A stretch of DNA of 56,154 nt from Actinomycetota bacterium (GTDB lineage: Bacteria; Actinomycetota; Acidimicrobiia; IMCC26256; VFJJ01): assembly GCA_009886115.1 (NCBI GenBank), contig VFJJ01000100.1, positions 1 through 56,154 of the forward strand, read 5' to 3'. Positions 1 to 56,154 of this stretch are shown one piece after another. Positions within the stretch are counted from its first letter, which is position 1. The number at the start of each line of letters is the position of its first letter. The notes under the pieces were generated by a model. The model ran no database searches, had not been told where the DNA came from, and saw nothing but the letters and a program-made list of their open reading frames with translations. The translations under genes were made by a program, and so were the position numbers.

Positions 1-2
1 GC

Positions 3-806
3 ACGGCCGCGTGGCTCGCCGAGTACGTCGAGAGCCATCCGGGCGTGCGCGTGATCGCCAACGCCGCCAACGTCGGGTTCTCGGCGGCATGCAACCTGGG
101 CGTCGAGGCCTCGACCGCCGAGTACGTCGTGTTCCTCAACCCCGACACCGTGGTCACCGAGCACTGGCTCCGGCGGATGCAGGCGCACGTCCACCGGGCC
201 GACGCGCTGGCTCCCGTCGGCGCCGTCGGCCCCGTCAGCGACACCGTGGCCGGCGGGCAGAAGTGGGGTTGGTACCTGCCCGATGCCGAGGCCAAGGTCG
301 CCGATCCCGACGAGGCTGCTCGACGCCTCGTCGCCGAGCGCAGCGGGCAGTCGGTCACGACGCGGCTGCTCATCGGGTTCTGCCTCATGGTGCCGAGGGC
401 CGTCCTCGACGAGGTCGGCTGGCTCGATCCCGAGCTGTTCCTGGGCAACGACGACCTCGACCTGTCGTGGCGCCTCCGCCGAGCCGGCTACCAACTGCGG
501 ATCGCGCTCGACACGTTCGTCGCGCACGAGGGTCAGGTGTCGTTCCGGTCCGAGCCCAAGCCCTTGACCAAGCGTCTGGTGCAAGAGAGCACCGACGCCC
601 TGGCCCGCAAGCTCCTTGCCCACTACGGACCGGGTCTCGTCCCCACCTCCGAGGAACTCTGGGGCATGGCCTGGTTCACCCCGTCCTTCGATCTCTGGGG
701 GGCCGACCGGACCGAGCACCCGACGGTTTCGACCCTCGACGGCTCACCTGGCACCTCCCCGCACGCCAGTCGGGAGCGCCGAGGCCTGCGCGTCACACCT
801 GATTGA
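3..806 (+). CDS. GT2 family glycosyltransferase, 5'-truncated by window edge
   Basis: Frame is open from base 3 (TAAWLAEY...VRVIANAANVGFSAACNLG). Motifs VVFLNPDT, GFCLMV, GNDDLDLSWRL are typical of GT2/rhamnosyltransferase-like enzymes. Confidence 0.85.
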   Translation, partial: TAAWLAEYVESHPGVRVIANAANVGFSAACNLGVEASTAEYVVFLNPDTVVTEHWLRRMQAHVHRADALAPVGAVGPVSDTVAGGQKWGWYLPDAEAKVADPDEAARRLVAERSGQSVTTRLLIGFCLMVPRAVLDEVGWLDPELFLGNDDLDLSWRLRRAGYQLRIALDTFVAHEGQVSFRSEPKPLTKRLVQESTDALARKLLAHYGPGLVPTSEELWGMAWFTPSFDLWGADRTEHPTVSTLDGSPGTSPHASRERRGLRVTPD

Positions 807-846
807 TGATGACAACACCATCGGCACGGGACGAACACGGAGAACG

Positions 847-1635
847 ATGATGAGCGAGATTCACAGCGCGGACATCCTCAGGGACAAGAGCCACGGGGTC
901 CGGGCATCGAGCGGCGTCGTGAGCGCCGAGGAGAAGCTCACCGATCTCATGCGAGCGTTCCCGGCGCCGGCACGCGACCTCGCTCACGCCCTGCCGTTGT
1001 TCGTGATGCCCCATGTGGTGCGCCGGATGATGTTCTTCGCCGACCTGTACCGTCTCGTGCTCGACGTCCCTGGTGTGATCATGGAGTTCGGCGTGCGATA
1101 CGGCCGGGACCTGGCGACCCTCATCGGTCTGCGAACCCTGTACGAGCCACTGAACTACTCGCGCAAGATCATCGGGTTCGACACCTTCACCGGGTTCCCG
1201 TCGGTCGACCAGAAGGACGGTGCAGTCAACGACCGGGCCGAAGGGGCCTTCTTCATCGGCGAGGATTACGACCGTTACCTCGCCCACGTGCTCGGGACGC
1301 TCGAGGCGATGGCGCCGTACGACCACCTGAAGAAGTTCGAGGTCGCCAAAGGCGATGCCTCCAAGACGGTGCCGCGGTATCTGAGCGATCACCCCGAAAC
1401 CATCGTCGCCCTGGCGTACTTCGACATGGATCTGTACGCGCCGACTCGGGACTGCCTCGAAGCGCTCCAGCCCCATCTCACCCGAGGGAGCGTGCTCGCG
1501 TTCGACGAGCTGAACTGTCAGGAGTTCCCGGGTGAGACCGAAGCTGTTCGCGAGGTGTTGGGGCTCGACCGAGTTCGTCTCCGTCGCTTTCCCGGGACGA
1601 ACCCGGGGCTCCCCACCTATCTCGTCGTGGAGTGA
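847..1635 (+). CDS. TylF/MycF/NovP-family sugar O-methyltransferase
   Basis: Motifs VPGVIMEFGVRYG, IIGFDTFTGFP, ALAYFDMDLYAPT, LAFDEL. ATG at 847 follows GGAGA. Confidence 0.8.
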   Translation: MMSEIHSADILRDKSHGVRASSGVVSAEEKLTDLMRAFPAPARDLAHALPLFVMPHVVRRMMFFADLYRLVLDVPGVIMEFGVRYGRDLATLIGLRTLYEPLNYSRKIIGFDTFTGFPSVDQKDGAVNDRAEGAFFIGEDYDRYLAHVLGTLEAMAPYDHLKKFEVAKGDASKTVPRYLSDHPETIVALAYFDMDLYAPTRDCLEALQPHLTRGSVLAFDELNCQEFPGETEAVREVLGLDRVRLRRFPGTNPGLPTYLVVE

Positions 1636-1700
1636 CGCCGCCGATCGACGACGCGGTCGCGCGGAGGCACCGTCCACGTTGACCCGGATTCATCGAGGGT

Positions 1701-2432
1701 TCAGGAGGGCACCCGGGCTCGCACACCGATGTTCGCGAGCGATTCCGGAGCCAGCTCGTCGGAGATGGCACACAGTGCGTCGATGAGAGCATCGGGCCAA
1801 TCCAACATCATCGAATTCGGCACGGTCTTCAGGAAGTGTCCGAACCGTGATTCCACCTCGTATCCGGCCTGCTCGAGATCATGAATGAGCGTGTCGAAGC
1901 CGTAGACGCGCTTGTGCCCGACCATCAGATCGCGCGGCGACAGGTCGTCAAGCCTGCACTGAAGTCCCATCCGGACCGCGAGCTGACGATGCAGCGATTC
2001 CCGGTTGGGAACCACCACGACCAGAGCCCCGCCGGGGACGAGCCAGTCACGGAGACGCTCGAGCAGCCGTGTCGGCTCGTCGACGTGCTCGAGGACATGC
2101 AATGCGAGCGCGGCGTCGTAGGGCTCGGTGGGTGTGAACGCTTCGAACAACCCCTCGTGAACGGTCAGCGCCGGATGACGCGACCGGGCCTGGGCGCACA
2201 GCACGGATGATCCTTCGATGAGCTCGATGCCGACCCCCCGAGCCTGGAGCTGGGCCGTCATGAAGCCTGTGCCGTAGCCCATCTCCAGGACTCGCTCGGC
2301 GCCGTCGAGAGCCACGACGATCTGCTCGAGCCCAGCATGCTGGACCCGCTCCTCGAGCCCGAGGTCTGCGGGCGCGTCAGACAGGTAGTAGCGATCGGCG
2401 TACTCGTTCAGAGCGTCGGTGCTCAGTGCCAT
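1701..2432 (-). CDS. Class I SAM-dependent methyltransferase
   Basis: VLEMGYGTG motif I, HVLEHVDEP, LVPGGALVVVVPN. Confidence 0.85.
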   Translation of the reverse strand: MALSTDALNEYADRYYLSDAPADLGLEERVQHAGLEQIVVALDGAERVLEMGYGTGFMTAQLQARGVGIELIEGSSVLCAQARSRHPALTVHEGLFEAFTPTEPYDAALALHVLEHVDEPTRLLERLRDWLVPGGALVVVVPNRESLHRQLAVRMGLQCRLDDLSPRDLMVGHKRVYGFDTLIHDLEQAGYEVESRFGHFLKTVPNSMMLDWPDALIDALCAISDELAPESLANIGVRARVPS

Positions 2433-3832
2433 ACGGGGCTCCGATCGATGATGGCCGAGGCCGCCCACAGTCCCTGGACGATCTGCTCGTTGAGTGAATC
2501 AGCTCCGAACGCAGCTGCCCCCCCGATGACGATGGCTGGGACCCCGAGCTCGTTCCAGCGATCGCGCGCGGCCTGGAACTTGACAAGGTTCGTGAACGTG
2601 GGATCGGTGAAAGAGTTCGCGGCGATCTGATGGATGCTCTGGACGCACGATCCGTCTTCGACCACGCCCAGCCGTTCCAGGTGCTGGCCTGCCATCGGGG
2701 CCAGTTCCTCGATTGCGCAGTCGTGGCGCCACTCGATGGCGAAGGTTCGCTCCCCGGGCGCCGCCGGGCCTGCGTCGCTGAGCCGGTACACCGGACAGTC
2801 GTCGTCGACGACGGTCATGACGCCGGGCGCCCCGACGAGCTTGTCCTCGGGCACGTCGACCCAGCTCAGCGCGGTGCGCGCCCGCGTGAGCTGCAGGTCG
2901 ATCCCAGCAGCACCGAAAACCTGCTCCGGGGTTGACCCCAGCACCAAGGGCCCTCGGACCTCGACAGGGCCTTGGGCCTCGAGCTGAAGGGTCACTCCGC
3001 CTGGTGTGACCGCGAGACTGCTGAGCGGACCTGAGCGGACGATGGCGACGGCGCTGCTCGATCCGAGTCGTTCGAGGAGCGCGTCGACGACCTGCCAGCT
3101 GGCTGAGCCGCTCACCGTGTGGAACCGGCGGTCGGGCCGATACGAGGGTCCGGGGCCGGCGCTGGCCTCGAAGAGGGTCTGCGGATGGAAGATGGCTGCC
3201 CAGACCTTTCGTCGAAGGGCGAGCGGCACGTCGAGCAGACCACCGGGCCGTACCTTGCGAGCGAGTGGAGCGCCGAAGAGCCGGTGGAACGAGGGGCCAT
3301 GGTTCATGAGCATCGCGTGCGACGACTGGTGGCGCCAAGGGTCCCACGGTGTTGCGCCACCCAGGACACCGTCACGGCCGATCAGCCCCACGGCATGGGC
3401 TGACTCACGGCCGATCGCTGCCAGCTCCTCGTGGGTCACGAGCTCGCGTAGCGAGGTCAGGTCGACGGTGAAGCCGAAGTCCTCGGCCACGACTCCCCTG
3501 AGGCTCAGCTGGGGTGCCGGGGCCCTGACCAGACCCTCGCCGAGAAGATCCTCGAGGTACCGTCGAACGATCGCTTGGTGTGGCCGATGCCCGCTGGGGC
3601 CCGGGACGTACTCGCCGAGCGGTACGGGCTGTTGCCCGATGCCGGAGTCGTCGTAGTCGAGCTCGAGGAGCCGTGCGCCAAGCGGGAGCCGGCGTCCTTG
3701 ATGGGCGATGCCGCGGAAACCGCTGCCGAGGTGATCCGAGACCAGGATCGCGACGCTGGTACCGGCTCTTGCGAGACGGTCCGCGCACACGAGGCTGGCG
3801 ACCGAGCCGCCGATGACGGTCACGTCATGCAT
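2423..3832 (-). CDS. FAD/NAD(P)-binding oxidoreductase (HemY/amine-oxidase-like fold), unknown substrate
   Basis: N-terminal Rossmann-like DVTVIGGSVASLVCADRLARAG. GAGGAGG RBS before ATG 3832. Overlaps both neighbours, consistent with coupling. Confidence 0.6.
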   Translation of the reverse strand: MHDVTVIGGSVASLVCADRLARAGTSVAILVSDHLGSGFRGIAHQGRRLPLGARLLELDYDDSGIGQQPVPLGEYVPGPSGHRPHQAIVRRYLEDLLGEGLVRAPAPQLSLRGVVAEDFGFTVDLTSLRELVTHEELAAIGRESAHAVGLIGRDGVLGGATPWDPWRHQSSHAMLMNHGPSFHRLFGAPLARKVRPGGLLDVPLALRRKVWAAIFHPQTLFEASAGPGPSYRPDRRFHTVSGSASWQVVDALLERLGSSSAVAIVRSGPLSSLAVTPGGVTLQLEAQGPVEVRGPLVLGSTPEQVFGAAGIDLQLTRARTALSWVDVPEDKLVGAPGVMTVVDDDCPVYRLSDAGPAAPGERTFAIEWRHDCAIEELAPMAGQHLERLGVVEDGSCVQSIHQIAANSFTDPTFTNLVKFQAARDRWNELGVPAIVIGGAAAFGADSLNEQIVQGLWAASAIIDRSPVWH

Positions 3833-5163
3833 GTGGTCCTCCTCACTGATGCCAACGTGCGGTAGCCGTCTGGTGTGCTGGGGGCCGGGCTCCACTCGCT
3901 GGTGGTGTCGTCCCCTGGCTGTCCGATCCAGATCCGTCGTCGACCGTCGGCGCTCTTGGCGAGTCGATGCCCGTCGGTGACCACGATCTCAGAGACCATC
4001 TCGGGATCGTGGCCGTTGTCTGCCAGGGTTCGGGCGACGAAACGCCCGGTCTCGTCTGCTGACCACGATGTCGTCAGATCGCGGACGATCACCAATGAGC
4101 TGGTGGCTGTGGCGTCGAGGGCCCGGACATAGCTGATGATCGTTTCCCGCAGCGAGGAGGGATCCGACCAGTCGGGGCGCAAGACGAACTCGCAGCCCTC
4201 GGGCTGGATCGCAGCGAGCGGAACATGGTCGGACGAGCTCCGATCCAGGGGGGAGTTCTCGCGACTGCCAACGAGCCGGAACAGGTCTTGACATGCCTTC
4301 CCCAGTGTGTCGACGAGCTCAGGTTCGTCGACGAGCGAGAGCTGATACGCGGCCGCAGAGAGAACGCGCGCCGCGGCTGTCCTGGTCGTTCGGATGTCGG
4401 CGAGAAAGCCGAGACCCGGCGCGGCCTCGAGGAGCCGTACCCAGTCCCTGACGCCGATCACACCTGTGCGACGGTCCCGTGAGCTCTGCCCTGGGTGAAT
4501 CCGAAACGAGCTCAACGTCTCGGTCTCGTACCACAGGTCGCCCCGGCCCAGGAGCTGGAGCCAGAGCCAGATGTCGGCGTTGGTCGTGAAGCAGTAGCTG
4601 CCCCACCACCACAGTGACGTCGAGGCGACGAGCGCGCTGCGCATCAGCACCGTCGAGACCTCGCCGATCTGGTTGCAGGTCGTCCCAAGCATGAGCTCGG
4701 CAACGCTGTGCGCGTTCAGCGTGCCCGTGACCGTTGACAGCTGTGCTGTCGCAGATACATCGTCGAGCGGCCAGCCGTACTGGTCGATGAGCCGGCGACG
4801 CGACGTGGAGAACGCGAGTGACCGATCGGCGATGAGCGGCTGCACCAGACGGGTGACGGCATCGGGCTCGAGGGTGTCGTCCTGCAGGAGCGGCTTGAGG
4901 AACTCGCCGTGAACGGCGGCGTAGAGCTCCCGTTGGTTGAGCGCCGGTCCCAGATTGTGCGGACGTTCGAGCAGACGGATACGCGAGTCGGCCCGAGCAG
5001 CCGCGCGGGCGATCTCGAGCGTTCCGTCGGTCGAGCAGTCGTCGGCGATGACGATCTCGAGGTTCTCCCAGTCCTGGCTCTGAGCTGACCGTAGCGTGGC
5101 CGCCAGAAATGCCGCCCCGTTGTAGGTTGGCATGGCGATGCTCACGAGCGGCGACGACGTCAT
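3820..5163 (-). CDS. GT2 glycosyltransferase with extra C-terminal domain
   Basis: VSIAMPTYNG, IADDCSTDGT, LLQDD. About 130 additional C-terminal residues. Confidence 0.85.
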   Translation of the reverse strand: MTSSPLVSIAMPTYNGAAFLAATLRSAQSQDWENLEIVIADDCSTDGTLEIARAAARADSRIRLLERPHNLGPALNQRELYAAVHGEFLKPLLQDDTLEPDAVTRLVQPLIADRSLAFSTSRRRLIDQYGWPLDDVSATAQLSTVTGTLNAHSVAELMLGTTCNQIGEVSTVLMRSALVASTSLWWWGSYCFTTNADIWLWLQLLGRGDLWYETETLSSFRIHPGQSSRDRRTGVIGVRDWVRLLEAAPGLGFLADIRTTRTAAARVLSAAAYQLSLVDEPELVDTLGKACQDLFRLVGSRENSPLDRSSSDHVPLAAIQPEGCEFVLRPDWSDPSSLRETIISYVRALDATATSSLVIVRDLTTSWSADETGRFVARTLADNGHDPEMVSEIVVTDGHRLAKSADGRRRIWIGQPGDDTTSEWSPAPSTPDGYRTLASVRRTTCMT

Positions 5164-5891
5164 GGCGATTCCTCCGCCGGTCTCGCTGCCAAGACGAGGT
5201 AGTTGATCGCGCAGTTCCCTGGAAGATGATGGGCGACACGCACGAAGCCCTCGATGACCTCCTCGGGCAAGGTCTCCATCAGGGAATTCGGAAGGGGCTT
5301 GAACAGCACGCCTTCACGGTGCAGCACCTCGAGCCCCGCCATCGCTCCCATGCATGCGAGCTCGTCGGCCAGGTAGAGGCGTTTGGTCGAATAGTTGCGC
5401 CCTCGCTCCGACACCGTGCTGAGGTCGGAGATGAGCCCCATCTCCAGTGCCACCAGGCGGTGCAACGACAAGGGGTTCTGGTGGGTGAGATGCAGGTGCC
5501 CGTCAGGCGCGAGCGCGTTCCGGCACCGTTCCAGGAACCGGTGGGGATCGTCGAGCTCGTGGATCACGTTCGCCGCCACGACGTGGTCGAACTGCCCATC
5601 GGGGAGACCCTGCTCGATGTCGGCTTCGATGAGATCGACACCGGTGAGACCCCGCGCCTCGACCCGATCGAGATAGGTCCTCGCCCGGTCGAGTGCCGTC
5701 ACCCGGGCTCCCGCATCGACGAGCACAGCGGTCATGGCTCCCGTTGCGCAGCCGAGCTCGAGCACCCGGTCGCCCGGCGTGATCCACGCGGCGATCCGAT
5801 CGACGCTGGCCTTGGTGTACCAACGATCGAAGTCGTGGTCGGGGTCGTAGCACGCCGAGTAGTCGGAGGTTTCGGTCTCGGTTTCGGTCAC
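5160..5891 (-). CDS. Class I SAM-dependent methyltransferase (paralog of 1701-2432)
   Basis: VLELGCATG, NVIHELDDP. C-terminal HRLVALEMG...KRLY...FKPLPNSLM parallels HRQLAVRMG...KRVY...LKTVPNSMM. Confidence 0.85.
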   Translation of the reverse strand: MTETETETSDYSACYDPDHDFDRWYTKASVDRIAAWITPGDRVLELGCATGAMTAVLVDAGARVTALDRARTYLDRVEARGLTGVDLIEADIEQGLPDGQFDHVVAANVIHELDDPHRFLERCRNALAPDGHLHLTHQNPLSLHRLVALEMGLISDLSTVSERGRNYSTKRLYLADELACMGAMAGLEVLHREGVLFKPLPNSLMETLPEEVIEGFVRVAHHLPGNCAINYLVLAARPAEESP

Positions 5892-6871
5892 GATGGGCCT
5901 CGACGGGTGCTCGCCGAGAGGTCGAGCCGGAGCGACGGCCGCGCCCCGATGCTCTGCTTGAACTGGATCAGCCCGTGGTTGGGTCGGCCCTGCTCACTGG
6001 AGATACCGAGATCGAGCAGCGTCACGCCGTCGGCCAGCGAGCGATCGACGACGTGGTACGCCAGGGCGTTCATCGGCGAGTGCTCCAACCGGTGGTCGTC
6101 GCCCCAGGCCACGACGTAGTCGCGCCCCGGTGCAACCCGATACACGAGTGACGCGGCCACCGGTCGGGTGCCGTGATACAGGGTCTGCATGCGTACACGC
6201 CCCGGGAAGGCATCGCGGATTCGCAGCACGTACGAGAACGACAGCCGCATGGGCCGTTCGCGTGACTGGCGATTGCGCTCGATGACACCGTATCCGGCCG
6301 CCCATTCGGCGTCGGTCGATGCGTCGACGGCCGTGCAACCCAGGGCCATGCTGTGGCGCAACGCCTTGCGGGCGGGCTTCTTCAGAGTTGCTGTGTATTC
6401 GTCGGTGCTGGTGTGGTCAGCGAGGTCGATCTGGAAGTTGAGCTCGCACGCCGTGATCGTGAAGCCCAGGTTCAGGGCGAGGAACGCGATGGTGGGCTCC
6501 GACGCCGAATAGGCGTCGGCGCGGGCGCGGACGTTGACGGTGGTCACGCCGAGCCCGTCGAGGCTCAGCAGCGAACCGCGGATGAGCTGCTCCAGATGGG
6601 CCGCGGTCTCGGTGTCGCGGACGAGGTCGATACCGCCGAACGGCGCGCGGTGTCCGGAGGTGAACGTTGGACCGTCGACCACACCGGCGAGGCTCCCGAC
6701 CGTGCGGCCGTCAGCGGTCAGAGTGTCGAGGCGGACGTAGCGCTCCGATCCGTCGAGGTTCAGCTCGTGGTATCGACGGGTGTTGAAGAGCGAGAGGTGC
6801 GCTGGCTCACCGGGGTCGTGCGAGGTGTCGACTGTCGAGGTCGTGCTCGATGAGAGCGTATCAACGAGCAT
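5888..6871 (-). CDS. GNAT/FemAB-like N-acyltransferase
   Basis: RAPFGG, RKALRHS, LLDLGISSEQGRPNHGLIQFKQSIGA are typical of FemAB-like GNATs next to amino-sugar genes. Confidence 0.7.
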   Translation of the reverse strand: MLVDTLSSSTTSTVDTSHDPGEPAHLSLFNTRRYHELNLDGSERYVRLDTLTADGRTVGSLAGVVDGPTFTSGHRAPFGGIDLVRDTETAAHLEQLIRGSLLSLDGLGVTTVNVRARADAYSASEPTIAFLALNLGFTITACELNFQIDLADHTSTDEYTATLKKPARKALRHSMALGCTAVDASTDAEWAAGYGVIERNRQSRERPMRLSFSYVLRIRDAFPGRVRMQTLYHGTRPVAASLVYRVAPGRDYVVAWGDDHRLEHSPMNALAYHVVDRSLADGVTLLDLGISSEQGRPNHGLIQFKQSIGARPSLRLDLSASTRRGPS

Positions 6872-6875
6872 CGGA

Positions 6876-8012
6876 TCACACCGCCCGTGTCGCGACGAGC
6901 GCGTCGCGGTCGAAGGCCGTGATGGCGTTGGCGACACGCTCCACGTGGTGGGTTCGGAGGTGGGGTCCCATCGGCAGGCTCAGCACCCGTTCGGCGAGCA
7001 TGTCGGTGACCGGGAGGGGCGCGCGGACCAGATCGGCGTAGGCGGCCTGACGGTGCGGAGGCGTCGGATAGTGCACCTGTGTCTCGATCCCCTGGCGCTG
7101 CAGGTGCGCCTGCAAGCGGGTGCGATCGTCGGTCTGCACCACGTAGAGGTGCCAGACGTGGCTCTCGCTCGCGTCGTGACCCGGCGGCGGCGCGGGCCGG
7201 TCGACGCTCGTCCATTCGAGCGCCGTGGCGTACAGGTCGGCCGTTTCCCGGCGGCGCGTGTTCCACTCGTCGAGGTGGGGGAGCTTGACCCGCAGCAGTG
7301 CGGCCTGGAGCTCGTCGAGCCGGCTGTTGCAGCCCAGCGACTCGTGCACGTAGCGCTCGACCGAGCCGTAGTTGCGGAGCTTGCGCACACGCTCGGCCAC
7401 CGCCGGGTCGTTCGTGGTGACCGCTCCACCGTCGCCGAGCGCCCCGAGGTTCTTGCCCGGGTAGAAGCTGAACGCCGCGGCGTGGCCGAACGATCCGGCG
7501 GCCCCGCGCGCGCCCAGCCGGGCGCCGTGGGCTTGGGCTGCGTCCTCGACGAGGGCGAGGCCGTGACGGGTGGCCAGCGCGCTCAGGCCGTCGACGTCGG
7601 CCAGACGCCCGTAGAGGTGCACGGGCATGATCGCTGCGGTACGGCTCGTGATGGCCGCCGCGCACGCCTCGACGGTCATGTTCAGCGTGACGGGGTCGGG
7701 GTCGACGGGCACCGGTGTGGCCCCCGACATCGTGACCGCGAGCCACGTGGCGACGAAGGTGTTGCCGGGAACCACGACCTCGTCGCCGGGCCCGACACCC
7801 AGTGCCCGCAAGGAGAGGTGGAGCGCGTCGAGGCCGTTGCCGACGCCGATCGCGTGGGCGACGCCGCAGTGTCCGGCGAACTCCTCCTCGAACGACGCGG
7901 TCTCGGGGCCCAGCACGAAACGCCCGCCGAGCATCACCCGTCGGGCGGCCTTCTCCAGCTCGGACGTGATCGGGCCGTGGATCGCCTGCAGGTCGAGGAA
8001 CGGGACCCTCAT
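6876..8012 (-). CDS. fdtB: DegT/DnrJ/EryC1/StrS aminotransferase (dTDP-3-keto-6-deoxyhexose aminotransferase)
   Basis: VPFLDL, GNGLDAL, EDAAQAHGA, FSFYPGKNLGALGDGG (PLP lysine), NSRLDELQAA. Directly downstream of fdtA. Confidence 0.85.
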   Translation of the reverse strand: MRVPFLDLQAIHGPITSELEKAARRVMLGGRFVLGPETASFEEEFAGHCGVAHAIGVGNGLDALHLSLRALGVGPGDEVVVPGNTFVATWLAVTMSGATPVPVDPDPVTLNMTVEACAAAITSRTAAIMPVHLYGRLADVDGLSALATRHGLALVEDAAQAHGARLGARGAAGSFGHAAAFSFYPGKNLGALGDGGAVTTNDPAVAERVRKLRNYGSVERYVHESLGCNSRLDELQAALLRVKLPHLDEWNTRRRETADLYATALEWTSVDRPAPPPGHDASESHVWHLYVVQTDDRTRLQAHLQRQGIETQVHYPTPPHRQAAYADLVRAPLPVTDMLAERVLSLPMGPHLRTHHVERVANAITAFDRDALVATRAV

Positions 8013-8623
8013 GGCTCCGGGTCCGATCCGGCGCGCGTGGGGAGGCGATCGATGGCGCGGGACCCCAGGTGCGGCACCGGCTGCGTGGACGTGGACCCGG
8101 ACGTGAACGTGGACGTCGACGCGTTGTGGGCGAACGTGGCGGCGAGGAACTCGTCGTAGTCGCGGTAGTAGTCGCTCGCGTCGTAGTGCTCGGACGCCAG
8201 CACGAGACACACCGAGCCCGACGAGAAGTTCTCGAGGTCACGCCAGCACATCGCCGGGATGTACAGGCCGTAGTACGACCGGTTGAGGAAGATCCGCTCG
8301 CGTGTCGTGCCGTCGTCGACGACCACGTCGAAGCTCCCCGACGCCGCGATGAGGAGCTGCTGGAGCTGCTTGTGGGCGTGCCCGCCCCGGTTCGTCCCGC
8401 CGGGGACGTCGTAGAGGTAGTAGACGCGCCGGCATTCGAAGGGGATGTGCTGGCCCGCCTCGATGGCCGTGAGGTTCCCCCGGGGGTCGGTGATGCGGGG
8501 GAGCTCCACGAGGCGCGCCCGCGACGGCTGCTCGTGGCGCGCCAGCGTCGCCGGTGTCTTCGGGGTGGCGCCCGACGGCGGTGCCTCCGTATCGAGCCGC
8601 TCGGGGCCGAAATGCAGCTTCAC
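8009..8623 (-). CDS. fdtA: FdtA/QdtA cupin dTDP-4-keto-6-deoxyglucose 3,4-ketoisomerase
   Basis: DPRGNLTAIE, RVYYLYDVP, RGGHAHK (catalytic His pair), LVLASEHYDASDYYRDY. GTG start at 8623 is uncertain. Confidence 0.88.
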   Translation of the reverse strand: MKLHFGPERLDTEAPPSGATPKTPATLARHEQPSRARLVELPRITDPRGNLTAIEAGQHIPFECRRVYYLYDVPGGTNRGGHAHKQLQQLLIAASGSFDVVVDDGTTRERIFLNRSYYGLYIPAMCWRDLENFSSGSVCLVLASEHYDASDYYRDYDEFLAATFAHNASTSTFTSGSTSTQPVPHLGSRAIDRLPTRAGSDPEP

Positions 8624-8632
8624 CCGGACAAC

Positions 8633-8659
8633 TTCGGCATCGCGAGCGGTCGGGTTGAG
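8633..8659 (-). promoter_or_regulatory. Sigma28/FliA-type promoter for the fdtA operon (probably leaderless)
   Basis: Minus strand reads CTCA-N17-GCCGAA, 9 nt before the GTG at 8623. This matches the CTCA-N15-17-GCCGAA consensus I recall for Actinoplanes flagellar promoters. Confidence 0.6.
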
Positions 8660-8719
8660 GACGGCTCGGTCGCAAGCGGGTGCAAAGGGACGACGCGCCG
8701 AAGCCGTCGGCCGACCGCG

Positions 8720-8746
8720 CTCAAGACCCTGCGTCGGCGTGTCGAT
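8720..8746 (+). promoter_or_regulatory. Weaker sigma28-like promoter upstream of fliF
   Basis: CTCA(8720-8723)-N17-GTCGAT(8741-8746), one mismatch to GCCGA(A/T). Confidence 0.4.
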
Positions 8747-8936
8747 GCCGGTCCGGTCGAACCATGGATGGAATCGCCACGACGGATCGTGGCATGCCCT
8801 CGCACTCTCTCTCGGGGTGGTGGATGTTCCATCAGTCGTTGTCGATACGCGCCGTGAGCTCGGACACCGAGCCCGGCAACCACGTGCGGATCGCCGCTGG
8901 CCTCGCCGCGTCCCGTCGCACGCACGGGGATGACCG

Positions 8937-10616
8937 GTGAAGGCGCGCGAGAAGGCCGTCACCGTCCTCAAGGCTCTGCCGATCGCGCATCGCGTGGTGA
9001 TCGTGGTGGCCGGTGTCATCCTGGTCTTCGCCACCCGCATGTTCCTCGGGTGGCTGAGCACGCCGTCGTACACCGTGCTGACCGCGGGGCTCGACGACAA
9101 GGAGCTCGCCGAGGTCATCAACGAGCTCGAGACCATCGGCGTCGACTACAAGATCGAGGCGGGCGGCAGCCGGGTCGTCGTGCCCCGGCAGGACCTGGCC
9201 ACCACCAAGGCCAAGCTGGCCGAGGCCGGCGTGGGTGGTGGCATCGACGCTCCAGGCTACGAGCTGCTCGACAAGCAGGGCCTGTCGGTCTCAGACGCCA
9301 TGCAGCAGGCGAACTTCCGGCGGGCGCTCGAAGGCGAGCTGCAAAAGGCCCTGGGCCAGATCGACGGCATCAACTCGGCCACGGTGCACCTCGTCGTGCC
9401 CGAGACCACCCTCTTCGTCGAGGACCAGAACCTCACCACCGCCGCCGTCCTGCTCGACACCAGCTCCACCCTGTCCGAGAGCAAGGTCGAGGCGGTCATG
9501 TACCTGGTGTCGCAGTCGGTGGAAGGCCTCTCGACCGACAACATCACCATCAACGACACGGCCGGCCGGGTGCTCATGGCCCCCGGCGGCGGCGCCGGCG
9601 GGCTGGGCTCGAGCAGCGACAACATCGAGATGACCCGCCAGTTCGAGAGCCTGCTGGCCGCCGACGTCCAGCGCCTGCTTGGCCCGTTCGTCGAGGCTGA
9701 GGTGGTCGTCAAGGCCGACATGAACTTCGACACCACCCACGTGGAGAGCGAGATCTACGACCCGCTCACCACCGTGTCGACCTTCGTGCTGAGGACGGAG
9801 GGCCGCGTCGAGGTGTCGGGCACGGGCGTGACCGTTCCCAACGGCATCGTCGGCGTCGACGGCGGCCAGGTCACGACCACGACGATCGCCGGGGAGACCA
9901 CCACGTCGGGGGCCTTGGAGTACGCGCTCGACGAGAACACCACCGAGTTCGGCGTCTCCCGCGAGGTGTCGACCATCGACCAGGCGCCGGGCAAGGTCGA
10001 GGCGCTGCACGTGGCGATCGTGCTCGACAGCGGCGTCAACACCGGCGTGGCTCCGGCCGATGTCGCCGACGTGGAGGCCATCGTGGCCGCGGCGCTCGGA
10101 ATCGACATCAGCGAAGACGCCCAGGCCGACCCGACCAGAGAGGCCCGGCCCGACACCATCGAGGTCAGGCTGTTCGACTTCCCCGCCGTCGACGAGGCCG
10201 CCGAGGCCGCCGAGGCCGAGGCCGCCGCCGGACCGGCCGCCGCCGGATCGAGCCCGATCAAGCTCGTGCCCCAGGTGCTCGGGGGCCTGGTGCTGCTGCT
10301 CGTCGGCTTCTCGATGTGGCGCATGACCAAGAAGCCCAAGGTGAAGAAGGCCAAGAAGAAGGACGACGACGACGAGGAGGAGGTGCTCGCCCTCGGGCCG
10401 GGCGCCCGTCCTCTCGTGCTGGGCGTAGGCGGGATCATGGTGCCCCGGGCCCTCGAGTCGGGCGAGGTCGATCTGGAGATGGCCGAGCTCGACATGGCCA
10501 ACCAGAAGATGGAGAGCCTCCGCGACGACGTGATCGACCTCGTGCAGCGTGAACCCGAGGCCATCGCCGTGTTGCTGCGGAGCTGGCTCGCCGACCGGCG
10601 CGTCGAAGCCCGCTGA
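8937..10616 (+). CDS. fliF: Flagellar basal-body MS-ring protein FliF
   Basis: N-terminal TM, GYELLDKQG, RALEGEL, ATVHLVVPETTLF, C-terminal TM, EPEAIAVLLRSWLADRR. Confidence 0.93.
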   Translation: MKAREKAVTVLKALPIAHRVVIVVAGVILVFATRMFLGWLSTPSYTVLTAGLDDKELAEVINELETIGVDYKIEAGGSRVVVPRQDLATTKAKLAEAGVGGGIDAPGYELLDKQGLSVSDAMQQANFRRALEGELQKALGQIDGINSATVHLVVPETTLFVEDQNLTTAAVLLDTSSTLSESKVEAVMYLVSQSVEGLSTDNITINDTAGRVLMAPGGGAGGLGSSSDNIEMTRQFESLLAADVQRLLGPFVEAEVVVKADMNFDTTHVESEIYDPLTTVSTFVLRTEGRVEVSGTGVTVPNGIVGVDGGQVTTTTIAGETTTSGALEYALDENTTEFGVSREVSTIDQAPGKVEALHVAIVLDSGVNTGVAPADVADVEAIVAAALGIDISEDAQADPTREARPDTIEVRLFDFPAVDEAAEAAEAEAAAGPAAAGSSPIKLVPQVLGGLVLLLVGFSMWRMTKKPKVKKAKKKDDDDEEEVLALGPGARPLVLGVGGIMVPRALESGEVDLEMAELDMANQKMESLRDDVIDLVQREPEAIAVLLRSWLADRRVEAR

Positions 10617-10692
10617 TTCCGTGACCCCCGTGCACGAGCACCTCCCCGAGCACCTCCCCGAGCACGTCCACCACCACCAGGCTGGGTGACCC

Positions 10693-11724
10693 ATGGCAAC
10701 CGCTGTCGAGACCCCCAACTACAACTCGCTGGTACCGAAGCAGAAGGCCGCGACCCTGATGATCGCCATCGGGCCCAAGAACGCGGGCTCGGTCCTCAAG
10801 TTCCTCACCGAGGAAGAGGTGGAGCTCCTCGCGACCGAGGTCGCCCGCATGGGCTCGGTCCCCCGAGAGGTCCAGAACTCCGTGCTCGAGGAGTTCTACG
10901 AGGAGGCGCTCGTTCACCGCTACGTGCTCGAGGGTGGTGTGGAGTACGCCAGGGAGATCCTCGAGCAGTGGCAGGGCACGAGGGGCGAGGAGATCCTCGA
11001 GCGTCTGATGCAGTCGATCCAGATCACGCCGTTCAGCTTCTTGTCGCAGTTCGAGCCCGACCAGCTCCTCCAGTTCCTGCAGGACGAACACCCGCAGACG
11101 GTCAGCCTGGTGCTGTCGCACCTGCCCCACGCCTATTCGGCCAAGGTCCTCGCTGGCCTCGGCGAGTCGAAGCAGGGTGAGGTCGCCATGCGCCTCGCCA
11201 CCATGGACCGCATCTCGCCCGACGTGATCCGCCGGGTCGAGGACACCCTCAAGCTCCGCCTGGGATCGGTGACTCACGCCGAGCTCACCGCCCAGCGCGA
11301 CGGGGTGAAGGATCTGGCCGAGATGCTGAACCAGGTCGATCGCACGACCGAGCGGGCGATCCTCACGGCGCTCAGCGACACCGACCCCGAGCTGGCCGAG
11401 AAGGTCAGGTCGCTCATGTTCGTGTTCGAGGACGTGGCGACGCTGGCCGACCGCGACATCCAGGAGATGCTGCGTGGGGTCGAGACCAAGACGCTGGCCC
11501 TGGCCATGAAGGGGGTCAGGGAGGACGTGCGCCAGTCGATCTTCCGCAACCTCTCCGAGCGAGCGTCCATGTCGTTGCAGGAGGAGATCGAGATCCTGGG
11601 CGCTGTCAAGATGAGAGACGTCGAAGACGCCCAGACGAAGATCGTGACCGTGATCAGGAAGCTCGACGAGGCCGGCAAGATCGTGCTCCGGCGTAACAGC
11701 CTTGAAGGCGGGATGATCGAGTGA
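10693..11724 (+). CDS. fliG: Flagellar motor switch protein FliG
   Basis: KAATLMI, EGGVEYAREIL, EHPQTVSLVLSHL, MFVFED, NLSERA, VEDAQTKIV. Confidence 0.96.
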   Translation: MATAVETPNYNSLVPKQKAATLMIAIGPKNAGSVLKFLTEEEVELLATEVARMGSVPREVQNSVLEEFYEEALVHRYVLEGGVEYAREILEQWQGTRGEEILERLMQSIQITPFSFLSQFEPDQLLQFLQDEHPQTVSLVLSHLPHAYSAKVLAGLGESKQGEVAMRLATMDRISPDVIRRVEDTLKLRLGSVTHAELTAQRDGVKDLAEMLNQVDRTTERAILTALSDTDPELAEKVRSLMFVFEDVATLADRDIQEMLRGVETKTLALAMKGVREDVRQSIFRNLSERASMSLQEEIEILGAVKMRDVEDAQTKIVTVIRKLDEAGKIVLRRNSLEGGMIE

Positions 11725-12287
11725 GTCGCCTGGTCAGGTACGCCTCGATCGGCGACGCGCCCGTCGACATGTGCGAAGCGCCGAGCGACCCGCTCGCCGC
11801 GTTCGGCTGGGATCTCGAGGCCTACACGGCCGAGCGGGTCGAGCAGGGTCGCCAGGACGGCATGCGCATCGGCTACGACCTCGCCATGGCCGACCACCAG
11901 CACCTGACGACGCTGGTGCAAGGAGCGCTGCTGGCGGCGGTGGCCGAGATGGCGCAGGTGCGTTCGATCGACGCCGATGCGGTGGCTCGGCTGGCGATGG
12001 ACATCGCCCGGACGGTGCTGGGCCACGAGCCCTACGACGGCGGAGCGGCGCTGATCGCCAAGGTGCGCGACGCCCTCGGCTCCATCGACGATCGACCGTT
12101 GAGGTTGTACGTGCACCCGTCCGACGCCGAGCTTCTCGGTGAGGCGCTCAGCGACGTCGACGGCCTGGGCCTCGTCGCCGATCCGATGCTGGCGCCGGGC
12201 GACGCCCGGGTTCAGGGCCGCTGGTCGGACGCCGACCTCACTCGCTCGGCGGCGATGCTGGCCGTGCAACGGGCACTGGGCCTGTAG
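11721..12287 (+). CDS. fliH: FliH/SctL-like flagellar export ATPase regulator (short)
   Basis: GTGA-coupled to fliG. GxxxG repeats (QGRQDGMRIG), LYVHPSD, ADPMLAPGDARV. Confidence 0.72.
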   Translation: MSRLVRYASIGDAPVDMCEAPSDPLAAFGWDLEAYTAERVEQGRQDGMRIGYDLAMADHQHLTTLVQGALLAAVAEMAQVRSIDADAVARLAMDIARTVLGHEPYDGGAALIAKVRDALGSIDDRPLRLYVHPSDAELLGEALSDVDGLGLVADPMLAPGDARVQGRWSDADLTRSAAMLAVQRALGL

Positions 12288-13239
12288 CGGCGGCGGGGTC
12301 TTCGCCCTCGTCGGCCTCGTCGGCCGTCTCGGCGCCCGTTGGGTCGTCGGAGTCCGCGCGGTCCTGAGACCGGGTGTCCTCGGTGTTCTGGGACGGGGAA
12401 TCGTCACCGGCCTCGGCCGAGGCGTCGCGGGCTCGCTCCCTGCGGCCCACGAGCACCACGGCCGTGACCGAGACCACGAACAACACGATGCTCGTCCACA
12501 CGTTGATGCGCAGCCCGGCGACCTTGGTGGCGAAGTCGATGCGGATCAGCTCGATCCAGAAGCGGCCCAGGCAGTACAGCGCGCCGTAGAGCGCGAACAC
12601 CTGGCCGCCCTTGAGCTTGAAGCGCCGTTGCGCCTTGATGAGCACGGCCACCACGAGCAGGTTCCACAGCAACTCGTACAAGAACGTGGGGTGGAAGGTG
12701 TCGTTCGCTTCGTAGCCGCGGGGGCGGTGTTCGAGGTCGATCTCGAGGCCCCAGGGCAGGTCGGTGGGCCTGCCGAACAGCTCCTGGTTGAACCAGTTCC
12801 CGAAGCGCCCCACAGCTTGCCCCGCAGCGAGCCCGGGCGCCAGGGTGTCGAGGAGGTCGCGCAGCCGCAGCCGGTTGTGGCGTGCGTAGAGCCAGATCCC
12901 GATCACCCCGCCGCCAACCGCGCCCCAGATCGACAGGCCCCCCTTCCAGATCTTCAGGGCCCGCACGAGGTCGTTGTCGTACTTCTCGATATCGGTGGCC
13001 ACGTGGTAGATGCGGGCCCCGATCACGCCTGCGGGCACGGCCCACATGGCGAGGTTGGAGAACGTGGCTGGGTCGCCGCCCCGGGCCGTCCAACGCCGTC
13101 CCGCGATCGAGACGGCGGCGATCACCCCGAGCGCGATGCACAACCCGTACATCCGCAGCGTGAGCGGCCCCAGCTCGATCGAGTTCCTCGAAGGGCTGGG
13201 GATGGAAGCGATGAGCGTCAACGGATCGAAGCGGTGCAC
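12238..13239 (-). CDS. lgt: Prolipoprotein diacylglyceryl transferase
   Basis: GARIYHV, IWKGGLSIWG, GRFGNWFNQELFG, HPTFLYE. Acidic low-complexity tail overlaps the fliH 3' end by 50 nt. Confidence 0.95.
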   Translation of the reverse strand: MHRFDPLTLIASIPSPSRNSIELGPLTLRMYGLCIALGVIAAVSIAGRRWTARGGDPATFSNLAMWAVPAGVIGARIYHVATDIEKYDNDLVRALKIWKGGLSIWGAVGGGVIGIWLYARHNRLRLRDLLDTLAPGLAAGQAVGRFGNWFNQELFGRPTDLPWGLEIDLEHRPRGYEANDTFHPTFLYELLWNLLVVAVLIKAQRRFKLKGGQVFALYGALYCLGRFWIELIRIDFATKVAGLRINVWTSIVLFVVSVTAVVLVGRRERARDASAEAGDDSPSQNTEDTRSQDRADSDDPTGAETADEADEGEDPAAATGPVPVARPASPPSE

Positions 13240-13328
13240 GTGCTGGAAGTTACTGCCTGCGGGGCGTCGTCCCCTGCCGCCCCCCTGCCACGCATGCGCT
13301 CAGAAGCTCAGGAGCGTCCTGACGATGT

Positions 13329-13368
13329 CGGCGACCCGGCGACCCGGCGACCCGGCGACCCGGCGACC
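13329..13368. repeat. Tandem repeat (CGGCGACC) x5
   Basis: Five exact 8-bp copies between lgt and fpg. Confidence 0.95.
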
Positions 13369-13457
13369 AGCACCGGGTTCGACGGAGCCGAGGCGATGCA
13401 CGAGTCGCGAGCGCTTGACCGAGCGTGCAAGAGCGATGGGGCGCGGTGCTCGGACGC

Positions 13458-14291
13458 TCACTTCACCAGGCGCGACAGGCGGCGGTCGGCGAGGAGTTTG
13501 CCGCCCGTCTGGCATGGAGGGCAGTAGACCACCTCGTGCGAGGAGTACGAGATGCGCTGGAGCTCGGCACCGCACGTGGGACAGGGCGAGCCGTGCCGGC
13601 CGTGCACCGTGAAGTGGTCGCCGAGCTTGGCGGGGAGGCCGCCGGTCCTCGTGCGTTCGCGTTCGAGGCCCTCGGCCAGCACTTCGTGCACCGTGGCGAT
13701 GAGATGCTCACGCTCGTCGGCCGAGAGCTGGCCGAGCGTGACGAAGGGCGACAGCCGGGCCCGGTGCAAGATGTCGTCGGAGTAGCCGCGGCCGATGCCG
13801 GCGACGGTGTGCTGATCGCGCACCAGGGTGTGGATACGCCGGTTGTCGTCGCCCCGTCGCACGAACGCGGCGAACTCGTCCGAGAGCGCCTCGGGGCCGA
13901 GCGACGCCAGTGGCCCGTCGTCGCCCGGCGCCAGCAGCCACCAGCCGGCCTTGCGCTCGGTGCCGAACTCCTTGACGAGCAGCGACGGACGGCCGTCGAA
14001 CCGGAATCGCACCACCGCCCCCTTGGGCTTGGTGGTCTTGGGCGGAGCCTCGACGTCGACGCGGCCCCCCTGCGAAAGGTGCACGAGGATGCGTGGCCCG
14101 TCGAGATCGAAGACCAGGAACTTGCCCCGACGGCCGACGCCGCTCACGGTGCGTCCGACGAGCGACTCGGGCGTGGGCGAGAACGTCTTGAGCGCCGCGA
14201 ACTGCAAGCCGGTGGCCCCTTCGAGCACCGCGCCCCCGACCACGGCGTCGAGCCGGTCCGCCAGGGCCTGCATCTGTGGCATCTCGGGCAA
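13458..14291 (-). CDS. Fpg/Nei family DNA glycosylase/AP lyase (actinobacterial Fpg2-like)
   Basis: TTG start after GGAGG gives M-PEMPQ (catalytic Pro2/Glu3). RRGKFL, H2[14 protein letters not shown], zinc finger CPTC...[19 protein letters not shown]. Confidence 0.9.
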
Positions 14292-14352
14292 GGCGACCTC
14301 CCGGCTCGGGCACCCCGATGTTGCGCTCGGGCTCAGGGTACCGTGGCGGTCC

Positions 14353-15435
14353 ATGGCCAAGGCGGCGCCGGCAGCGGAGCTCGAGATCGACGGGCGCACC
14401 GTCCGCATCTCCAATCCCGACAAGGTCTTCTTCCCCGAAGGCGCGATCACCAAGCTCGACCTGGCGCGCTACTACGTGAGCGTTGGCGCCGGCGTCGTCC
14501 GGGGCGTGTACGAGCGGCCGATGACGATGAAGCGCTACCCCAACGGGGTCACGGGCGAGTTCTTCTACCAAAAGCGCGTGGCGAGCGGCCCGGCCCGGCC
14601 CGAGTGGCTGCAGACAGCGGTGGTGCACTTCCCGAGCGGGCGCTCGGCCGAGGAGCTCGTGGGGGCCGATCTGGCGCATGTGATCTGGGCCGTGAACCTG
14701 GGCTGCCTCGATCTCAACCCGTGGCCCGTGCGGCGACGCGACCTCGACCGCCCCGACGAGCTGAGGGTCGACCTCGATCCGCAACCCGGTGTGGCGTGGG
14801 GTGATGTGATCGCCGTGACCCTGTGCGTGCGCGAGGTGCTCGCCGACTTCGGGCTCGTCGGCTACCCCAAGACATCGGGATCGCGCGGGATGCACGTGAA
14901 CGTGCGCATCGAGCCTCGCTGGGGGTTCACCGAGGTTCGACGGTGCGCGCTGGCCCTGGCCCGGGAGGTCGAGCGGCGCCTGCCCGACATCGCGACATCC
15001 AAGTGGTGGAAGGAGGAACGGGGCGACAAGGTGTTCATCGACTACAACCAGAACGCCCGCGATCGCACCGTGGCGTCTGCCTACAGTGTGCGTGCAGTCG
15101 CCGGCGCCCGGGTCTCGGCGCCCGTGCACTGGTCGGAGGTTCCCGACGTGCGCCCCGAGGATCTCACGGTGGTCACGATGCCGGCCCGCTTCGCGGCCAT
15201 CGGCGATCCGGCGGCGTCGATCGACGACCGCTACCAGTCGCTCGAGTCCTTGCTGGAGCAGGTGCGCCGCGACGAGGCGGGAGGCGAGGGCGATGCGCCG
15301 TGGCCCCCGTCGTTCCCGAAGGCCGCCACCGAGCCGGCCCGGGTCCAGCCCAGTCGCGCGGCTCGGTCGCGTCCCCCGGAGGAGCCCGCCGATGGCGTCG
15401 ACCGCGCCGGCGGCGCCGCCGAAGGCTCCGCCTGA
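14353..15435 (+). CDS. Stand-alone primase-polymerase (Prim-PolC / LigD PolDom paralog)
   Basis: [49 protein letters not shown], PolC-like tail [17 protein letters not shown]. Confidence 0.9.
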
Positions 15436-15481
15436 CCGACGATCCCGGTCGAGCGCTGGCCGCGGGGAACGACGAGCTGCG

Positions 15482-15556
15482 GTCAGCCGTGCTCGCGTCA
15501 GCCGTGCTCGCGTCAGCCGTGCTCGCGTCCGCCGTGCTCGCGTCAGCCGTGCTCGC
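15482..15556. repeat. Tandem repeat (GTCAGCCGTGCTCGC) x5, duplicating the last codons and stop of the epoxide hydrolase
   Basis: Five 15-bp units; the fourth has A>C. Reverse complement reads GAG CAC GGC TGA. Confidence 0.95.
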
Positions 15557-16697
15557 GAAAGAACGCCCGAACGTCGTCGACGAACAGCCCGGGTTCCTCC
15601 ATGGCTGCGAAGTGGCCGCCGCGGGGCATCACCGTCCACCGGCGAACGTCGTAGAGCCGCTCGACCCAGGCGCGGGGCGGAACGAATCCGTCGGCCGGAA
15701 ACCGGGCGTAGCCCATGGGGACGGGCACCGGGCGATCGGGCAGTGACGCCCCCGCACCCGCCCGCCGGGTCTCGCGGTACAGGCGCATCGACGAGTTGAT
15801 CGTGCCCGTCACCCAGTACAGCGTGATGTTGGCGAGGAGTTGGTCGTCGGTGAAGCTGGCCCGGAGATCGCCCCCGCAGCCCGACCAGGCCCGGAACTTC
15901 TCGACGATCCAGGCCGCCAGACCGGCCGGCGAGTCGGTGAGCCCGTAGGCCAGCGTCTGGGGACGGGTGCCCTGGATGGCCTGGTAGCCCATCTCCTCGG
16001 TGCCGGCGGCTCGCATCCGGGCCAGGTCGGCCTGCTCGGCTTCCGACACGCCGGCCATCGGATCGCCGTCGCGGGGCTTGGGCGCGATCACCATGTTGAG
16101 GTGGATGGCGCTGAGCCGCTCGGGCACCTGGAGGCCCAGTTGCGACACGACCATCGAGCCCCAGTCGCCGCCTTGGGCGCCGAAGCGCTCGTAGCCCAGG
16201 CGCTCCATGAGCACCGCGAACGCCCCGGCGATGCGCGCCGGGGTCCAGCCAGCTTCGGTGGTGGGCCCAGAGAAGCCGTAGCCGGGCAGCGACGGGACGA
16301 CGAGGTGGAAGGCGTCGTCGGCGTGGCCGCCGTGGGCCTCGGGCTCGGCGAGCGGCCCGATCACGTCGAGGAACTCGATCACCGAGCCCGGCCAGCCGTG
16401 GCACAGCAGCAGCGGGCGGGCGGTCGGACTCGACGAGCGCACGTGCAGGAAGTGGATGCGTTGCCCGTCGATCTCGGTCAGGTACTGGGGATGGGCGTTC
16501 AATCGGTTCTCGACCGCTCGCCAGTCGAACCCGGAACGCCAGTGCTCGCACAGGCTTTGGAGATGGTCGATGTCTGTCCCGTCGATCCAGGCCGGTGACG
16601 GTGACCGGTCGGGCCAGCGGGTACGGGCCAGACGCTTACGGAGGTCGACGAGGACGGTCTCGGCAATGTCGACGACGAAGGGCTCGATCGAGGTCAT
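15543..16697 (-). CDS. Epoxide hydrolase (EHN + alpha/beta hydrolase)
   Basis: RTRWPD, FDWRAVE, HGWPGS, QGGDWG nucleophile, GGHFAAMEEP. Confidence 0.93.
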   Translation of the reverse strand: MTSIEPFVVDIAETVLVDLRKRLARTRWPDRSPSPAWIDGTDIDHLQSLCEHWRSGFDWRAVENRLNAHPQYLTEIDGQRIHFLHVRSSSPTARPLLLCHGWPGSVIEFLDVIGPLAEPEAHGGHADDAFHLVVPSLPGYGFSGPTTEAGWTPARIAGAFAVLMERLGYERFGAQGGDWGSMVVSQLGLQVPERLSAIHLNMVIAPKPRDGDPMAGVSEAEQADLARMRAAGTEEMGYQAIQGTRPQTLAYGLTDSPAGLAAWIVEKFRAWSGCGGDLRASFTDDQLLANITLYWVTGTINSSMRLYRETRRAGAGASLPDRPVPVPMGYARFPADGFVPPRAWVERLYDVRRWTVMPRGGHFAAMEEPGLFVDDVRAFFREHG

Positions 16698-16912
16698 GTG
16701 CGGATCGTAGGGGCCCCGGTTCCCGTGGTGCAGGGGCGCAGCGGCGAGACAGGTCGCCGCCCGCCGCTCACCGCTCACGATCGATCTCACGCTCCGATGC
16801 TGGAATTGCGCTGAGCGTGTTCAATGCTGTTCGCTGTCGGACGCTGGGACTCCGTCAGGCAGGTGGTGATTCCCGGCGCTCGGGGGTCAGTGGCGACATC
16901 GGGGAGGGATCG

Positions 16913-17785
16913 GTGCAGATCGTCGGCGGTCGCGCATGCGACGGGCGCGCGGAGGTGTACTCCGTGGCGGGAGGGGGCCCGTGGGTGCCCCTGGTCGCTC
17001 GCATCGAGGACGCGCTGTTGGTTGCCGAGGTGAACGGCCACCACCAGTCGGCCCTGGAAGCCTTGGCGGCGTTGACGTTGGTCACGATGCTCCGCGGCGA
17101 TCTGAGCACGGCAGCGATCGCAGCGCGGCAGCTCACCGTGCGAGGCCACGATCCCTCGGTGTCGCCCGTCCGGCTGTGGGGCCAGGGGCTCGGCGCCGAG
17201 GTGCTCCTGCGTCAGGGTCGACCCGACGAGGCGCTCGAGGCGCTCGACGTGGCCGAGGCAGCCGCGGGTCGCACGGGGCCGAGCGAGATCCTCTGGATCC
17301 ACGGCCTCCAGGCCTCGGCGTTGACTCAGGTCGGTCGCCACGCGGAGAGCGAGGCCGTGGCCGCGGGCTGTCATCGCCTGTTTCGGCGGGCGTCGCCCGA
17401 GAGCTGGTTCACCATCGCCGGGACGGTCGCCGTCGCCGAGACCGACCTCGCGCTCGGTTGGTCGCGGAGCTCCGAGTCGCTGCGGGCCCTGCGGCGGCTG
17501 GCGCGGAAGGCTCCGGTCGCCGAACCGGTGCTGTTGGTGCTCTCGGGTGCTCGGGCCCGGGCACGGGGCGATCACCGGTCGGCGCGGCGCCTGCTCGAAC
17601 GAGCCGTCGACCAGGCGGCGGCTCGTGAGCTCCCGCACGAGCGGGCCCGGGCCCACCGAGGCCTGGGCGCGCTCCTCGAGACGCGTGATCCTGCGGCGTC
17701 GGCGCGCCATCTCCTCACAGCGCGCGACCTCGCCGAGCGGCTTCGCGGCTCGGCCTCGACCCCCGACACCTCGGGCGCGGCCTGA
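16913..17785 (+). CDS. Hypothetical helical/TPR-like protein
   Basis: Ala/Leu/Arg-rich helical repeats (GRPDEALEAL, ARRLLERAV). GGGGAGGG before GTG 16913. Start uncertain. Confidence 0.5.
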   Translation: MQIVGGRACDGRAEVYSVAGGGPWVPLVARIEDALLVAEVNGHHQSALEALAALTLVTMLRGDLSTAAIAARQLTVRGHDPSVSPVRLWGQGLGAEVLLRQGRPDEALEALDVAEAAAGRTGPSEILWIHGLQASALTQVGRHAESEAVAAGCHRLFRRASPESWFTIAGTVAVAETDLALGWSRSSESLRALRRLARKAPVAEPVLLVLSGARARARGDHRSARRLLERAVDQAAARELPHERARAHRGLGALLETRDPAASARHLLTARDLAERLRGSASTPDTSGAA

Positions 17786-17786
17786 C

Positions 17787-18617
17787 TCAGCCGGTCCCGG
17801 CCCGGCGTGAGGCCTGGCGACGGTCGAAGGCGTCGAGATCGACACGGAACGTCGTGGCCGCGGCGACCTCCAGCGCGAGACGCTCGTCGACCGTCCGGCC
17901 CCGGCCATCGTCGTAGAGGTGCTGCATCCCGAGCACCGACGCCGAATCGGCGGCCGCGATGGCCCCAGCGAGCGCGAGGGTGAACGGCATGAGCTCGTCG
18001 TGCGGCACGAGATGGTCGGCCAAGCCGATGCGCAGTGCCTCGGCTGCGTCGATCGGTCGGCCGGTGAGCGACAGCTCGCGAGCCTTGGCCACACCCACCC
18101 GCTCTGGTAGGAGCGCCGTCATGCCCCAGAACGGCATCAGCCCGAACTTTGCGTGGGTGTCGGCGAACGTCGCTCGCTCCGACGCGACGACGATGTCACA
18201 GCTCACGACCATCTCCAGGGCGCCCGTGTAGCAGAAGCCGTTGACGGCGGCGACCACCGGCTTGGCGATGGCCCGGATGGCCGACGCCGGGTTGCGCAGC
18301 GCCGCCGCAGGTGGCCCGCCGGCCTCTGCGGCCTCTGCGGTCGTGGGGGTCGTGGGGGGCTTGGCGCGATCGGCGGCGGGGACGGCGTCTCCCGCCTCGC
18401 CGGCGCTGATCTCCTTCAGGTCGACACCGCCCGAGAACGCGGGATCGGTGCCGGTGAGCACGAGCACGTCGACATCGTCGGCGCCGTCGACCTCACCGCA
18501 GCACCGGATGAGCTCCTCGCGCATGCTGCGGTTGACGGCGTTGCGTGCCTCGGGGCGGTGCAGCGTGATGGTGCGGATCCCGTCGACCGTGCTCACCAGC
18601 AGGTTGGGATGGCTCAT
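17787..18617 (-). CDS. Enoyl-CoA hydratase/isomerase (crotonase)
   Basis: RPEARNA, AFSGGVDL, KPVVAAVNG, TGALE, FADTHAKFG. Confidence 0.9.
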   Translation of the reverse strand: MSHPNLLVSTVDGIRTITLHRPEARNAVNRSMREELIRCCGEVDGADDVDVLVLTGTDPAFSGGVDLKEISAGEAGDAVPAADRAKPPTTPTTAEAAEAGGPPAAALRNPASAIRAIAKPVVAAVNGFCYTGALEMVVSCDIVVASERATFADTHAKFGLMPFWGMTALLPERVGVAKARELSLTGRPIDAAEALRIGLADHLVPHDELMPFTLALAGAIAAADSASVLGMQHLYDDGRGRTVDERLALEVAAATTFRVDLDAFDRRQASRRAGTG

Positions 18618-18645
18618 CGCTCGTTCCTCCGGGAGTCATCGTGGC

Positions 18646-19926
18646 TCACCACGTGACGTCGACCCGTTGCGGGCCGCGGAGCTGGAGCGTGTTGCGCCAT
18701 TCGAACGATCCGGTCCCCGGACGCAGGTGCGGGAAGCGGGCGAGGAGCGTCTCGATGCCCACCGAGATCTCGGTGCGGGCCAGGGCGGCGCCGATGCAGT
18801 AGTAGGCGCCGAACGAGAACGCGAGGTGATGGGTGACGTCGCGTGTCACGTCGAGGCGGTCGGGATCGGCGAAGCGTGCGGGGTCACGATTCACCGCGCC
18901 GAGAAAGATGTAGACCATTCCTCCCGGGGGGATCTCCGCCGGGCCGGAGGTCATCCCGTCGAGAACCACTCGGTGGTTGATCTGGACCGAGGCGTCGTAG
19001 CGCAGGAACTCCTCGACGGCATTCTTCATCAGCTCGGGGCGCTCGGTCAGGAGCGCGAGCTGGTCGGGATGACGGAACAACGCGACCTGCGCGTTGCCCA
19101 GGAGGTCCTGGGTGGTCTCGTGGCCCGCCTGCAACAAGAGGATGCAGTTGGCGATGAGCTCGGTGTGCGAGAGCCGGGTCCCCTCGGCCTCGGCCTCGAG
19201 CAATGACGAGAGCAGGTCGTCGGCCGGGGCCCGTCGGCGCTCCTCGGCCAGCTCTGCGAAGTACTCCATGAACGCCCTGGCCGCGGCGTCACCTCGGGCC
19301 GAGACCTCGGGGGTCACCGACTTCTCGCCGGCCCGGGCGAAGTCCCACGCGAGCTGGCGGATGATCGGGAAGTCGTCGTCGGGGATGCCGAGGATCTTGG
19401 CGATCACGTTGAACGGGAGCTCGTAGTTGTACTGGTCGACGAGCTCGGCGTGGTCGTCGACCTCCATCCGATCGCAGAGCTCGTTGGCGACCTGCTCGGC
19501 GATCGGGCGCCACCGGGCCATGGCCCGGGGGGTGAACGCCGACTTCACCAACGTGCGCACGCGTTGGTGGGGCTCGGGATGCTGCCAGAGCATCACGTTG
19601 CGCATGACGCTGGTGAACGTGCCGTCGCCGTGGGTGAACGCCTCGTCGACCACTTGCGGATCGTTGACGACCCTGGGGTTCTTGAAGATGATGTCGGTCT
19701 CGGCGAATCCGGTGAAGGCGTAGGCGCCGTGGAACAGCTCGGGACGGTTGCGGTACACGGGTGCCACCCGCCGGAGCTGGTGGTAGAGCGGGTACAACTC
19801 GCCTCGCTGGGCCGGATCGACCAGGCGGGCCATGATCTCGTCGCCGTCGGTCGGCAGCCCCGGCGGGTTCCAATCGACCGGCTCGAACGTGGCCGGGATC
19901 CCTGGCGCCTTGATGGCACTGACCAT
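18646..19926 (-). CDS. Cytochrome P450
   Basis: I-helix AGHETT, EEFLR (ExxR), NRDPARF, heme loop FSFGAYYCIG. Confidence 0.93.
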   Translation of the reverse strand: MVSAIKAPGIPATFEPVDWNPPGLPTDGDEIMARLVDPAQRGELYPLYHQLRRVAPVYRNRPELFHGAYAFTGFAETDIIFKNPRVVNDPQVVDEAFTHGDGTFTSVMRNVMLWQHPEPHQRVRTLVKSAFTPRAMARWRPIAEQVANELCDRMEVDDHAELVDQYNYELPFNVIAKILGIPDDDFPIIRQLAWDFARAGEKSVTPEVSARGDAAARAFMEYFAELAEERRRAPADDLLSSLLEAEAEGTRLSHTELIANCILLLQAGHETTQDLLGNAQVALFRHPDQLALLTERPELMKNAVEEFLRYDASVQINHRVVLDGMTSGPAEIPPGGMVYIFLGAVNRDPARFADPDRLDVTRDVTHHLAFSFGAYYCIGAALARTEISVGIETLLARFPHLRPGTGSFEWRNTLQLRGPQRVDVTW

Positions 19927-19939
19927 GTCGCCTCCGTTT

Positions 19940-20001
19940 CGTGGCCCCCGGCCTTCGTGGCCCCCGGCCTTCGTGGACCCCAGCCGCCGTGGACCCCAGC
20001 C
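19940..20001. repeat. Degenerate 16-bp tandem repeat x4
   Basis: CGTGGCCCCCGGCCTT x2, then CGTGGACCCCAGCC-type units x2, directly upstream of the P450 RBS. Confidence 0.85.
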
Positions 20002-20006
20002 AAACT

Positions 20007-20043
20007 TGTGCGGAAATGCTCACGGGGTGAGCATTTCCGCACA
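20007..20043. repeat. Perfect 17-bp inverted repeat (REP-like hairpin or operator)
   Basis: TGTGCGGAAATGCTCAC-GGG-GTGAGCATTTCCGCACA; no U-tract. Confidence 0.9.
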
Positions 20044-20143
20044 CATTTCGGGATGTGGGGTTGGGGGTGATGGGTGAGATGATTCCCCGCCCGGGTGGTC
20101 GGCGTCGAGCCCGTCCCCGGAGCGGCCCGCAGCAGCCTGGCGC

Positions 20144-21223
20144 TCAGCTCTTCCAGGTGATGATCGTCCGCCCGATGGTGGTCCGGGTCTCCATCTCGTC
20201 GAGCGCCGCCGGGAGCTCGCGAGATGGCGCCACCCGGCCCACGACCGGGCCGATCCGCCCCTGGCCCAGCAGGCCGAGGAGCGTGCCGTGGACGGCGTCG
20301 CCGACCGAGCGGGGCCAGACGTTGATGCCCGCTGCGGCGAGGCCGCCGACCGGATCCGACCGGTAGGCGAGCAGCACCCCGCCCGTCGAGAAGTTCCCGA
20401 AGCACAAGGAGCGGGGCAGCACGCCCGGGAGGTCCTCGGCCTCGATCCCGCCGGCGAAGCCGACGATGACGTGGCGGCCGCCGCGGCCCAGGCACCGCAA
20501 GGAATCGACGGTGACCGCCCCGCCGACGCCGTCGAACACGACATCGACACCGCGACCCCCGGTGGCCTCCAGGACGACGTCGACGAAGCTCCGCTCGCGA
20601 TGGTCGACGACCACGTCGGCGCCGAGCTGGCGGCACCGCTCGACCTTGGCGGACCCGCCGGCCACCGCGATCACCCGGGCGCCGGTCGCCGCGCCGAGCT
20701 GGATTGCCGCCGATCCGACGCCTCCGGCCGCCGCGTGCACGAGCACCGTCTCGCCGGGCTGGGTGGCTGCCCGCTCGAACAGGCCGAGATGGGCGAGATG
20801 GAACGGGAACAAGAACGCGCCACCCTCGACGTCGTCGAGCATCTCGGGTGCGGCGAACGTCATGTCGGCCGAAGCCAGCGCGTACTGTGCGTGCGCTCCG
20901 GTGGCGCCCACCGCCGTGGCCACGACCCGGCGGCCGATCCACGCCGCATCGCTCGGACCGGGCCCGGCGGCGGTGACCGTGCCCAGCATCTCCATCCCGA
21001 GCGTGTACGGCAACGGCGGGTCGATCGTGCGGTAGCGCCCGTGGCAGCCGTCGACCTCGTTGTAGTTGAGCGCCGTGGTGGCGACCTCGACGAGCAGCTC
21101 GCCCGGCCCGGGCACGGGCATCGGGCACTCGTCGAGACGCAACGCCTCCGACGGCCGTCCGTGTCGCACGACCCGCCACGCCATCATCGTCTCGCCCGTC
21201 GTGTCGCCCGTCGTGTCGCCCAT
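20144..21223 (-). CDS. MDR-family NADPH:quinone oxidoreductase-like protein
   Basis: PYTLGME, VHAAAGGVGSAA, RGVDVVFDGVGG, GFAGG. True start may be 21187. Confidence 0.88.
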   Translation of the reverse strand: MGDTTGDTTGETMMAWRVVRHGRPSEALRLDECPMPVPGPGELLVEVATTALNYNEVDGCHGRYRTIDPPLPYTLGMEMLGTVTAAGPGPSDAAWIGRRVVATAVGATGAHAQYALASADMTFAAPEMLDDVEGGAFLFPFHLAHLGLFERAATQPGETVLVHAAAGGVGSAAIQLGAATGARVIAVAGGSAKVERCRQLGADVVVDHRERSFVDVVLEATGGRGVDVVFDGVGGAVTVDSLRCLGRGGRHVIVGFAGGIEAEDLPGVLPRSLCFGNFSTGGVLLAYRSDPVGGLAAAGINVWPRSVGDAVHGTLLGLLGQGRIGPVVGRVAPSRELPAALDEMETRTTIGRTIITWKS

Positions 21224-22434
21224 CCCGGGAGTCTCTCGCGATCTCGGCTCGTTCGAGGGGTGCGATGCCCGGGACGGGCCGCGCCGTGTGGCTCCAGGGT
21301 TTCCTCGGCGTAAGGCTCGCGTTCGCCGTCCGGGCTGGCCGGGTCTCGGCCAACGTGCGCATGGGCGTGGCGGTGGTGGACGTCGCTGACGTGCTCGTGG
21401 ATGTGGGTGAGGGGCTCGTGGCGGTGCTGGTGGCTGTGGATGCCGTCGGCGGGGTCGGGACTCCCGGGCGGGTGCGAATGCCGATGATGCTCGTCATGGC
21501 GATGGCGGTGCTCGTGCTCGAGCGGGTCGTGGTGGTGCTGGTGGCCGTGCCGATCGGTGATCATCGCCACGAGCCCGGTTGCCATGAGCGCGCCGGCCAC
21601 CACGTCGAAGGCCGAGAGCCGATCGCCGAGAACGACGAACGCGACGAGGGCACCCGCGAAGGGAGCCACGGCGAACACGGCCGACTCCCGGGCCGCGCCC
21701 AGCAGTCGCAAGGCGTAGGCGTCGGCGACGACGGAGATGCCGTAGCCGACGGCGCCGATCGCGACGAGCGCAGCCAGCCGCGATCCGCTGGGCCACGAGG
21801 CGCCGCGCATCGCCGCGATGACCACGTTGACCGTCGCCGCGATGCCGGTCTTGACGGCCACGATGGCGAACGGGTCTCGGACGGTGAGCGTCTGGGTGAG
21901 GTTGTTGTCGATGGCCCAGGCGGCGCACGCCGCGACGATCAGGAGCGCACCGACGGTGTCGGCGTCGCCGAAGGGGCCACCAGCCGCGGTGAGCACGAAA
22001 GCCCCGCCGAGGACGAGGGCGGCGGCCACTGCGCTCCGGCGTCCGAGGTGCTCGCCGAACGCGACCACGCCCACGACGAGCGTGAACGGTCCTTCGAGGT
22101 TCAACAGGAGCGAGCCGCTCACTCCCGACACCCGCTGTAGCCCGGCCATGAGGAGCACGGGTGCGATGATCCCGCCGAGCACCACGAGCCCGACGAGCGG
22201 GCCGCGATCGCTTCGCTGGAGGCTGGCCTCCCGGGTGCTCCGGCGGCGTGCAGCTGCCACGGGCGCGATGGCGAGAAACGCTCCGGCGTAGAGCAGACCG
22301 GCGACGAGTTGGGCGTCGAGGTTCTCACCCGAGTGCTTGGCCAAGGGGGCGCTGGCCCCGAAGGTGACGGCGGCCGCGGCCCCAGCCAGGTACCCGACCC
22401 GAACCGGGCGTCGAGCCACCGGGTCGCGCTTCAT
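21184..22434 (-). CDS. EamA/DMT transporter with His-rich C-terminal tail
   Basis: About 10 hydrophobic segments, SLLLNLEG, WAIDNNLT, LGAARES, then HGHQHHHDPLEHEHRHRHDEHHRH...DVHHRHAH. Confidence 0.87.
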   Translation of the reverse strand: MKRDPVARRPVRVGYLAGAAAAVTFGASAPLAKHSGENLDAQLVAGLLYAGAFLAIAPVAAARRRSTREASLQRSDRGPLVGLVVLGGIIAPVLLMAGLQRVSGVSGSLLLNLEGPFTLVVGVVAFGEHLGRRSAVAAALVLGGAFVLTAAGGPFGDADTVGALLIVAACAAWAIDNNLTQTLTVRDPFAIVAVKTGIAATVNVVIAAMRGASWPSGSRLAALVAIGAVGYGISVVADAYALRLLGAARESAVFAVAPFAGALVAFVVLGDRLSAFDVVAGALMATGLVAMITDRHGHQHHHDPLEHEHRHRHDEHHRHSHPPGSPDPADGIHSHQHRHEPLTHIHEHVSDVHHRHAHAHVGRDPASPDGEREPYAEETLEPHGAARPGHRTPRTSRDRERLPGWATRRATRRARR

Positions 22435-22510
22435 GTGGTCAGACGGGCGAGCCGTCGGACGGCGGTGGGGTCTGGCCCTTCGCGAGTGGCGACCTGGGTC
22501 TCATCCCGGC

Positions 22511-23665
22511 TCATCCTGCGGGTTGCAGGATGAGGCCGCTGTGGCCGCCCGCCACCATGATCGTCTCCGGACTCGACAGCTGGTTCGCCGCCGTGCCCCT
22601 GATCTGGCGGACGCCCTCGAGGATGTTGTTGAGGCCGTGGATGTAGGCCTCGCCGAGCAGACCCCCGTGGGTGTTGACCGGGAGCGTGCCGGTGAGGTCG
22701 ATGTTGCCCTCGGCGATGAACGCGGCCGCTTCGCCGGGGCCGCAGAACCCCAGCGCCTCGAGCTGCAGGAACACGACCGGGCTGAAGTTCTCGTACAGCA
22801 TCGCGGCATCGATGTCGGAGGGGCCCAGCCCGGTCTGTTCGTAGAGCTGCCGCCCGAGTGCGCGGGCCTCGGGGAACTCGGCCAGGTCGCCGTGGTAGTA
22901 GTTGAACATGATGTTGCCGTCGTTGATGTGGGCGTCGGCGACGGCAGCCACCTTCACGGCGCGGTTGGGGAGGTCGTTGGCCCGGTCGGCCGTGGTGACG
23001 ATCATCGCCACGCCTCCGTCGCTCTCTTGGCAGCAGTCGAGCAGCCGCAGGATCGGCTCGACGATCCACCGTGAGCACTGGTGGTCTTCGAGGGTGATCG
23101 GCCGCTGGTGGAACCAGGCGTTGGGGTTCGTGGCCGCGTGACGCCGGGCGACGACGGTGTAGCGCCCGAAGTCCTCGTTGGTGAGGCCGTAGCGGAACAT
23201 GTAGCGCTGGAACCCGAGCGAGTAGGTCTTGGCCGGGGTGTCGAGGCCGAACGGCAGGTACCAGTTCCAGCCCGGAGGCGTGACGCGAGCGTTGGGCTGT
23301 CCGAACCGCCGACCCGAGCGCTCGTTGAACGCCCGGTACACCAGGACCGCCTTGGCCGCGCCGCCGTGGACGGCCAGGGCGGCGTGCTGGATCGTCGTGT
23401 GCGCGCCCGCCCCGCCGTTGGGGGTGCGCGACCAGTAGCGCAGCTCGGGGATGCCGAGTGAGCGCATGAGCAGCAGCTCGTCGTTCGAGTCCTGGGTGAA
23501 GGTCACCATGCCGTCGATGTCGGCCGGGGTCATGCCCGCGTCGGCGATCGCGCTGCGAGCCGCCTCGGCCGCGAGCTGGAGCTCGCTACGCCCGCTGTGC
23601 TTGGAGAACTCGGTCTGACCGATGCCGGCGATGATCGTGCTGCCCGCGACCGTGACCCGGCTCAC
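22511..23665 (-). CDS. SCP2-type thiolase-fold lipid-transfer protein (Ltp2-like retro-aldolase)
   Basis: GIGQTEFSKHSGRSELQLA, YRAFNERSG, LLDCCQESDG, LYENFS, NTHGGLLGEAYIHG. Confidence 0.85.
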   Translation of the reverse strand: MSRVTVAGSTIIAGIGQTEFSKHSGRSELQLAAEAARSAIADAGMTPADIDGMVTFTQDSNDELLLMRSLGIPELRYWSRTPNGGAGAHTTIQHAALAVHGGAAKAVLVYRAFNERSGRRFGQPNARVTPPGWNWYLPFGLDTPAKTYSLGFQRYMFRYGLTNEDFGRYTVVARRHAATNPNAWFHQRPITLEDHQCSRWIVEPILRLLDCCQESDGGVAMIVTTADRANDLPNRAVKVAAVADAHINDGNIMFNYYHGDLAEFPEARALGRQLYEQTGLGPSDIDAAMLYENFSPVVFLQLEALGFCGPGEAAAFIAEGNIDLTGTLPVNTHGGLLGEAYIHGLNNILEGVRQIRGTAANQLSSPETIMVAGGHSGLILQPAG

Positions 23666-24087
23666 GTCGGGCTCCCCATCGGCACGGGCCCCTCGACGCT
23701 TCGCGGGCGGAACTGGGGCAGGAGCACGCCGTCGATCTCGCGGAAGCACACCTCGACCGGCATCTCGTTGCGCACCTGATCGAACGGGGTGTCGACGAGG
23801 TTGCCCACCAAGCGCAGGCCTTCGGTGAGCTCCACCAGGACCACGACGCGCGCCTGGTCATCGGGTTCGCTGGGATGGCGCGAGATGATCCAGCTGTGCA
23901 CATGGCCCGTTCCCTGAGCTTCCTGCACGCCCCGGTCGGTCGCGTGGCAGCGGCCGCACATCGGCACGGGCGGATGACGCAGCGTCCCGCACGAGCCGCA
24001 CGTCTGCAGGAGGAGGCGATGCTCCTTCACCCCGTCCCAGAAGTACTCGTCATCGGCATCGACGGTGGGCGGTATCACGCGGGCCAT
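23662..24087 (-). CDS. DUF35 Zn-ribbon/OB-fold protein (Ltp2 partner)
   Basis: FWDG, CGSCG..RHPPVPMCGRC, LVELTEGLRLVGNL. Coupled to the thiolase-fold gene. Confidence 0.88.
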   Translation of the reverse strand: MARVIPPTVDADDEYFWDGVKEHRLLLQTCGSCGTLRHPPVPMCGRCHATDRGVQEAQGTGHVHSWIISRHPSEPDDQARVVVLVELTEGLRLVGNLVDTPFDQVRNEMPVEVCFREIDGVLLPQFRPRSVEGPVPMGSPT

Positions 24088-24815
24088 GGGCCAGCTCCCG
24101 TGTCGTTCGTGGTCTCGGACACGACGCTTCCCCGCCCCGACGCCGAGGCGCGAACCGCAGCCGAGATGCCGTCGATCAACAGCGTGCGCTGGATGGTGTC
24201 GCTCGCCTTCGTCTTCGAGCTCGTGCTGAAGCTCGACGCGATCAGGTTGCCGACGAGATACCCGCGGAGCGCCGTGAACGCGTAGTTGACGAGCCCGGGC
24301 TCGGCAGCCGACTCGCCCAGCGCCTTGGCGCAGACGGGTCGCCAGGCCCGACTCAAGCGTTGCGCGTGGCGTCGTACCGCTTGGCGCGTCTCGGTCGAGG
24401 TGGCCGGGTTGTTCGCCAGATCGAGGCCGATCTGCATCGTGACGAGGTGCTCGGGTTGGCCGTAGTGCTGCTCGAGGATGGCGAGGAGCTCGTGCAGCCG
24501 GTCCTCGAGCGTCGCTCCGCAGATCTCGGCGCTCACCACGAGGTGTTGCAGTCGGTCCCAGCGGTCGTTCAGCACCTCGAGCAGGAGGGCCTCCCGGGAG
24601 CCGAACTGGTGCTGGAGGACGCCCCAGGTCACGCCGGCGCGCCGGGCGATCTCGTTCGAGCTCGATTGGTAGTACCCGACGTCGAGGATGCTGGCGATCG
24701 CCGCTTCCAACACGCGTTGGCGGGTGAGCTCGCCATCGCGCCGACGCACGCGCCCGTCGCCGGGCGTGGCCCGTCGTGCGCTCGAATCCTTGGTGGTGGC
24801 GACGGCTTCGGTCAT
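24075..24815 (-). CDS. TetR/AcrR family transcriptional regulator
   Basis: TRQRVLEAA, EIARRAGVTWGVLQHQFGSREALL HTH. Confidence 0.9.
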   Translation of the reverse strand: MTEAVATTKDSSARRATPGDGRVRRRDGELTRQRVLEAAIASILDVGYYQSSSNEIARRAGVTWGVLQHQFGSREALLLEVLNDRWDRLQHLVVSAEICGATLEDRLHELLAILEQHYGQPEHLVTMQIGLDLANNPATSTETRQAVRRHAQRLSRAWRPVCAKALGESAAEPGLVNYAFTALRGYLVGNLIASSFSTSSKTKASDTIQRTLLIDGISAAVRASASGRGSVVSETTNDTGAGPWPA

Positions 24816-27343
24816 GGTCGCTCGATCGGGGCGTCGAGGACGGCGTGCTCCGCTGCCATGTCGTCGATCTCGGTATCGGTGTAGCCGTGCTCGCGCAGCA
24901 GCTGCCGTGTGTGCTCGCCACACATGCACGGACCGCCCTGGATCACACTGGGGGTGTCGGAGAAGCCGACGAGCAGCCCCGGATCTTCGAAGCGGCCGAC
25001 ACCGCTCGCCCAGGTCTCGGAGACCAGGCGCTCGGCTCGGGCGTGGGGATCGTCGAAGATCGTTCGGCAGAACGACTCGTCGACCACCTCCGCCGGGACC
25101 CCGAGGGCGTCGAGCGCGCTCTGCCAGGCCGCCGCCGGTCGTGACCGGAAGCCGGCCTCGAGGTCGGCCTCGAGGTTGGCCTCGAGCGCGGCCTCGAGCG
25201 CGGCGCCGGCATCGCCCCGGGTGTTGGGGGGCTCGACAGCGCTCACCGCGTGGCCCGTCACCGCATGGAGGAGGCGAAGTCGGTGCTCGGGTGTGAGTGC
25301 GGCGACGAACAGCCAGGCATCGTCTTCGCACTGGTAGAGCCGGTAGTACGGCGACAGCCCGTGCTGGTCGCCGTCGACGTGGCCCCAATCGGCGGACGTG
25401 CCATCGGAGGCGATCCAGGCGTACGAGGTGTGGAGCAGCCCGGCGTTGACGATCGAGGTGCTGACCGCCTGCCCCTCGCCGGTGCGCTCCCGGTGATACA
25501 GCGCCGCGGTGATGGCAGTGGCGGCGAGGAGCGCGTTCCCCGTGTCGCCCATGTTCGAACGACTCCACAGGGGAGGGTTTCCGGCGTCGCACGCGCCGTC
25601 CTCCCACTCGGTTCCGGTGAGCGCGGCCGCCGTCTGGTCGGTACCCGGCAGGTCGGAGCGGGGGCCCTTCTCGTACCCGCGGGTGTTGCAGTAGACCAGG
25701 CGCGGGAAGCGCGCGTGCAACGTGTCGAAGTCGAGCCTGAGCCGAGCTGCGGCGCCGGGACGCCAGTTCACCGTGAACACGTCGGCCTGCTCGATGAGCC
25801 GATCGAGCGCGGCACGACCCAAGGGGTGCTTGAGGTTCACGGCGATGCTCCGCTTGCCCCGATTGGTGCCGAGACCCATGTGGGTCCCCGACCAGTACCC
25901 GTCGTGCATGGCCATGACCTTGATGACGTCGGCGCCGAGATCGGCGAGAACCCGACCCGCGAACGGTCCTGCGACGCCGAGCCCGAGGTCGAGCACCCGG
26001 ACCCCGGCGAGCGGATGGGCGAGGGAGACACCTGGGCGCGGGCCCGTGCCGCCCTCGCTGCCCTCGCCGGCCTCGCCCGTCGTCGTCGTCGGCCGTGTCG
26101 GTGCTGCCGGCGAGGCGATGATCGCCGCAGCCTCGGCGAGGACCTCGGCGGTGTGGGCCCCTGACCGGGGCGACGGAGCGGTGACGCCTCCCGGCGTGGA
26201 CGAGAACTCCAGCACCGACCCGACGTGGCGGATGCGACCGACCTCCGGATCGTCGACCTCGACCACGCAGCCGTCAGCCAGGAACGACTCGTCGGCCAGA
26301 GCCTCGGCCGGTGAGCGCACCAACGCGACGCCGATCCCGGCCAGGGCACCGGCTTCCACCCAATCGCTCGACGGGAACTTCTTGAACGCCTCGGCCAGCA
26401 GCGGGTGCAAGAAGATTCCGGTGAGGAACCCGTCGGCCTCCATCGAGATCCGATCGGGATCGTCGCGGTACGCGGTGTCGAGCACCACGTCCTGAGGACG
26501 CTCGGCCTCGGCCGCTCCGAGCACCCACTTCGGGCGGACCGTCCAGTGATGGACCCAACGGCCGTCGGCGCACTCGTAGATCCCCTCGATCGAGCGTGAG
26601 TCGATCGGCCACATCCAGTAGAGCGTGGCGTCGGGGTTCTCGACCCTCTGCCAGTTGAGCGAGATGGCCGCGAGGGCACCCTGAAGCAGCGAGGTCTCGA
26701 CGTGCTGGCCTCGACCGGTGACCTCGCGGGCGCAAAGTGCGGCCGCGATGCCGAGCGACGCCACGTAGTTGGCCCCGATGCTCGGCCAGGGCGTTCGTGG
26801 GAACACGGGGCCGGGGCGATCGGCGCCGCGGACGAGCCCGTCGGGTGCGTCGTACTCTGGGTGGGGGCCATCTCGACCGACGATGTACTCGAACGCCGTG
26901 CCCCGCCGGCCCTTCTGGTCGTACAGCAGCCCGGTTCGGGCGGCAACGAGTGCGTCGTACCCGGGTCGGTCGGCGTGGTCGGGGTGGCGCCCGTACCCGG
27001 AGATCGAGCAGGTGATGAGCCGTGGGTTGATGGCGCACAGCGTGGCGTGATCGATGCCGAGCTCGTCGGTGGTGCCGGGAGAGAACGTCTCGACCACGAT
27101 GTCGGCGCGAGACGCCAGGGCGAGGAACGCCGTGTGGCCCTGGGGTGAGCGGAGATCGATGGTGGCGCTGCGCTTGCCCCGGTGCCAGACGCGGTAGCCG
27201 GTCTGGTCGGCGAACGGGTCACCCTCGGGACGTTCGATCCTCGTCACCCGGGCGCCGTTGTCGACGAGCATCATCGTGGTCATGGGTCCGGCAATCCCCC
27301 ACGAGAGGTCGAGCACCTGCAACCCGTCGAAGACTCCGGCCAT
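24812..27343 (-). CDS. Two-domain (fused) family III CoA-transferase, CaiB/BaiF
   Basis: Two copies of the VLDL..AGP / RGKRS fold joined by a Pro/Thr/Gly linker. Confidence 0.9.
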   Translation of the reverse strand: MAGVFDGLQVLDLSWGIAGPMTTMMLVDNGARVTRIERPEGDPFADQTGYRVWHRGKRSATIDLRSPQGHTAFLALASRADIVVETFSPGTTDELGIDHATLCAINPRLITCSISGYGRHPDHADRPGYDALVAARTGLLYDQKGRRGTAFEYIVGRDGPHPEYDAPDGLVRGADRPGPVFPRTPWPSIGANYVASLGIAAALCAREVTGRGQHVETSLLQGALAAISLNWQRVENPDATLYWMWPIDSRSIEGIYECADGRWVHHWTVRPKWVLGAAEAERPQDVVLDTAYRDDPDRISMEADGFLTGIFLHPLLAEAFKKFPSSDWVEAGALAGIGVALVRSPAEALADESFLADGCVVEVDDPEVGRIRHVGSVLEFSSTPGGVTAPSPRSGAHTAEVLAEAAAIIASPAAPTRPTTTTGEAGEGSEGGTGPRPGVSLAHPLAGVRVLDLGLGVAGPFAGRVLADLGADVIKVMAMHDGYWSGTHMGLGTNRGKRSIAVNLKHPLGRAALDRLIEQADVFTVNWRPGAAARLRLDFDTLHARFPRLVYCNTRGYEKGPRSDLPGTDQTAAALTGTEWEDGACDAGNPPLWSRSNMGDTGNALLAATAITAALYHRERTGEGQAVSTSIVNAGLLHTSYAWIASDGTSADWGHVDGDQHGLSPYYRLYQCEDDAWLFVAALTPEHRLRLLHAVTGHAVSAVEPPNTRGDAGAALEAALEANLEADLEAGFRSRPAAAWQSALDALGVPAEVVDESFCRTIFDDPHARAERLVSETWASGVGRFEDPGLLVGFSDTPSVIQGGPCMCGEHTRQLLREHGYTDTEIDDMAAEHAVLDAPIERP

Positions 27344-27426
27344 CGTCCACCCCTTGTGGCCACGCTCGAGGAATACGCGGATCGTCGTTGGTGCGGGCCT
27401 GCCGCCAACAGCGCCGGATCAATGAA

Positions 27427-27444
27427 TCATAGCAGGTACTATGA
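27427..27444. promoter_or_regulatory. Candidate TetR operator overlapping an extended -10
   Basis: TCATAG-CAGGTA-CTATGA palindrome; the minus strand reads TGcTATGAT across it. Confidence 0.6.
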
Positions 27445-27472
27445 AAGTCGTAGCTGGCCGCATGGGCCGTGG

Positions 27473-28597
27473 TCACAGCCTCCACACGCGTGCGGCGTTG
27501 CCACTCACCACGAGCGCCCGTTCCACGGGATCGGCGCCGACGAACATCTCGTCGACGACCTTCTGCGAGTTGGGCCAGCTCGACACCGGGTGGGGGTAGT
27601 CGGACGACCACATGATGTTCTCGACGCCCAGGCGGGAGTGCGCGTGGTACAGGGCGTCGGGCTCGTCGACGAAGGTGAGGAAGACGTTCTTGCGGAAGTA
27701 GTGGCTCGGTAGCTTGGTGATGGCCGGGAAGTCATAGCCCTGTCGCAGCACGAAGTCGTCGGCGATGTAGAGCCACCACGAGACCCAGCCGAGCCCCGGC
27801 TCCACGAAGACCACGCGCAGATCGGGGAAGCGCTCGAAGACGCCGCCCATGATCCACATTCCGAGCGGTTCGGCGGCCGACATCGCCACGAGGGGCACGA
27901 AGATGCCCTTCTGGGGTGTGGGATCGCGGCGGGCGAGATCGTCCAACGCCGTGTTCATGCCGATGTGGCAGCACACCGGCAGGTCGACGTCCTGGATGGC
28001 CGCCCAGAGCGGGTCGTATCGGGTGTCCCAGTAGTCGGGGAGGCCGAGCTCGGCCGGGAAGACCGGGAGCTGCAACGACTTGCAGCCTGTGGAAGCCGCC
28101 CATCGCACCTCGGCCACGGCGGCGTCGATGTCGTGGATGGGGATCTGGTACGAGACCACGAGGCGACTCGGAGCGGCCGACGCGAAATCGGCCAGGGAGC
28201 TGTTGAACGCCCGCGTTGCCTCCTTCCAGCCGTTCTTCACCAGATAGAGATACCGGAAGGCGGAGACCTCGCAGTACGTGGCCGAGGCTTCGACGCCGTC
28301 GGCGTCCATGTCGGCCAAGCGTTCCTTGGCGTCGGTATGGCCCGCGCGGCCATTGGCTGCGTGGCGGCGACCGGTACCCATCCCCACCGGCCTTTCGGAC
28401 GGCCCCAGGTTCTGCTGCGCTCGCCAGAGCTGGTTGGCCTCGATCGACAGCACGTTGCCCGCGGAGCTGACGAAGGCGGCGATGGCGTCGTCGTAGTCGC
28501 CGTGGAACTTCGTGGCGAGATGCGCCTTCACCGCCGCGTGGCTCAGGTCGACGTGGTCGTCGGCCGAGATCAGCCGTTCCTTGGTCGAAGCACCCAT
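27473..28597 (-). CDS. Amidohydrolase family 2 protein
   Basis: LISADDH, RLADMDADGV, YDPLWAAIQ..CCHIG, GVFERFPDLRVVFVEPG, WSSDYPH. Confidence 0.9.
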   Translation of the reverse strand: MGASTKERLISADDHVDLSHAAVKAHLATKFHGDYDDAIAAFVSSAGNVLSIEANQLWRAQQNLGPSERPVGMGTGRRHAANGRAGHTDAKERLADMDADGVEASATYCEVSAFRYLYLVKNGWKEATRAFNSSLADFASAAPSRLVVSYQIPIHDIDAAVAEVRWAASTGCKSLQLPVFPAELGLPDYWDTRYDPLWAAIQDVDLPVCCHIGMNTALDDLARRDPTPQKGIFVPLVAMSAAEPLGMWIMGGVFERFPDLRVVFVEPGLGWVSWWLYIADDFVLRQGYDFPAITKLPSHYFRKNVFLTFVDEPDALYHAHSRLGVENIMWSSDYPHPVSSWPNSQKVVDEMFVGADPVERALVVSGNAARVWRL

Positions 28598-28635
28598 GGC
28601 TCGCCGCCCCTCTGCTGTGGATCTGGATCGCGTGT

Positions 28636-28653
28636 GCGTAGTGATCACTATGC
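28636..28653. promoter_or_regulatory. Second candidate TetR operator
   Basis: GCGTAG-TGATCA-CTATGC; shares CRTAG-N6-CTATG with 27428-27443. Confidence 0.55.
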
Positions 28654-28661
28654 TTTCAGAC

Positions 28662-28991
28662 CACGACCGTTCCCGCAAGCACGCCCACCACCCAGCCCAG
28701 ACTGGCGCGACGACCAAGGAGATCATGGCCCGGCTCGGTCACGCCAGCCCCAGGGCGTCCATGATCTGCCAGCACGCCACGAGCGACCGGGACCGGCTCA
28801 TCGCCGAGCGGCTCGCCGATATGACCGTCGCCGCGGGGCTCGCACAGGTCCTGCCGTTCACGCAGCGAGACCAGATGGACCAGATGGACCAGATGGCACG
28901 CGCAGAGCGTGAAGAGATCTGGCACGAATCGGGCAGGATCCGATGCGCTGAGGCGGCCTCGGCGGGCCCGACCCACGCTGACCAGCGATGA
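28662..28991 (+). pseudogene. Tyrosine recombinase/integrase C-terminal remnant
   Basis: GATTKEIMARLGHASPRASMICQHATSDRDRLIAERL. The catalytic Tyr codon is TGC (28767-28769), the HDLRH box is degraded, the N-terminus is missing, and it abuts the tRNA-Phe 3' end. Confidence 0.85.
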
Positions 28992-28996
28992 TGAGG

Positions 28997-29069
28997 TGGC
29001 CAGGACCGGCGTCGATCCGGTGACCTCGCGCTTTTCAGGCGCGCGCTCTACCAACTGAGCTACCCGGCC
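28997..29069 (-). tRNA. tRNA-Phe(GAA)
   Basis: Cloverleaf GGCCGGG...CTGAAAA...ACCGG ATCGACG CCGGT CCTGGCC A; CCA not encoded. Confidence 0.96.
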
Positions 29070-29073
29070 GGGC

Positions 29074-29107
29074 GACCGTCGCCTCCCCCGAGGGGGAGGC
29101 GACGGTC
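29074..29107. repeat. GC-rich hairpin filling the tRNA-Asp/tRNA-Phe spacer
   Basis: GACCGTCGCCTCCCCC-GA-GGGGGAGGCGACGGTC, perfect 16-bp inverted repeat. Confidence 0.85.
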
Positions 29108-29109
29108 AG

Positions 29110-29184
29110 CGGTCCTGACGGGATTTGAACCCGCGGCCTCCGCCTTGACAGGGCGGCGTGCACTCCAAACTGCACCACAGGACC
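29110..29184 (-). tRNA. tRNA-Asp(GTC)
   Basis: GGTCCTG...CCGCC CTGTCAA GGCGG...TTCAAAT...CAGGACC G. Confidence 0.96.
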
Positions 29185-29262
29185 TTGTGGGGGTGATGCC
29201 GGTGCTGCGGATGCTCTCGCTGCGGTATGCGGTGCTCGATGTTGCGGACTGCTGGGACCTCG

Positions 29263-29335
29263 CACCCCCAAGGGGATTCGAACCCCCGTCGCCGCCTTGA
29301 AAGGGCGGTGTCCTAGGCCGCTGGACGATGGGGGC
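29263..29335 (-). tRNA. tRNA-Glu(TTC)
   Basis: GCCCCCA...CCGCC CTTTCAA GGCGG...TTCGAAT...TGGGGGT G. Confidence 0.96.
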
Positions 29336-29479
29336 CTGGTGTGCCTGCAGGGCAGGTGGGATCGTAGCAGGCGCGGGTGCTCGGATCTCCAGCCGATTCC
29401 TGGGTCGGGCCCGGCCACGAATCGGCCGTGGCGATCGGCCCGACGCCCACCGGCACGGTGGCTGTACCCTCGGGCCTCC

Positions 29480-29552
29480 GGGCCGCTAGCTCACTTGGTA
29501 GAGCAACGGACTTTTAATCCGCAGGTACTGGGTTCGATCCCCAGGCGGCCCA
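29480..29552 (+). tRNA. tRNA-Lys(TTT)
   Basis: GGGCCGC...ACGGA CTTTTAA TCCGC...TTCGATC...GCGGCCC A; A-C mismatch at the top of the anticodon stem. Confidence 0.94.
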
Positions 29553-29568
29553 CACAAAATAGCTGGTC

Positions 29569-29619
29569 AAGTGGGGTGAACGAGCCAGCGAAGAACGGTC
29601 GTAGGGTCCGTGCCGCGAA
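29569..29619 (+). repeat. Left copy of degenerate direct repeat (candidate island boundary)
   Basis: GGGGTGAACGAGCCAGCGAAG (29573-29593) is identical to 55011-55031, with gapped similarity over about 50 bp. Confidence 0.8.
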
Positions 29620-29632
29620 TCTGCCGCGAATC

Positions 29633-29794
29633 TCGAGGAGGGGTTCGATGGGTACCGGCGGTCTCTGCCCCCACTGCGACGAACCCGTCGCCCACAACGA
29701 CCTCACCCAAGGAGCCGCCATCGACTAGACACACACGGAGCCCAGCAGGGGAATTCCGTGAACAACCCGCCAGGGAATTACGTGAACGCCGACA
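29633..29794 (+). mobile_element. IS21-family right-end remnant with tail of a small Zn-ribbon ORF
   Basis: GGGAATT(C/A)CGTGAAC repeated at 29749 and 29773, ending ...GCCGACA (TG...CA terminus). Upstream fragment GGLCPHCDEPVAHNDL. No istA/istB. Confidence 0.6.
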
Positions 29795-29899
29795 CCCGCC
29801 ACCCCGAAGACGACCGAAACCTCGGAATCGGCTTCTGACCGGCTCCGATTCCGGGCCCGTTCGAGCCTCGCCCCCTCATCCCCGCCGCCACCCGATCTG

Positions 29900-30125
29900 C
29901 TGACCGAGCGCCGGGCGCGACCGCTTGCGCTCCGATGCCCGCGGCGACCGGACTGTCTGGCTCGAGCATCACCAGGTCGTTCACTGGGCCAATGACGGCC
30001 TGACCGAACCCGAGAATCTTCTGAGTCTCGGCATCATCACCATCTCGTCCACGAGGGGCGATGGCAGATCACGTTCAATGCCCAGACCGAAGTTGTCACG
30101 CTCATCCGACCCGACCGACGCGAAA
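29900..30125 (+). pseudogene. HNH endonuclease (DUF222/13E12-type) remnant
   Basis: DRTVWLEHHQVVHWANDGLTEPENLLSL, frameshift near 30029, then RHHHHLVHEGRWQITF. Confidence 0.78.
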
Positions 30126-30333
30126 CGCAGCGTCCGCGGTGATGAGCCGGACGCGACCGTCGACCCGAGGCCGCCGCGCTCCGAACACCATCCCTGGACG
30201 ATCCGGTAGCTTGAGCGTCAAGATGTGGCTCGAAGAGTGCGCGCCCTCCGGCGGGGTACGGCAGGTTCGATGCGCAACCTCATGGACGCCTCAGGCCGGC
30301 CTCGGAACACGGTGAGAGCGGAAAGAGCTGCGG

Positions 30334-31431
30334 ATGGCCGTCGTGCGTGACTACTCATTGCTGGGACCAGATGGCAAGCGTGCGATCGAGAGCGGGCTCG
30401 CGGCTGCCCAGTGGTACCGCACGTCTGTTCCTCGCAAGCGAATGAAGGAATTGATGCAGCGGCGAGACGGCCCGGCGATCAGGGACACGGCCATCTGGCT
30501 GGCTCTGCTCGCGGCGTTCGGCGGTACGGGCGCCTACGTCTGGCCGTCCTGGTGGGCGTTGCCGCTGTTCGGCGCGTATGGCGTCCTGTACGGATCGGCG
30601 TCTGACTCTCGGTGGCACGAGTGTGGCCACGGCACCGCCTTCCGCACTCGATGGATGAACACCGCCGTGTACAACTTGGCCTGCTTCATGATCATGCGCG
30701 ACCCCACGGTCTGGCGCTGGAGCCACACCCGCCACCACACCGACACGATCATCGTGGGCCGTGACCCCGAGATCATCTCGATGCGGCCGCCCAAGCTGTT
30801 CCACATCGCCGCGAACTTCCTCGGCCTCTTCGACGTCCCGACGGCCTTTCGCCACATGGCCGTGCACGCCGTCGGCCGGCTCACGGCCGAGGAGGCGTCG
30901 TTCGTCCCCGAGACCGAGTGGTTCAGGGTGTATCGCACGGCCCGGGCCTGGCTGGTCATCTACACAGCCACCATCGCCATCTGCGTGGCGACCGCGAGCG
31001 TGCTGCCGGCGATGCTGATCGGTCTGCCCCGCATGTACGGCGCCTGGCATCACCTGGTGACCGGGCTCACTCAGCACAGCGGCCTGGCCGATGATGTCGT
31101 CGACCATCGGCTCAACACCCGCACGGTCTCCATGAACCCGATCAGCCGGTTCGTCTACTGGAACATGAACTACCACGTCGAGCACCACATGTTCCCGATG
31201 GTTCCATTCCACGCCCTGCCCCGCTTGCACGACGAGATCAAGGGCGACCTCCCGGCCCCGTCACCGAGCATCCTGGCCGCGTTCGGTGAGTTCGTCCCGG
31301 TGATGCTGCGTCAGCGCACCCACCCCGAAGCGTTCATCGAACGCGATCTTTCGAGCTGGGCGGCGGCTGGCGACACTGGTGGGGCGAACCCGAGCGCCGT
31401 GAGCGCCGCAACGACGATGGACGTATCTTGA
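30334..31431 (+). CDS. mocD: MocD-like membrane di-iron desaturase/hydroxylase
   Basis: RDYSLLG..GLAAAQWY, His boxes WHECGH, HTRHH, YHVEHH. Followed by a Rieske ferredoxin and a reductase. Confidence 0.85.
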   Translation: MAVVRDYSLLGPDGKRAIESGLAAAQWYRTSVPRKRMKELMQRRDGPAIRDTAIWLALLAAFGGTGAYVWPSWWALPLFGAYGVLYGSASDSRWHECGHGTAFRTRWMNTAVYNLACFMIMRDPTVWRWSHTRHHTDTIIVGRDPEIISMRPPKLFHIAANFLGLFDVPTAFRHMAVHAVGRLTAEEASFVPETEWFRVYRTARAWLVIYTATIAICVATASVLPAMLIGLPRMYGAWHHLVTGLTQHSGLADDVVDHRLNTRTVSMNPISRFVYWNMNYHVEHHMFPMVPFHALPRLHDEIKGDLPAPSPSILAAFGEFVPVMLRQRTHPEAFIERDLSSWAAAGDTGGANPSAVSAATTMDVS

Positions 31432-31745
31432 TGGCCACGTGGATCGAGGCGTGTGGGGCTGACGACGTCGACGCCGAGGACGTGATCCCCTTCGAGCACG
31501 ACGGTCACCCCTACGCGATCTACCGATCGCCGGCCGACGATTACCACGCGACCGACGGCTGGTGCACCCATGAGCAGACGTTGCTCAAGGACGGGCTGGT
31601 GATGGGCCACATCATCGAATGCCCCAAGCACAACGGCCGCTTCGACTACCGGACCGGTGAGGGAAAGGGAGCGCCGATCTGTGTGAACCTGCGCACCTAC
31701 CCGGTCAAGCTCGAAGGCGGCACCCTGTACATCGACGTCGACTGA
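31428..31745 (+). CDS. mocE: MocE Rieske [2Fe-2S] ferredoxin
   Basis: CTHE...IECPKHNGRFDY, GAPICVNLRTYPV. Confidence 0.9.
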   Translation: MMATWIEACGADDVDAEDVIPFEHDGHPYAIYRSPADDYHATDGWCTHEQTLLKDGLVMGHIIECPKHNGRFDYRTGEGKGAPICVNLRTYPVKLEGGTLYIDVD

Positions 31746-32990
31746 ATGGCATCAGTGACCGAAGACATCGTCATCGTGGGCGCCGGCGAGTGCGGAGCCC
31801 GGGCCGCCATGGCCCTGCGAGAGCAAGGTGCGAGAGGGACGATCACGCTCGTCGGCGACGAGTCGCTCGAGCCGTACGAGCGCCCCCCGTTGTCGAAGGC
31901 GGCCCTCACCGATGACCGGGAGCCGTCGCCCGTCACCGTGTGCGACCGCGCCCGGTTCGCCCATCTCGACATTGCATTCGAACGCGGCGTGGCCGCGACG
32001 ATGCTCGATCGTACGGCTCATGACCTTGTGCTGGCCGACGGGCGACGGCTGCACTACGACAAGGCACTCATCGCCACGGGGGCCCGGGCCCGGGTGCTGC
32101 CAGTGGCAGGAGGACACTCGATACTCACGCTGCGCACCTTCACCGAGTCGGTGGCTCTCCGATCGAGAATGACACCAGGGGCCCGTGTCGGGGTGATCGG
32201 AGCCGGCTTCATCGGACTCGAGCTCGCCGCGAGCGCCGTGACGAGAGGGTGCCAGGTGACCGTGGTCGAGATAGCGGCGAGCGTGATGGCCCGGGTCGTC
32301 CCCGCCGAGATCGCGGCGATAGTAGAAGCACGCCACCGGGATGCCGGCGTCGACCTCCGTCTGGGCACGGGTGTCGAGCACGTCGAGCACGTCGATCGAC
32401 CCCGACCTGCCCAACGACTGGTGCTCGATGACGGGACGACCGTCGATTGCGACGTGATCGTCGCTGGAGTCGGAGCGGTGGCCGACTCGGCCGTCGCCGC
32501 CGCTTCCGGCCTGACGATCGACAATGGGGTGCGTGTCGACCGGTACCTCCGCACAGACGACCCCGATATCCACGCGGCGGGCGACTGCTGCTCGTTTCCC
32601 CACCCGCTCTATGACGATCGACGGATCCGGCTCGAGGCCTGGCGCAATGCCCTCGATCAGGCTGCGGTGGTGGCCCGCAATCTGCTCGGGGCCGACGAGG
32701 CATTTGCTGCGGTCCCCTGGTTCTGGACCGACCAGTACGAACTGGGCCTGCACATCGCCGGGCTACCCGATGCTGCGGTCACGAACGTGGTTCGTGTTCG
32801 GGCCGATGGTGCGACGCTGTTGTTCGGGCTGGGCGCTGACGGGCGGCTCGTCGCCGCGAGCGGAGTCGCGCAGGGAACGGCGATCGCCAAGGACATTCGG
32901 ATCGCAGAGATGCTCATCGCTCAGCGCACCCTCCCCGACCCGAGCGCGCTCACGAATCCGGCAGTAACCCTCAAGTCCTTGCTGGTGTGA
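31746..32990 (+). CDS. mocF: MocF-like ferredoxin reductase
   Basis: GAGECG, PYERPPLSK, ATG, GAGFIGLE, AAGD, RLEAWRNA, PWFWTDQY. Confidence 0.85.
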   Translation: MASVTEDIVIVGAGECGARAAMALREQGARGTITLVGDESLEPYERPPLSKAALTDDREPSPVTVCDRARFAHLDIAFERGVAATMLDRTAHDLVLADGRRLHYDKALIATGARARVLPVAGGHSILTLRTFTESVALRSRMTPGARVGVIGAGFIGLELAASAVTRGCQVTVVEIAASVMARVVPAEIAAIVEARHRDAGVDLRLGTGVEHVEHVDRPRPAQRLVLDDGTTVDCDVIVAGVGAVADSAVAAASGLTIDNGVRVDRYLRTDDPDIHAAGDCCSFPHPLYDDRRIRLEAWRNALDQAAVVARNLLGADEAFAAVPWFWTDQYELGLHIAGLPDAAVTNVVRVRADGATLLFGLGADGRLVAASGVAQGTAIAKDIRIAEMLIAQRTLPDPSALTNPAVTLKSLLV

Positions 32991-33103
32991 GCAATGACGG
33001 GTCCAGGTCCGAAGGGGTGGCGTTGCGAACCCGGGGCCAGAGGTCGGAGCATCGAGCGGCGCACCACTCGACAGGCGTTGCACGCGTTGACGATACTGTG
33101 GCC

Positions 33104-34003
33104 GTGACCTCTCGTTCACACCACCCGGCGGGGGCTCTCGCCGAGCACGCCGATCCGGTCCTGCTCACCCCTGAACAGGCAGGCTGGGGGTACTCGGGGC
33201 TGCGCGTCGTTCGTCTCGATGCCGATATCGCCCGCACGTTCCCGACGGGCTCCGACGAGATGATCGTGCTGCCCCTGTCTGCGACGGGCGTCACGATCGT
33301 GACCGCGAGCGACGAGTTCCACCTCGAGGGCCGCTCGAGCGTCTTCGGCCGTGTCACCGACTTCGCCTATGTCGGACGTGACACCGAGCTGTGGTTGTCC
33401 TCGGCGTCCGGGGGTGAGGTCGCGCTGTGCACGGCCCGAAGCGATCGCCGCCTGCCGCCGAAATACGGTCCAGCTGACGCCGTCGCTGTCGAGATACGAG
33501 GTGCTGGCCCGGCAACTCGCCAGGTGACGAACTTCGCCAGCCCCGAAGTGTGGGACCACGCCGAGCGCATCATGTGTGTCGAGCTCCTCACACCCGACGG
33601 CAACTGGTCGAGCTACCCACCTCATCGCCACGACGACTCGCCGGAATGCCCGGTGAACAACGAGGAGATCTACTACTTCCGGATCGGCCGGGCCGGTAGC
33701 ACCGACGTCGAGCCGAACGGCTTCGGACTGCACCGCACCTATACCCCCGACGGCGCGGTCGACGACAATGTGGTCGTGCGCGATGGTGACGTGTACCTGG
33801 TACCTCGGGGTTACCACGGGCCCTGTGTTGCGGCCCCGGGTTACACCATGTATTACCTGAACATCCTCGCGGGTCCGGGCGGGACCCGGTCGATGGCGTT
33901 CTGCGACGATCCCGCCCACCACTGGGTACGTGACTCCTGGACCGGCATGCCCGTCGACCCGCGCTGTCCGATGACGTCAGCGTCTGGGCTCGTCGTACGC
34001 TGA
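33104..34003 (+). CDS. iolB: 5-deoxy-glucuronate isomerase
   Basis: AGWGYSGL, GNWSSYPPHRHD, EEIYYF, VPRGYHGP, YYLNILAGP. Start could be 32987. Confidence 0.92.
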   Translation: MTSRSHHPAGALAEHADPVLLTPEQAGWGYSGLRVVRLDADIARTFPTGSDEMIVLPLSATGVTIVTASDEFHLEGRSSVFGRVTDFAYVGRDTELWLSSASGGEVALCTARSDRRLPPKYGPADAVAVEIRGAGPATRQVTNFASPEVWDHAERIMCVELLTPDGNWSSYPPHRHDDSPECPVNNEEIYYFRIGRAGSTDVEPNGFGLHRTYTPDGAVDDNVVVRDGDVYLVPRGYHGPCVAAPGYTMYYLNILAGPGGTRSMAFCDDPAHHWVRDSWTGMPVDPRCPMTSASGLVVR

Positions 34004-34103
34004 GCGGCGAGAACAGGGCCGCACAGGCTCACCACACAGCCCCACCATGCAGCCCGCCATGCAGTGCCACCATGGAGCCCACCACCTCACGACCTGAAAG
34101 CCG

Positions 34104-35036
34104 ATGCCCCCGATGTCATTCGATCTCCTCTCCCGTGTCGCCGGAGCCCCCATCTCGTGGGGTGTGTGCGAAGTGCCCGGCTGGGGGCTCCAGCTCCCGG
34201 TCGATCGCGTGTTCAGCGAAGCGGCCGCGCTCGGTCTCACGGCTATGGAGCAGGGCGCGCTGGGATGGCTCCCGAGTGATCCTGCCGAGCAGCGCGCGAT
34301 CTTCGATCGTCACGGGATGGAGCTGATCGGAGGGTTCGTCCCGCTGGTGCTCCACGATCCGTCGCGGCTCGACGAGATGCGGGCCGAGGCCGCGCGCATC
34401 GCCGACGCCATGGTGGCGGCCGGGGGTCGGTACTTCGTGACTGCCGTGATCGCCGACACCGACGACTGGTCGCGCCCGGCCCTCGACACCGGCGCCTGGT
34501 TGGCATTGTTCCGCGGCCTCGACGAGATCGGTCGGGTGGTTGCCGATCACGGTGCCCTCCAGGTCGTTCACCCGCACGTGAACACGCTCATCGAGACGGC
34601 TGCGGAGTTCGATCGGTTCATCGACGGTTGTTCGGCCCCGGTGTGCTTCGACACCGGTCACCTGGCGATCGGGGGCGCCGACATCGTCGCTCTCGCGCGG
34701 CGGTATCACGAGCGCATCGGCCTCGTTCACCTGAAGGATGTCGACGCGTCCGTGGCCCAGCGCCAGCGCTCCGGTGAGCTGACCTTGATGGAAGGGGTCC
34801 AGCTCGGGCTGTTTCCCCCCTTGGGTGACGGCATGGTCCCGATCGCCGAGGTCATCGAGATACTGGTCGGGGCGGCATACTCCGGGTGGTACGTCATCGA
34901 GCAGGACCAAGCCATTGCCGATCATCCGGCCGCGGGCGCCGGGCCGGTCCTCGGCGTCGCCCGAAGCATCGAATACCTCCGTGGTGTCGAGCGCCAGCTC
35001 AGCGCTGGCCCCGGCCCGACGCCGGCGGGTTCGTGA
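34104..35036 (+). CDS. iolE: Inosose dehydratase-like TIM barrel (IolE/MocC)
   Basis: GAPISWGVCEVPGWG, HPHVNT, DTGHL, HLKDV, WYVIEQD. Confidence 0.82.
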   Translation: MPPMSFDLLSRVAGAPISWGVCEVPGWGLQLPVDRVFSEAAALGLTAMEQGALGWLPSDPAEQRAIFDRHGMELIGGFVPLVLHDPSRLDEMRAEAARIADAMVAAGGRYFVTAVIADTDDWSRPALDTGAWLALFRGLDEIGRVVADHGALQVVHPHVNTLIETAAEFDRFIDGCSAPVCFDTGHLAIGGADIVALARRYHERIGLVHLKDVDASVAQRQRSGELTLMEGVQLGLFPPLGDGMVPIAEVIEILVGAAYSGWYVIEQDQAIADHPAAGAGPVLGVARSIEYLRGVERQLSAGPGPTPAGS

Positions 35037-35992
35037 GTCGAACGACGATGCCGGCCCTCGAGCTCCTGACCGTCGGACGCATTTGCGTCGACCTCTACCC
35101 TGAGCAACTCCACGTCCCGTTGCGTGATATCCAGTCGTTCCGCAAGTCGATCGGAGGCACCGCGACGAACGTCGCCGTCGCGTGCGCCCGTCTCGGTCAT
35201 CGCACTGCCGTGTTCACCCGGGTCGGCACCGACGCGTTCGGGGAGTACATCGAGTGGTCGCTGTCGGAGCGATTCGGAGTCGACACCTCCTTCGTCGGTC
35301 GTGATCCTGAGATGCTGACGCCCCTTGCCTTCGCCGAGCTGAGCGACCCCGGTGAGCCCGGGATCATCTTCTATCGCCAGCCCCAGGCACCAGACATGCG
35401 CATCGAGCCCAGCGAAGTCGACCGCGAGGTCGTTGAGTCGGTCCCGATCCTGTGGTTTCCGACCTCGTGCCTCTCGGCCGAGCCCAGCCGATCGACAATC
35501 CACGAGCTGCTGTCATGGCGTGACCGTCGCGTTCACACGATCCTCGATCTCGACTGGCGTCACCAGTTCTGGAGCGACCCGTCCGACGCGACCCGTGAGC
35601 TCGATCGGGTGCTCGACCACGTGACGATGGCGATCGGTAACCGGGCCGAATGCGACGTGGCGGTGGGCGAGACCGATCCGCAGCGGGCGGCCGAGGCCCT
35701 CCTGGCCCGAGGGCTCACCGCGGCGATCGTGAAGATGGGCGCCGATGGTGTGCTGGTGGCGACCCGTGACGGCGCGATGGAGCGGATCGCCCCGCATCCA
35801 GTCGATGTGGTGTGCGGGCTCGGCGCCGGCGACGCCTTCGGAGGAGCCCTGTGTCACGGGTTGCTCGCCGGTTGGGATCTCCCGGCGTGTGCCCGTGCCG
35901 GAAACGTGGCGGGTGCCATCGTGGCCTCTCGCTTGATGTGTGCCGATGACATGCCCTACCTCGAGGAGATCGATGCCCTTCTTGACCGATGA
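35033..35992 (+). CDS. iolC: 5-dehydro-2-deoxygluconokinase
   Basis: GRICVDLYP, GGTATNVAVA, LDLDWR, GLGAGDAFGG. Confidence 0.9.
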   Translation: MSRTTMPALELLTVGRICVDLYPEQLHVPLRDIQSFRKSIGGTATNVAVACARLGHRTAVFTRVGTDAFGEYIEWSLSERFGVDTSFVGRDPEMLTPLAFAELSDPGEPGIIFYRQPQAPDMRIEPSEVDREVVESVPILWFPTSCLSAEPSRSTIHELLSWRDRRVHTILDLDWRHQFWSDPSDATRELDRVLDHVTMAIGNRAECDVAVGETDPQRAAEALLARGLTAAIVKMGADGVLVATRDGAMERIAPHPVDVVCGLGAGDAFGGALCHGLLAGWDLPACARAGNVAGAIVASRLMCADDMPYLEEIDALLDR

Positions 35993-36869
35993 GCGTTGGG
36001 CCGAACTCATCGCCCGTCGCGGCGAGCGGCCCTGGAGCGCACGCGAGGCGCTGCGTGGTCGCCGCCGCCGCCCCTTGCTCACCGATGGCCGGATGTTCAT
36101 CGTGGCCGCCGATCACAGTGCACGCGGGATCCTCGGCATCCCGAGCGATCCGTACGCCATCGCCGACCGTCGGCGGACCCTGGAGGCGCTGCTGAACGCG
36201 CTCGACAATCCCGGTGTCGACGGGGTTCTCGGCAGCGCCGACATCCTCGAAGAGCTGGCCCTGCTCGGGGCGCTCGACGACAAGCTGGCATTCGGCACCA
36301 TGAACCGTGGTGGCCTGGCCGGCGCGAGCTGGGAGCTCGACGACAGGATGACGGCCTACGACGTGGCATCGATCGCCGAGAACGGCCTCGACGGCGCCAA
36401 GGTGCTGTTGCGCATCGCCGATGACGATCCGGCCACGGCCTCGGTGCTCGAGGCCTGTGCCCAGGCGGTGTCGGAGTGCGCCCGGCGAGGGCTGCCGATC
36501 CTGGTCGAGCCTCTGCCGTTCCACCGCGATGCGTCGGGTGCGGCCAAGCTGCTCGACGACGACGATGCCTTGCTCAGAGCCGTGGGCGTGGGCGCGGCCC
36601 TCGGAGGCTCATCGAGCGCGACCTGGTTGAAGGTGCCGGCATCGAAGGACCCGGCCCGGATGCTCTCGACCACAACCTTGCCGGCGTTGATTCTCGGGGG
36701 CACCCCAGGCTCCGACCCCGAGGCCACGTACGCCTCCTGGGCCCGCGCGATGGATGTTCCGAACGTCCGTGGCCTCGTGGTCGGCCGCTCCTTGCTCTAC
36801 CCAGCCGACGGGGATGTCGCCGGGGCCATCAAGCGGGCATGCGAGATCGTCCGTCCATCGGGCGGATGA
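35973..36869 (+). CDS. Class I aldolase-like TIM barrel (Cgl0159-like, probable IolJ substitute)
   Basis: AADHSARG, MNRGGLAGASWELDDR, TWLKVP (Schiff-base Lys), GLVVGRSLLYP. Follows iolC. Confidence 0.8.
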   Translation: MPFLTDERWAELIARRGERPWSAREALRGRRRRPLLTDGRMFIVAADHSARGILGIPSDPYAIADRRRTLEALLNALDNPGVDGVLGSADILEELALLGALDDKLAFGTMNRGGLAGASWELDDRMTAYDVASIAENGLDGAKVLLRIADDDPATASVLEACAQAVSECARRGLPILVEPLPFHRDASGAAKLLDDDDALLRAVGVGAALGGSSSATWLKVPASKDPARMLSTTTLPALILGGTPGSDPEATYASWARAMDVPNVRGLVVGRSLLYPADGDVAGAIKRACEIVRPSGG

Positions 36870-36885
36870 TCGTATGGTTGACGGC

Positions 36886-38067
36886 ATGAAACGGCTCGGG
36901 ATCGGCGTCATCGGGTTCGGGTGGATGGGTCAAGCCCACAGCCGGGGTTGCCGGCGGGCCCCGAGCTACTTTCCTGACCGTGGGTATCAGCCCGATCTTG
37001 TCGTGGTCAGTGACACGTTGGAGGACCGACGCGACGACGCCGTCTGCTCGTTTGGATTCCGGGAGGCCGTCTCCGACTGGCGGGTCGTCGTCGAGCACCC
37101 TGACGTCGACGTCGTGTTCGTCGCCGCGCCCAACATGCTGCACGTCGAGATGGTGGAGGCCGCTGTTACCCACGGTAAGCACGTATTTTGTGAGAAGCCG
37201 GTAGGAGGCACGCCAGCCCAGACCGTCGTTGCGGCCCGGGCCGCTCGAAACGCAGGCGTGATCACGGGGGTCGGATACAACTACCGGTGGACGCCGCTCC
37301 TCCAGTACGCCAAGCAACTCATCGACCAGGGTGTGATCGGGGAGATCACGAACTACTACGGCCGATTCTTCTCGATGTACGGGTCTGATCCACTCGGCCT
37401 CCTGTCGTGGCGCTTTCTCATCGACCAGGCGGGGCACGGTGCATCGACCGACATCCTCAGTCACACCGTCGACCTTGCGCACTATCTCGTCGGCGACGCC
37501 GCCGGACCGATCACCCGGCTGGTCGGCACGGGCGAGACGTTCATCAAGCAGCGGCCACTGCCGACCGGGGCGGGAACGCACTACGACCGCGGCCAGCCCG
37601 GTGACCCCACGGGTGCGGTCACCAACGAGGACTACATCGCCTGCCTGTGCGCCTTCGGGAACGGTGCCCGCGGCACGTTCGAGGCATCGCGTTCGATGGT
37701 CGGTCCGGAGAGCCAGAACCTGCTCGAGGTCTTCGGGACCCAAGGTTCGGTCCGGTGGAACTTCGAGCAGATGAACCAACTCCAGGTGTACGTCGCCGGC
37801 GAGGAGCTCCACACCGGCTTCACCAACGTCTACGGAGGAGACCGATTCCCCCACCACGGTAACTTCGTACCGGGCAGCGCCAACGGGATCGGGTTCGAGG
37901 ACCTGGTCTGCATCGAAGACCATGAGTTCCTCGCCTCGGTCGCGGCCGGGCGTCAGCACTCGCCGGGCTTCACCGAGGCGCTGGCCTACGTGGGCGTGCA
38001 GGATGCGATCATGCGATCCTGGGCGTCAGGTCGTTGGGAAGATGTTGTCTCGCTGTTGGAGGATTGA
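36886..38067 (+). CDS. Gfo/Idh/MocA family cyclitol dehydrogenase
   Basis: GFGWMG, CEKPVG, GYNYR, DILSH. Confidence 0.88.
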   Translation: MKRLGIGVIGFGWMGQAHSRGCRRAPSYFPDRGYQPDLVVVSDTLEDRRDDAVCSFGFREAVSDWRVVVEHPDVDVVFVAAPNMLHVEMVEAAVTHGKHVFCEKPVGGTPAQTVVAARAARNAGVITGVGYNYRWTPLLQYAKQLIDQGVIGEITNYYGRFFSMYGSDPLGLLSWRFLIDQAGHGASTDILSHTVDLAHYLVGDAAGPITRLVGTGETFIKQRPLPTGAGTHYDRGQPGDPTGAVTNEDYIACLCAFGNGARGTFEASRSMVGPESQNLLEVFGTQGSVRWNFEQMNQLQVYVAGEELHTGFTNVYGGDRFPHHGNFVPGSANGIGFEDLVCIEDHEFLASVAAGRQHSPGFTEALAYVGVQDAIMRSWASGRWEDVVSLLED

Positions 38068-38070
38068 TAT

Positions 38071-39945
38071 ATGAGGTGTACGAGGCTGACCACTGCGCAG
38101 GCCATCGTCCGATACCTGATCGCCCAACGGACGATCATCGGCGAGCGCGACGTTCCCCTGTTCCCGGGTGTATTCGCCATCTTCGGTCACGGCAACGTCA
38201 CCTGCCTCGGAACCGCCCTCCAGGAGGCCGGCGACGAGCTACCGACCTGGCGCGGTCAGAACGAGCAGGGCATGGCCTTGGCCGCCATCGGTTACGCCAA
38301 GGCCATGCGTCGCCGGCAGATCATGGTGGCGACGAGCTCGATCGGACCTGGTGCGCTCAACATGGTCACTGCGGCCGGAGTGGCGCACAGCAACCGGTTA
38401 CCGGTGCTACTCCTGTCGGGCGACACCTTCGCCAGCCGCGTCCCCGACCCGGTGCTCCAGCAGGTCGAGCACTTCGGTGATCCGTCGATCACGGTCAACG
38501 ACGCGTTCAAGCCAGTAACACGGTACTGGGACCGCATCGTGCGGCCCGAGCAGATCATCTCATCCCTCCCGCAGGCTGTACGCACGATGATCGACCCGGC
38601 GACGTGTGGACCGGCGTTCATCGCGCTCCCGCAGGACGTGCAGGCCGAAGCATTCGAGTTCCCCGACAGGTTCTTCGCTCAGACCGTTCACGAGATTTCG
38701 CGCCCTCGGGCCGATCGTCGCCAGCTCGAGCGGGCCGCCCGGTTGATGTCCACCGCCGAGCGGCCGTTGTTGATTGCCGGTGGTGGTGTGCACTACTCGT
38801 TGGCCGAGGCCGAGCTCACCCGCTTCGCCGAGACGCACCACATCCCGGTGGTTGAGACCATGGCCGGTAAGGCCTGCCTGGTTTCAGCGCACCCGTTGAA
38901 CAGCGGACCGGTCGGGGTGACCGGATGTGCCTCCGCCAACGCCCTCGCCGCTGAGGCCGATGTCGTCATCGCCGTCGGCACGCGCCTGGGGGACTTCACG
39001 ACCGGCTCGTGGACGGGCTTCGCGCCCGACGCCCGCTTTGTCGGCATCAATGCGGCCGGCTTCGACGCCATCAAGCATCAGGGCGTCGCCGTGGTGGGAG
39101 ATGCCAGGGAGGCCCTCGTCGAGATCAGCGATCTTCTGAGCGATCGGGGAGGGTCTGGCGCCTGGCGAGGGCCTGAGGAATGGACCGTGCGGGCGGGCCA
39201 CGAGACTGCAGGCTATCACGCATACATCGACAAGATCGCCGCGCCCACCGACGCCCTTCCTCTGACCTATGCCCAGGTCGTCGGTGTGGTCGACCGCATC
39301 GCCCGTCCCGGCGACTATGCCCTCTCGGCCGCGGGAGGCCTTCCCGGTGAGCTCAACAACGGATGGCGGGCCAGGTCCATCGACAGCTTCGACTGCGAGT
39401 ATGGCTTCTCGTGCATGGGCTACGAGATATCGGGGGCCTGGGGCGCCAAGATGGCGCGGAACGTGTTGCAGCCGGACGGCGATGGTGAGGTGATCGCCTT
39501 TGTCGGTGACGGTTCGTACCTCATGATGAACAGCGACCTGTATTCGACGGTGCTGTCTGGCCACAAGCTGATTGTGATCGTCTGTGACAACGGCGGCTTC
39601 GCGGTCATCAATCGGCTCCAGGTGAACCAGGGCGGCGAGCCGTTCAACAACCTCCTCGTCGACGTACGGCACGACCGCCTGGCCTATGTCGATTTCGCCG
39701 GGCACGCCTCGGCCATGGGGTGCTTGGCCGAGACAATCGAGACCGCCGATGAGCTCGAGGCTGCGCTGGCTCGGGCCCGGGCCGCCGCCGGCACCTATGT
39801 GATCGTTCTGAGGACTCATCCCTACGAATGGACCGAGGGCGGCATCTTCTGGGAAGTCGGGGTCCCGGAGGTCTCGAACCGCCAGGCCGTGCTCGATGCT
39901 CGGGCGGCCGTGGACCGTGGAAAGTCAGGGCAACGGCTGATATGA
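38071..39945 (+). CDS. iolD: 3D-(3,5/4)-trihydroxycyclohexane-1,2-dione acylhydrolase
   Basis: AIFGHGNV, NEQGM, PDPVLQQVE, EYGFSCMGYE, GDGSYLM...DNGG (ThDP motif). Confidence 0.95.
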   Translation: MRCTRLTTAQAIVRYLIAQRTIIGERDVPLFPGVFAIFGHGNVTCLGTALQEAGDELPTWRGQNEQGMALAAIGYAKAMRRRQIMVATSSIGPGALNMVTAAGVAHSNRLPVLLLSGDTFASRVPDPVLQQVEHFGDPSITVNDAFKPVTRYWDRIVRPEQIISSLPQAVRTMIDPATCGPAFIALPQDVQAEAFEFPDRFFAQTVHEISRPRADRRQLERAARLMSTAERPLLIAGGGVHYSLAEAELTRFAETHHIPVVETMAGKACLVSAHPLNSGPVGVTGCASANALAAEADVVIAVGTRLGDFTTGSWTGFAPDARFVGINAAGFDAIKHQGVAVVGDAREALVEISDLLSDRGGSGAWRGPEEWTVRAGHETAGYHAYIDKIAAPTDALPLTYAQVVGVVDRIARPGDYALSAAGGLPGELNNGWRARSIDSFDCEYGFSCMGYEISGAWGAKMARNVLQPDGDGEVIAFVGDGSYLMMNSDLYSTVLSGHKLIVIVCDNGGFAVINRLQVNQGGEPFNNLLVDVRHDRLAYVDFAGHASAMGCLAETIETADELEAALARARAAAGTYVIVLRTHPYEWTEGGIFWEVGVPEVSNRQAVLDARAAVDRGKSGQRLI

Positions 39946-40751
39946 GCACGAACGACGGCGTCTATGTCATCAACGGCGGCACCCAGGGGCTGGGCGAGGC
40001 GACGGCCCGGGTGCTGGCAGCCCGGGGTGCGACCGGGCTGGTACTCGCCGGAAGGAGCCGCGACCGGGGTCAGGCGCTGGCCGACGAGCTGACCGGTGCC
40101 GGTTCCCCCACGATCTTCGTCCCGTCCGACCTCGCCGATCCCTCCTCGCCGGAGGCGGTGGTAGCGGCGGCCGACAAGCAGTTCGGGGTCGTCCATGGGC
40201 TCGTCAACGTCGCTGCTGTCACCGATCGGGCCACCGTGTGGGAGCTCACGGGCGACCACATCGATCAGATACTCAGCGTCAACGTGCGGGCGCCGATGCT
40301 GGCCTGCCGGTACGCCGCCGAGGTCATGCGCCGGGAGGGGGTCGCCGGCTCGCTCGTCAACATCGGCTCGACCAGTGGATACGGCGGGCAGCCCTTCCTC
40401 GTGGCGTACAGCGCATCGAAGGCGGCCTTGGCCGTCGCCACCAAGTCGCTCGCCTACTCACTGATGAGGCATCACATCAGGGTGAACCAGATCAACCCGG
40501 GATGGATGAACACCGAGTCGGAGGACGCCACCCAACGCCGTTGGCACGGCGCCACCGACGGATGGCTGGAAGCGGCGGGAGCAACCCAGCCCCTGGGTCG
40601 ACTACTCGAGCCGGCCGAGGTGGCTCGCGTCATCGCGTTCTATCTGTCCGATGAGAGCGGCATCATGACCGGCAACGTCGTCGACTACGACCAGTCGGTC
40701 ATCGGCGCTGGTGACGCCCCGAAGCCGACCGAGGCCGAGACGCCCCGGTAG
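39942..40751 (+). CDS. Short-chain dehydrogenase/reductase
   Basis: NGGTQGLG, YSASK, NQINPGW. ATGA-coupled to iolD. Confidence 0.9.
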   Translation: MSTNDGVYVINGGTQGLGEATARVLAARGATGLVLAGRSRDRGQALADELTGAGSPTIFVPSDLADPSSPEAVVAAADKQFGVVHGLVNVAAVTDRATVWELTGDHIDQILSVNVRAPMLACRYAAEVMRREGVAGSLVNIGSTSGYGGQPFLVAYSASKAALAVATKSLAYSLMRHHIRVNQINPGWMNTESEDATQRRWHGATDGWLEAAGATQPLGRLLEPAEVARVIAFYLSDESGIMTGNVVDYDQSVIGAGDAPKPTEAETPR

Positions 40752-40789
40752 CCCCGCATTTGCCGGTAGACACGTTCGTCAGTGAGCCC

Positions 40790-41079
40790 ATCGGCGGTAG
40801 AGCGAGCGGCCGGTCGGACGCGTCGTTGAGGTTGGTCACCAGCCGGCCGCCGATGTCGACGAGCAGGACGGCGTCCTGGTTGTAATCGGCCATGCAGAGC
40901 ACACGGACCCGGTCGGAGATCGGAGTCCACTGCCGGTCTGCGAGCACGGTGATGTCGAACCCGTCACCCTCGAGCCAGCAGTAAGGACTGCCTTCGATCC
41001 ACGGATCGGTGACGAGCACGGGGCCGCGGTCGTGCACGATCAGCGTGGCATTACCGATCGTCTCGAATCCGAGGTCCAC
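40790..41079 (-). pseudogene. Metallo-beta-lactamase-fold gene remnant with internal deletion
   Basis: GFETIGNATL...LVTDPWIEGSPY jumps to ...DYNQDAVLLVD...NLNDA with no HxHxDH motif in between, then degenerates. Confidence 0.55.
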
Positions 41080-41127
41080 AGGGCCAGCTCCCGCTGCCGG
41101 CCGAGCGCTCCGGCAGGCGTTCGCGGG

Positions 41128-42354
41128 CTAGCGCCATGCGTCAAGAGTGTCACGCTGCGTCACTGTGGTGCGCCGGCGGTCGGCGTGGTCGGACAGCTCG
41201 GTGCGGAGCCGATCGGGGGACCAGTGCTCCACTACCGCCCGGCCCAGGAGCTCGGCTTGCGACTCGGGCATGAGGCCGTCGATGGGCTGGTCGTGGTCGA
41301 GGTTGGTGGGGAAGGGATACCCGTCGACACAGGCCGTGACGGCGTTACGGAGCGACTGCTCGTCGAGCCCACCGGCGCGCCGATCGAGCAATGCCGGAAA
41401 GATGGCGTTGGCCATCTTCTGCCGGTCGACGCTCTCGAGCGCCCGACCGAAGGCCGACGAGACCTGGAGCAGGTTGCCCATCCGCTTCACGTCGGTGGTG
41501 CGGTTCTCGCCGGCGGCGTGGAACATCGCCGGGTTGAAGAACACGGCGTCGCCCCGGGCCAGCGGCAACTGCACGTGGTGACGCTGGAAGTACTCCTTGA
41601 ACTCAGGTCGGCGCCAGGCCAGGTATCCCGGCGCGTATTTCTGCGCGTACGGCAGGTACATCGTGGGGCCGGTCTCGACCGGCATGTCGCAGTGGGCGAT
41701 CGCACCCTGGAGCGTCAACACCGGTGAGAGCGCATGCACGTGCGCGGGGAACTGCTCGGCATCGGCGTCGGACAAGAAACCCAGGTGGTAGTCGCGATGG
41801 GGGCTCTGGGCCTCGCCGCCCGGGTTCACGACGTTGATCTGGGACGTGACCTGATACCAGCGTCCCAGCCACGACTCGGAGACCAGGGCGATGATGTCGC
41901 TGGCGTAGTAGTCGACGAACGTCTCCGGGGCGGCCAGCGCCAGCTTCTCGAGCGCGTTCCAGACCCGGTCGTTGGCCCCGGGCTTGGCGTAGTGGTCACC
42001 GGACCGAGCGCCCCGGGCGTGCTGGTCGTCGATCATGGCCCGGAAGGCCTCGGTGGCCCGATCGACGACGTTCGCGTCGAGCGCGTGCGTGAACACGGCG
42101 ATCCCCGGGCCGTCGAGGAACACCCGGGCGAGCTCCGCCTGCACGACCCGGCGGGTGGACGGCCGACCGGCGAGGGCGGCCCGGAGCTCGGGGGCGTGGT
42201 AGATGGGCACGCGGTGATCGATCGCCGATGCGTGCGGTGTGTCGGCCAGATCGGTGGGCTGCTCGACCAGCGCCGCGAATTCGGAGATGTCGCACTGCTC
42301 GGTCGTGAAGTAACCCGAGTCGGCCCGCTCGGACGCGGGGCTCGGCCGGTCCAT
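41128..42354 (-). CDS. Phytanoyl-CoA dioxygenase (PhyH) family Fe(II)/2OG oxygenase
   Basis: QSPHRDYH (HxD), GDAVFFNPAMFHAAG (distal His), RMGNLLQ. Coupled to iolG. Confidence 0.85.
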   Translation of the reverse strand: MDRPSPASERADSGYFTTEQCDISEFAALVEQPTDLADTPHASAIDHRVPIYHAPELRAALAGRPSTRRVVQAELARVFLDGPGIAVFTHALDANVVDRATEAFRAMIDDQHARGARSGDHYAKPGANDRVWNALEKLALAAPETFVDYYASDIIALVSESWLGRWYQVTSQINVVNPGGEAQSPHRDYHLGFLSDADAEQFPAHVHALSPVLTLQGAIAHCDMPVETGPTMYLPYAQKYAPGYLAWRRPEFKEYFQRHHVQLPLARGDAVFFNPAMFHAAGENRTTDVKRMGNLLQVSSAFGRALESVDRQKMANAIFPALLDRRAGGLDEQSLRNAVTACVDGYPFPTNLDHDQPIDGLMPESQAELLGRAVVEHWSPDRLRTELSDHADRRRTTVTQRDTLDAWR

Positions 42355-43379
42355 CAGGTGATCTCCTCCACCGACACCGGTCGTCGCTCGGCCACTGATC
42401 GGCCGGCTGCCAGACCGAGGACCAGGGGGGCCCGGCCGTCAGCGGGGCCGACCGGAGATGGTGTGCCGTCGCGCAGCATCCCCACGAACGCCTCCCATTC
42501 AGACAGATAGCTCTGCGTGTACCGCTCCAGGAAGAAATAGGGGAGAGCGGCAACTCGACCTCCGCGCCCGTCGCGCACCGTCGTGGTGGTGACCAGAGGA
42601 TTGTCGGACGACACGATGCCCTGAGAGCCGAACACCTCGACGCGCTGGTCGTAGCCGTACACGGCCTGCCGGCTGTTGTCGATGACGGTCATGGCCCCGT
42701 TGGCGTGGGTCAGCACGATCACCGTGGTGTCGAAGTCGCCGGCCTCGCCGATGGCCGGATCGACGAGCACGGCACCCTTGGCGTATACCTCCAAGACCTC
42801 GCTCCCGGTCACGTAACGAGCCATGTCGAAATCGTGGATGGTCATGTCGCAGAAGATGCCGCCCGAAACCGCGATATAGGTCAGGGGCGGCGGGGCCGGG
42901 TCGCGGCTGGTGATGCGCACCACATGCACGTCACCGACGTCGCCGGCTGCGACCCGGTCGCGAACCTCGCGGTGGCTCGGATCGAAGCGCCGGTTGAAGC
43001 CCACCATGAACGGAACGCCGGCCGCGGCGACGGCCTCCAGGCCCCGGTCGACCTCGGCGAGGTTCAGGGAGAGCGGCTTCTCGCAGAAGATGGGCTTGCC
43101 GGCCCGGGCTGCAGCCACGATCAGATCGACGTGCGTGTCGGTCGAGGTGCAGATCGCAACGGCGTCGACGTCGTCGCGTTCGATGAGCTCCTGGGCCGAC
43201 GCCGCGGCGTCGAGCCCGAGCTCGGCGGCGACCGCCGAGGCCGCCTCACCGAGAACGTCGTACACCACCGGGCACGTCGCGCCCGGTGCCCGGAGGGTGA
43301 GCAGCTCGGCGTGCATGCGTCCGATCCGGCCGCAGCCGAGCACCGCGATCCTGATCGGCGGTGGTGCGGTCGTTGTCAT
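42354..43379 (-). CDS. iolG: myo-inositol 2-dehydrogenase
   Basis: [54 protein letters not shown]. Confidence 0.9.
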
Positions 43380-44209
43380 CGTCCGGACAGCTCGCGCTGC
43401 AACGCCTCGAGCTCGGCACCTCCGGCCATCAGCCGGGTGAGCTCGGTGATGGTGATCTCGTCCTTGGCGAAGTTACCCATCGAGTGGCCCCGGTTGAGGA
43501 TGAGAAACCGGTCGCCGACGGGCCAGGCGTGCGCCGGGTTGTGGGTTATGAAGATCACGGCCAGGCCGCGGTTGCGGGCCTCGAGGATGTAGCGGAGCAC
43601 GACGCCCGACTGCTTGACCCCGAGCGCCGATGTCGGCTCGTCGAGGATCAGCACCCGCGCGCCGAAGTACGCGGCGCGGGCGATGGCCACCGATTGCCGC
43701 TCGCCACCCGAGAGCGTTCCCACCGTCTGATCGGGATCGCGGATGTCGATCCCCATCTTGGCCAGCTCCTCGACGGCGACCCGCTTGGCCTCGGGGGTGT
43801 CGATCCAGCGGAAGATCCCGAAGCCGCGGAGCGGCTCTGCGCCCAGCCAGAAGTTCCGCCATACCGACATCAACGGGACGACGGCGAGGTCCTGGTAGAC
43901 GGTGGCGATACCCCGGTCGAGGGCGTCACGGGGTGAGGCGAAACGCATGGGCACACCGTCGAGGAGCACCTCCCCCTCGTCGTGCTGGTGCACGCCCGAC
44001 AGGATCTTGATGAAGCTCGACTTGCCGGCCCCGTTGTCGCCCAGGACGCACGTGACCTCCCCGGCGTTGACGCTCGTGGTGACGTCCTGGAGAGCGATGA
44101 TGGTGCCGTAGAACTTCGAGATGTTGCGGAGATCGAGGATCGAGGCATCCCTTGCGGCTTCTGGTTCACTCGTCTGCGGCTCGATCATGGGTCTGCCTTC
44201 CGTAGCCAT
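43376..44209 (-). CDS. Sugar (inositol) ABC transporter ATP-binding protein
   Basis: [25 protein letters not shown]. Confidence 0.93.
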
Positions 44210-44215
44210 CGTCCG

Positions 44216-46288
44216 TCACCTCGACCGCTCGGCCTTGTTGCGGACGTAGCGATTGGCTATCACCGCTCCCAGGAGGATGATGCCGAGCAGCAGGAAGCGC
44301 CAGTTGGTGTTCCAGCCGGCGAACGGGATGCCCTGGGTCGACATCGACATGATGAGCGAACCGATGGCCCCGCCGGCCGCCGACCCGTAGCCGCCGGTGA
44401 GCTCGTTGCCGCCGACAACGGCGGCGATTATGTACTCGAACTCCTCGCCGTCACCGACGTTGGCCTGCACGGAGTTGAGGCGAAAGGCGATGAGCATCCC
44501 GGTCAGCCACGCTGCTCCGGAGACCATCATGAACAGCGTGGTCTTGGTGCGCGCCGCCGGGACACCGACGGCCCGGGCGGCTTCCTTGTTGCCGCCCACC
44601 GCGTAGATCCAGTTGCCGAACCGGGTGCGGGTGAGGAGCCAGGTGCCGAACAACGCGAACAGCATGAACCACAAGATCGAGATGCGGTAGCGGATCACGC
44701 CCGGGAGCGTGTCGACCTCCTCCTGGGTGGAGAACAGCATCTTCACGAACGTGGCCACCACCAGGGCGGCGAGGCCGGCGACCGCAACCCGCTTGCCTAG
44801 GCGATCGGCGGTCGGGTCGGCCGCGCTGCGGGCCTCGAAGCGATAGCTCAGGATGGCCGAGGCCAGCACCAGTAGGGCCATCAGAAGCATGACGGTGAAC
44901 AATCGGCTCCGGAACTTCTCGGACGTCGACTGCGACCGGATGAAGAAGGCCACGCCTACGATGGCGACGGTGGTGATCGTCGACACGACCAAAGCGCCCA
45001 GCTTGCCCCGCTTGGCCGCCTGCCCTTCGGACACGAGCAGGGCGATGGCCCCGCTGACAACGAGCACGACGAAGACGATCGTCCGAGCCGCCTGGCGGGT
45101 CATGAGGAATCCGACAGCAGGTAGGGCCGAGATGCCGATCCCGGCCAACGGAGCGAGCATGGGGACCTTGCCCGCGGCCACCAGCACCGCCAGCACTCCG
45201 GCCACACCGATGCCGAGCACGAACACCGCTCGCGAGAAGCCCGAGCCGAAGAAGAAGTCGACCGACTTGTCAGACTTCGAGTCGAAGACCGCCGTCAGCA
45301 CCGAGCCGGCAACGATCGCCGCGATGCCGATGCCGAGCAGCCGGGCGGCCTGGCCCTCGATGGCCACGATCCGGTCGCGCGCGCTGGGCTCGTAGCGCCA
45401 CTGGCCCAACCCGGCCATGGCGACGATCAGACCGAGGCCGGTGACAGCCCCGAGAACGGCGTTGACGCCGACCCCGTCGGTGCCGAGCAGGCCGATGAAG
45501 CCGCCCAGAGCGAGGGCCGCGCCGACCAGCAACGTAAGCAGACCCTTGGGATTCCTGGCGCGGCGACGGGTGTAGCTCATCTCCATCACGCCGGCGATCA
45601 CCAGGACGAACGCGGTGACGAGGAGGACGACCCACAACTTGTCCCGCCCTCCCCAGACGTGGGAGTTCCGGATCCAGTCCTCGGCGAAGATCTTGCGCCA
45701 GAAGCCGTATCCCTTCGCTTCGTCGAGGCCTTCCACGGTGACCTGGCCGGCGAAGAGCTTGGTGAAGCCCAGCTTGGCGCCGATGAGGATGAAGAACGTG
45801 CCCAGGGTGACGATGAAGCTGGGCAACCCCGTGCGCTCCCGGAGCGTGCCGTTGAACCAGCCGATCATCATCGCGAACGCGAAGGTGAGCGGCACCACGA
45901 TGTGGAGGCTGAAACCGGCGCCCGACGAAGCGCCGGCGATCTCACCGGCCTCCTTCGACAGCAGGATGACCAAGAGAGCGGTCGCCCCGGTGAGTGACCC
46001 TGACGAGAGGTCGAACTCACCGCCGATCATCAGCAATGACACGGCGACGGCCATGATGCCGAGCGACGCGGCGACGTCGAGGTAGTTCGCCGTACCCGCC
46101 GCGGTGCCGAACACGTCGGAGACCGCCCAGAAGAAGGCCCACACCGCCGTCGTGCCCACGAGAGCGCCGATCTCGGGCCTCACGAGCAGACGTTGGATTG
46201 GTCCCCGGTGCGAGACCCGCTCGTCGCGCCCGGGCATCTCGCCCGGGACGCTCTCAGCCGCCGTGAGGTCTGTCGATACGCTGGCCAC
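44216..46288 (-). CDS. Sugar ABC transporter permease with large membrane insertion
   Basis: GGEFDLS, LPSFIVTLG at the N-terminus; RFGNWIYAVGGN..AARAVG, AAVVGG at the C-terminus; about 690 aa. Confidence 0.88.
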   Translation of the reverse strand: MASVSTDLTAAESVPGEMPGRDERVSHRGPIQRLLVRPEIGALVGTTAVWAFFWAVSDVFGTAAGTANYLDVAASLGIMAVAVSLLMIGGEFDLSSGSLTGATALLVILLSKEAGEIAGASSGAGFSLHIVVPLTFAFAMMIGWFNGTLRERTGLPSFIVTLGTFFILIGAKLGFTKLFAGQVTVEGLDEAKGYGFWRKIFAEDWIRNSHVWGGRDKLWVVLLVTAFVLVIAGVMEMSYTRRRARNPKGLLTLLVGAALALGGFIGLLGTDGVGVNAVLGAVTGLGLIVAMAGLGQWRYEPSARDRIVAIEGQAARLLGIGIAAIVAGSVLTAVFDSKSDKSVDFFFGSGFSRAVFVLGIGVAGVLAVLVAAGKVPMLAPLAGIGISALPAVGFLMTRQAARTIVFVVLVVSGAIALLVSEGQAAKRGKLGALVVSTITTVAIVGVAFFIRSQSTSEKFRSRLFTVMLLMALLVLASAILSYRFEARSAADPTADRLGKRVAVAGLAALVVATFVKMLFSTQEEVDTLPGVIRYRISILWFMLFALFGTWLLTRTRFGNWIYAVGGNKEAARAVGVPAARTKTTLFMMVSGAAWLTGMLIAFRLNSVQANVGDGEEFEYIIAAVVGGNELTGGYGSAAGGAIGSLIMSMSTQGIPFAGWNTNWRFLLLGIILLGAVIANRYVRNKAERSR

Positions 46289-46451
46289 TGTCTCCCCGGA
46301 CGACGAGATCCGACATCGGGAGCCGGGGTCCATGACCCCGACCCCCGATGAAGGGATCGTGCTTCGCTAGTTGCTCTGTGCTAGCACCGAATGCCTTGGC
46401 ACTGCCTCGACTCTCGGATACCGGGATTCCCGGGCTGATCCGAGGACCCGA

Positions 46452-47483
46452 TCAGCGGGTGCCGGCCTCGGCCAGGGCCTTGACCGCAGCCACGTTCTCG
46501 GTGGTCACGAAGCCCGGGCCGGTGAGGATGGGCAACCCGCCACCGGCGATGTTCAGGTTCGTCTTCTGGAGGTACATGAGCACGACGGGCAGGTACCCCT
46601 GGAGGTACTGCTGCTGGTCGATGGTGAAGGCGACGGTCCCGGCCTCCAATGCGGAAATCAGGTCGGGGGAGACGTCGAAACCGGCGATGACGAGCTCGCG
46701 ACCGGCAGTCTCACCGGCGGCGATCGCCCGCAGCGGCAGGTTCGGCCCGGTGCCCATCACGGCATCGATGTCGGGGTCGGCCTGGAGCAACGCGGCGATC
46801 TGGGCCTCCTGCTCGGTGGGGTCGGCGTCGAGGCCGACGAACTCCGAGACCACATCGCCGCCGAAGGTGGTGGCGAGACCCTCACAGCGCTCCTCGAGCG
46901 CGATGTTGGTCTGCTCCTGGCGAGCGCACAGGATCTTGGTCGCGCCCAAGGTGTTGAAGCGCTCTCCGGCACCCTCGCCGGCCACGGTCTCGGTCTGGCC
47001 GACGTGGGTGATCGCGCCCAGTTCCTTGTAGTTGTTCAGGCCCGAGTTGAGCGTGTACAGCGGGATGCCGGCGGCGACGACGGCCTTGGCCGCCGCTTCG
47101 AGACCGGCCGGGTCGGCCAGCGAGATGGCGATCCCGTCGGAGCCCGCGGCGATGGCCGCCTCGATGGCCTGCGACTGGGCCTCGGCGTCGTTGTTCGCTC
47201 CGAAGTACCTCACGGTGACGCCGAGGTCGGTCCCCGCCTGCTCGGCCCCCTTCTGAGCAACCGACCAGAACACCCCGTCGTCGCCGTGGGTGATCACGTC
47301 GAACGTGAAGTCGGTCGCCTGGTCGACCTGGACCGTGTCGCCCGACGTGTCGCCGGACGTTGCCCCCGCGGTGTCGGCCGAGGTGTCGCCGGTCGCGCCG
47401 CTGTCGTCATCATCGTCACCGCACGCGGCGGCGAAGAGGCTCAGCGCCAGACCGAGCGCCAGTACGTACTTGAGCTTTCTCAT
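46452..47483 (-). CDS. Sugar/inositol ABC substrate-binding lipoprotein
   Basis: Lipobox FAAAC, ITHG..FWSV, ALEERC, GFD, DQQQYLQGY, TGPGFVT. Confidence 0.9.
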   Translation of the reverse strand: MRKLKYVLALGLALSLFAAACGDDDDDSGATGDTSADTAGATSGDTSGDTVQVDQATDFTFDVITHGDDGVFWSVAQKGAEQAGTDLGVTVRYFGANNDAEAQSQAIEAAIAAGSDGIAISLADPAGLEAAAKAVVAAGIPLYTLNSGLNNYKELGAITHVGQTETVAGEGAGERFNTLGATKILCARQEQTNIALEERCEGLATTFGGDVVSEFVGLDADPTEQEAQIAALLQADPDIDAVMGTGPNLPLRAIAAGETAGRELVIAGFDVSPDLISALEAGTVAFTIDQQQYLQGYLPVVLMYLQKTNLNIAGGGLPILTGPGFVTTENVAAVKALAEAGTR

Positions 47484-47726
47484 GATCGAACTTCCCCCTG
47501 TTGGTGTGAACTGCCGGTGTGAACCGGAGCCCGGTTTCACACCAGCGACCGTACACCTAGGGTGTCCGAGCGTGAAGTGATCCGAGGCTCCGTAGGTAGG
47601 CGAACACCTACTGCTATGGTTCGCAAATCGGGCCGCTCCGCCTCGGCAGATCTTCTCGTCGAGGAAGGCAGCGTCCTGGTGTGTGCTCGCCACGCTATGG
47701 GAATCCTCCGTGCTCGCGCCATAACG

Positions 47727-47776
47727 TTGACGTGCTCTAAGACCACGTGGATAGCCCGGATTCGGAGAGATGTCAA
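47727..47776 (-). promoter_or_regulatory. Possible sigmaA promoter for the ABC operon with a LacI-like half operator
   Basis: Minus strand TTGACA-N17-TATCCA (imperfect -10), followed by TTAGAGCACGTCAA. Confidence 0.35.
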
Positions 47777-48525
47777 GCGAGCGCCCCGGAGTCACAGGGT
47801 TCTCCAATGCTCGTGTGGGCACCGGGTACGCGCTCGGTGCCCAGCGTCGCCGTTGGGGCGCGCCGATCGTCGGGTTGGTGACCCTCCTCGCCATCGAGTT
47901 GGGGTGCGGTGGCCCCGATGGAGGTTCGCAACCGCGTCCCGATCCGGGCGCGGCTGTCGTGTCCATCAGAGCGGTCGGATGTCGGCCGTTCGCCTCGCTC
48001 GGGACGGGGACGGTCGTCGGCGACGACCTCGTGCTCACCGCGGCCCACCCGGTTGCCGGCGAGACCACGATCACCGTCACCACGAGCGACGGTCGTACCC
48101 TCGGCGCTGAGATCGCCGCCATCGACACCGTCAACGATGGCGCTGTGCTGCGGGTGGCAGATCTGGCGGGGCTGGCGATCGAACCCCTCGATCTCACCAT
48201 CGAGAGTGAGCCTGGTGCGGCGACGGTGCTCATCGTCGAGGGTGAGCGCCCGGTCGAGTTGGTGCGGCGCGTCGATATCGCCACATCGGACATCTATCTC
48301 GAGGGCGAGCACCACCGCCAGGGCCTCGAGTTACGGGGATTGATCGAGCCGGGCGACTCGGGCGCAGCGGTGCTCGACTCCGATGGGCGCATCGTCGGTG
48401 TGGCCTTCGCTTCGAGCCGGCAGACTGCCGATCGCGGTTGGGCTGTGCGCAGCGAGGAGTTCCTCCCACTCATCGAGAGCGCCCGTCTCGGGCGGCCCGT
48501 CGCCGGCGCCGAGTGCTCCCGATGA
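47770..48525 (+). CDS. Secreted trypsin-like serine protease
   Basis: VLTAAH, NDGAVL, PGDSGA triad motifs; hydrophobic N-region. Start uncertain. Confidence 0.8.
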   Translation: MSSERPGVTGFSNARVGTGYALGAQRRRWGAPIVGLVTLLAIELGCGGPDGGSQPRPDPGAAVVSIRAVGCRPFASLGTGTVVGDDLVLTAAHPVAGETTITVTTSDGRTLGAEIAAIDTVNDGAVLRVADLAGLAIEPLDLTIESEPGAATVLIVEGERPVELVRRVDIATSDIYLEGEHHRQGLELRGLIEPGDSGAAVLDSDGRIVGVAFASSRQTADRGWAVRSEEFLPLIESARLGRPVAGAECSR

Positions 48526-49769
48526 CCGGCGATGCATCGGGGCGCACGCACCGGCGCGACCCGGCCCTCATGTACCTGGGTTCGTTCGTCGGTGTGGGCT
48601 TGGCGCTGAGCCTGCTGGGACCGTCGATCGGGTTACTCAAGGGCCAGGTCGAGGTCGACACCGGCGAGATCAGCGCCGTCTTCACCGCGCAGGGAGCCGG
48701 CTACCTGCTCGGCGCGACCGTCATCGGCCGGCGGTTCGACCGCGGTGCGTCGAATGGCCTCTTCACCCGAGGACTGCTCACGCTCGCCGTGGGAATGGCC
48801 GCGGTGCCTGCCGCCCGCTCCCTGGTCGTGCTGTTGTGCCTGTTCGGCGTGATCGGCGCAGCCGCGGGGACGATCGACGTGGGGGGTAACACGTTACTTA
48901 CTCGCCGCCGTTCGGGCGCGCCGGCAGCCTGGTTGGCCGCGCTCCACCTCAGCTTCGGTATCGGTGCGTTGCTCAGCCCGGCCCTTGTCGCCGCGTCGGA
49001 GTCGCTCCGCGACGACGTGCTGTTCGCCACGACGGTCACCGCGGTGGTGTGCTGCGGTGTAGCCGCCTGGGCCGCCTGGGCCGACCCGCCACCGCCGGGG
49101 CATCAGACATCCGCAGGTCCGATCCCGAGCCGGGGGCCGTTTCGGCTTCGATCGGTCCCGCGACGGCCGGCGATGCCCAAGGGGGCGTGGCTGATCGTCG
49201 GCGCCCTCCTGCTGAATGTGGCCGCTGAGCTCTCGTTCGCCGGATGGGTCCACACGTACAGCGTGGAGAGCGGGCTCGGTGCCGCGACGGCCACCGGCGC
49301 CACGGCCGGATTCTGGGCCGCGTTCGTCTCGGGACGGCTTCTGAGCGTGTTCCTCGCGAGACGGGTGACGAGCTCTGCCATGCTGTTTCACGCTGCGGTG
49401 CTTGCGCTGCTCGGAGGGGCGGTGATGACGATAGGCCAGGGACATGCGGTATCGGTGTGGGTCGGAGTGGTGCTGATCGGGCTGGGGCTCGCTCCACAGT
49501 TCCCGATGACCATCGCGTTCGCAGGCGAATGCTTCGTCGTGACCGCAGCGATGATGTCGCGCTTCGTCGCTGCCGCTGGTGCGGCGTCACTGCTCTTCCC
49601 GTTCCTGACGGGGCGCCTGATCGACGCCGTCGGCCCGGGCGCCTTCCCCGTCACCGTGTCCGTGATCTTGGTGGCCAACCTCGCGTGGGTGGTGGGGTTC
49701 CGTCGCCTGAGGGCTCGAGCCCAGGTGGTCACTCCGATGTCGACCCCCGAAGCACCGCACACCCTGTGA
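48522..49769 (+). CDS. MFS transporter (FucP/TsgA-like)
   Basis: About 12 TMs, LLGPS, DVGGN, LHLSFGIGALLSP, AAELSFAGW. ATGA-coupled to the protease. Confidence 0.85.
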   Translation: MTGDASGRTHRRDPALMYLGSFVGVGLALSLLGPSIGLLKGQVEVDTGEISAVFTAQGAGYLLGATVIGRRFDRGASNGLFTRGLLTLAVGMAAVPAARSLVVLLCLFGVIGAAAGTIDVGGNTLLTRRRSGAPAAWLAALHLSFGIGALLSPALVAASESLRDDVLFATTVTAVVCCGVAAWAAWADPPPPGHQTSAGPIPSRGPFRLRSVPRRPAMPKGAWLIVGALLLNVAAELSFAGWVHTYSVESGLGAATATGATAGFWAAFVSGRLLSVFLARRVTSSAMLFHAAVLALLGGAVMTIGQGHAVSVWVGVVLIGLGLAPQFPMTIAFAGECFVVTAAMMSRFVAAAGAASLLFPFLTGRLIDAVGPGAFPVTVSVILVANLAWVVGFRRLRARAQVVTPMSTPEAPHTL

Positions 49770-49898
49770 TGCTCCGCGATCCCTCCTGCAGCACCTGTCG
49801 TTCGGGCGGGTCCTGTGCCGCTCGTGTGACAGGTGTTCGATGGTGTGGGGTGCGGGCGGCCATGGGCCGCGCCTGGGCGGCGACGCGGCGTTCCCGGT

Positions 49899-51371
49899 TC
49901 AGTCCGAATGAGCAGGGCGGGCCTCGATCGCCGCCTCCCGGTACCGCTCGCGTACACCGACGGCGTCGACCGACGGGCGGGGGTCGACCGTGATCCCGAC
50001 GCCGAGTCCCCACGCCACGGCGACGTCCTGGAGTGGCACTTCCAGCATGATCGCCGCGGCCTGGACGCAGGCTCCGGTGGCTACCGTCTCGTCGGCCGAC
50101 GGGACCAGCACGGCAGCACCGAGGAGGTCGGCGAGGCGTTGTCGGTAGGCCGGCGAGCGCGACCCTCCGCCCACCAGGTACACGGCCCCGTCGGCACCCA
50201 CGCCGTTTCGCCTCAGCTCGTCGAGGCCCTCGAGCAGGCCGCAGACCACGCCGTCGAACGCGGCCAGGGCCACCTGCTCGCGGGTGGTCGAGGTACGCAG
50301 GCCGATCAGGCGGCCGGTGGCGTTGGGCCGGTTGGGGGTCCGCTCACCGTCGAAGTACGGGACGAGCACCGGCCCCCCGATATAGCGGGAGCTGGCCTGG
50401 GTCATCGCCATCTCCGACAGCTCCGCAATATCGACCCCGAGCAGGTGGGCCACGGTGTCGGTGACCTTGGTGGCGTTGAGCGTGCAGACCAAGGGGAGAA
50501 AGCGACCGGTCGCGTCGGCGAATCCGGCCACGGCCCCGGCGGGATCGGCGGTGGGGGTCTCCGACACCGAGTAGACCGTGCCCGATGTGCCGATCGAGAA
50601 GGCGACGTCGCCGGCTCGGAGCCCGAGCCCGAGAGCTGCAGCCATGTTGTCGCCGGTCCCCGGGCCGACGAGCACCGGGGCCGGGAGTTCCAGCGCGGCG
50701 GCCCCGTCGGCGGTGATGGTGCCGGCCATCTCGGTCGGCCCGAGCACGCTGGGGAGGGCCTCGGCCGGGAGACCGAGTTCGCCCAGTATCTCGGCGACGT
50801 ACCCGGTGCTCGACCACCAGCCGGTTCCCGATGCGTCGCCGCGGTCGGTTACGGCGCGGCCGCACAAGCGGTATGTGAGCCAATCGTGGGGGAGCATCAC
50901 CGACGCGACGCGGGCCCGCACGTCGGGCTCGTGCTCGGCCAGCCAGGCCAGCTTGGTCACCGTGAACGACGCCGTGGGCACCGAGCCGGTGGTCGCGGCC
51001 CACCACCCGGCTCCGTGGCGTTCGACCAGGGCGGCCGCCTGAGGGGCCGACGTCGTGTCGTTCCAGAGCTTGGCCGGGCGTAGCACGCCTCCTTCGGCGT
51101 CGAGCACGACCATTCCGTGCTGCTGGGCGCCGACCGAGACGGCGCACACGCGCCGGCGATGCTCGCCCAGCTGCGCCATGGCCTCCACCAGAGCCCCCCA
51201 CCATTCGGCCGGGTCCTGTTCCGAGACCGGCGGATGGGTCGGCGGATGGGCCGCTCGGCCGACGGCCACGACCTCACCGGTTTCGAGCAGGCGAGCCTCG
51301 ACCTTGGTCGACTGCGTCGAGGAATCAACGCCGATGACGATGTCGCCGGCTCGAGATCGAACGCGGTTCAT
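49899..51371 (-). CDS. xylB: Xylulokinase
   Basis: GVDSSTQSTK, QQHG, LWNDT, GTGDNM, GERTP, GGGSRS. Follows xylA. Confidence 0.92.
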   Translation of the reverse strand: MNRVRSRAGDIVIGVDSSTQSTKVEARLLETGEVVAVGRAAHPPTHPPVSEQDPAEWWGALVEAMAQLGEHRRRVCAVSVGAQQHGMVVLDAEGGVLRPAKLWNDTTSAPQAAALVERHGAGWWAATTGSVPTASFTVTKLAWLAEHEPDVRARVASVMLPHDWLTYRLCGRAVTDRGDASGTGWWSSTGYVAEILGELGLPAEALPSVLGPTEMAGTITADGAAALELPAPVLVGPGTGDNMAAALGLGLRAGDVAFSIGTSGTVYSVSETPTADPAGAVAGFADATGRFLPLVCTLNATKVTDTVAHLLGVDIAELSEMAMTQASSRYIGGPVLVPYFDGERTPNRPNATGRLIGLRTSTTREQVALAAFDGVVCGLLEGLDELRRNGVGADGAVYLVGGGSRSPAYRQRLADLLGAAVLVPSADETVATGACVQAAAIMLEVPLQDVAVAWGLGVGITVDPRPSVDAVGVRERYREAAIEARPAHSD

Positions 51372-51408
51372 GGCCGCGTGACGCGCTGCCCAGGCTCAGC
51401 GGGCACGT

Positions 51409-52746
51409 TCAGCGGGCTCGTTCGACATGGCGAGCCACGAGGTTCTCGAGCGCCTCCTGGCGACCCGACAGGCGTTCGGGCTCACCGTGGCCGAGCCCGA
51501 GGGCCCGCCCATGGAGCGACTCCAGGGTCTCGTCACCGCCGAGGATGCGTCGACCCAGCTCGCCGTCCCAACCGGAGTAACGCTCGCTGCGAACCCGGGC
51601 CAGAGCCCCGTCCTCGACGAGCGCGGCGGCGACGAGGAGAGCTCGGGCCACGGTGTCGACGCCTCCGATGTGGGCGTGGAAGAGGTCACTGCGGTCGATC
51701 GACTGGCGGCGAAGCTTGGCGTCGAAGTTGAAACCACCGGTCGTCAGCCCCCCGCCCGCGAGGATCTCGTAAAGCCCTAGGGCCATCTGCTCCACCGACA
51801 ACGGGAAGCGGTCGACATCCCAGCCCAGACGGTCGTCGCCGGCGTTGGCGTCGACGGAGCCGAAGATGCCCGCCGCCATCGCCGTGGCGATCTCGTGGGC
51901 GAAGTCGTGGCCGGCCAGCGTGGCGTGGTTGACCTCGATGTTGACCCGCACCTCGTCGGCGAGGCCGTACCGCTGGAGAAACGCATGCACCGAGGCCACG
52001 TCGAAGTCGTACTGGTGCTTCGTCGGCTCGAACGGCTTGGGCTCGACCAGGATCGTGCCGGTGAAGCCGATGCGGTGCTTGTGCTCGACGACTAGATGCA
52101 AGAGCCGCGCCATCTGGTCGAGCTCTCGCTTCATGTCGGTATTCAGCAGGGTCTCGTAGCCCTCCCGCCCACCCCAGAGCACGTAATTGTGCCCACCGAG
52201 CCGATGGGTTGCTTCGAGGCAGTGCCGCACCTGGGCCGCGGCCCAGGCGAACACCTCAGGGTCGGGGTTCGTTGCCGCTCCGGCTTGATAACGCGGGTTC
52301 GAGAACAGGTTGGCGGTACCCCACAGGAGCTGGGTACCGGTACGGCGCATGTGCATGAGCGCCTCGTCGACCATCTCGTCGAGATGGGCACACGACTCCT
52401 TGAAGCTCGTCCCCTCGGGCGCGATGTCACGGTCGTGGAAGCAGAAGAACGGCGTCCCGAGCTTCTCGAAGAACTCGAAGGCGGCGGCCATCTTGGCCCG
52501 GGCCGCGCTCATCGGATCGCTGGACGGGGCCAGCCACGGTCGATCGAGGGTTCCTGAACCGAAGACGTCGGAGCCGTCCCCGTTGAACGAATGCCAGTAA
52601 CACACGGCGAGACGAAGATGGTCTTCCATGCGGCGCCCGGCGACGACCCGGTCGCGGTCGTACCAACGGTACGCCAAGGGATTGTCGGAGTCGGGGCCCT
52701 CGTAACGGATGGGCGCCGTCACCTCGCCGAAGAACTCTGTCATCAC
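51409..52746 (-). CDS. xylA: Xylose isomerase, class II
   Basis: [58 protein letters not shown]; about 445 aa. Confidence 0.96.
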
Positions 52747-52957
52747 TGCCCCCAGTCTCGCTCAGCAGGCGCAGACTACGCCGTGGGGTAGTAGCGCAGC
52801 GAGCAGCCCGCGCCTGCTCCGGGCCAGCCCGTCTCCACCTCGACATCAACCCACGCGAACTCCCCGCCCGCTGCTTGCATGCTCAGGTGCTGCGTGAACT
52901 GGCATCCTCCGCTGAGCTCGAAGACACGCGAGCTCCGACAACGCGTAGACTGCGGGG

Positions 52958-53983
52958 ATGCCGTCGCCTGTCCGCATCGCTCTGGTCGGCCTCGGTCGCA
53001 TGGGAATGGTCCACGCAACCGCGCTCGTCGTCGAGCCCTCGATCGCGGTGGTGGCCCTGGCCGATCCGGTGGAGCGTTGCCGTCGGGCCGGAGCGGCGTT
53101 GTACCCCGGTGCCGCGCTGTTCTCCGATCCCCTCGAGGCGTTCGAGCATCCCGACGTCGAGGCTTGCCTGATAGCTGCCCCAACCCCGCTCCATCCCGAT
53201 CTCGTGCGAGCGGCCTTGGGCGCGGGCGTCCATGTGCTGTGCGAGAAGCCACTGGCCTTCGACCCCGACGAGGCCGTCCGGTTGGGCGAGATGGCCGTCG
53301 CGTCCGACTGCGTCTTGCATGTCGGCCACTGGCGCCGATTCGCCCCCCCGTGGGCCTCGGCGAAGCACGCACTCCGGAGCGGCTCGATCGGCGTTCCGAC
53401 CTTCCTGCGCTTGTGCCAATGGGACGCCACCGCACCACCACCGTCGTTCTGTGACCCTGCGGTCAGCGGCGGTCTGGCCGTCGATTGCGGGGTTCACGAG
53501 TTCGACCTGGCCGAGTGGCTCACCGGGCAGCGCATCACCAGGGTCCACGCCTGGACAGGCCCGACGGCCCACCCCGAGGTGATCGCCGTGGGCGACGTCG
53601 ACAACCTCATGGTCGTCGCTGAGCTCGACGGCGGGGCCAAGGCGGTCATCGACCTCGCGCGGCACTGCCGCTACGGCGACGACGTCCGCAGCGACATTCT
53701 GGGTACCGAGGGGGCGATCTTGGTCGAGCAGCTGCCGGCCGGGCGGACGCGTCTCGGCACCGCAACCGGAATGGTCGTGATACCGGGTTCGGTGGTCGAC
53801 GACGTCACGAGCGCCGGTGTGGTTGCCCAGGCCCAGGTCTTCGCCGCTGCTGTACGCAACCCGTTGGCCGTGCACGCCGACGCTGCTGGTGCCGTGGCCA
53901 GTGCCCGAGCCACTGCGGTGGGCCTGGCGGCCGCCGTTGCCCAGCGCGTCGGGCACCCAGTCGAAGTCACCTTCGGACACTGA
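52958..53983 (+). CDS. Gfo/Idh/MocA family oxidoreductase
   Basis: GLGRMG, CEKP, GGLAVDCGVHEFD, YGDDVR. Confidence 0.88.
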   Translation: MPSPVRIALVGLGRMGMVHATALVVEPSIAVVALADPVERCRRAGAALYPGAALFSDPLEAFEHPDVEACLIAAPTPLHPDLVRAALGAGVHVLCEKPLAFDPDEAVRLGEMAVASDCVLHVGHWRRFAPPWASAKHALRSGSIGVPTFLRLCQWDATAPPPSFCDPAVSGGLAVDCGVHEFDLAEWLTGQRITRVHAWTGPTAHPEVIAVGDVDNLMVVAELDGGAKAVIDLARHCRYGDDVRSDILGTEGAILVEQLPAGRTRLGTATGMVVIPGSVVDDVTSAGVVAQAQVFAAAVRNPLAVHADAAGAVASARATAVGLAAAVAQRVGHPVEVTFGH

Positions 53984-53998
53984 TCCCGGGAGGACGCA

Positions 53999-54877
53999 AT
54001 GATCGATGGGCCAACCGACGCCCGAGTGGTCTTCCACCAGGACGATGTCGGGATGTGTCACGGTGCCAACGTTGCGTTCCGTGAGCTGCGCGAGCTCGGT
54101 ATCGTCACGAGCGGCTCGGTCATGGTGCCCTGCCCGTGGTTCGCCGAGCTGGCCGAGATGGCGGCGGGCGAACCTGCTCTCGACACCGGCGTGCACCTCA
54201 CGCTCACCGCCGAGAAGCCGCACTACCGATGGGGCCCATTGGTGTCGGTTTCCCCGTCGGCCGGCCTCACCGATCCCGATGGTTACCTGTGGCGCGACGT
54301 CGCCAGTGTCCGCCGGAACGCGCATCCCGACGCGGTCGAGATCGAGTTCAGAGCCCAGATCGAGCGAGCCCTCGCGGCGGGGATCGACGTGACCCACCTC
54401 GATGCGCACATGGGTTGCGCGCTGGCGACCGAGTTCGCCGACATCTACCTGCGTCTCGGCACCGAGTACCGCCTGCCCATCCTGCTCACCGAGACCGTGG
54501 CCGCCTACACCCCGAACAAGCATCTCGTCGGCGTGAGCGAAGCAGCGTACGGCGAGGTCGTCGAACGGGCCCGAGAGCTCGACCAGCCGATCTTCGACCG
54601 GGCGCTCGAAACCGACTTCCAACGTACGACACCCGCGGAGGCGTTTTATCGGTCACTGATCGAGAGCATCGGACCGGGCTTGAGCTTCCTGGCCCTGCAC
54701 CCCAATGCGCCGGGCGAGATCGAGGTGATCGAGCCGGGAACGTCGTACATACGAACCGACGAGCACGCGCTGTTCGCCGATCCGGAGTTCCGTTCGTGGG
54801 TGGCCGCTCGTCCGGTCGAGTGGATCGGCTTCCGGGTTCTGCGCGACGAGTACCGCGCCCGCCGGGGAGCCCGGTAG
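53999..54877 (+). CDS. YdjC/ChbG/HpnK family carbohydrate deacetylase
   Basis: HQDDVGMCHGAN, SVMVPCPW, GVHLTL, THLDAHMG, LHP. Confidence 0.85.
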   Translation: MIDGPTDARVVFHQDDVGMCHGANVAFRELRELGIVTSGSVMVPCPWFAELAEMAAGEPALDTGVHLTLTAEKPHYRWGPLVSVSPSAGLTDPDGYLWRDVASVRRNAHPDAVEIEFRAQIERALAAGIDVTHLDAHMGCALATEFADIYLRLGTEYRLPILLTETVAAYTPNKHLVGVSEAAYGEVVERARELDQPIFDRALETDFQRTTPAEAFYRSLIESIGPGLSFLALHPNAPGEIEVIEPGTSYIRTDEHALFADPEFRSWVAARPVEWIGFRVLRDEYRARRGAR

Positions 54878-54894
54878 CGCAGCGTCCCGTTCCG

Positions 54895-54942
54895 CAACTG
54901 TCAGCGTGGGGGGCCGTATCCGGCCCCCCACGCTGACAGTTG
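54895..54942. repeat. Perfect 22-bp inverted repeat (terminator or REP-like)
   Basis: CAACTGTCAGCGTGGGGGGCCG-TATC-CGGCCCCCCACGCTGACAGTTG between convergent genes. Confidence 0.9.
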
Positions 54943-54945
54943 GAG

Positions 54946-55006
54946 TTCTTGCTGGGTGCGACGACTTCCCCGGCGGCGCCGACCGTCTGGTCGCACCCAG
55001 TAAGAA
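54946..55006. repeat. 17-bp inverted repeat with 27-nt loop (REP-like)
   Basis: TTCTTGCTGGGTGCGAC ... GTCGCACCCAGTAAGAA, one G-T wobble. Confidence 0.8.
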
Positions 55007-55058
55007 AAGCGGGGTGAACGAGCCAGCGAAGGAACGGCTCGAGGGGCCATGCGGCAAC
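55007..55058 (+). repeat. Right copy of degenerate direct repeat (candidate island boundary)
   Basis: 55011-55031 is identical to 29573-29593. Confidence 0.8.
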
Positions 55059-55082
55059 GACCAATCGACTCGAAGATCTCGG

Positions 55083-56027
55083 TCAGAGCAGGTCCTGGAT
55101 CGCCGTGAACCAGAGGTCGGCGAGGATGGCGTAGCCGTCGCCGTTGGGGTGGATCAGGTCCGAGGCCATCGTCGACTCGTCGGCCCAGAACGGCGCGTTG
55201 GTGTCGACGGTTCGCACGCCATGCTGTGCGGCGACCTCCTCGACGACCCGGTCGAGGCGTACGGACATGGCCGACATCAGCTGCACCTCCTCGACGGTGA
55301 CGTTGGGCAGGTAGTTGTTGAGGTAGCTGATGTCGAGCGAGCAGGGACGCAGCGACTGGTCGTCGGGCAACCCGAGGACCACCAACGCTCCTGCCTGGGA
55401 AAGCTCACTCACCGTGCGGTCCAGGTTGGCCCGGAACGTCTCTTGTGCCGCATCCTCCTCTGCCGGTGTCGTTCCCTCAGGCGAGCCGTAGTCGTAGAGG
55501 TACCAGAGGTCGTTGGAACCGATCAGCACGGTGGCCAACACCGCCCGCCCGGCGGCGACGGCTGCCCCCACCTCTTTGAGCGCAGCCCCGAGCTGACCCG
55601 GCGCGCCGTCCTGGCCATCCACCATCCCGGTGCTGTGCCAGCCCGATACGCCGAAGTTCGCCAGCGACGAGCCCGACCTGCCCGGGGCCGCGTCGATCGA
55701 CTCCGTCAGCCGGCCCACGAAGCCCAGCCCGGAATCGTCGCCCTCACCGGCGGTCAGGCTGTCGCCGAGCGCGATCACGCTGACGGGCCCCTCTCGGAGC
55801 TCGGTCACTGGCGCTGCGCCGGGGTCGGTCGCGGGGCCAGCAGTGTCGGCCGTCGGCGCAGCGGTGTCGGTCGTCGGCTCGGTCGCCCGGGCCGTCGAGT
55901 CCGTCGAGTCGGCGGGGGAGGCGGGGGAGGCGGGGGAGGCGGGCTCATCGGGAGACGAGCTGCCGCACCCGGCCGTGAGCACCAAGACGCCGACGAGCGC
56001 GAGCGTGCGACGGAACGTCCTCTTCAT
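55083..56027 (-). CDS. SGNH/GDSL hydrolase lipoprotein
   Basis: Lipobox LTAGC, Pro/Thr/Ala linker, GDSLT, GVSG, GSND, DLIHPN. Confidence 0.9.
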   Translation of the reverse strand: MKRTFRRTLALVGVLVLTAGCGSSSPDEPASPASPASPADSTDSTARATEPTTDTAAPTADTAGPATDPGAAPVTELREGPVSVIALGDSLTAGEGDDSGLGFVGRLTESIDAAPGRSGSSLANFGVSGWHSTGMVDGQDGAPGQLGAALKEVGAAVAAGRAVLATVLIGSNDLWYLYDYGSPEGTTPAEEDAAQETFRANLDRTVSELSQAGALVVLGLPDDQSLRPCSLDISYLNNYLPNVTVEEVQLMSAMSVRLDRVVEEVAAQHGVRTVDTNAPFWADESTMASDLIHPNGDGYAILADLWFTAIQDLL

Positions 56028-56106
56028 CCCGGAACGCTCGGTGTTGGTGCGACGGGCGGAGGCGAGGGGGGAGGCCATGGACGATTGTGCCCTTCATCGG
56101 TTGGTC

Positions 56107-56154
56107 GGCGGAGGCTGAGGCGGAGGCGGAGGCGGAGGCGGAGGCGGAGGCGGA
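56107..56154. repeat. (GGCGGA)n microsatellite running off the window end
   Basis: Six exact copies at 56119-56154, preceded by one exact and one variant copy. Confidence 0.9.

Follow-up and report, generated by a model that had tools for sequence, protein, structure and literature searches.

Gene organization of the locus

Two facing sets of genes occupy positions 30334 to 47483 of the window, the 56,154-nucleotide stretch of Acidimicrobiia DNA analysed here, and the original prediction of a mocDEF cluster joined to inositol (iol) genes was confirmed in content, order, orientation and convergence for all 15 genes by the ORF list and by Pfam and NCBIfam matches. Ten co-oriented, closely packed genes on the plus strand (30334–40751) are arranged in the order mocD, mocE, mocF, iolB, an iolE-like gene, iolC, an aldolase gene, a Gfo/Idh/MocA dehydrogenase gene, iolD and an SDR oxidoreductase gene. 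Converging on these from the minus strand (47483–41128) are genes for a solute-binding protein (SBP), a permease, an ATPase, IolG and a PhyH-family dioxygenase. As the genes on both strands overlap by 4 or 1 bases or are separated by gaps of at most 100 nt, the tight spacing suggests two convergent operons. The true starts of IolB, IolC, the aldolase, the Gfo protein, the SDR, the permease and the SBP are likely downstream of their ORF starts. The convergent gap holds a 126-aa minus-strand ORF (40699–41079) with no Pfam match that is probably a gene remnant, and in a sister strain 1078 letters stand in place of 40766–41126. No regulator gene was found at the locus.

The left border of the locus is formed by four tRNA genes directly upstream of mocD (28995–29553; Phe, Asp and Glu on the minus strand, Lys on the plus strand; ARAGORN). 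By eye, this flank gave the impression of an integrase-like C-terminal fragment at ~28650–28950 and an HNH-like remnant at ~29925–30209, neither with a Pfam match. Contigs from another study's run tile 28695–48500, and one independent record of 13.2 kb spans 31161–43650 across the MocF/IolB boundary; the gene arrangement is therefore not an assembly artefact.

Inositol catabolism and transport genes

The locus had been described as a full inositol pathway. This holds for IolB, IolC, IolD and IolG, each of which clears its NCBIfam equivalog cut-off, and not for IolA, as the IolA/MMSDH gene lies on a separate contig (C142). IolB, the 5-deoxy-glucuronate isomerase (33098–34003, plus strand), matches TIGR04378 with a score of 263.6 against a cut-off of 205; its ORF opens at 32987, but the GTG at 33098 or 33104 is the probable true start because a sister strain carries a 14-nt insertion at 33039 that would not be tolerable in coding sequence. 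IolC, the 5-dehydro-2-deoxygluconokinase (35033–35992, plus strand; candidate starts 35033 and 35048), scores 339 against 300 for TIGR04382, IolD (38071–39945, plus strand) scores 816 against 715 for TIGR04377 and is the only copy found in a search of its own genome, and the inositol 2-dehydrogenase IolG (42354–43379, minus strand) scores 420.4 against 355 for TIGR04380. The assignment of iolE stands in part: this TIM-barrel gene (34104–35036, plus strand; PF01261) reaches 156 bits with TIGR04379, under the cut-off of 290, but it is the sole such gene in the genome, has the IolE proteins 9ZMU and 3CNY as its best solved relatives, and probably encodes the inosose dehydratase. The Cgl0159-like aldolase (35973–36869, plus strand; PF22649, 348.8 bits) is presumed to substitute for IolJ; iol operons of the same class likewise place an aldolase between IolC and IolB.

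Two further dehydrogenases had been proposed as extra enzymes for handling inositol stereoisomers. The Gfo/Idh/MocA protein (36874–38067, plus strand) falls by Pfam and PDB matches into the scyllo-inositol/levoglucosan dehydrogenase group (6A3F, 3.6e-74; 5YA8, a scyllo-inositol dehydrogenase, 5.4e-53), with 291 bits to the levoglucosan dehydrogenase model, under its cut-off of 650. The PRK06198-type SDR (39942–40751, plus strand; NF004847, 336.5 against 240) adjoins IolD in same-class operons both with and without MocD. The nearest relatives of the Gfo protein fit the proposed role, but neither gene is extra, both being ordinary members of iol operons in this class even where MocD is lacking.

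The CUT2-type SBP (46452–47483, minus strand; PF13407) is a lipoprotein whose signal peptide, read from the N-terminus, ends in FAAAC. Its best PDB match is the actinobacterial SBP 4RU1 (4.5e-54), to which its model aligns with 40% identity, a TM score of 0.96 and an rmsd of 1.3 Å, and which we take to bind myo-inositol. The best NCBIfam match is a rhizopine SBP model, at 202 bits and under the cut-off of 420. The permease gene (44216–46333, minus strand) is an unusually long ORF of 705 codons with two partial PF02653 matches, at residues 82–246 and 420–690; on comparison the two halves were not similar to one another. The ATPase (43376–44209, minus strand; PF00005) has a single nucleotide-binding domain and is 73–78% identical to its counterparts in same-class iol operons, the corresponding values for the SBP being 54–61%.

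These data are best explained if the locus is the organism's single inositol-catabolic gene set, built on the iol operon typical of the class (TIM/IolE, SBP, permease, ATPase, IolC, aldolase, IolB, Gfo, IolD, SDR, IolG). Compared with B. subtilis iolABCDEFGHIJ and the C. glutamicum iol cluster, the locus retains IolG, IolD, IolB and IolC proteins that pass their models and an IolE-like TIM barrel, but has a Cgl0159-type aldolase, an unlinked IolA and two added oxygenases, and its uptake genes encode an ABC system whereas theirs encode a permease.

The MocDEF oxygenase

MocD (365 aa; 30334–31431, plus strand) is a putative membrane di-iron oxygenase of the FA_desaturase/AlkB/XylM superfamily (PF00487, 122.8 bits). 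The predicted motifs and domains of all three Moc proteins are present. The His boxes of MocD, HECGH (95–99), HTRHH (131–135) and HVEHH (281–285), are invariant across 16 aligned homologues. MocE (104 aa; 31431–31745, plus strand) is a Rieske [2Fe-2S] ferredoxin with the motifs CTH...CPKH that passes the MocE-family model TIGR02377 (150.8 against 136.15). MocF (31746–32990, plus strand), a FAD/NAD(P)H-dependent ferredoxin reductase, combines Pyr_redox_2 (207 bits) and Reductase_C domains, and its best curated model is HcaD (344 bits, under the cut-off of 450). Judged from its sequence, MocD does not belong with the lipid desaturases, whose best-scoring curated model reaches only 29 bits where 500 are required. 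In the tree it lies in an Acidimicrobiia clade (SH-aLRT 97) with Ilumatobacteraceae and Acidimicrobiales MAGs. This position agrees with the earlier statement that the host is not a rhizobium, as does its phylum, which is shared with genomes carrying a Streptomyces-type PhyH.

MocD and MocE form one ORF in two relatives (L127 and L130). The predicted MocD-MocE complex scores 0.66 against 0.31 for the best control; of 157 solved complexes 116 attain that mark, but of 215 mismatched pairs only 2 do. All contacts (100%) are shared by the three runs, and the pLDDT of the partner is at least 87. The modelled interface joins the Rieske loops of MocE (47–49 and 63–68) to MocD residues 98–101, 128–136 and 287–289, beside the His boxes. 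The fusion and the modelled complex suggest that MocD and MocE act jointly, in line with the oxygenase function favoured below.

The PhyH-family dioxygenase

The last gene of the minus-strand set (41128–42354; PF05721, 116 bits) encodes a 408-aa PhyH-family Fe(II)/2-oxoglutarate dioxygenase, and its start codon shares one base with the stop codon of iolG. Residues H186-x-D188, H279 and R291 are invariant in an alignment of homologues, leaving the 2OG/Fe site intact. A sequence search of the PDB returned nothing at an E value of 0.001 or better, and a Foldseek search with the predicted structure (pLDDT 83.9) returned generic PhyH-type dioxygenases only, which counts against the reading preferred below. 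The protein shares its fold and its iron/2OG site (HxD...H plus Arg) with known family members (phytanoyl-CoA hydroxylase and the fungal meroterpenoid enzymes TlxJ, AndA, SptF and FtmOx1), but its identity to solved members is at most 21%, it is longer (~390–408 aa versus ~280) and its gene lies amid iol genes. The original wording, that the two oxygenases "open" substituted inositols, is not upheld, as nothing suggests ring opening by either.

Recurrence in other genomes

A MocD relative is encoded in at least 585 species-level genomes. Loci of this kind are numerous, and the one described here is not peculiar to its host. Across 67 MocD loci of at least 15 kb each, MocE was present in 62, a LacI repressor in 57, MocF in 52, an ABC ATPase in 43, a CUT2 SBP in 41, an IolG-like gene (at least 40% identity) in 34, a PanB-like gene also in 34, and IolB, IolC or IolD in 8. 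A set of 350 other genomes of the same class included 10 with MocD and 32 with IolD. IolD accompanies MocD in 5 of these 10, compared with 27 of the 340 MocD-negative genomes (one-sided Fisher p = 8.5e-4, for genomes that are related and not independent). In four of the five (G271, G480, G578 and G626), a fused MocD-MocE lies between IolD/SDR and IolG within the iol operon. These share host class and iol backbone with the locus, but their MocD-MocE is fused, 47–50% identical and without MocF, whereas here mocD, mocE and mocF are separate and head the operon; the missing MocF counts against our preferred reading. PhyH occurs in six of the 350 genomes, all of them with IolD. Because fused MocD-MocE is found in four iol operons and every PhyH-positive genome has IolD, MocDEF and PhyH look like optional add-ons to the class-typical operon; each is found repeatedly alongside iol genes elsewhere. 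In G626, a PurU-type formyltransferase-fold gene, an aldolase gene, a PanB-like gene and PhyH stand just upstream of the iol-MocDE operon; such PanB-like and PurU-like neighbours point to a released C1 unit. The MocD family may serve other substrates too, since five of the ten MocD-positive genomes lack IolD and two (G310 and G598) have MocD away from iol genes. The closest MocD relatives (75–77% identity; L005, L007 and L008) are MocD-MocE pairs with no nearby iol gene, adjoined by molybdo-dehydrogenase and luciferase-like monooxygenase genes, which likewise counts against our preferred reading.

Comparison with known mocDEF systems

The rhizopine MocDEF of S. meliloti L5-30 and R. leguminosarum (Bahar et al. 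1998, 2000), as described in PMC5132102, PMC13434037 and PMC10107442, is made up of the same components, likewise arranged as a His-box membrane oxygenase followed by a Rieske ferredoxin and a FAD reductase; they are together termed a "ferredoxin oxygenase" and feed the iol pathway in both cases. According to PMC13434037 and PMC5132102, which cite Bahar 1998, it demethylates 3-O-methyl-scyllo-inosamine, a role that has the standing of a genetic model; our literature search found no published substrate assay for any MocDEF-family enzyme. The locus differs in lacking mocR, mocA, mocB and mocC, in an SBP that falls under the rhizopine SBP cut-off, in an Actinomycetota host and in a mocDEF that is apparently joined transcriptionally to iolB onward. 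MocD is 62–66% identical to homologues in the LacI-mocDEF-PanB-like clusters of non-rhizopine rhizobia (S. meliloti pSymB, R. etli p42e, Mesorhizobium) and in mocDEF-xylA2 of woody-host Pseudomonas syringae (Nowell 2016, as seen in PMC5132102). Downstream of the pSymB and p42e genes (63–66%) come genes for a "MocE family" ferredoxin and a FAD reductase. These clusters have LacI and often a PanB-like gene, neither of which is in the window, and in most of them the iol pathway is incomplete, with no more than an IolG-like gene beside an SDR and an ABC system. Sullivan 2013 inferred "an inositol derivative" as the substrate of a mocDEF cluster (PMC3538637). The occurrence of mocDEF outside rhizobia is already in print, and the link between PhyH and iol genes is the fresher part of the finding.

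Proposed pathway and alternatives

The two add-on oxygenases probably remove substituents, for example methyl groups, from inositols of plant origin, and O-demethylation of methyl-inositols is our best reading of MocDEF, with a probability of roughly 55%; the O-methyl cyclitols are proposed by analogy with the rhizopine model. In this reading, the iol genes typical of the class are divided between two convergent operons, to which a pair of accessory oxygenases has been added. The ABC system would import an O-methyl-inositol of the pinitol, ononitol, sequoyitol, quebrachitol or bornesitol type, and MocDEF would act as a three-component monooxygenase in which electrons pass from NAD(P)H via the flavoprotein MocF to the Rieske ferredoxin MocE, docked at the cytoplasmic His-box face of membrane di-iron MocD. 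MocD would most likely hydroxylate the methyl carbon, giving a hemiacetal that collapses, releasing formaldehyde along with the free inositol isomer. Conversion of the isomers to inosose would fall to IolG together with the Gfo dehydrogenase of the scyllo type and the SDR, and from inosose the IolE-like protein, IolD, IolB, IolC and the Cgl0159-type aldolase would yield DHAP and malonate semialdehyde, with IolA, encoded elsewhere, completing the pathway. The other accessory enzyme would be the 2OG dioxygenase of the PhyH type, whose gene is translationally coupled to iolG and which would act on a different decorated cyclitol.

Circumstantial support by analogy comes from R. mesoamericanum exposed to Mimosa root exudate, with pinitol as top component (145 µM), for which PMC5789663 gives a 1.5–2.1-fold rise of mocDEF homologues, induction of iolB/C/A and a 4–4.7-fold rise of a mocB-like ABC operon. 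An oxygenase is not obligatory for pinitol use, since Erwinia is reported in PMC9788770, where only vanB genes were tested, to degrade pinitol via iol genes without demethylation. The window contains no PanB-like, formaldehyde-linked or folate-linked gene and no regulator, which counts against the preferred reading.

The reaction fundamental to both AlkB/XylM-type di-iron and Fe/2OG enzymes is hydroxylation of C-H bonds. The oxygenases might accordingly hydroxylate deoxy-inositols of the quercitol or viburnitol type, or C-methyl-inositols, with no ether cleavage; PhyH matches enzymes of the hydroxylase or desaturase type, and the comparative data show linkage to iol and not chemistry. We consider this unlikely, as the sole functional precedent for MocDEF in the sources at hand is O-demethylation (PMC13434037, PMC5132102), the PanB-like and PurU-like neighbours of relatives suggest C1 release, and the homologues described in PMC5789663 respond to a pinitol-rich exudate.

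A still more doubtful alternative is that the substrates are amino-cyclitols (scyllo-inosamine or the rhizopine-like 3-O-methyl-scyllo-inosamine), demethylated by MocDEF and oxidatively deaminated to inosose by PhyH in place of an aminotransferase. As originally stated, the locus has no inosamine aminotransferase, the only one in the window being a DegT-family gene (6876–8210) in an unrelated sugar-modification cluster; this absence is compatible with amino-cyclitols, since the amino group could be removed oxidatively by a 2OG dioxygenase, for which KanJ, a PhyH-family enzyme acting on an aminoglycoside, is a precedent. The MocE-family match, the rhizopine SBP model as best NCBIfam match of the SBP, and the coupling to iolG of a PhyH with an intact 2OG/Fe site also fit. 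However, the SBP falls well short of that model and has 4RU1 as its best solved relative, no MocR-type regulator or mocA/mocC set was found at the locus, and KanJ is absent from the sequence, profile and top fold matches of PhyH. Rhizopine producers are rare, the spread of MocD relatives seems far wider than theirs, and the locus DNA occurs in freshwater-sediment metagenomes. That MocD is instead a lipid or hydrocarbon desaturase or hydroxylase that landed by the tRNA cluster beside an ordinary myo-inositol operon is very improbable: Pfam does assign it to FA_desaturase, the locus does start directly behind the tRNA genes and what may be remnants of mobile elements, MocD is found in 0 of 60 same-order relatives and its nearest relatives lack iol neighbours, but curated desaturase models give at most 29 bits against cut-offs of 380–500, mocF and iolB are packed gap-free, four other genomes hold fused MocD-MocE within iol operons, and half of the surveyed loci (34 of 67) have an IolG-like gene near MocD.

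The link between MocDEF and pinitol preferred here may already have been drawn in a thesis from 2018 about how S. meliloti catabolizes pinitol. An RNA library contained contigs with zero differences to MocD (326 nt) and to the Gfo/IolD junction (293 nt), and the permease and SBP genes were matched there by near-identical contigs, a weak hint that the locus is expressed.

Organization and genomic context of the locus

The locus at 30334–47483 is real, intact and well organized, and joins a MocDEF-type oxygenase, a complete inositol (iol) operon typical of the host's class and a second oxygenase of the PhyH type. Ten successive genes on the forward strand, with overlaps or gaps of no more than 100 nt, begin with mocD-like (30334–31431), mocE-like (31431–31745) and mocF-like (31746–32990) genes, which encode a membrane His-box oxygenase, a Rieske ferredoxin and an FAD reductase, and continue with iolB, an IolE-like TIM barrel gene, iolC, a Cgl0159-type aldolase gene, a Gfo/Idh/MocA dehydrogenase gene, iolD and an SDR gene ending at 40751. 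Converging on this unit are five genes on the reverse strand, headed by that of a solute-binding protein (SBP) lipoprotein (47483–46452), followed by permease, ATPase and iolG genes, and closed by the gene for a PhyH-family dioxygenase (42354–41128). All fifteen gene assignments were upheld by Pfam and NCBIfam, and the content and layout described in the original prediction are borne out, since the family models, equivalog passes among them, agree with the His boxes of MocD and the Rieske motifs of MocE. Several ORFs open 5' of their probable true starts; the start of iolB is placed 3' of 33039 because a 14-nt indel is present in a sister strain, which is represented by near-identical contigs of a sequencing run belonging to another study.

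The window is one whole 56 kb contig, with a G+C content of 66–72%, of a 5.4 Mb genome that is 95.6% complete. The sister-strain contigs tile positions 28695–48500 at ~99.6% identity; one of these records spans the interval between tRNA-Lys and mocD, and another of 13.2 kb covers mocD to iolG. DNA of the window was found in freshwater-sediment metagenomes of three studies at a share of at least 0.42 of the sampled words, a habitat call that excludes runs X7 and X9–X21, whose word shares are small. In the RNA library (X8), which holds only ~0.15 of the words, a 326-nt portion of mocD and 293 nt at the Gfo/iolD junction are matched by contigs without differences, and near-identical contigs were recovered for the permease and the SBP, that of the SBP having the highest depth. 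These contigs are a weak hint that the locus is expressed, as DNA can occur in such libraries.

Four tRNA genes lie immediately upstream of the locus, and by eye they appear to be flanked by integrase-like and HNH-like remnants; these have no Pfam match, and no att-type direct repeat was seen between the tRNA cluster and the distal end of the locus. The ORFs at 28.5–30.3 kb and 47.5–48.3 kb likewise have no Pfam match, and no regulator, of the GntR/MocR type or any other, was found within 28.7–48.5 kb. Scans for promoters (3 candidate sites, with 1.4 expected) and terminators (2 candidate sites, with 5.1 expected) gave nothing usable.

The inositol catabolic genes

Four of the iol products pass their equivalog cut-offs: IolG (420 bits against 355), IolD (816 against 715), IolB (264 against 205) and IolC (339 against 300). 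The IolE-like protein scores 156 bits where the cut-off is 290; the genome encodes no other such protein, and the solved structures closest to it are IolE. The pathway had been described as a full one, which holds for these four enzymes and does not hold for two others: the aldolase belongs to the Cgl0159 type and did not reach the cut-off of any IolJ model, and the methylmalonate semialdehyde dehydrogenase-type protein (MMSDH/IolA, 710 bits) is encoded outside the locus, on contig C142 of the same genome.

Comparison with 16 IolD loci from the same class, in genomes that lack MocD or carry it elsewhere, revealed a recurrent operon of TIM barrel, SBP, permease, ATPase, IolC, aldolase, IolB, Gfo, IolD, SDR and IolG genes. 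The window has exactly this set, at 53–78% identity to the best examples, rearranged as two convergent units; the additions are MocDEF, which opens one unit, and PhyH, which closes the other. The SDR and Gfo genes belong to this ordinary operon, and so the dehydrogenases that had been counted as extra are not extra. The SDR was also considered as a partner specific to MocD and rejected, as it adjoins IolD in 6 of the 16 loci, where MocD is not adjacent. The Gfo protein is nearest to scyllo-inositol and levoglucosan dehydrogenases, and the SBP shares 40% identity (TM 0.96) with 4RU1, an actinobacterial SBP reportedly solved with myo-inositol. The permease ORF (44216–46333) has 705 codons, about twice the usual length, with two partial BPD_transp_2 matches at residues 82–246 and 420–690; a tandem duplication was rejected, as the two halves have no similarity to each other.

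The MocDEF proteins and their relatives

MocD matches PF00487 of the FA_desaturase superfamily at 122.8 bits, and its three His boxes (HECGH, HTRHH and HVEHH) are invariant across 16 aligned sequences. A grouping with true lipid desaturases, which the original prediction had named as counting against it, was not seen: the best curated desaturase model, DesB, gave 29 bits against 500, and CrtR gave 20.7 against 475. The adjoining MocE has its Rieske motifs and scores 150.8 against a cut-off of 136.15 for TIGR02377, and MocF, encoded next to it, combines Pyr_redox_2 and Reductase_C domains.

Loci of this kind are neither rare nor specific to the host. Relatives of MocD were found in at least 585 species-level genomes and in 386 plasmid records. 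The family is highly conserved, an alignment across phyla having a mean column identity of 73%, and MocD is 63–66% identical to the products of rhizobial mocD-cluster genes. On S. meliloti pSymB and R. etli p42e, a LacI regulator precedes a MocD homolog, after which come genes for a "MocE family" ferredoxin and an FAD reductase and then a PanB-like gene. The nearest named homologs (73–77% identity) are in MAGs of Ilumatobacteraceae and Acidimicrobiales, and a quick maximum likelihood tree places the window's MocD in a six-member clade of Actinomycetota (SH-aLRT 97) apart from Alphaproteobacteria, in keeping with the earlier view that this host is not a rhizobium. The host would thus be a broad-sense actinobacterium, probably a member of Acidimicrobiia. 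Midpoint rooting served for drawing only, and therefore no donor or direction of transfer is claimed. MocD was found in none of 60 relatives of the same order.

The closest relatives of all (75–77%; L005, L007 and L008, from Ilumatobacteraceae MAGs) are bare MocD-MocE pairs with neighboring genes for xanthine-dehydrogenase-type molybdoenzymes and a luciferase-like monooxygenase; L008 also has a trypsin-like peptidase gene, and a gene of the same kind lies beside the window's locus.

Genomic neighborhoods of MocD

In a survey of 67 MocD loci of at least 15 kb, MocE was found beside MocD in 62, a LacI-type regulator in 57, MocF in 52, an ABC ATPase in 43 and a CUT2 SBP in 41. An IolG-like gene (at least 40% identity) and a PanB-like gene each occur in 34 of the 67, a PRK06198-type SDR in 21, and IolB, IolC or IolD in 8. 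The PanB-like genes, of the ketopantoate hydroxymethyltransferase family, accompany MocDEF in many genomes (e.g., L006:12630–13421 and L149:9597–10403); the sole PanB of the window's genome is an ordinary one on contig C145.

The host's own class supplies the strongest evidence on MocDEF. Of 350 further genomes in this class, 10 carry MocD and 32 carry IolD (G562 being an IolD-positive genome that enters this second count only). IolD occurs in 5 of the 10 MocD-positive genomes versus 27 of the 340 MocD-negative ones (Fisher p = 8.5e-4, which is overstated because the genomes are related). In four of the five genomes with both, MocD-MocE lies between IolD/SDR and IolG in a single iol operon.

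In two of the gathered loci (L127 and L130), MocD and MocE form one fused ORF. A model of the MocD-MocE complex scored 0.66 against 0.31 for the best control, a mark attained by 116 of 157 solved complexes but by just 2 of 215 mismatches. Its runs agreed in 100% of contacts, with partner pLDDT of at least 87, and the Rieske loops of MocE are modeled against the His-box face of MocD. The fusions and the predicted complex together argue that MocD and MocE would act as a pair.

Proposed function of MocDEF

O-demethylation of O-methyl-inositols is our preferred reading of MocDEF, at a probability of roughly 55%, on the basis of rhizobial precedent, the linkage data, the PanB-like and PurU-like neighbors seen in relatives and one transcriptome. 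We infer the chemistry of the locus as follows. MocF would take electrons from NAD(P)H and pass them by way of MocE to MocD, which would hydroxylate an O-methyl-inositol, once taken up, at its methyl carbon; breakdown of the hemiacetal would then give formaldehyde and an inositol isomer, and IolG, Gfo and the SDR would oxidize or interconvert the inositol isomers, leaving the iol enzymes to finish the route. PanB and PurU chemistry concerns C1 units, and the presence of genes of these kinds near MocD in relatives fits the handling of the released C1 unit. Sullivan et al. inferred an inositol derivative as ligand or substrate around rhizobial mocDEF (PMC3538637). In the transcriptome, which is from R. 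mesoamericanum, pinitol-rich Mimosa exudate induced mocDEF homologs together with iol genes and a transporter of the mocB-like kind (PMC5789663); this may lend circumstantial support to the O-methyl-inositol reading, and the authors themselves took the induction for rhizopine catabolism.

Several points stand against demethylation. The closest MocD relatives have no iol neighbors, half (5/10) of the MocD-positive genomes of the class lack IolD, no C1-handling gene was found in the window, and no assay of any member of the MocDEF family was found in the literature. Erwinia is reported to use pinitol via iol genes without demethylation, vanB genes alone having been tested (PMC9788770). Cyclitols with other decorations come next as substrates, a reading we hold doubtful beside the C1-type neighbors of the relatives. 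Amino-cyclitols appear unlikely as substrates. At the window's locus, the SBP reached 202 bits against a cut-off of 420 for the rhizopine SBP model NF052284, and the accompanying rhizopine genes mocR, mocA, mocB and mocC were not found. The same model reached its cut-off in none of the five rhizobial genomes searched, so no locus could be labelled a true moc locus. That MocD is a chance neighbor of the iol operon is very improbable in the face of its place within iol operons of the class.

O-methyl-inositols such as pinitol, ononitol and quebrachitol rank with the most plentiful soluble carbohydrates in legumes, in conifers and in many plants that tolerate stress, and enter soils and sediments in bulk. 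In the full-text literature, no paper was found that ties pinitol or other methyl-inositols to MocDEF-type enzymes, and no assayed bacterial enzyme was found that strips the methyl group from O-methyl-inositols. MocDEF wired into an iol operon and an unrelated second oxygenase are two concrete candidates for this missing step, offering a further pointer to how decorated plant inositols may be broken down, and suggest that the trait extends far outside the rhizobia, to Actinomycetota of sediments. Synthetic rhizopine signalling for crop inoculants presumes that few soil bacteria attack such molecules, and the spread of the MocD family over at least 585 species-level genomes merits attention there. 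Questions about decorated inositols would be easier to address in culturable carriers (S. meliloti pSymB, R. etli p42e and Mesorhizobium) than in this uncultured host.

Occurrence of mocDEF outside rhizobia has appeared in print for P. syringae of woody hosts (PMC5132102), and a 2026 review still calls mocDEF function "unresolved" (PMC13434037). Pinitol catabolism in S. meliloti is the subject of a 2018 Master's thesis from Western Michigan University, cited in PMC12675435 and PMC12081619, one of which gives D-chiro-inositol as an intermediate, implying demethylation in that route; the thesis may already link MocDEF homologs to pinitol demethylation.

The PhyH-family dioxygenase

The link of PhyH to iol genes is the fresh element of this locus. 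The protein matches PF05721 at 116 bits, and its H186, D188, H279 and R291 are invariant, corresponding to the HxD...H iron site and the 2OG arginine. Its model (pLDDT 83.9) gave Foldseek matches at E ≤6.6e-13 to PhyH-type enzymes of the double-stranded beta-helix fold; these were generic matches only, at TM to target of ~0.6 and 14–21% identity. A sequence search of the PDB gave no matches, a profile search gave only weak, local ones, and the ESM Atlas returned "PhyH family" clusters only. No close kin of known substrate, such as phytanoyl-CoA hydroxylase, ectoine hydroxylase or KanJ, was found.

Homologs of ~390 aa and 62–66% identity are common in Streptomyces, these carriers being of the host's phylum and not of its class. 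In all six long loci of other Actinomycetota, PhyH adjoins an IolG-like gene, with an SDR in three, a TIM barrel in three and ABC components nearby in five. Within the host's class, PhyH was found in 6 of 350 genomes, every one of which has IolD (p = 3.7e-7, overstated by kinship). In one of these (G503), PhyH closes the iol operon straight after IolG, as in the window; in another (G626), it follows an aldolase and a PanB-like gene, beside a gene of the PurU-type formyltransferase fold and just upstream of an iol-MocDE operon; in three further carriers among the six (G598, G629 and G406) it has no informative neighbors. PhyH was found in one of 80 MocD loci (L069), in the order TIM-PhyH-IolB-LacI-MocD-MocE.

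From this gene context, PhyH seems to be another accessory of inositol catabolism, independent of MocDEF. A more specific proposal is tentative: the ~390-aa PhyH might be a second, non-homologous cyclitol-tailoring oxygenase, either demethylating an O-methyl-inositol isomer not accepted by MocD or hydroxylating deoxy-inositols, and using the cassette of IolG-like, SDR or TIM barrel, and CUT2 ABC genes that is shared with MocDE(F) elsewhere. If so, bacteria from Acidimicrobiia to the sampled Streptomyces-like genomes would possess interchangeable front ends through which decorated inositols enter the iol pathway, and the MocDE(F) and PhyH classes would both have a role new to biochemistry.

The six loci L094–L098 and L100, from genomes of other Actinomycetota, hold a conserved MocD-free module of PhyH, an IolG-like dehydrogenase, an SDR or TIM barrel and a CUT2 ABC transporter, of which no description was found; in L094, GntR and LacI regulators lie near it.

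Other features of the contig

The gap between the convergent operons (40699–41126) contains a 126-aa ORF without a family match. In the sister strain, 1078 letters take the place of 359 bases of this gap (40766–41126), and most of a gene located after PhyH has probably been lost from the window. A paired change (47334–47369) distinguishes the SBP gene from the sister strain and the RNA-library contig, with 12 nt omitted at 47334 and 12 nt inserted at 47369; this local variant preserves the frame and falls in the low-complexity linker that follows the lipoprotein signal.

The flagellar genes fliF, fliG and fliH are located at 8937–12287. A sugar-modification cluster at 1701–9136, with two GT2 glycosyltransferases, two methyltransferases, a GNAT protein, a DegT/StrS-family aminotransferase and an FdtA-like isomerase, adjoins them and therefore might serve glycosylation. 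A second small carbohydrate set (49899–54877), consisting of an FGGY kinase, a TIM-barrel protein, a Gfo/Idh/MocA oxidoreductase and a YdjC-like protein, begins 2.4 kb past the locus, beyond genes for a trypsin-like peptidase and an MFS transporter.
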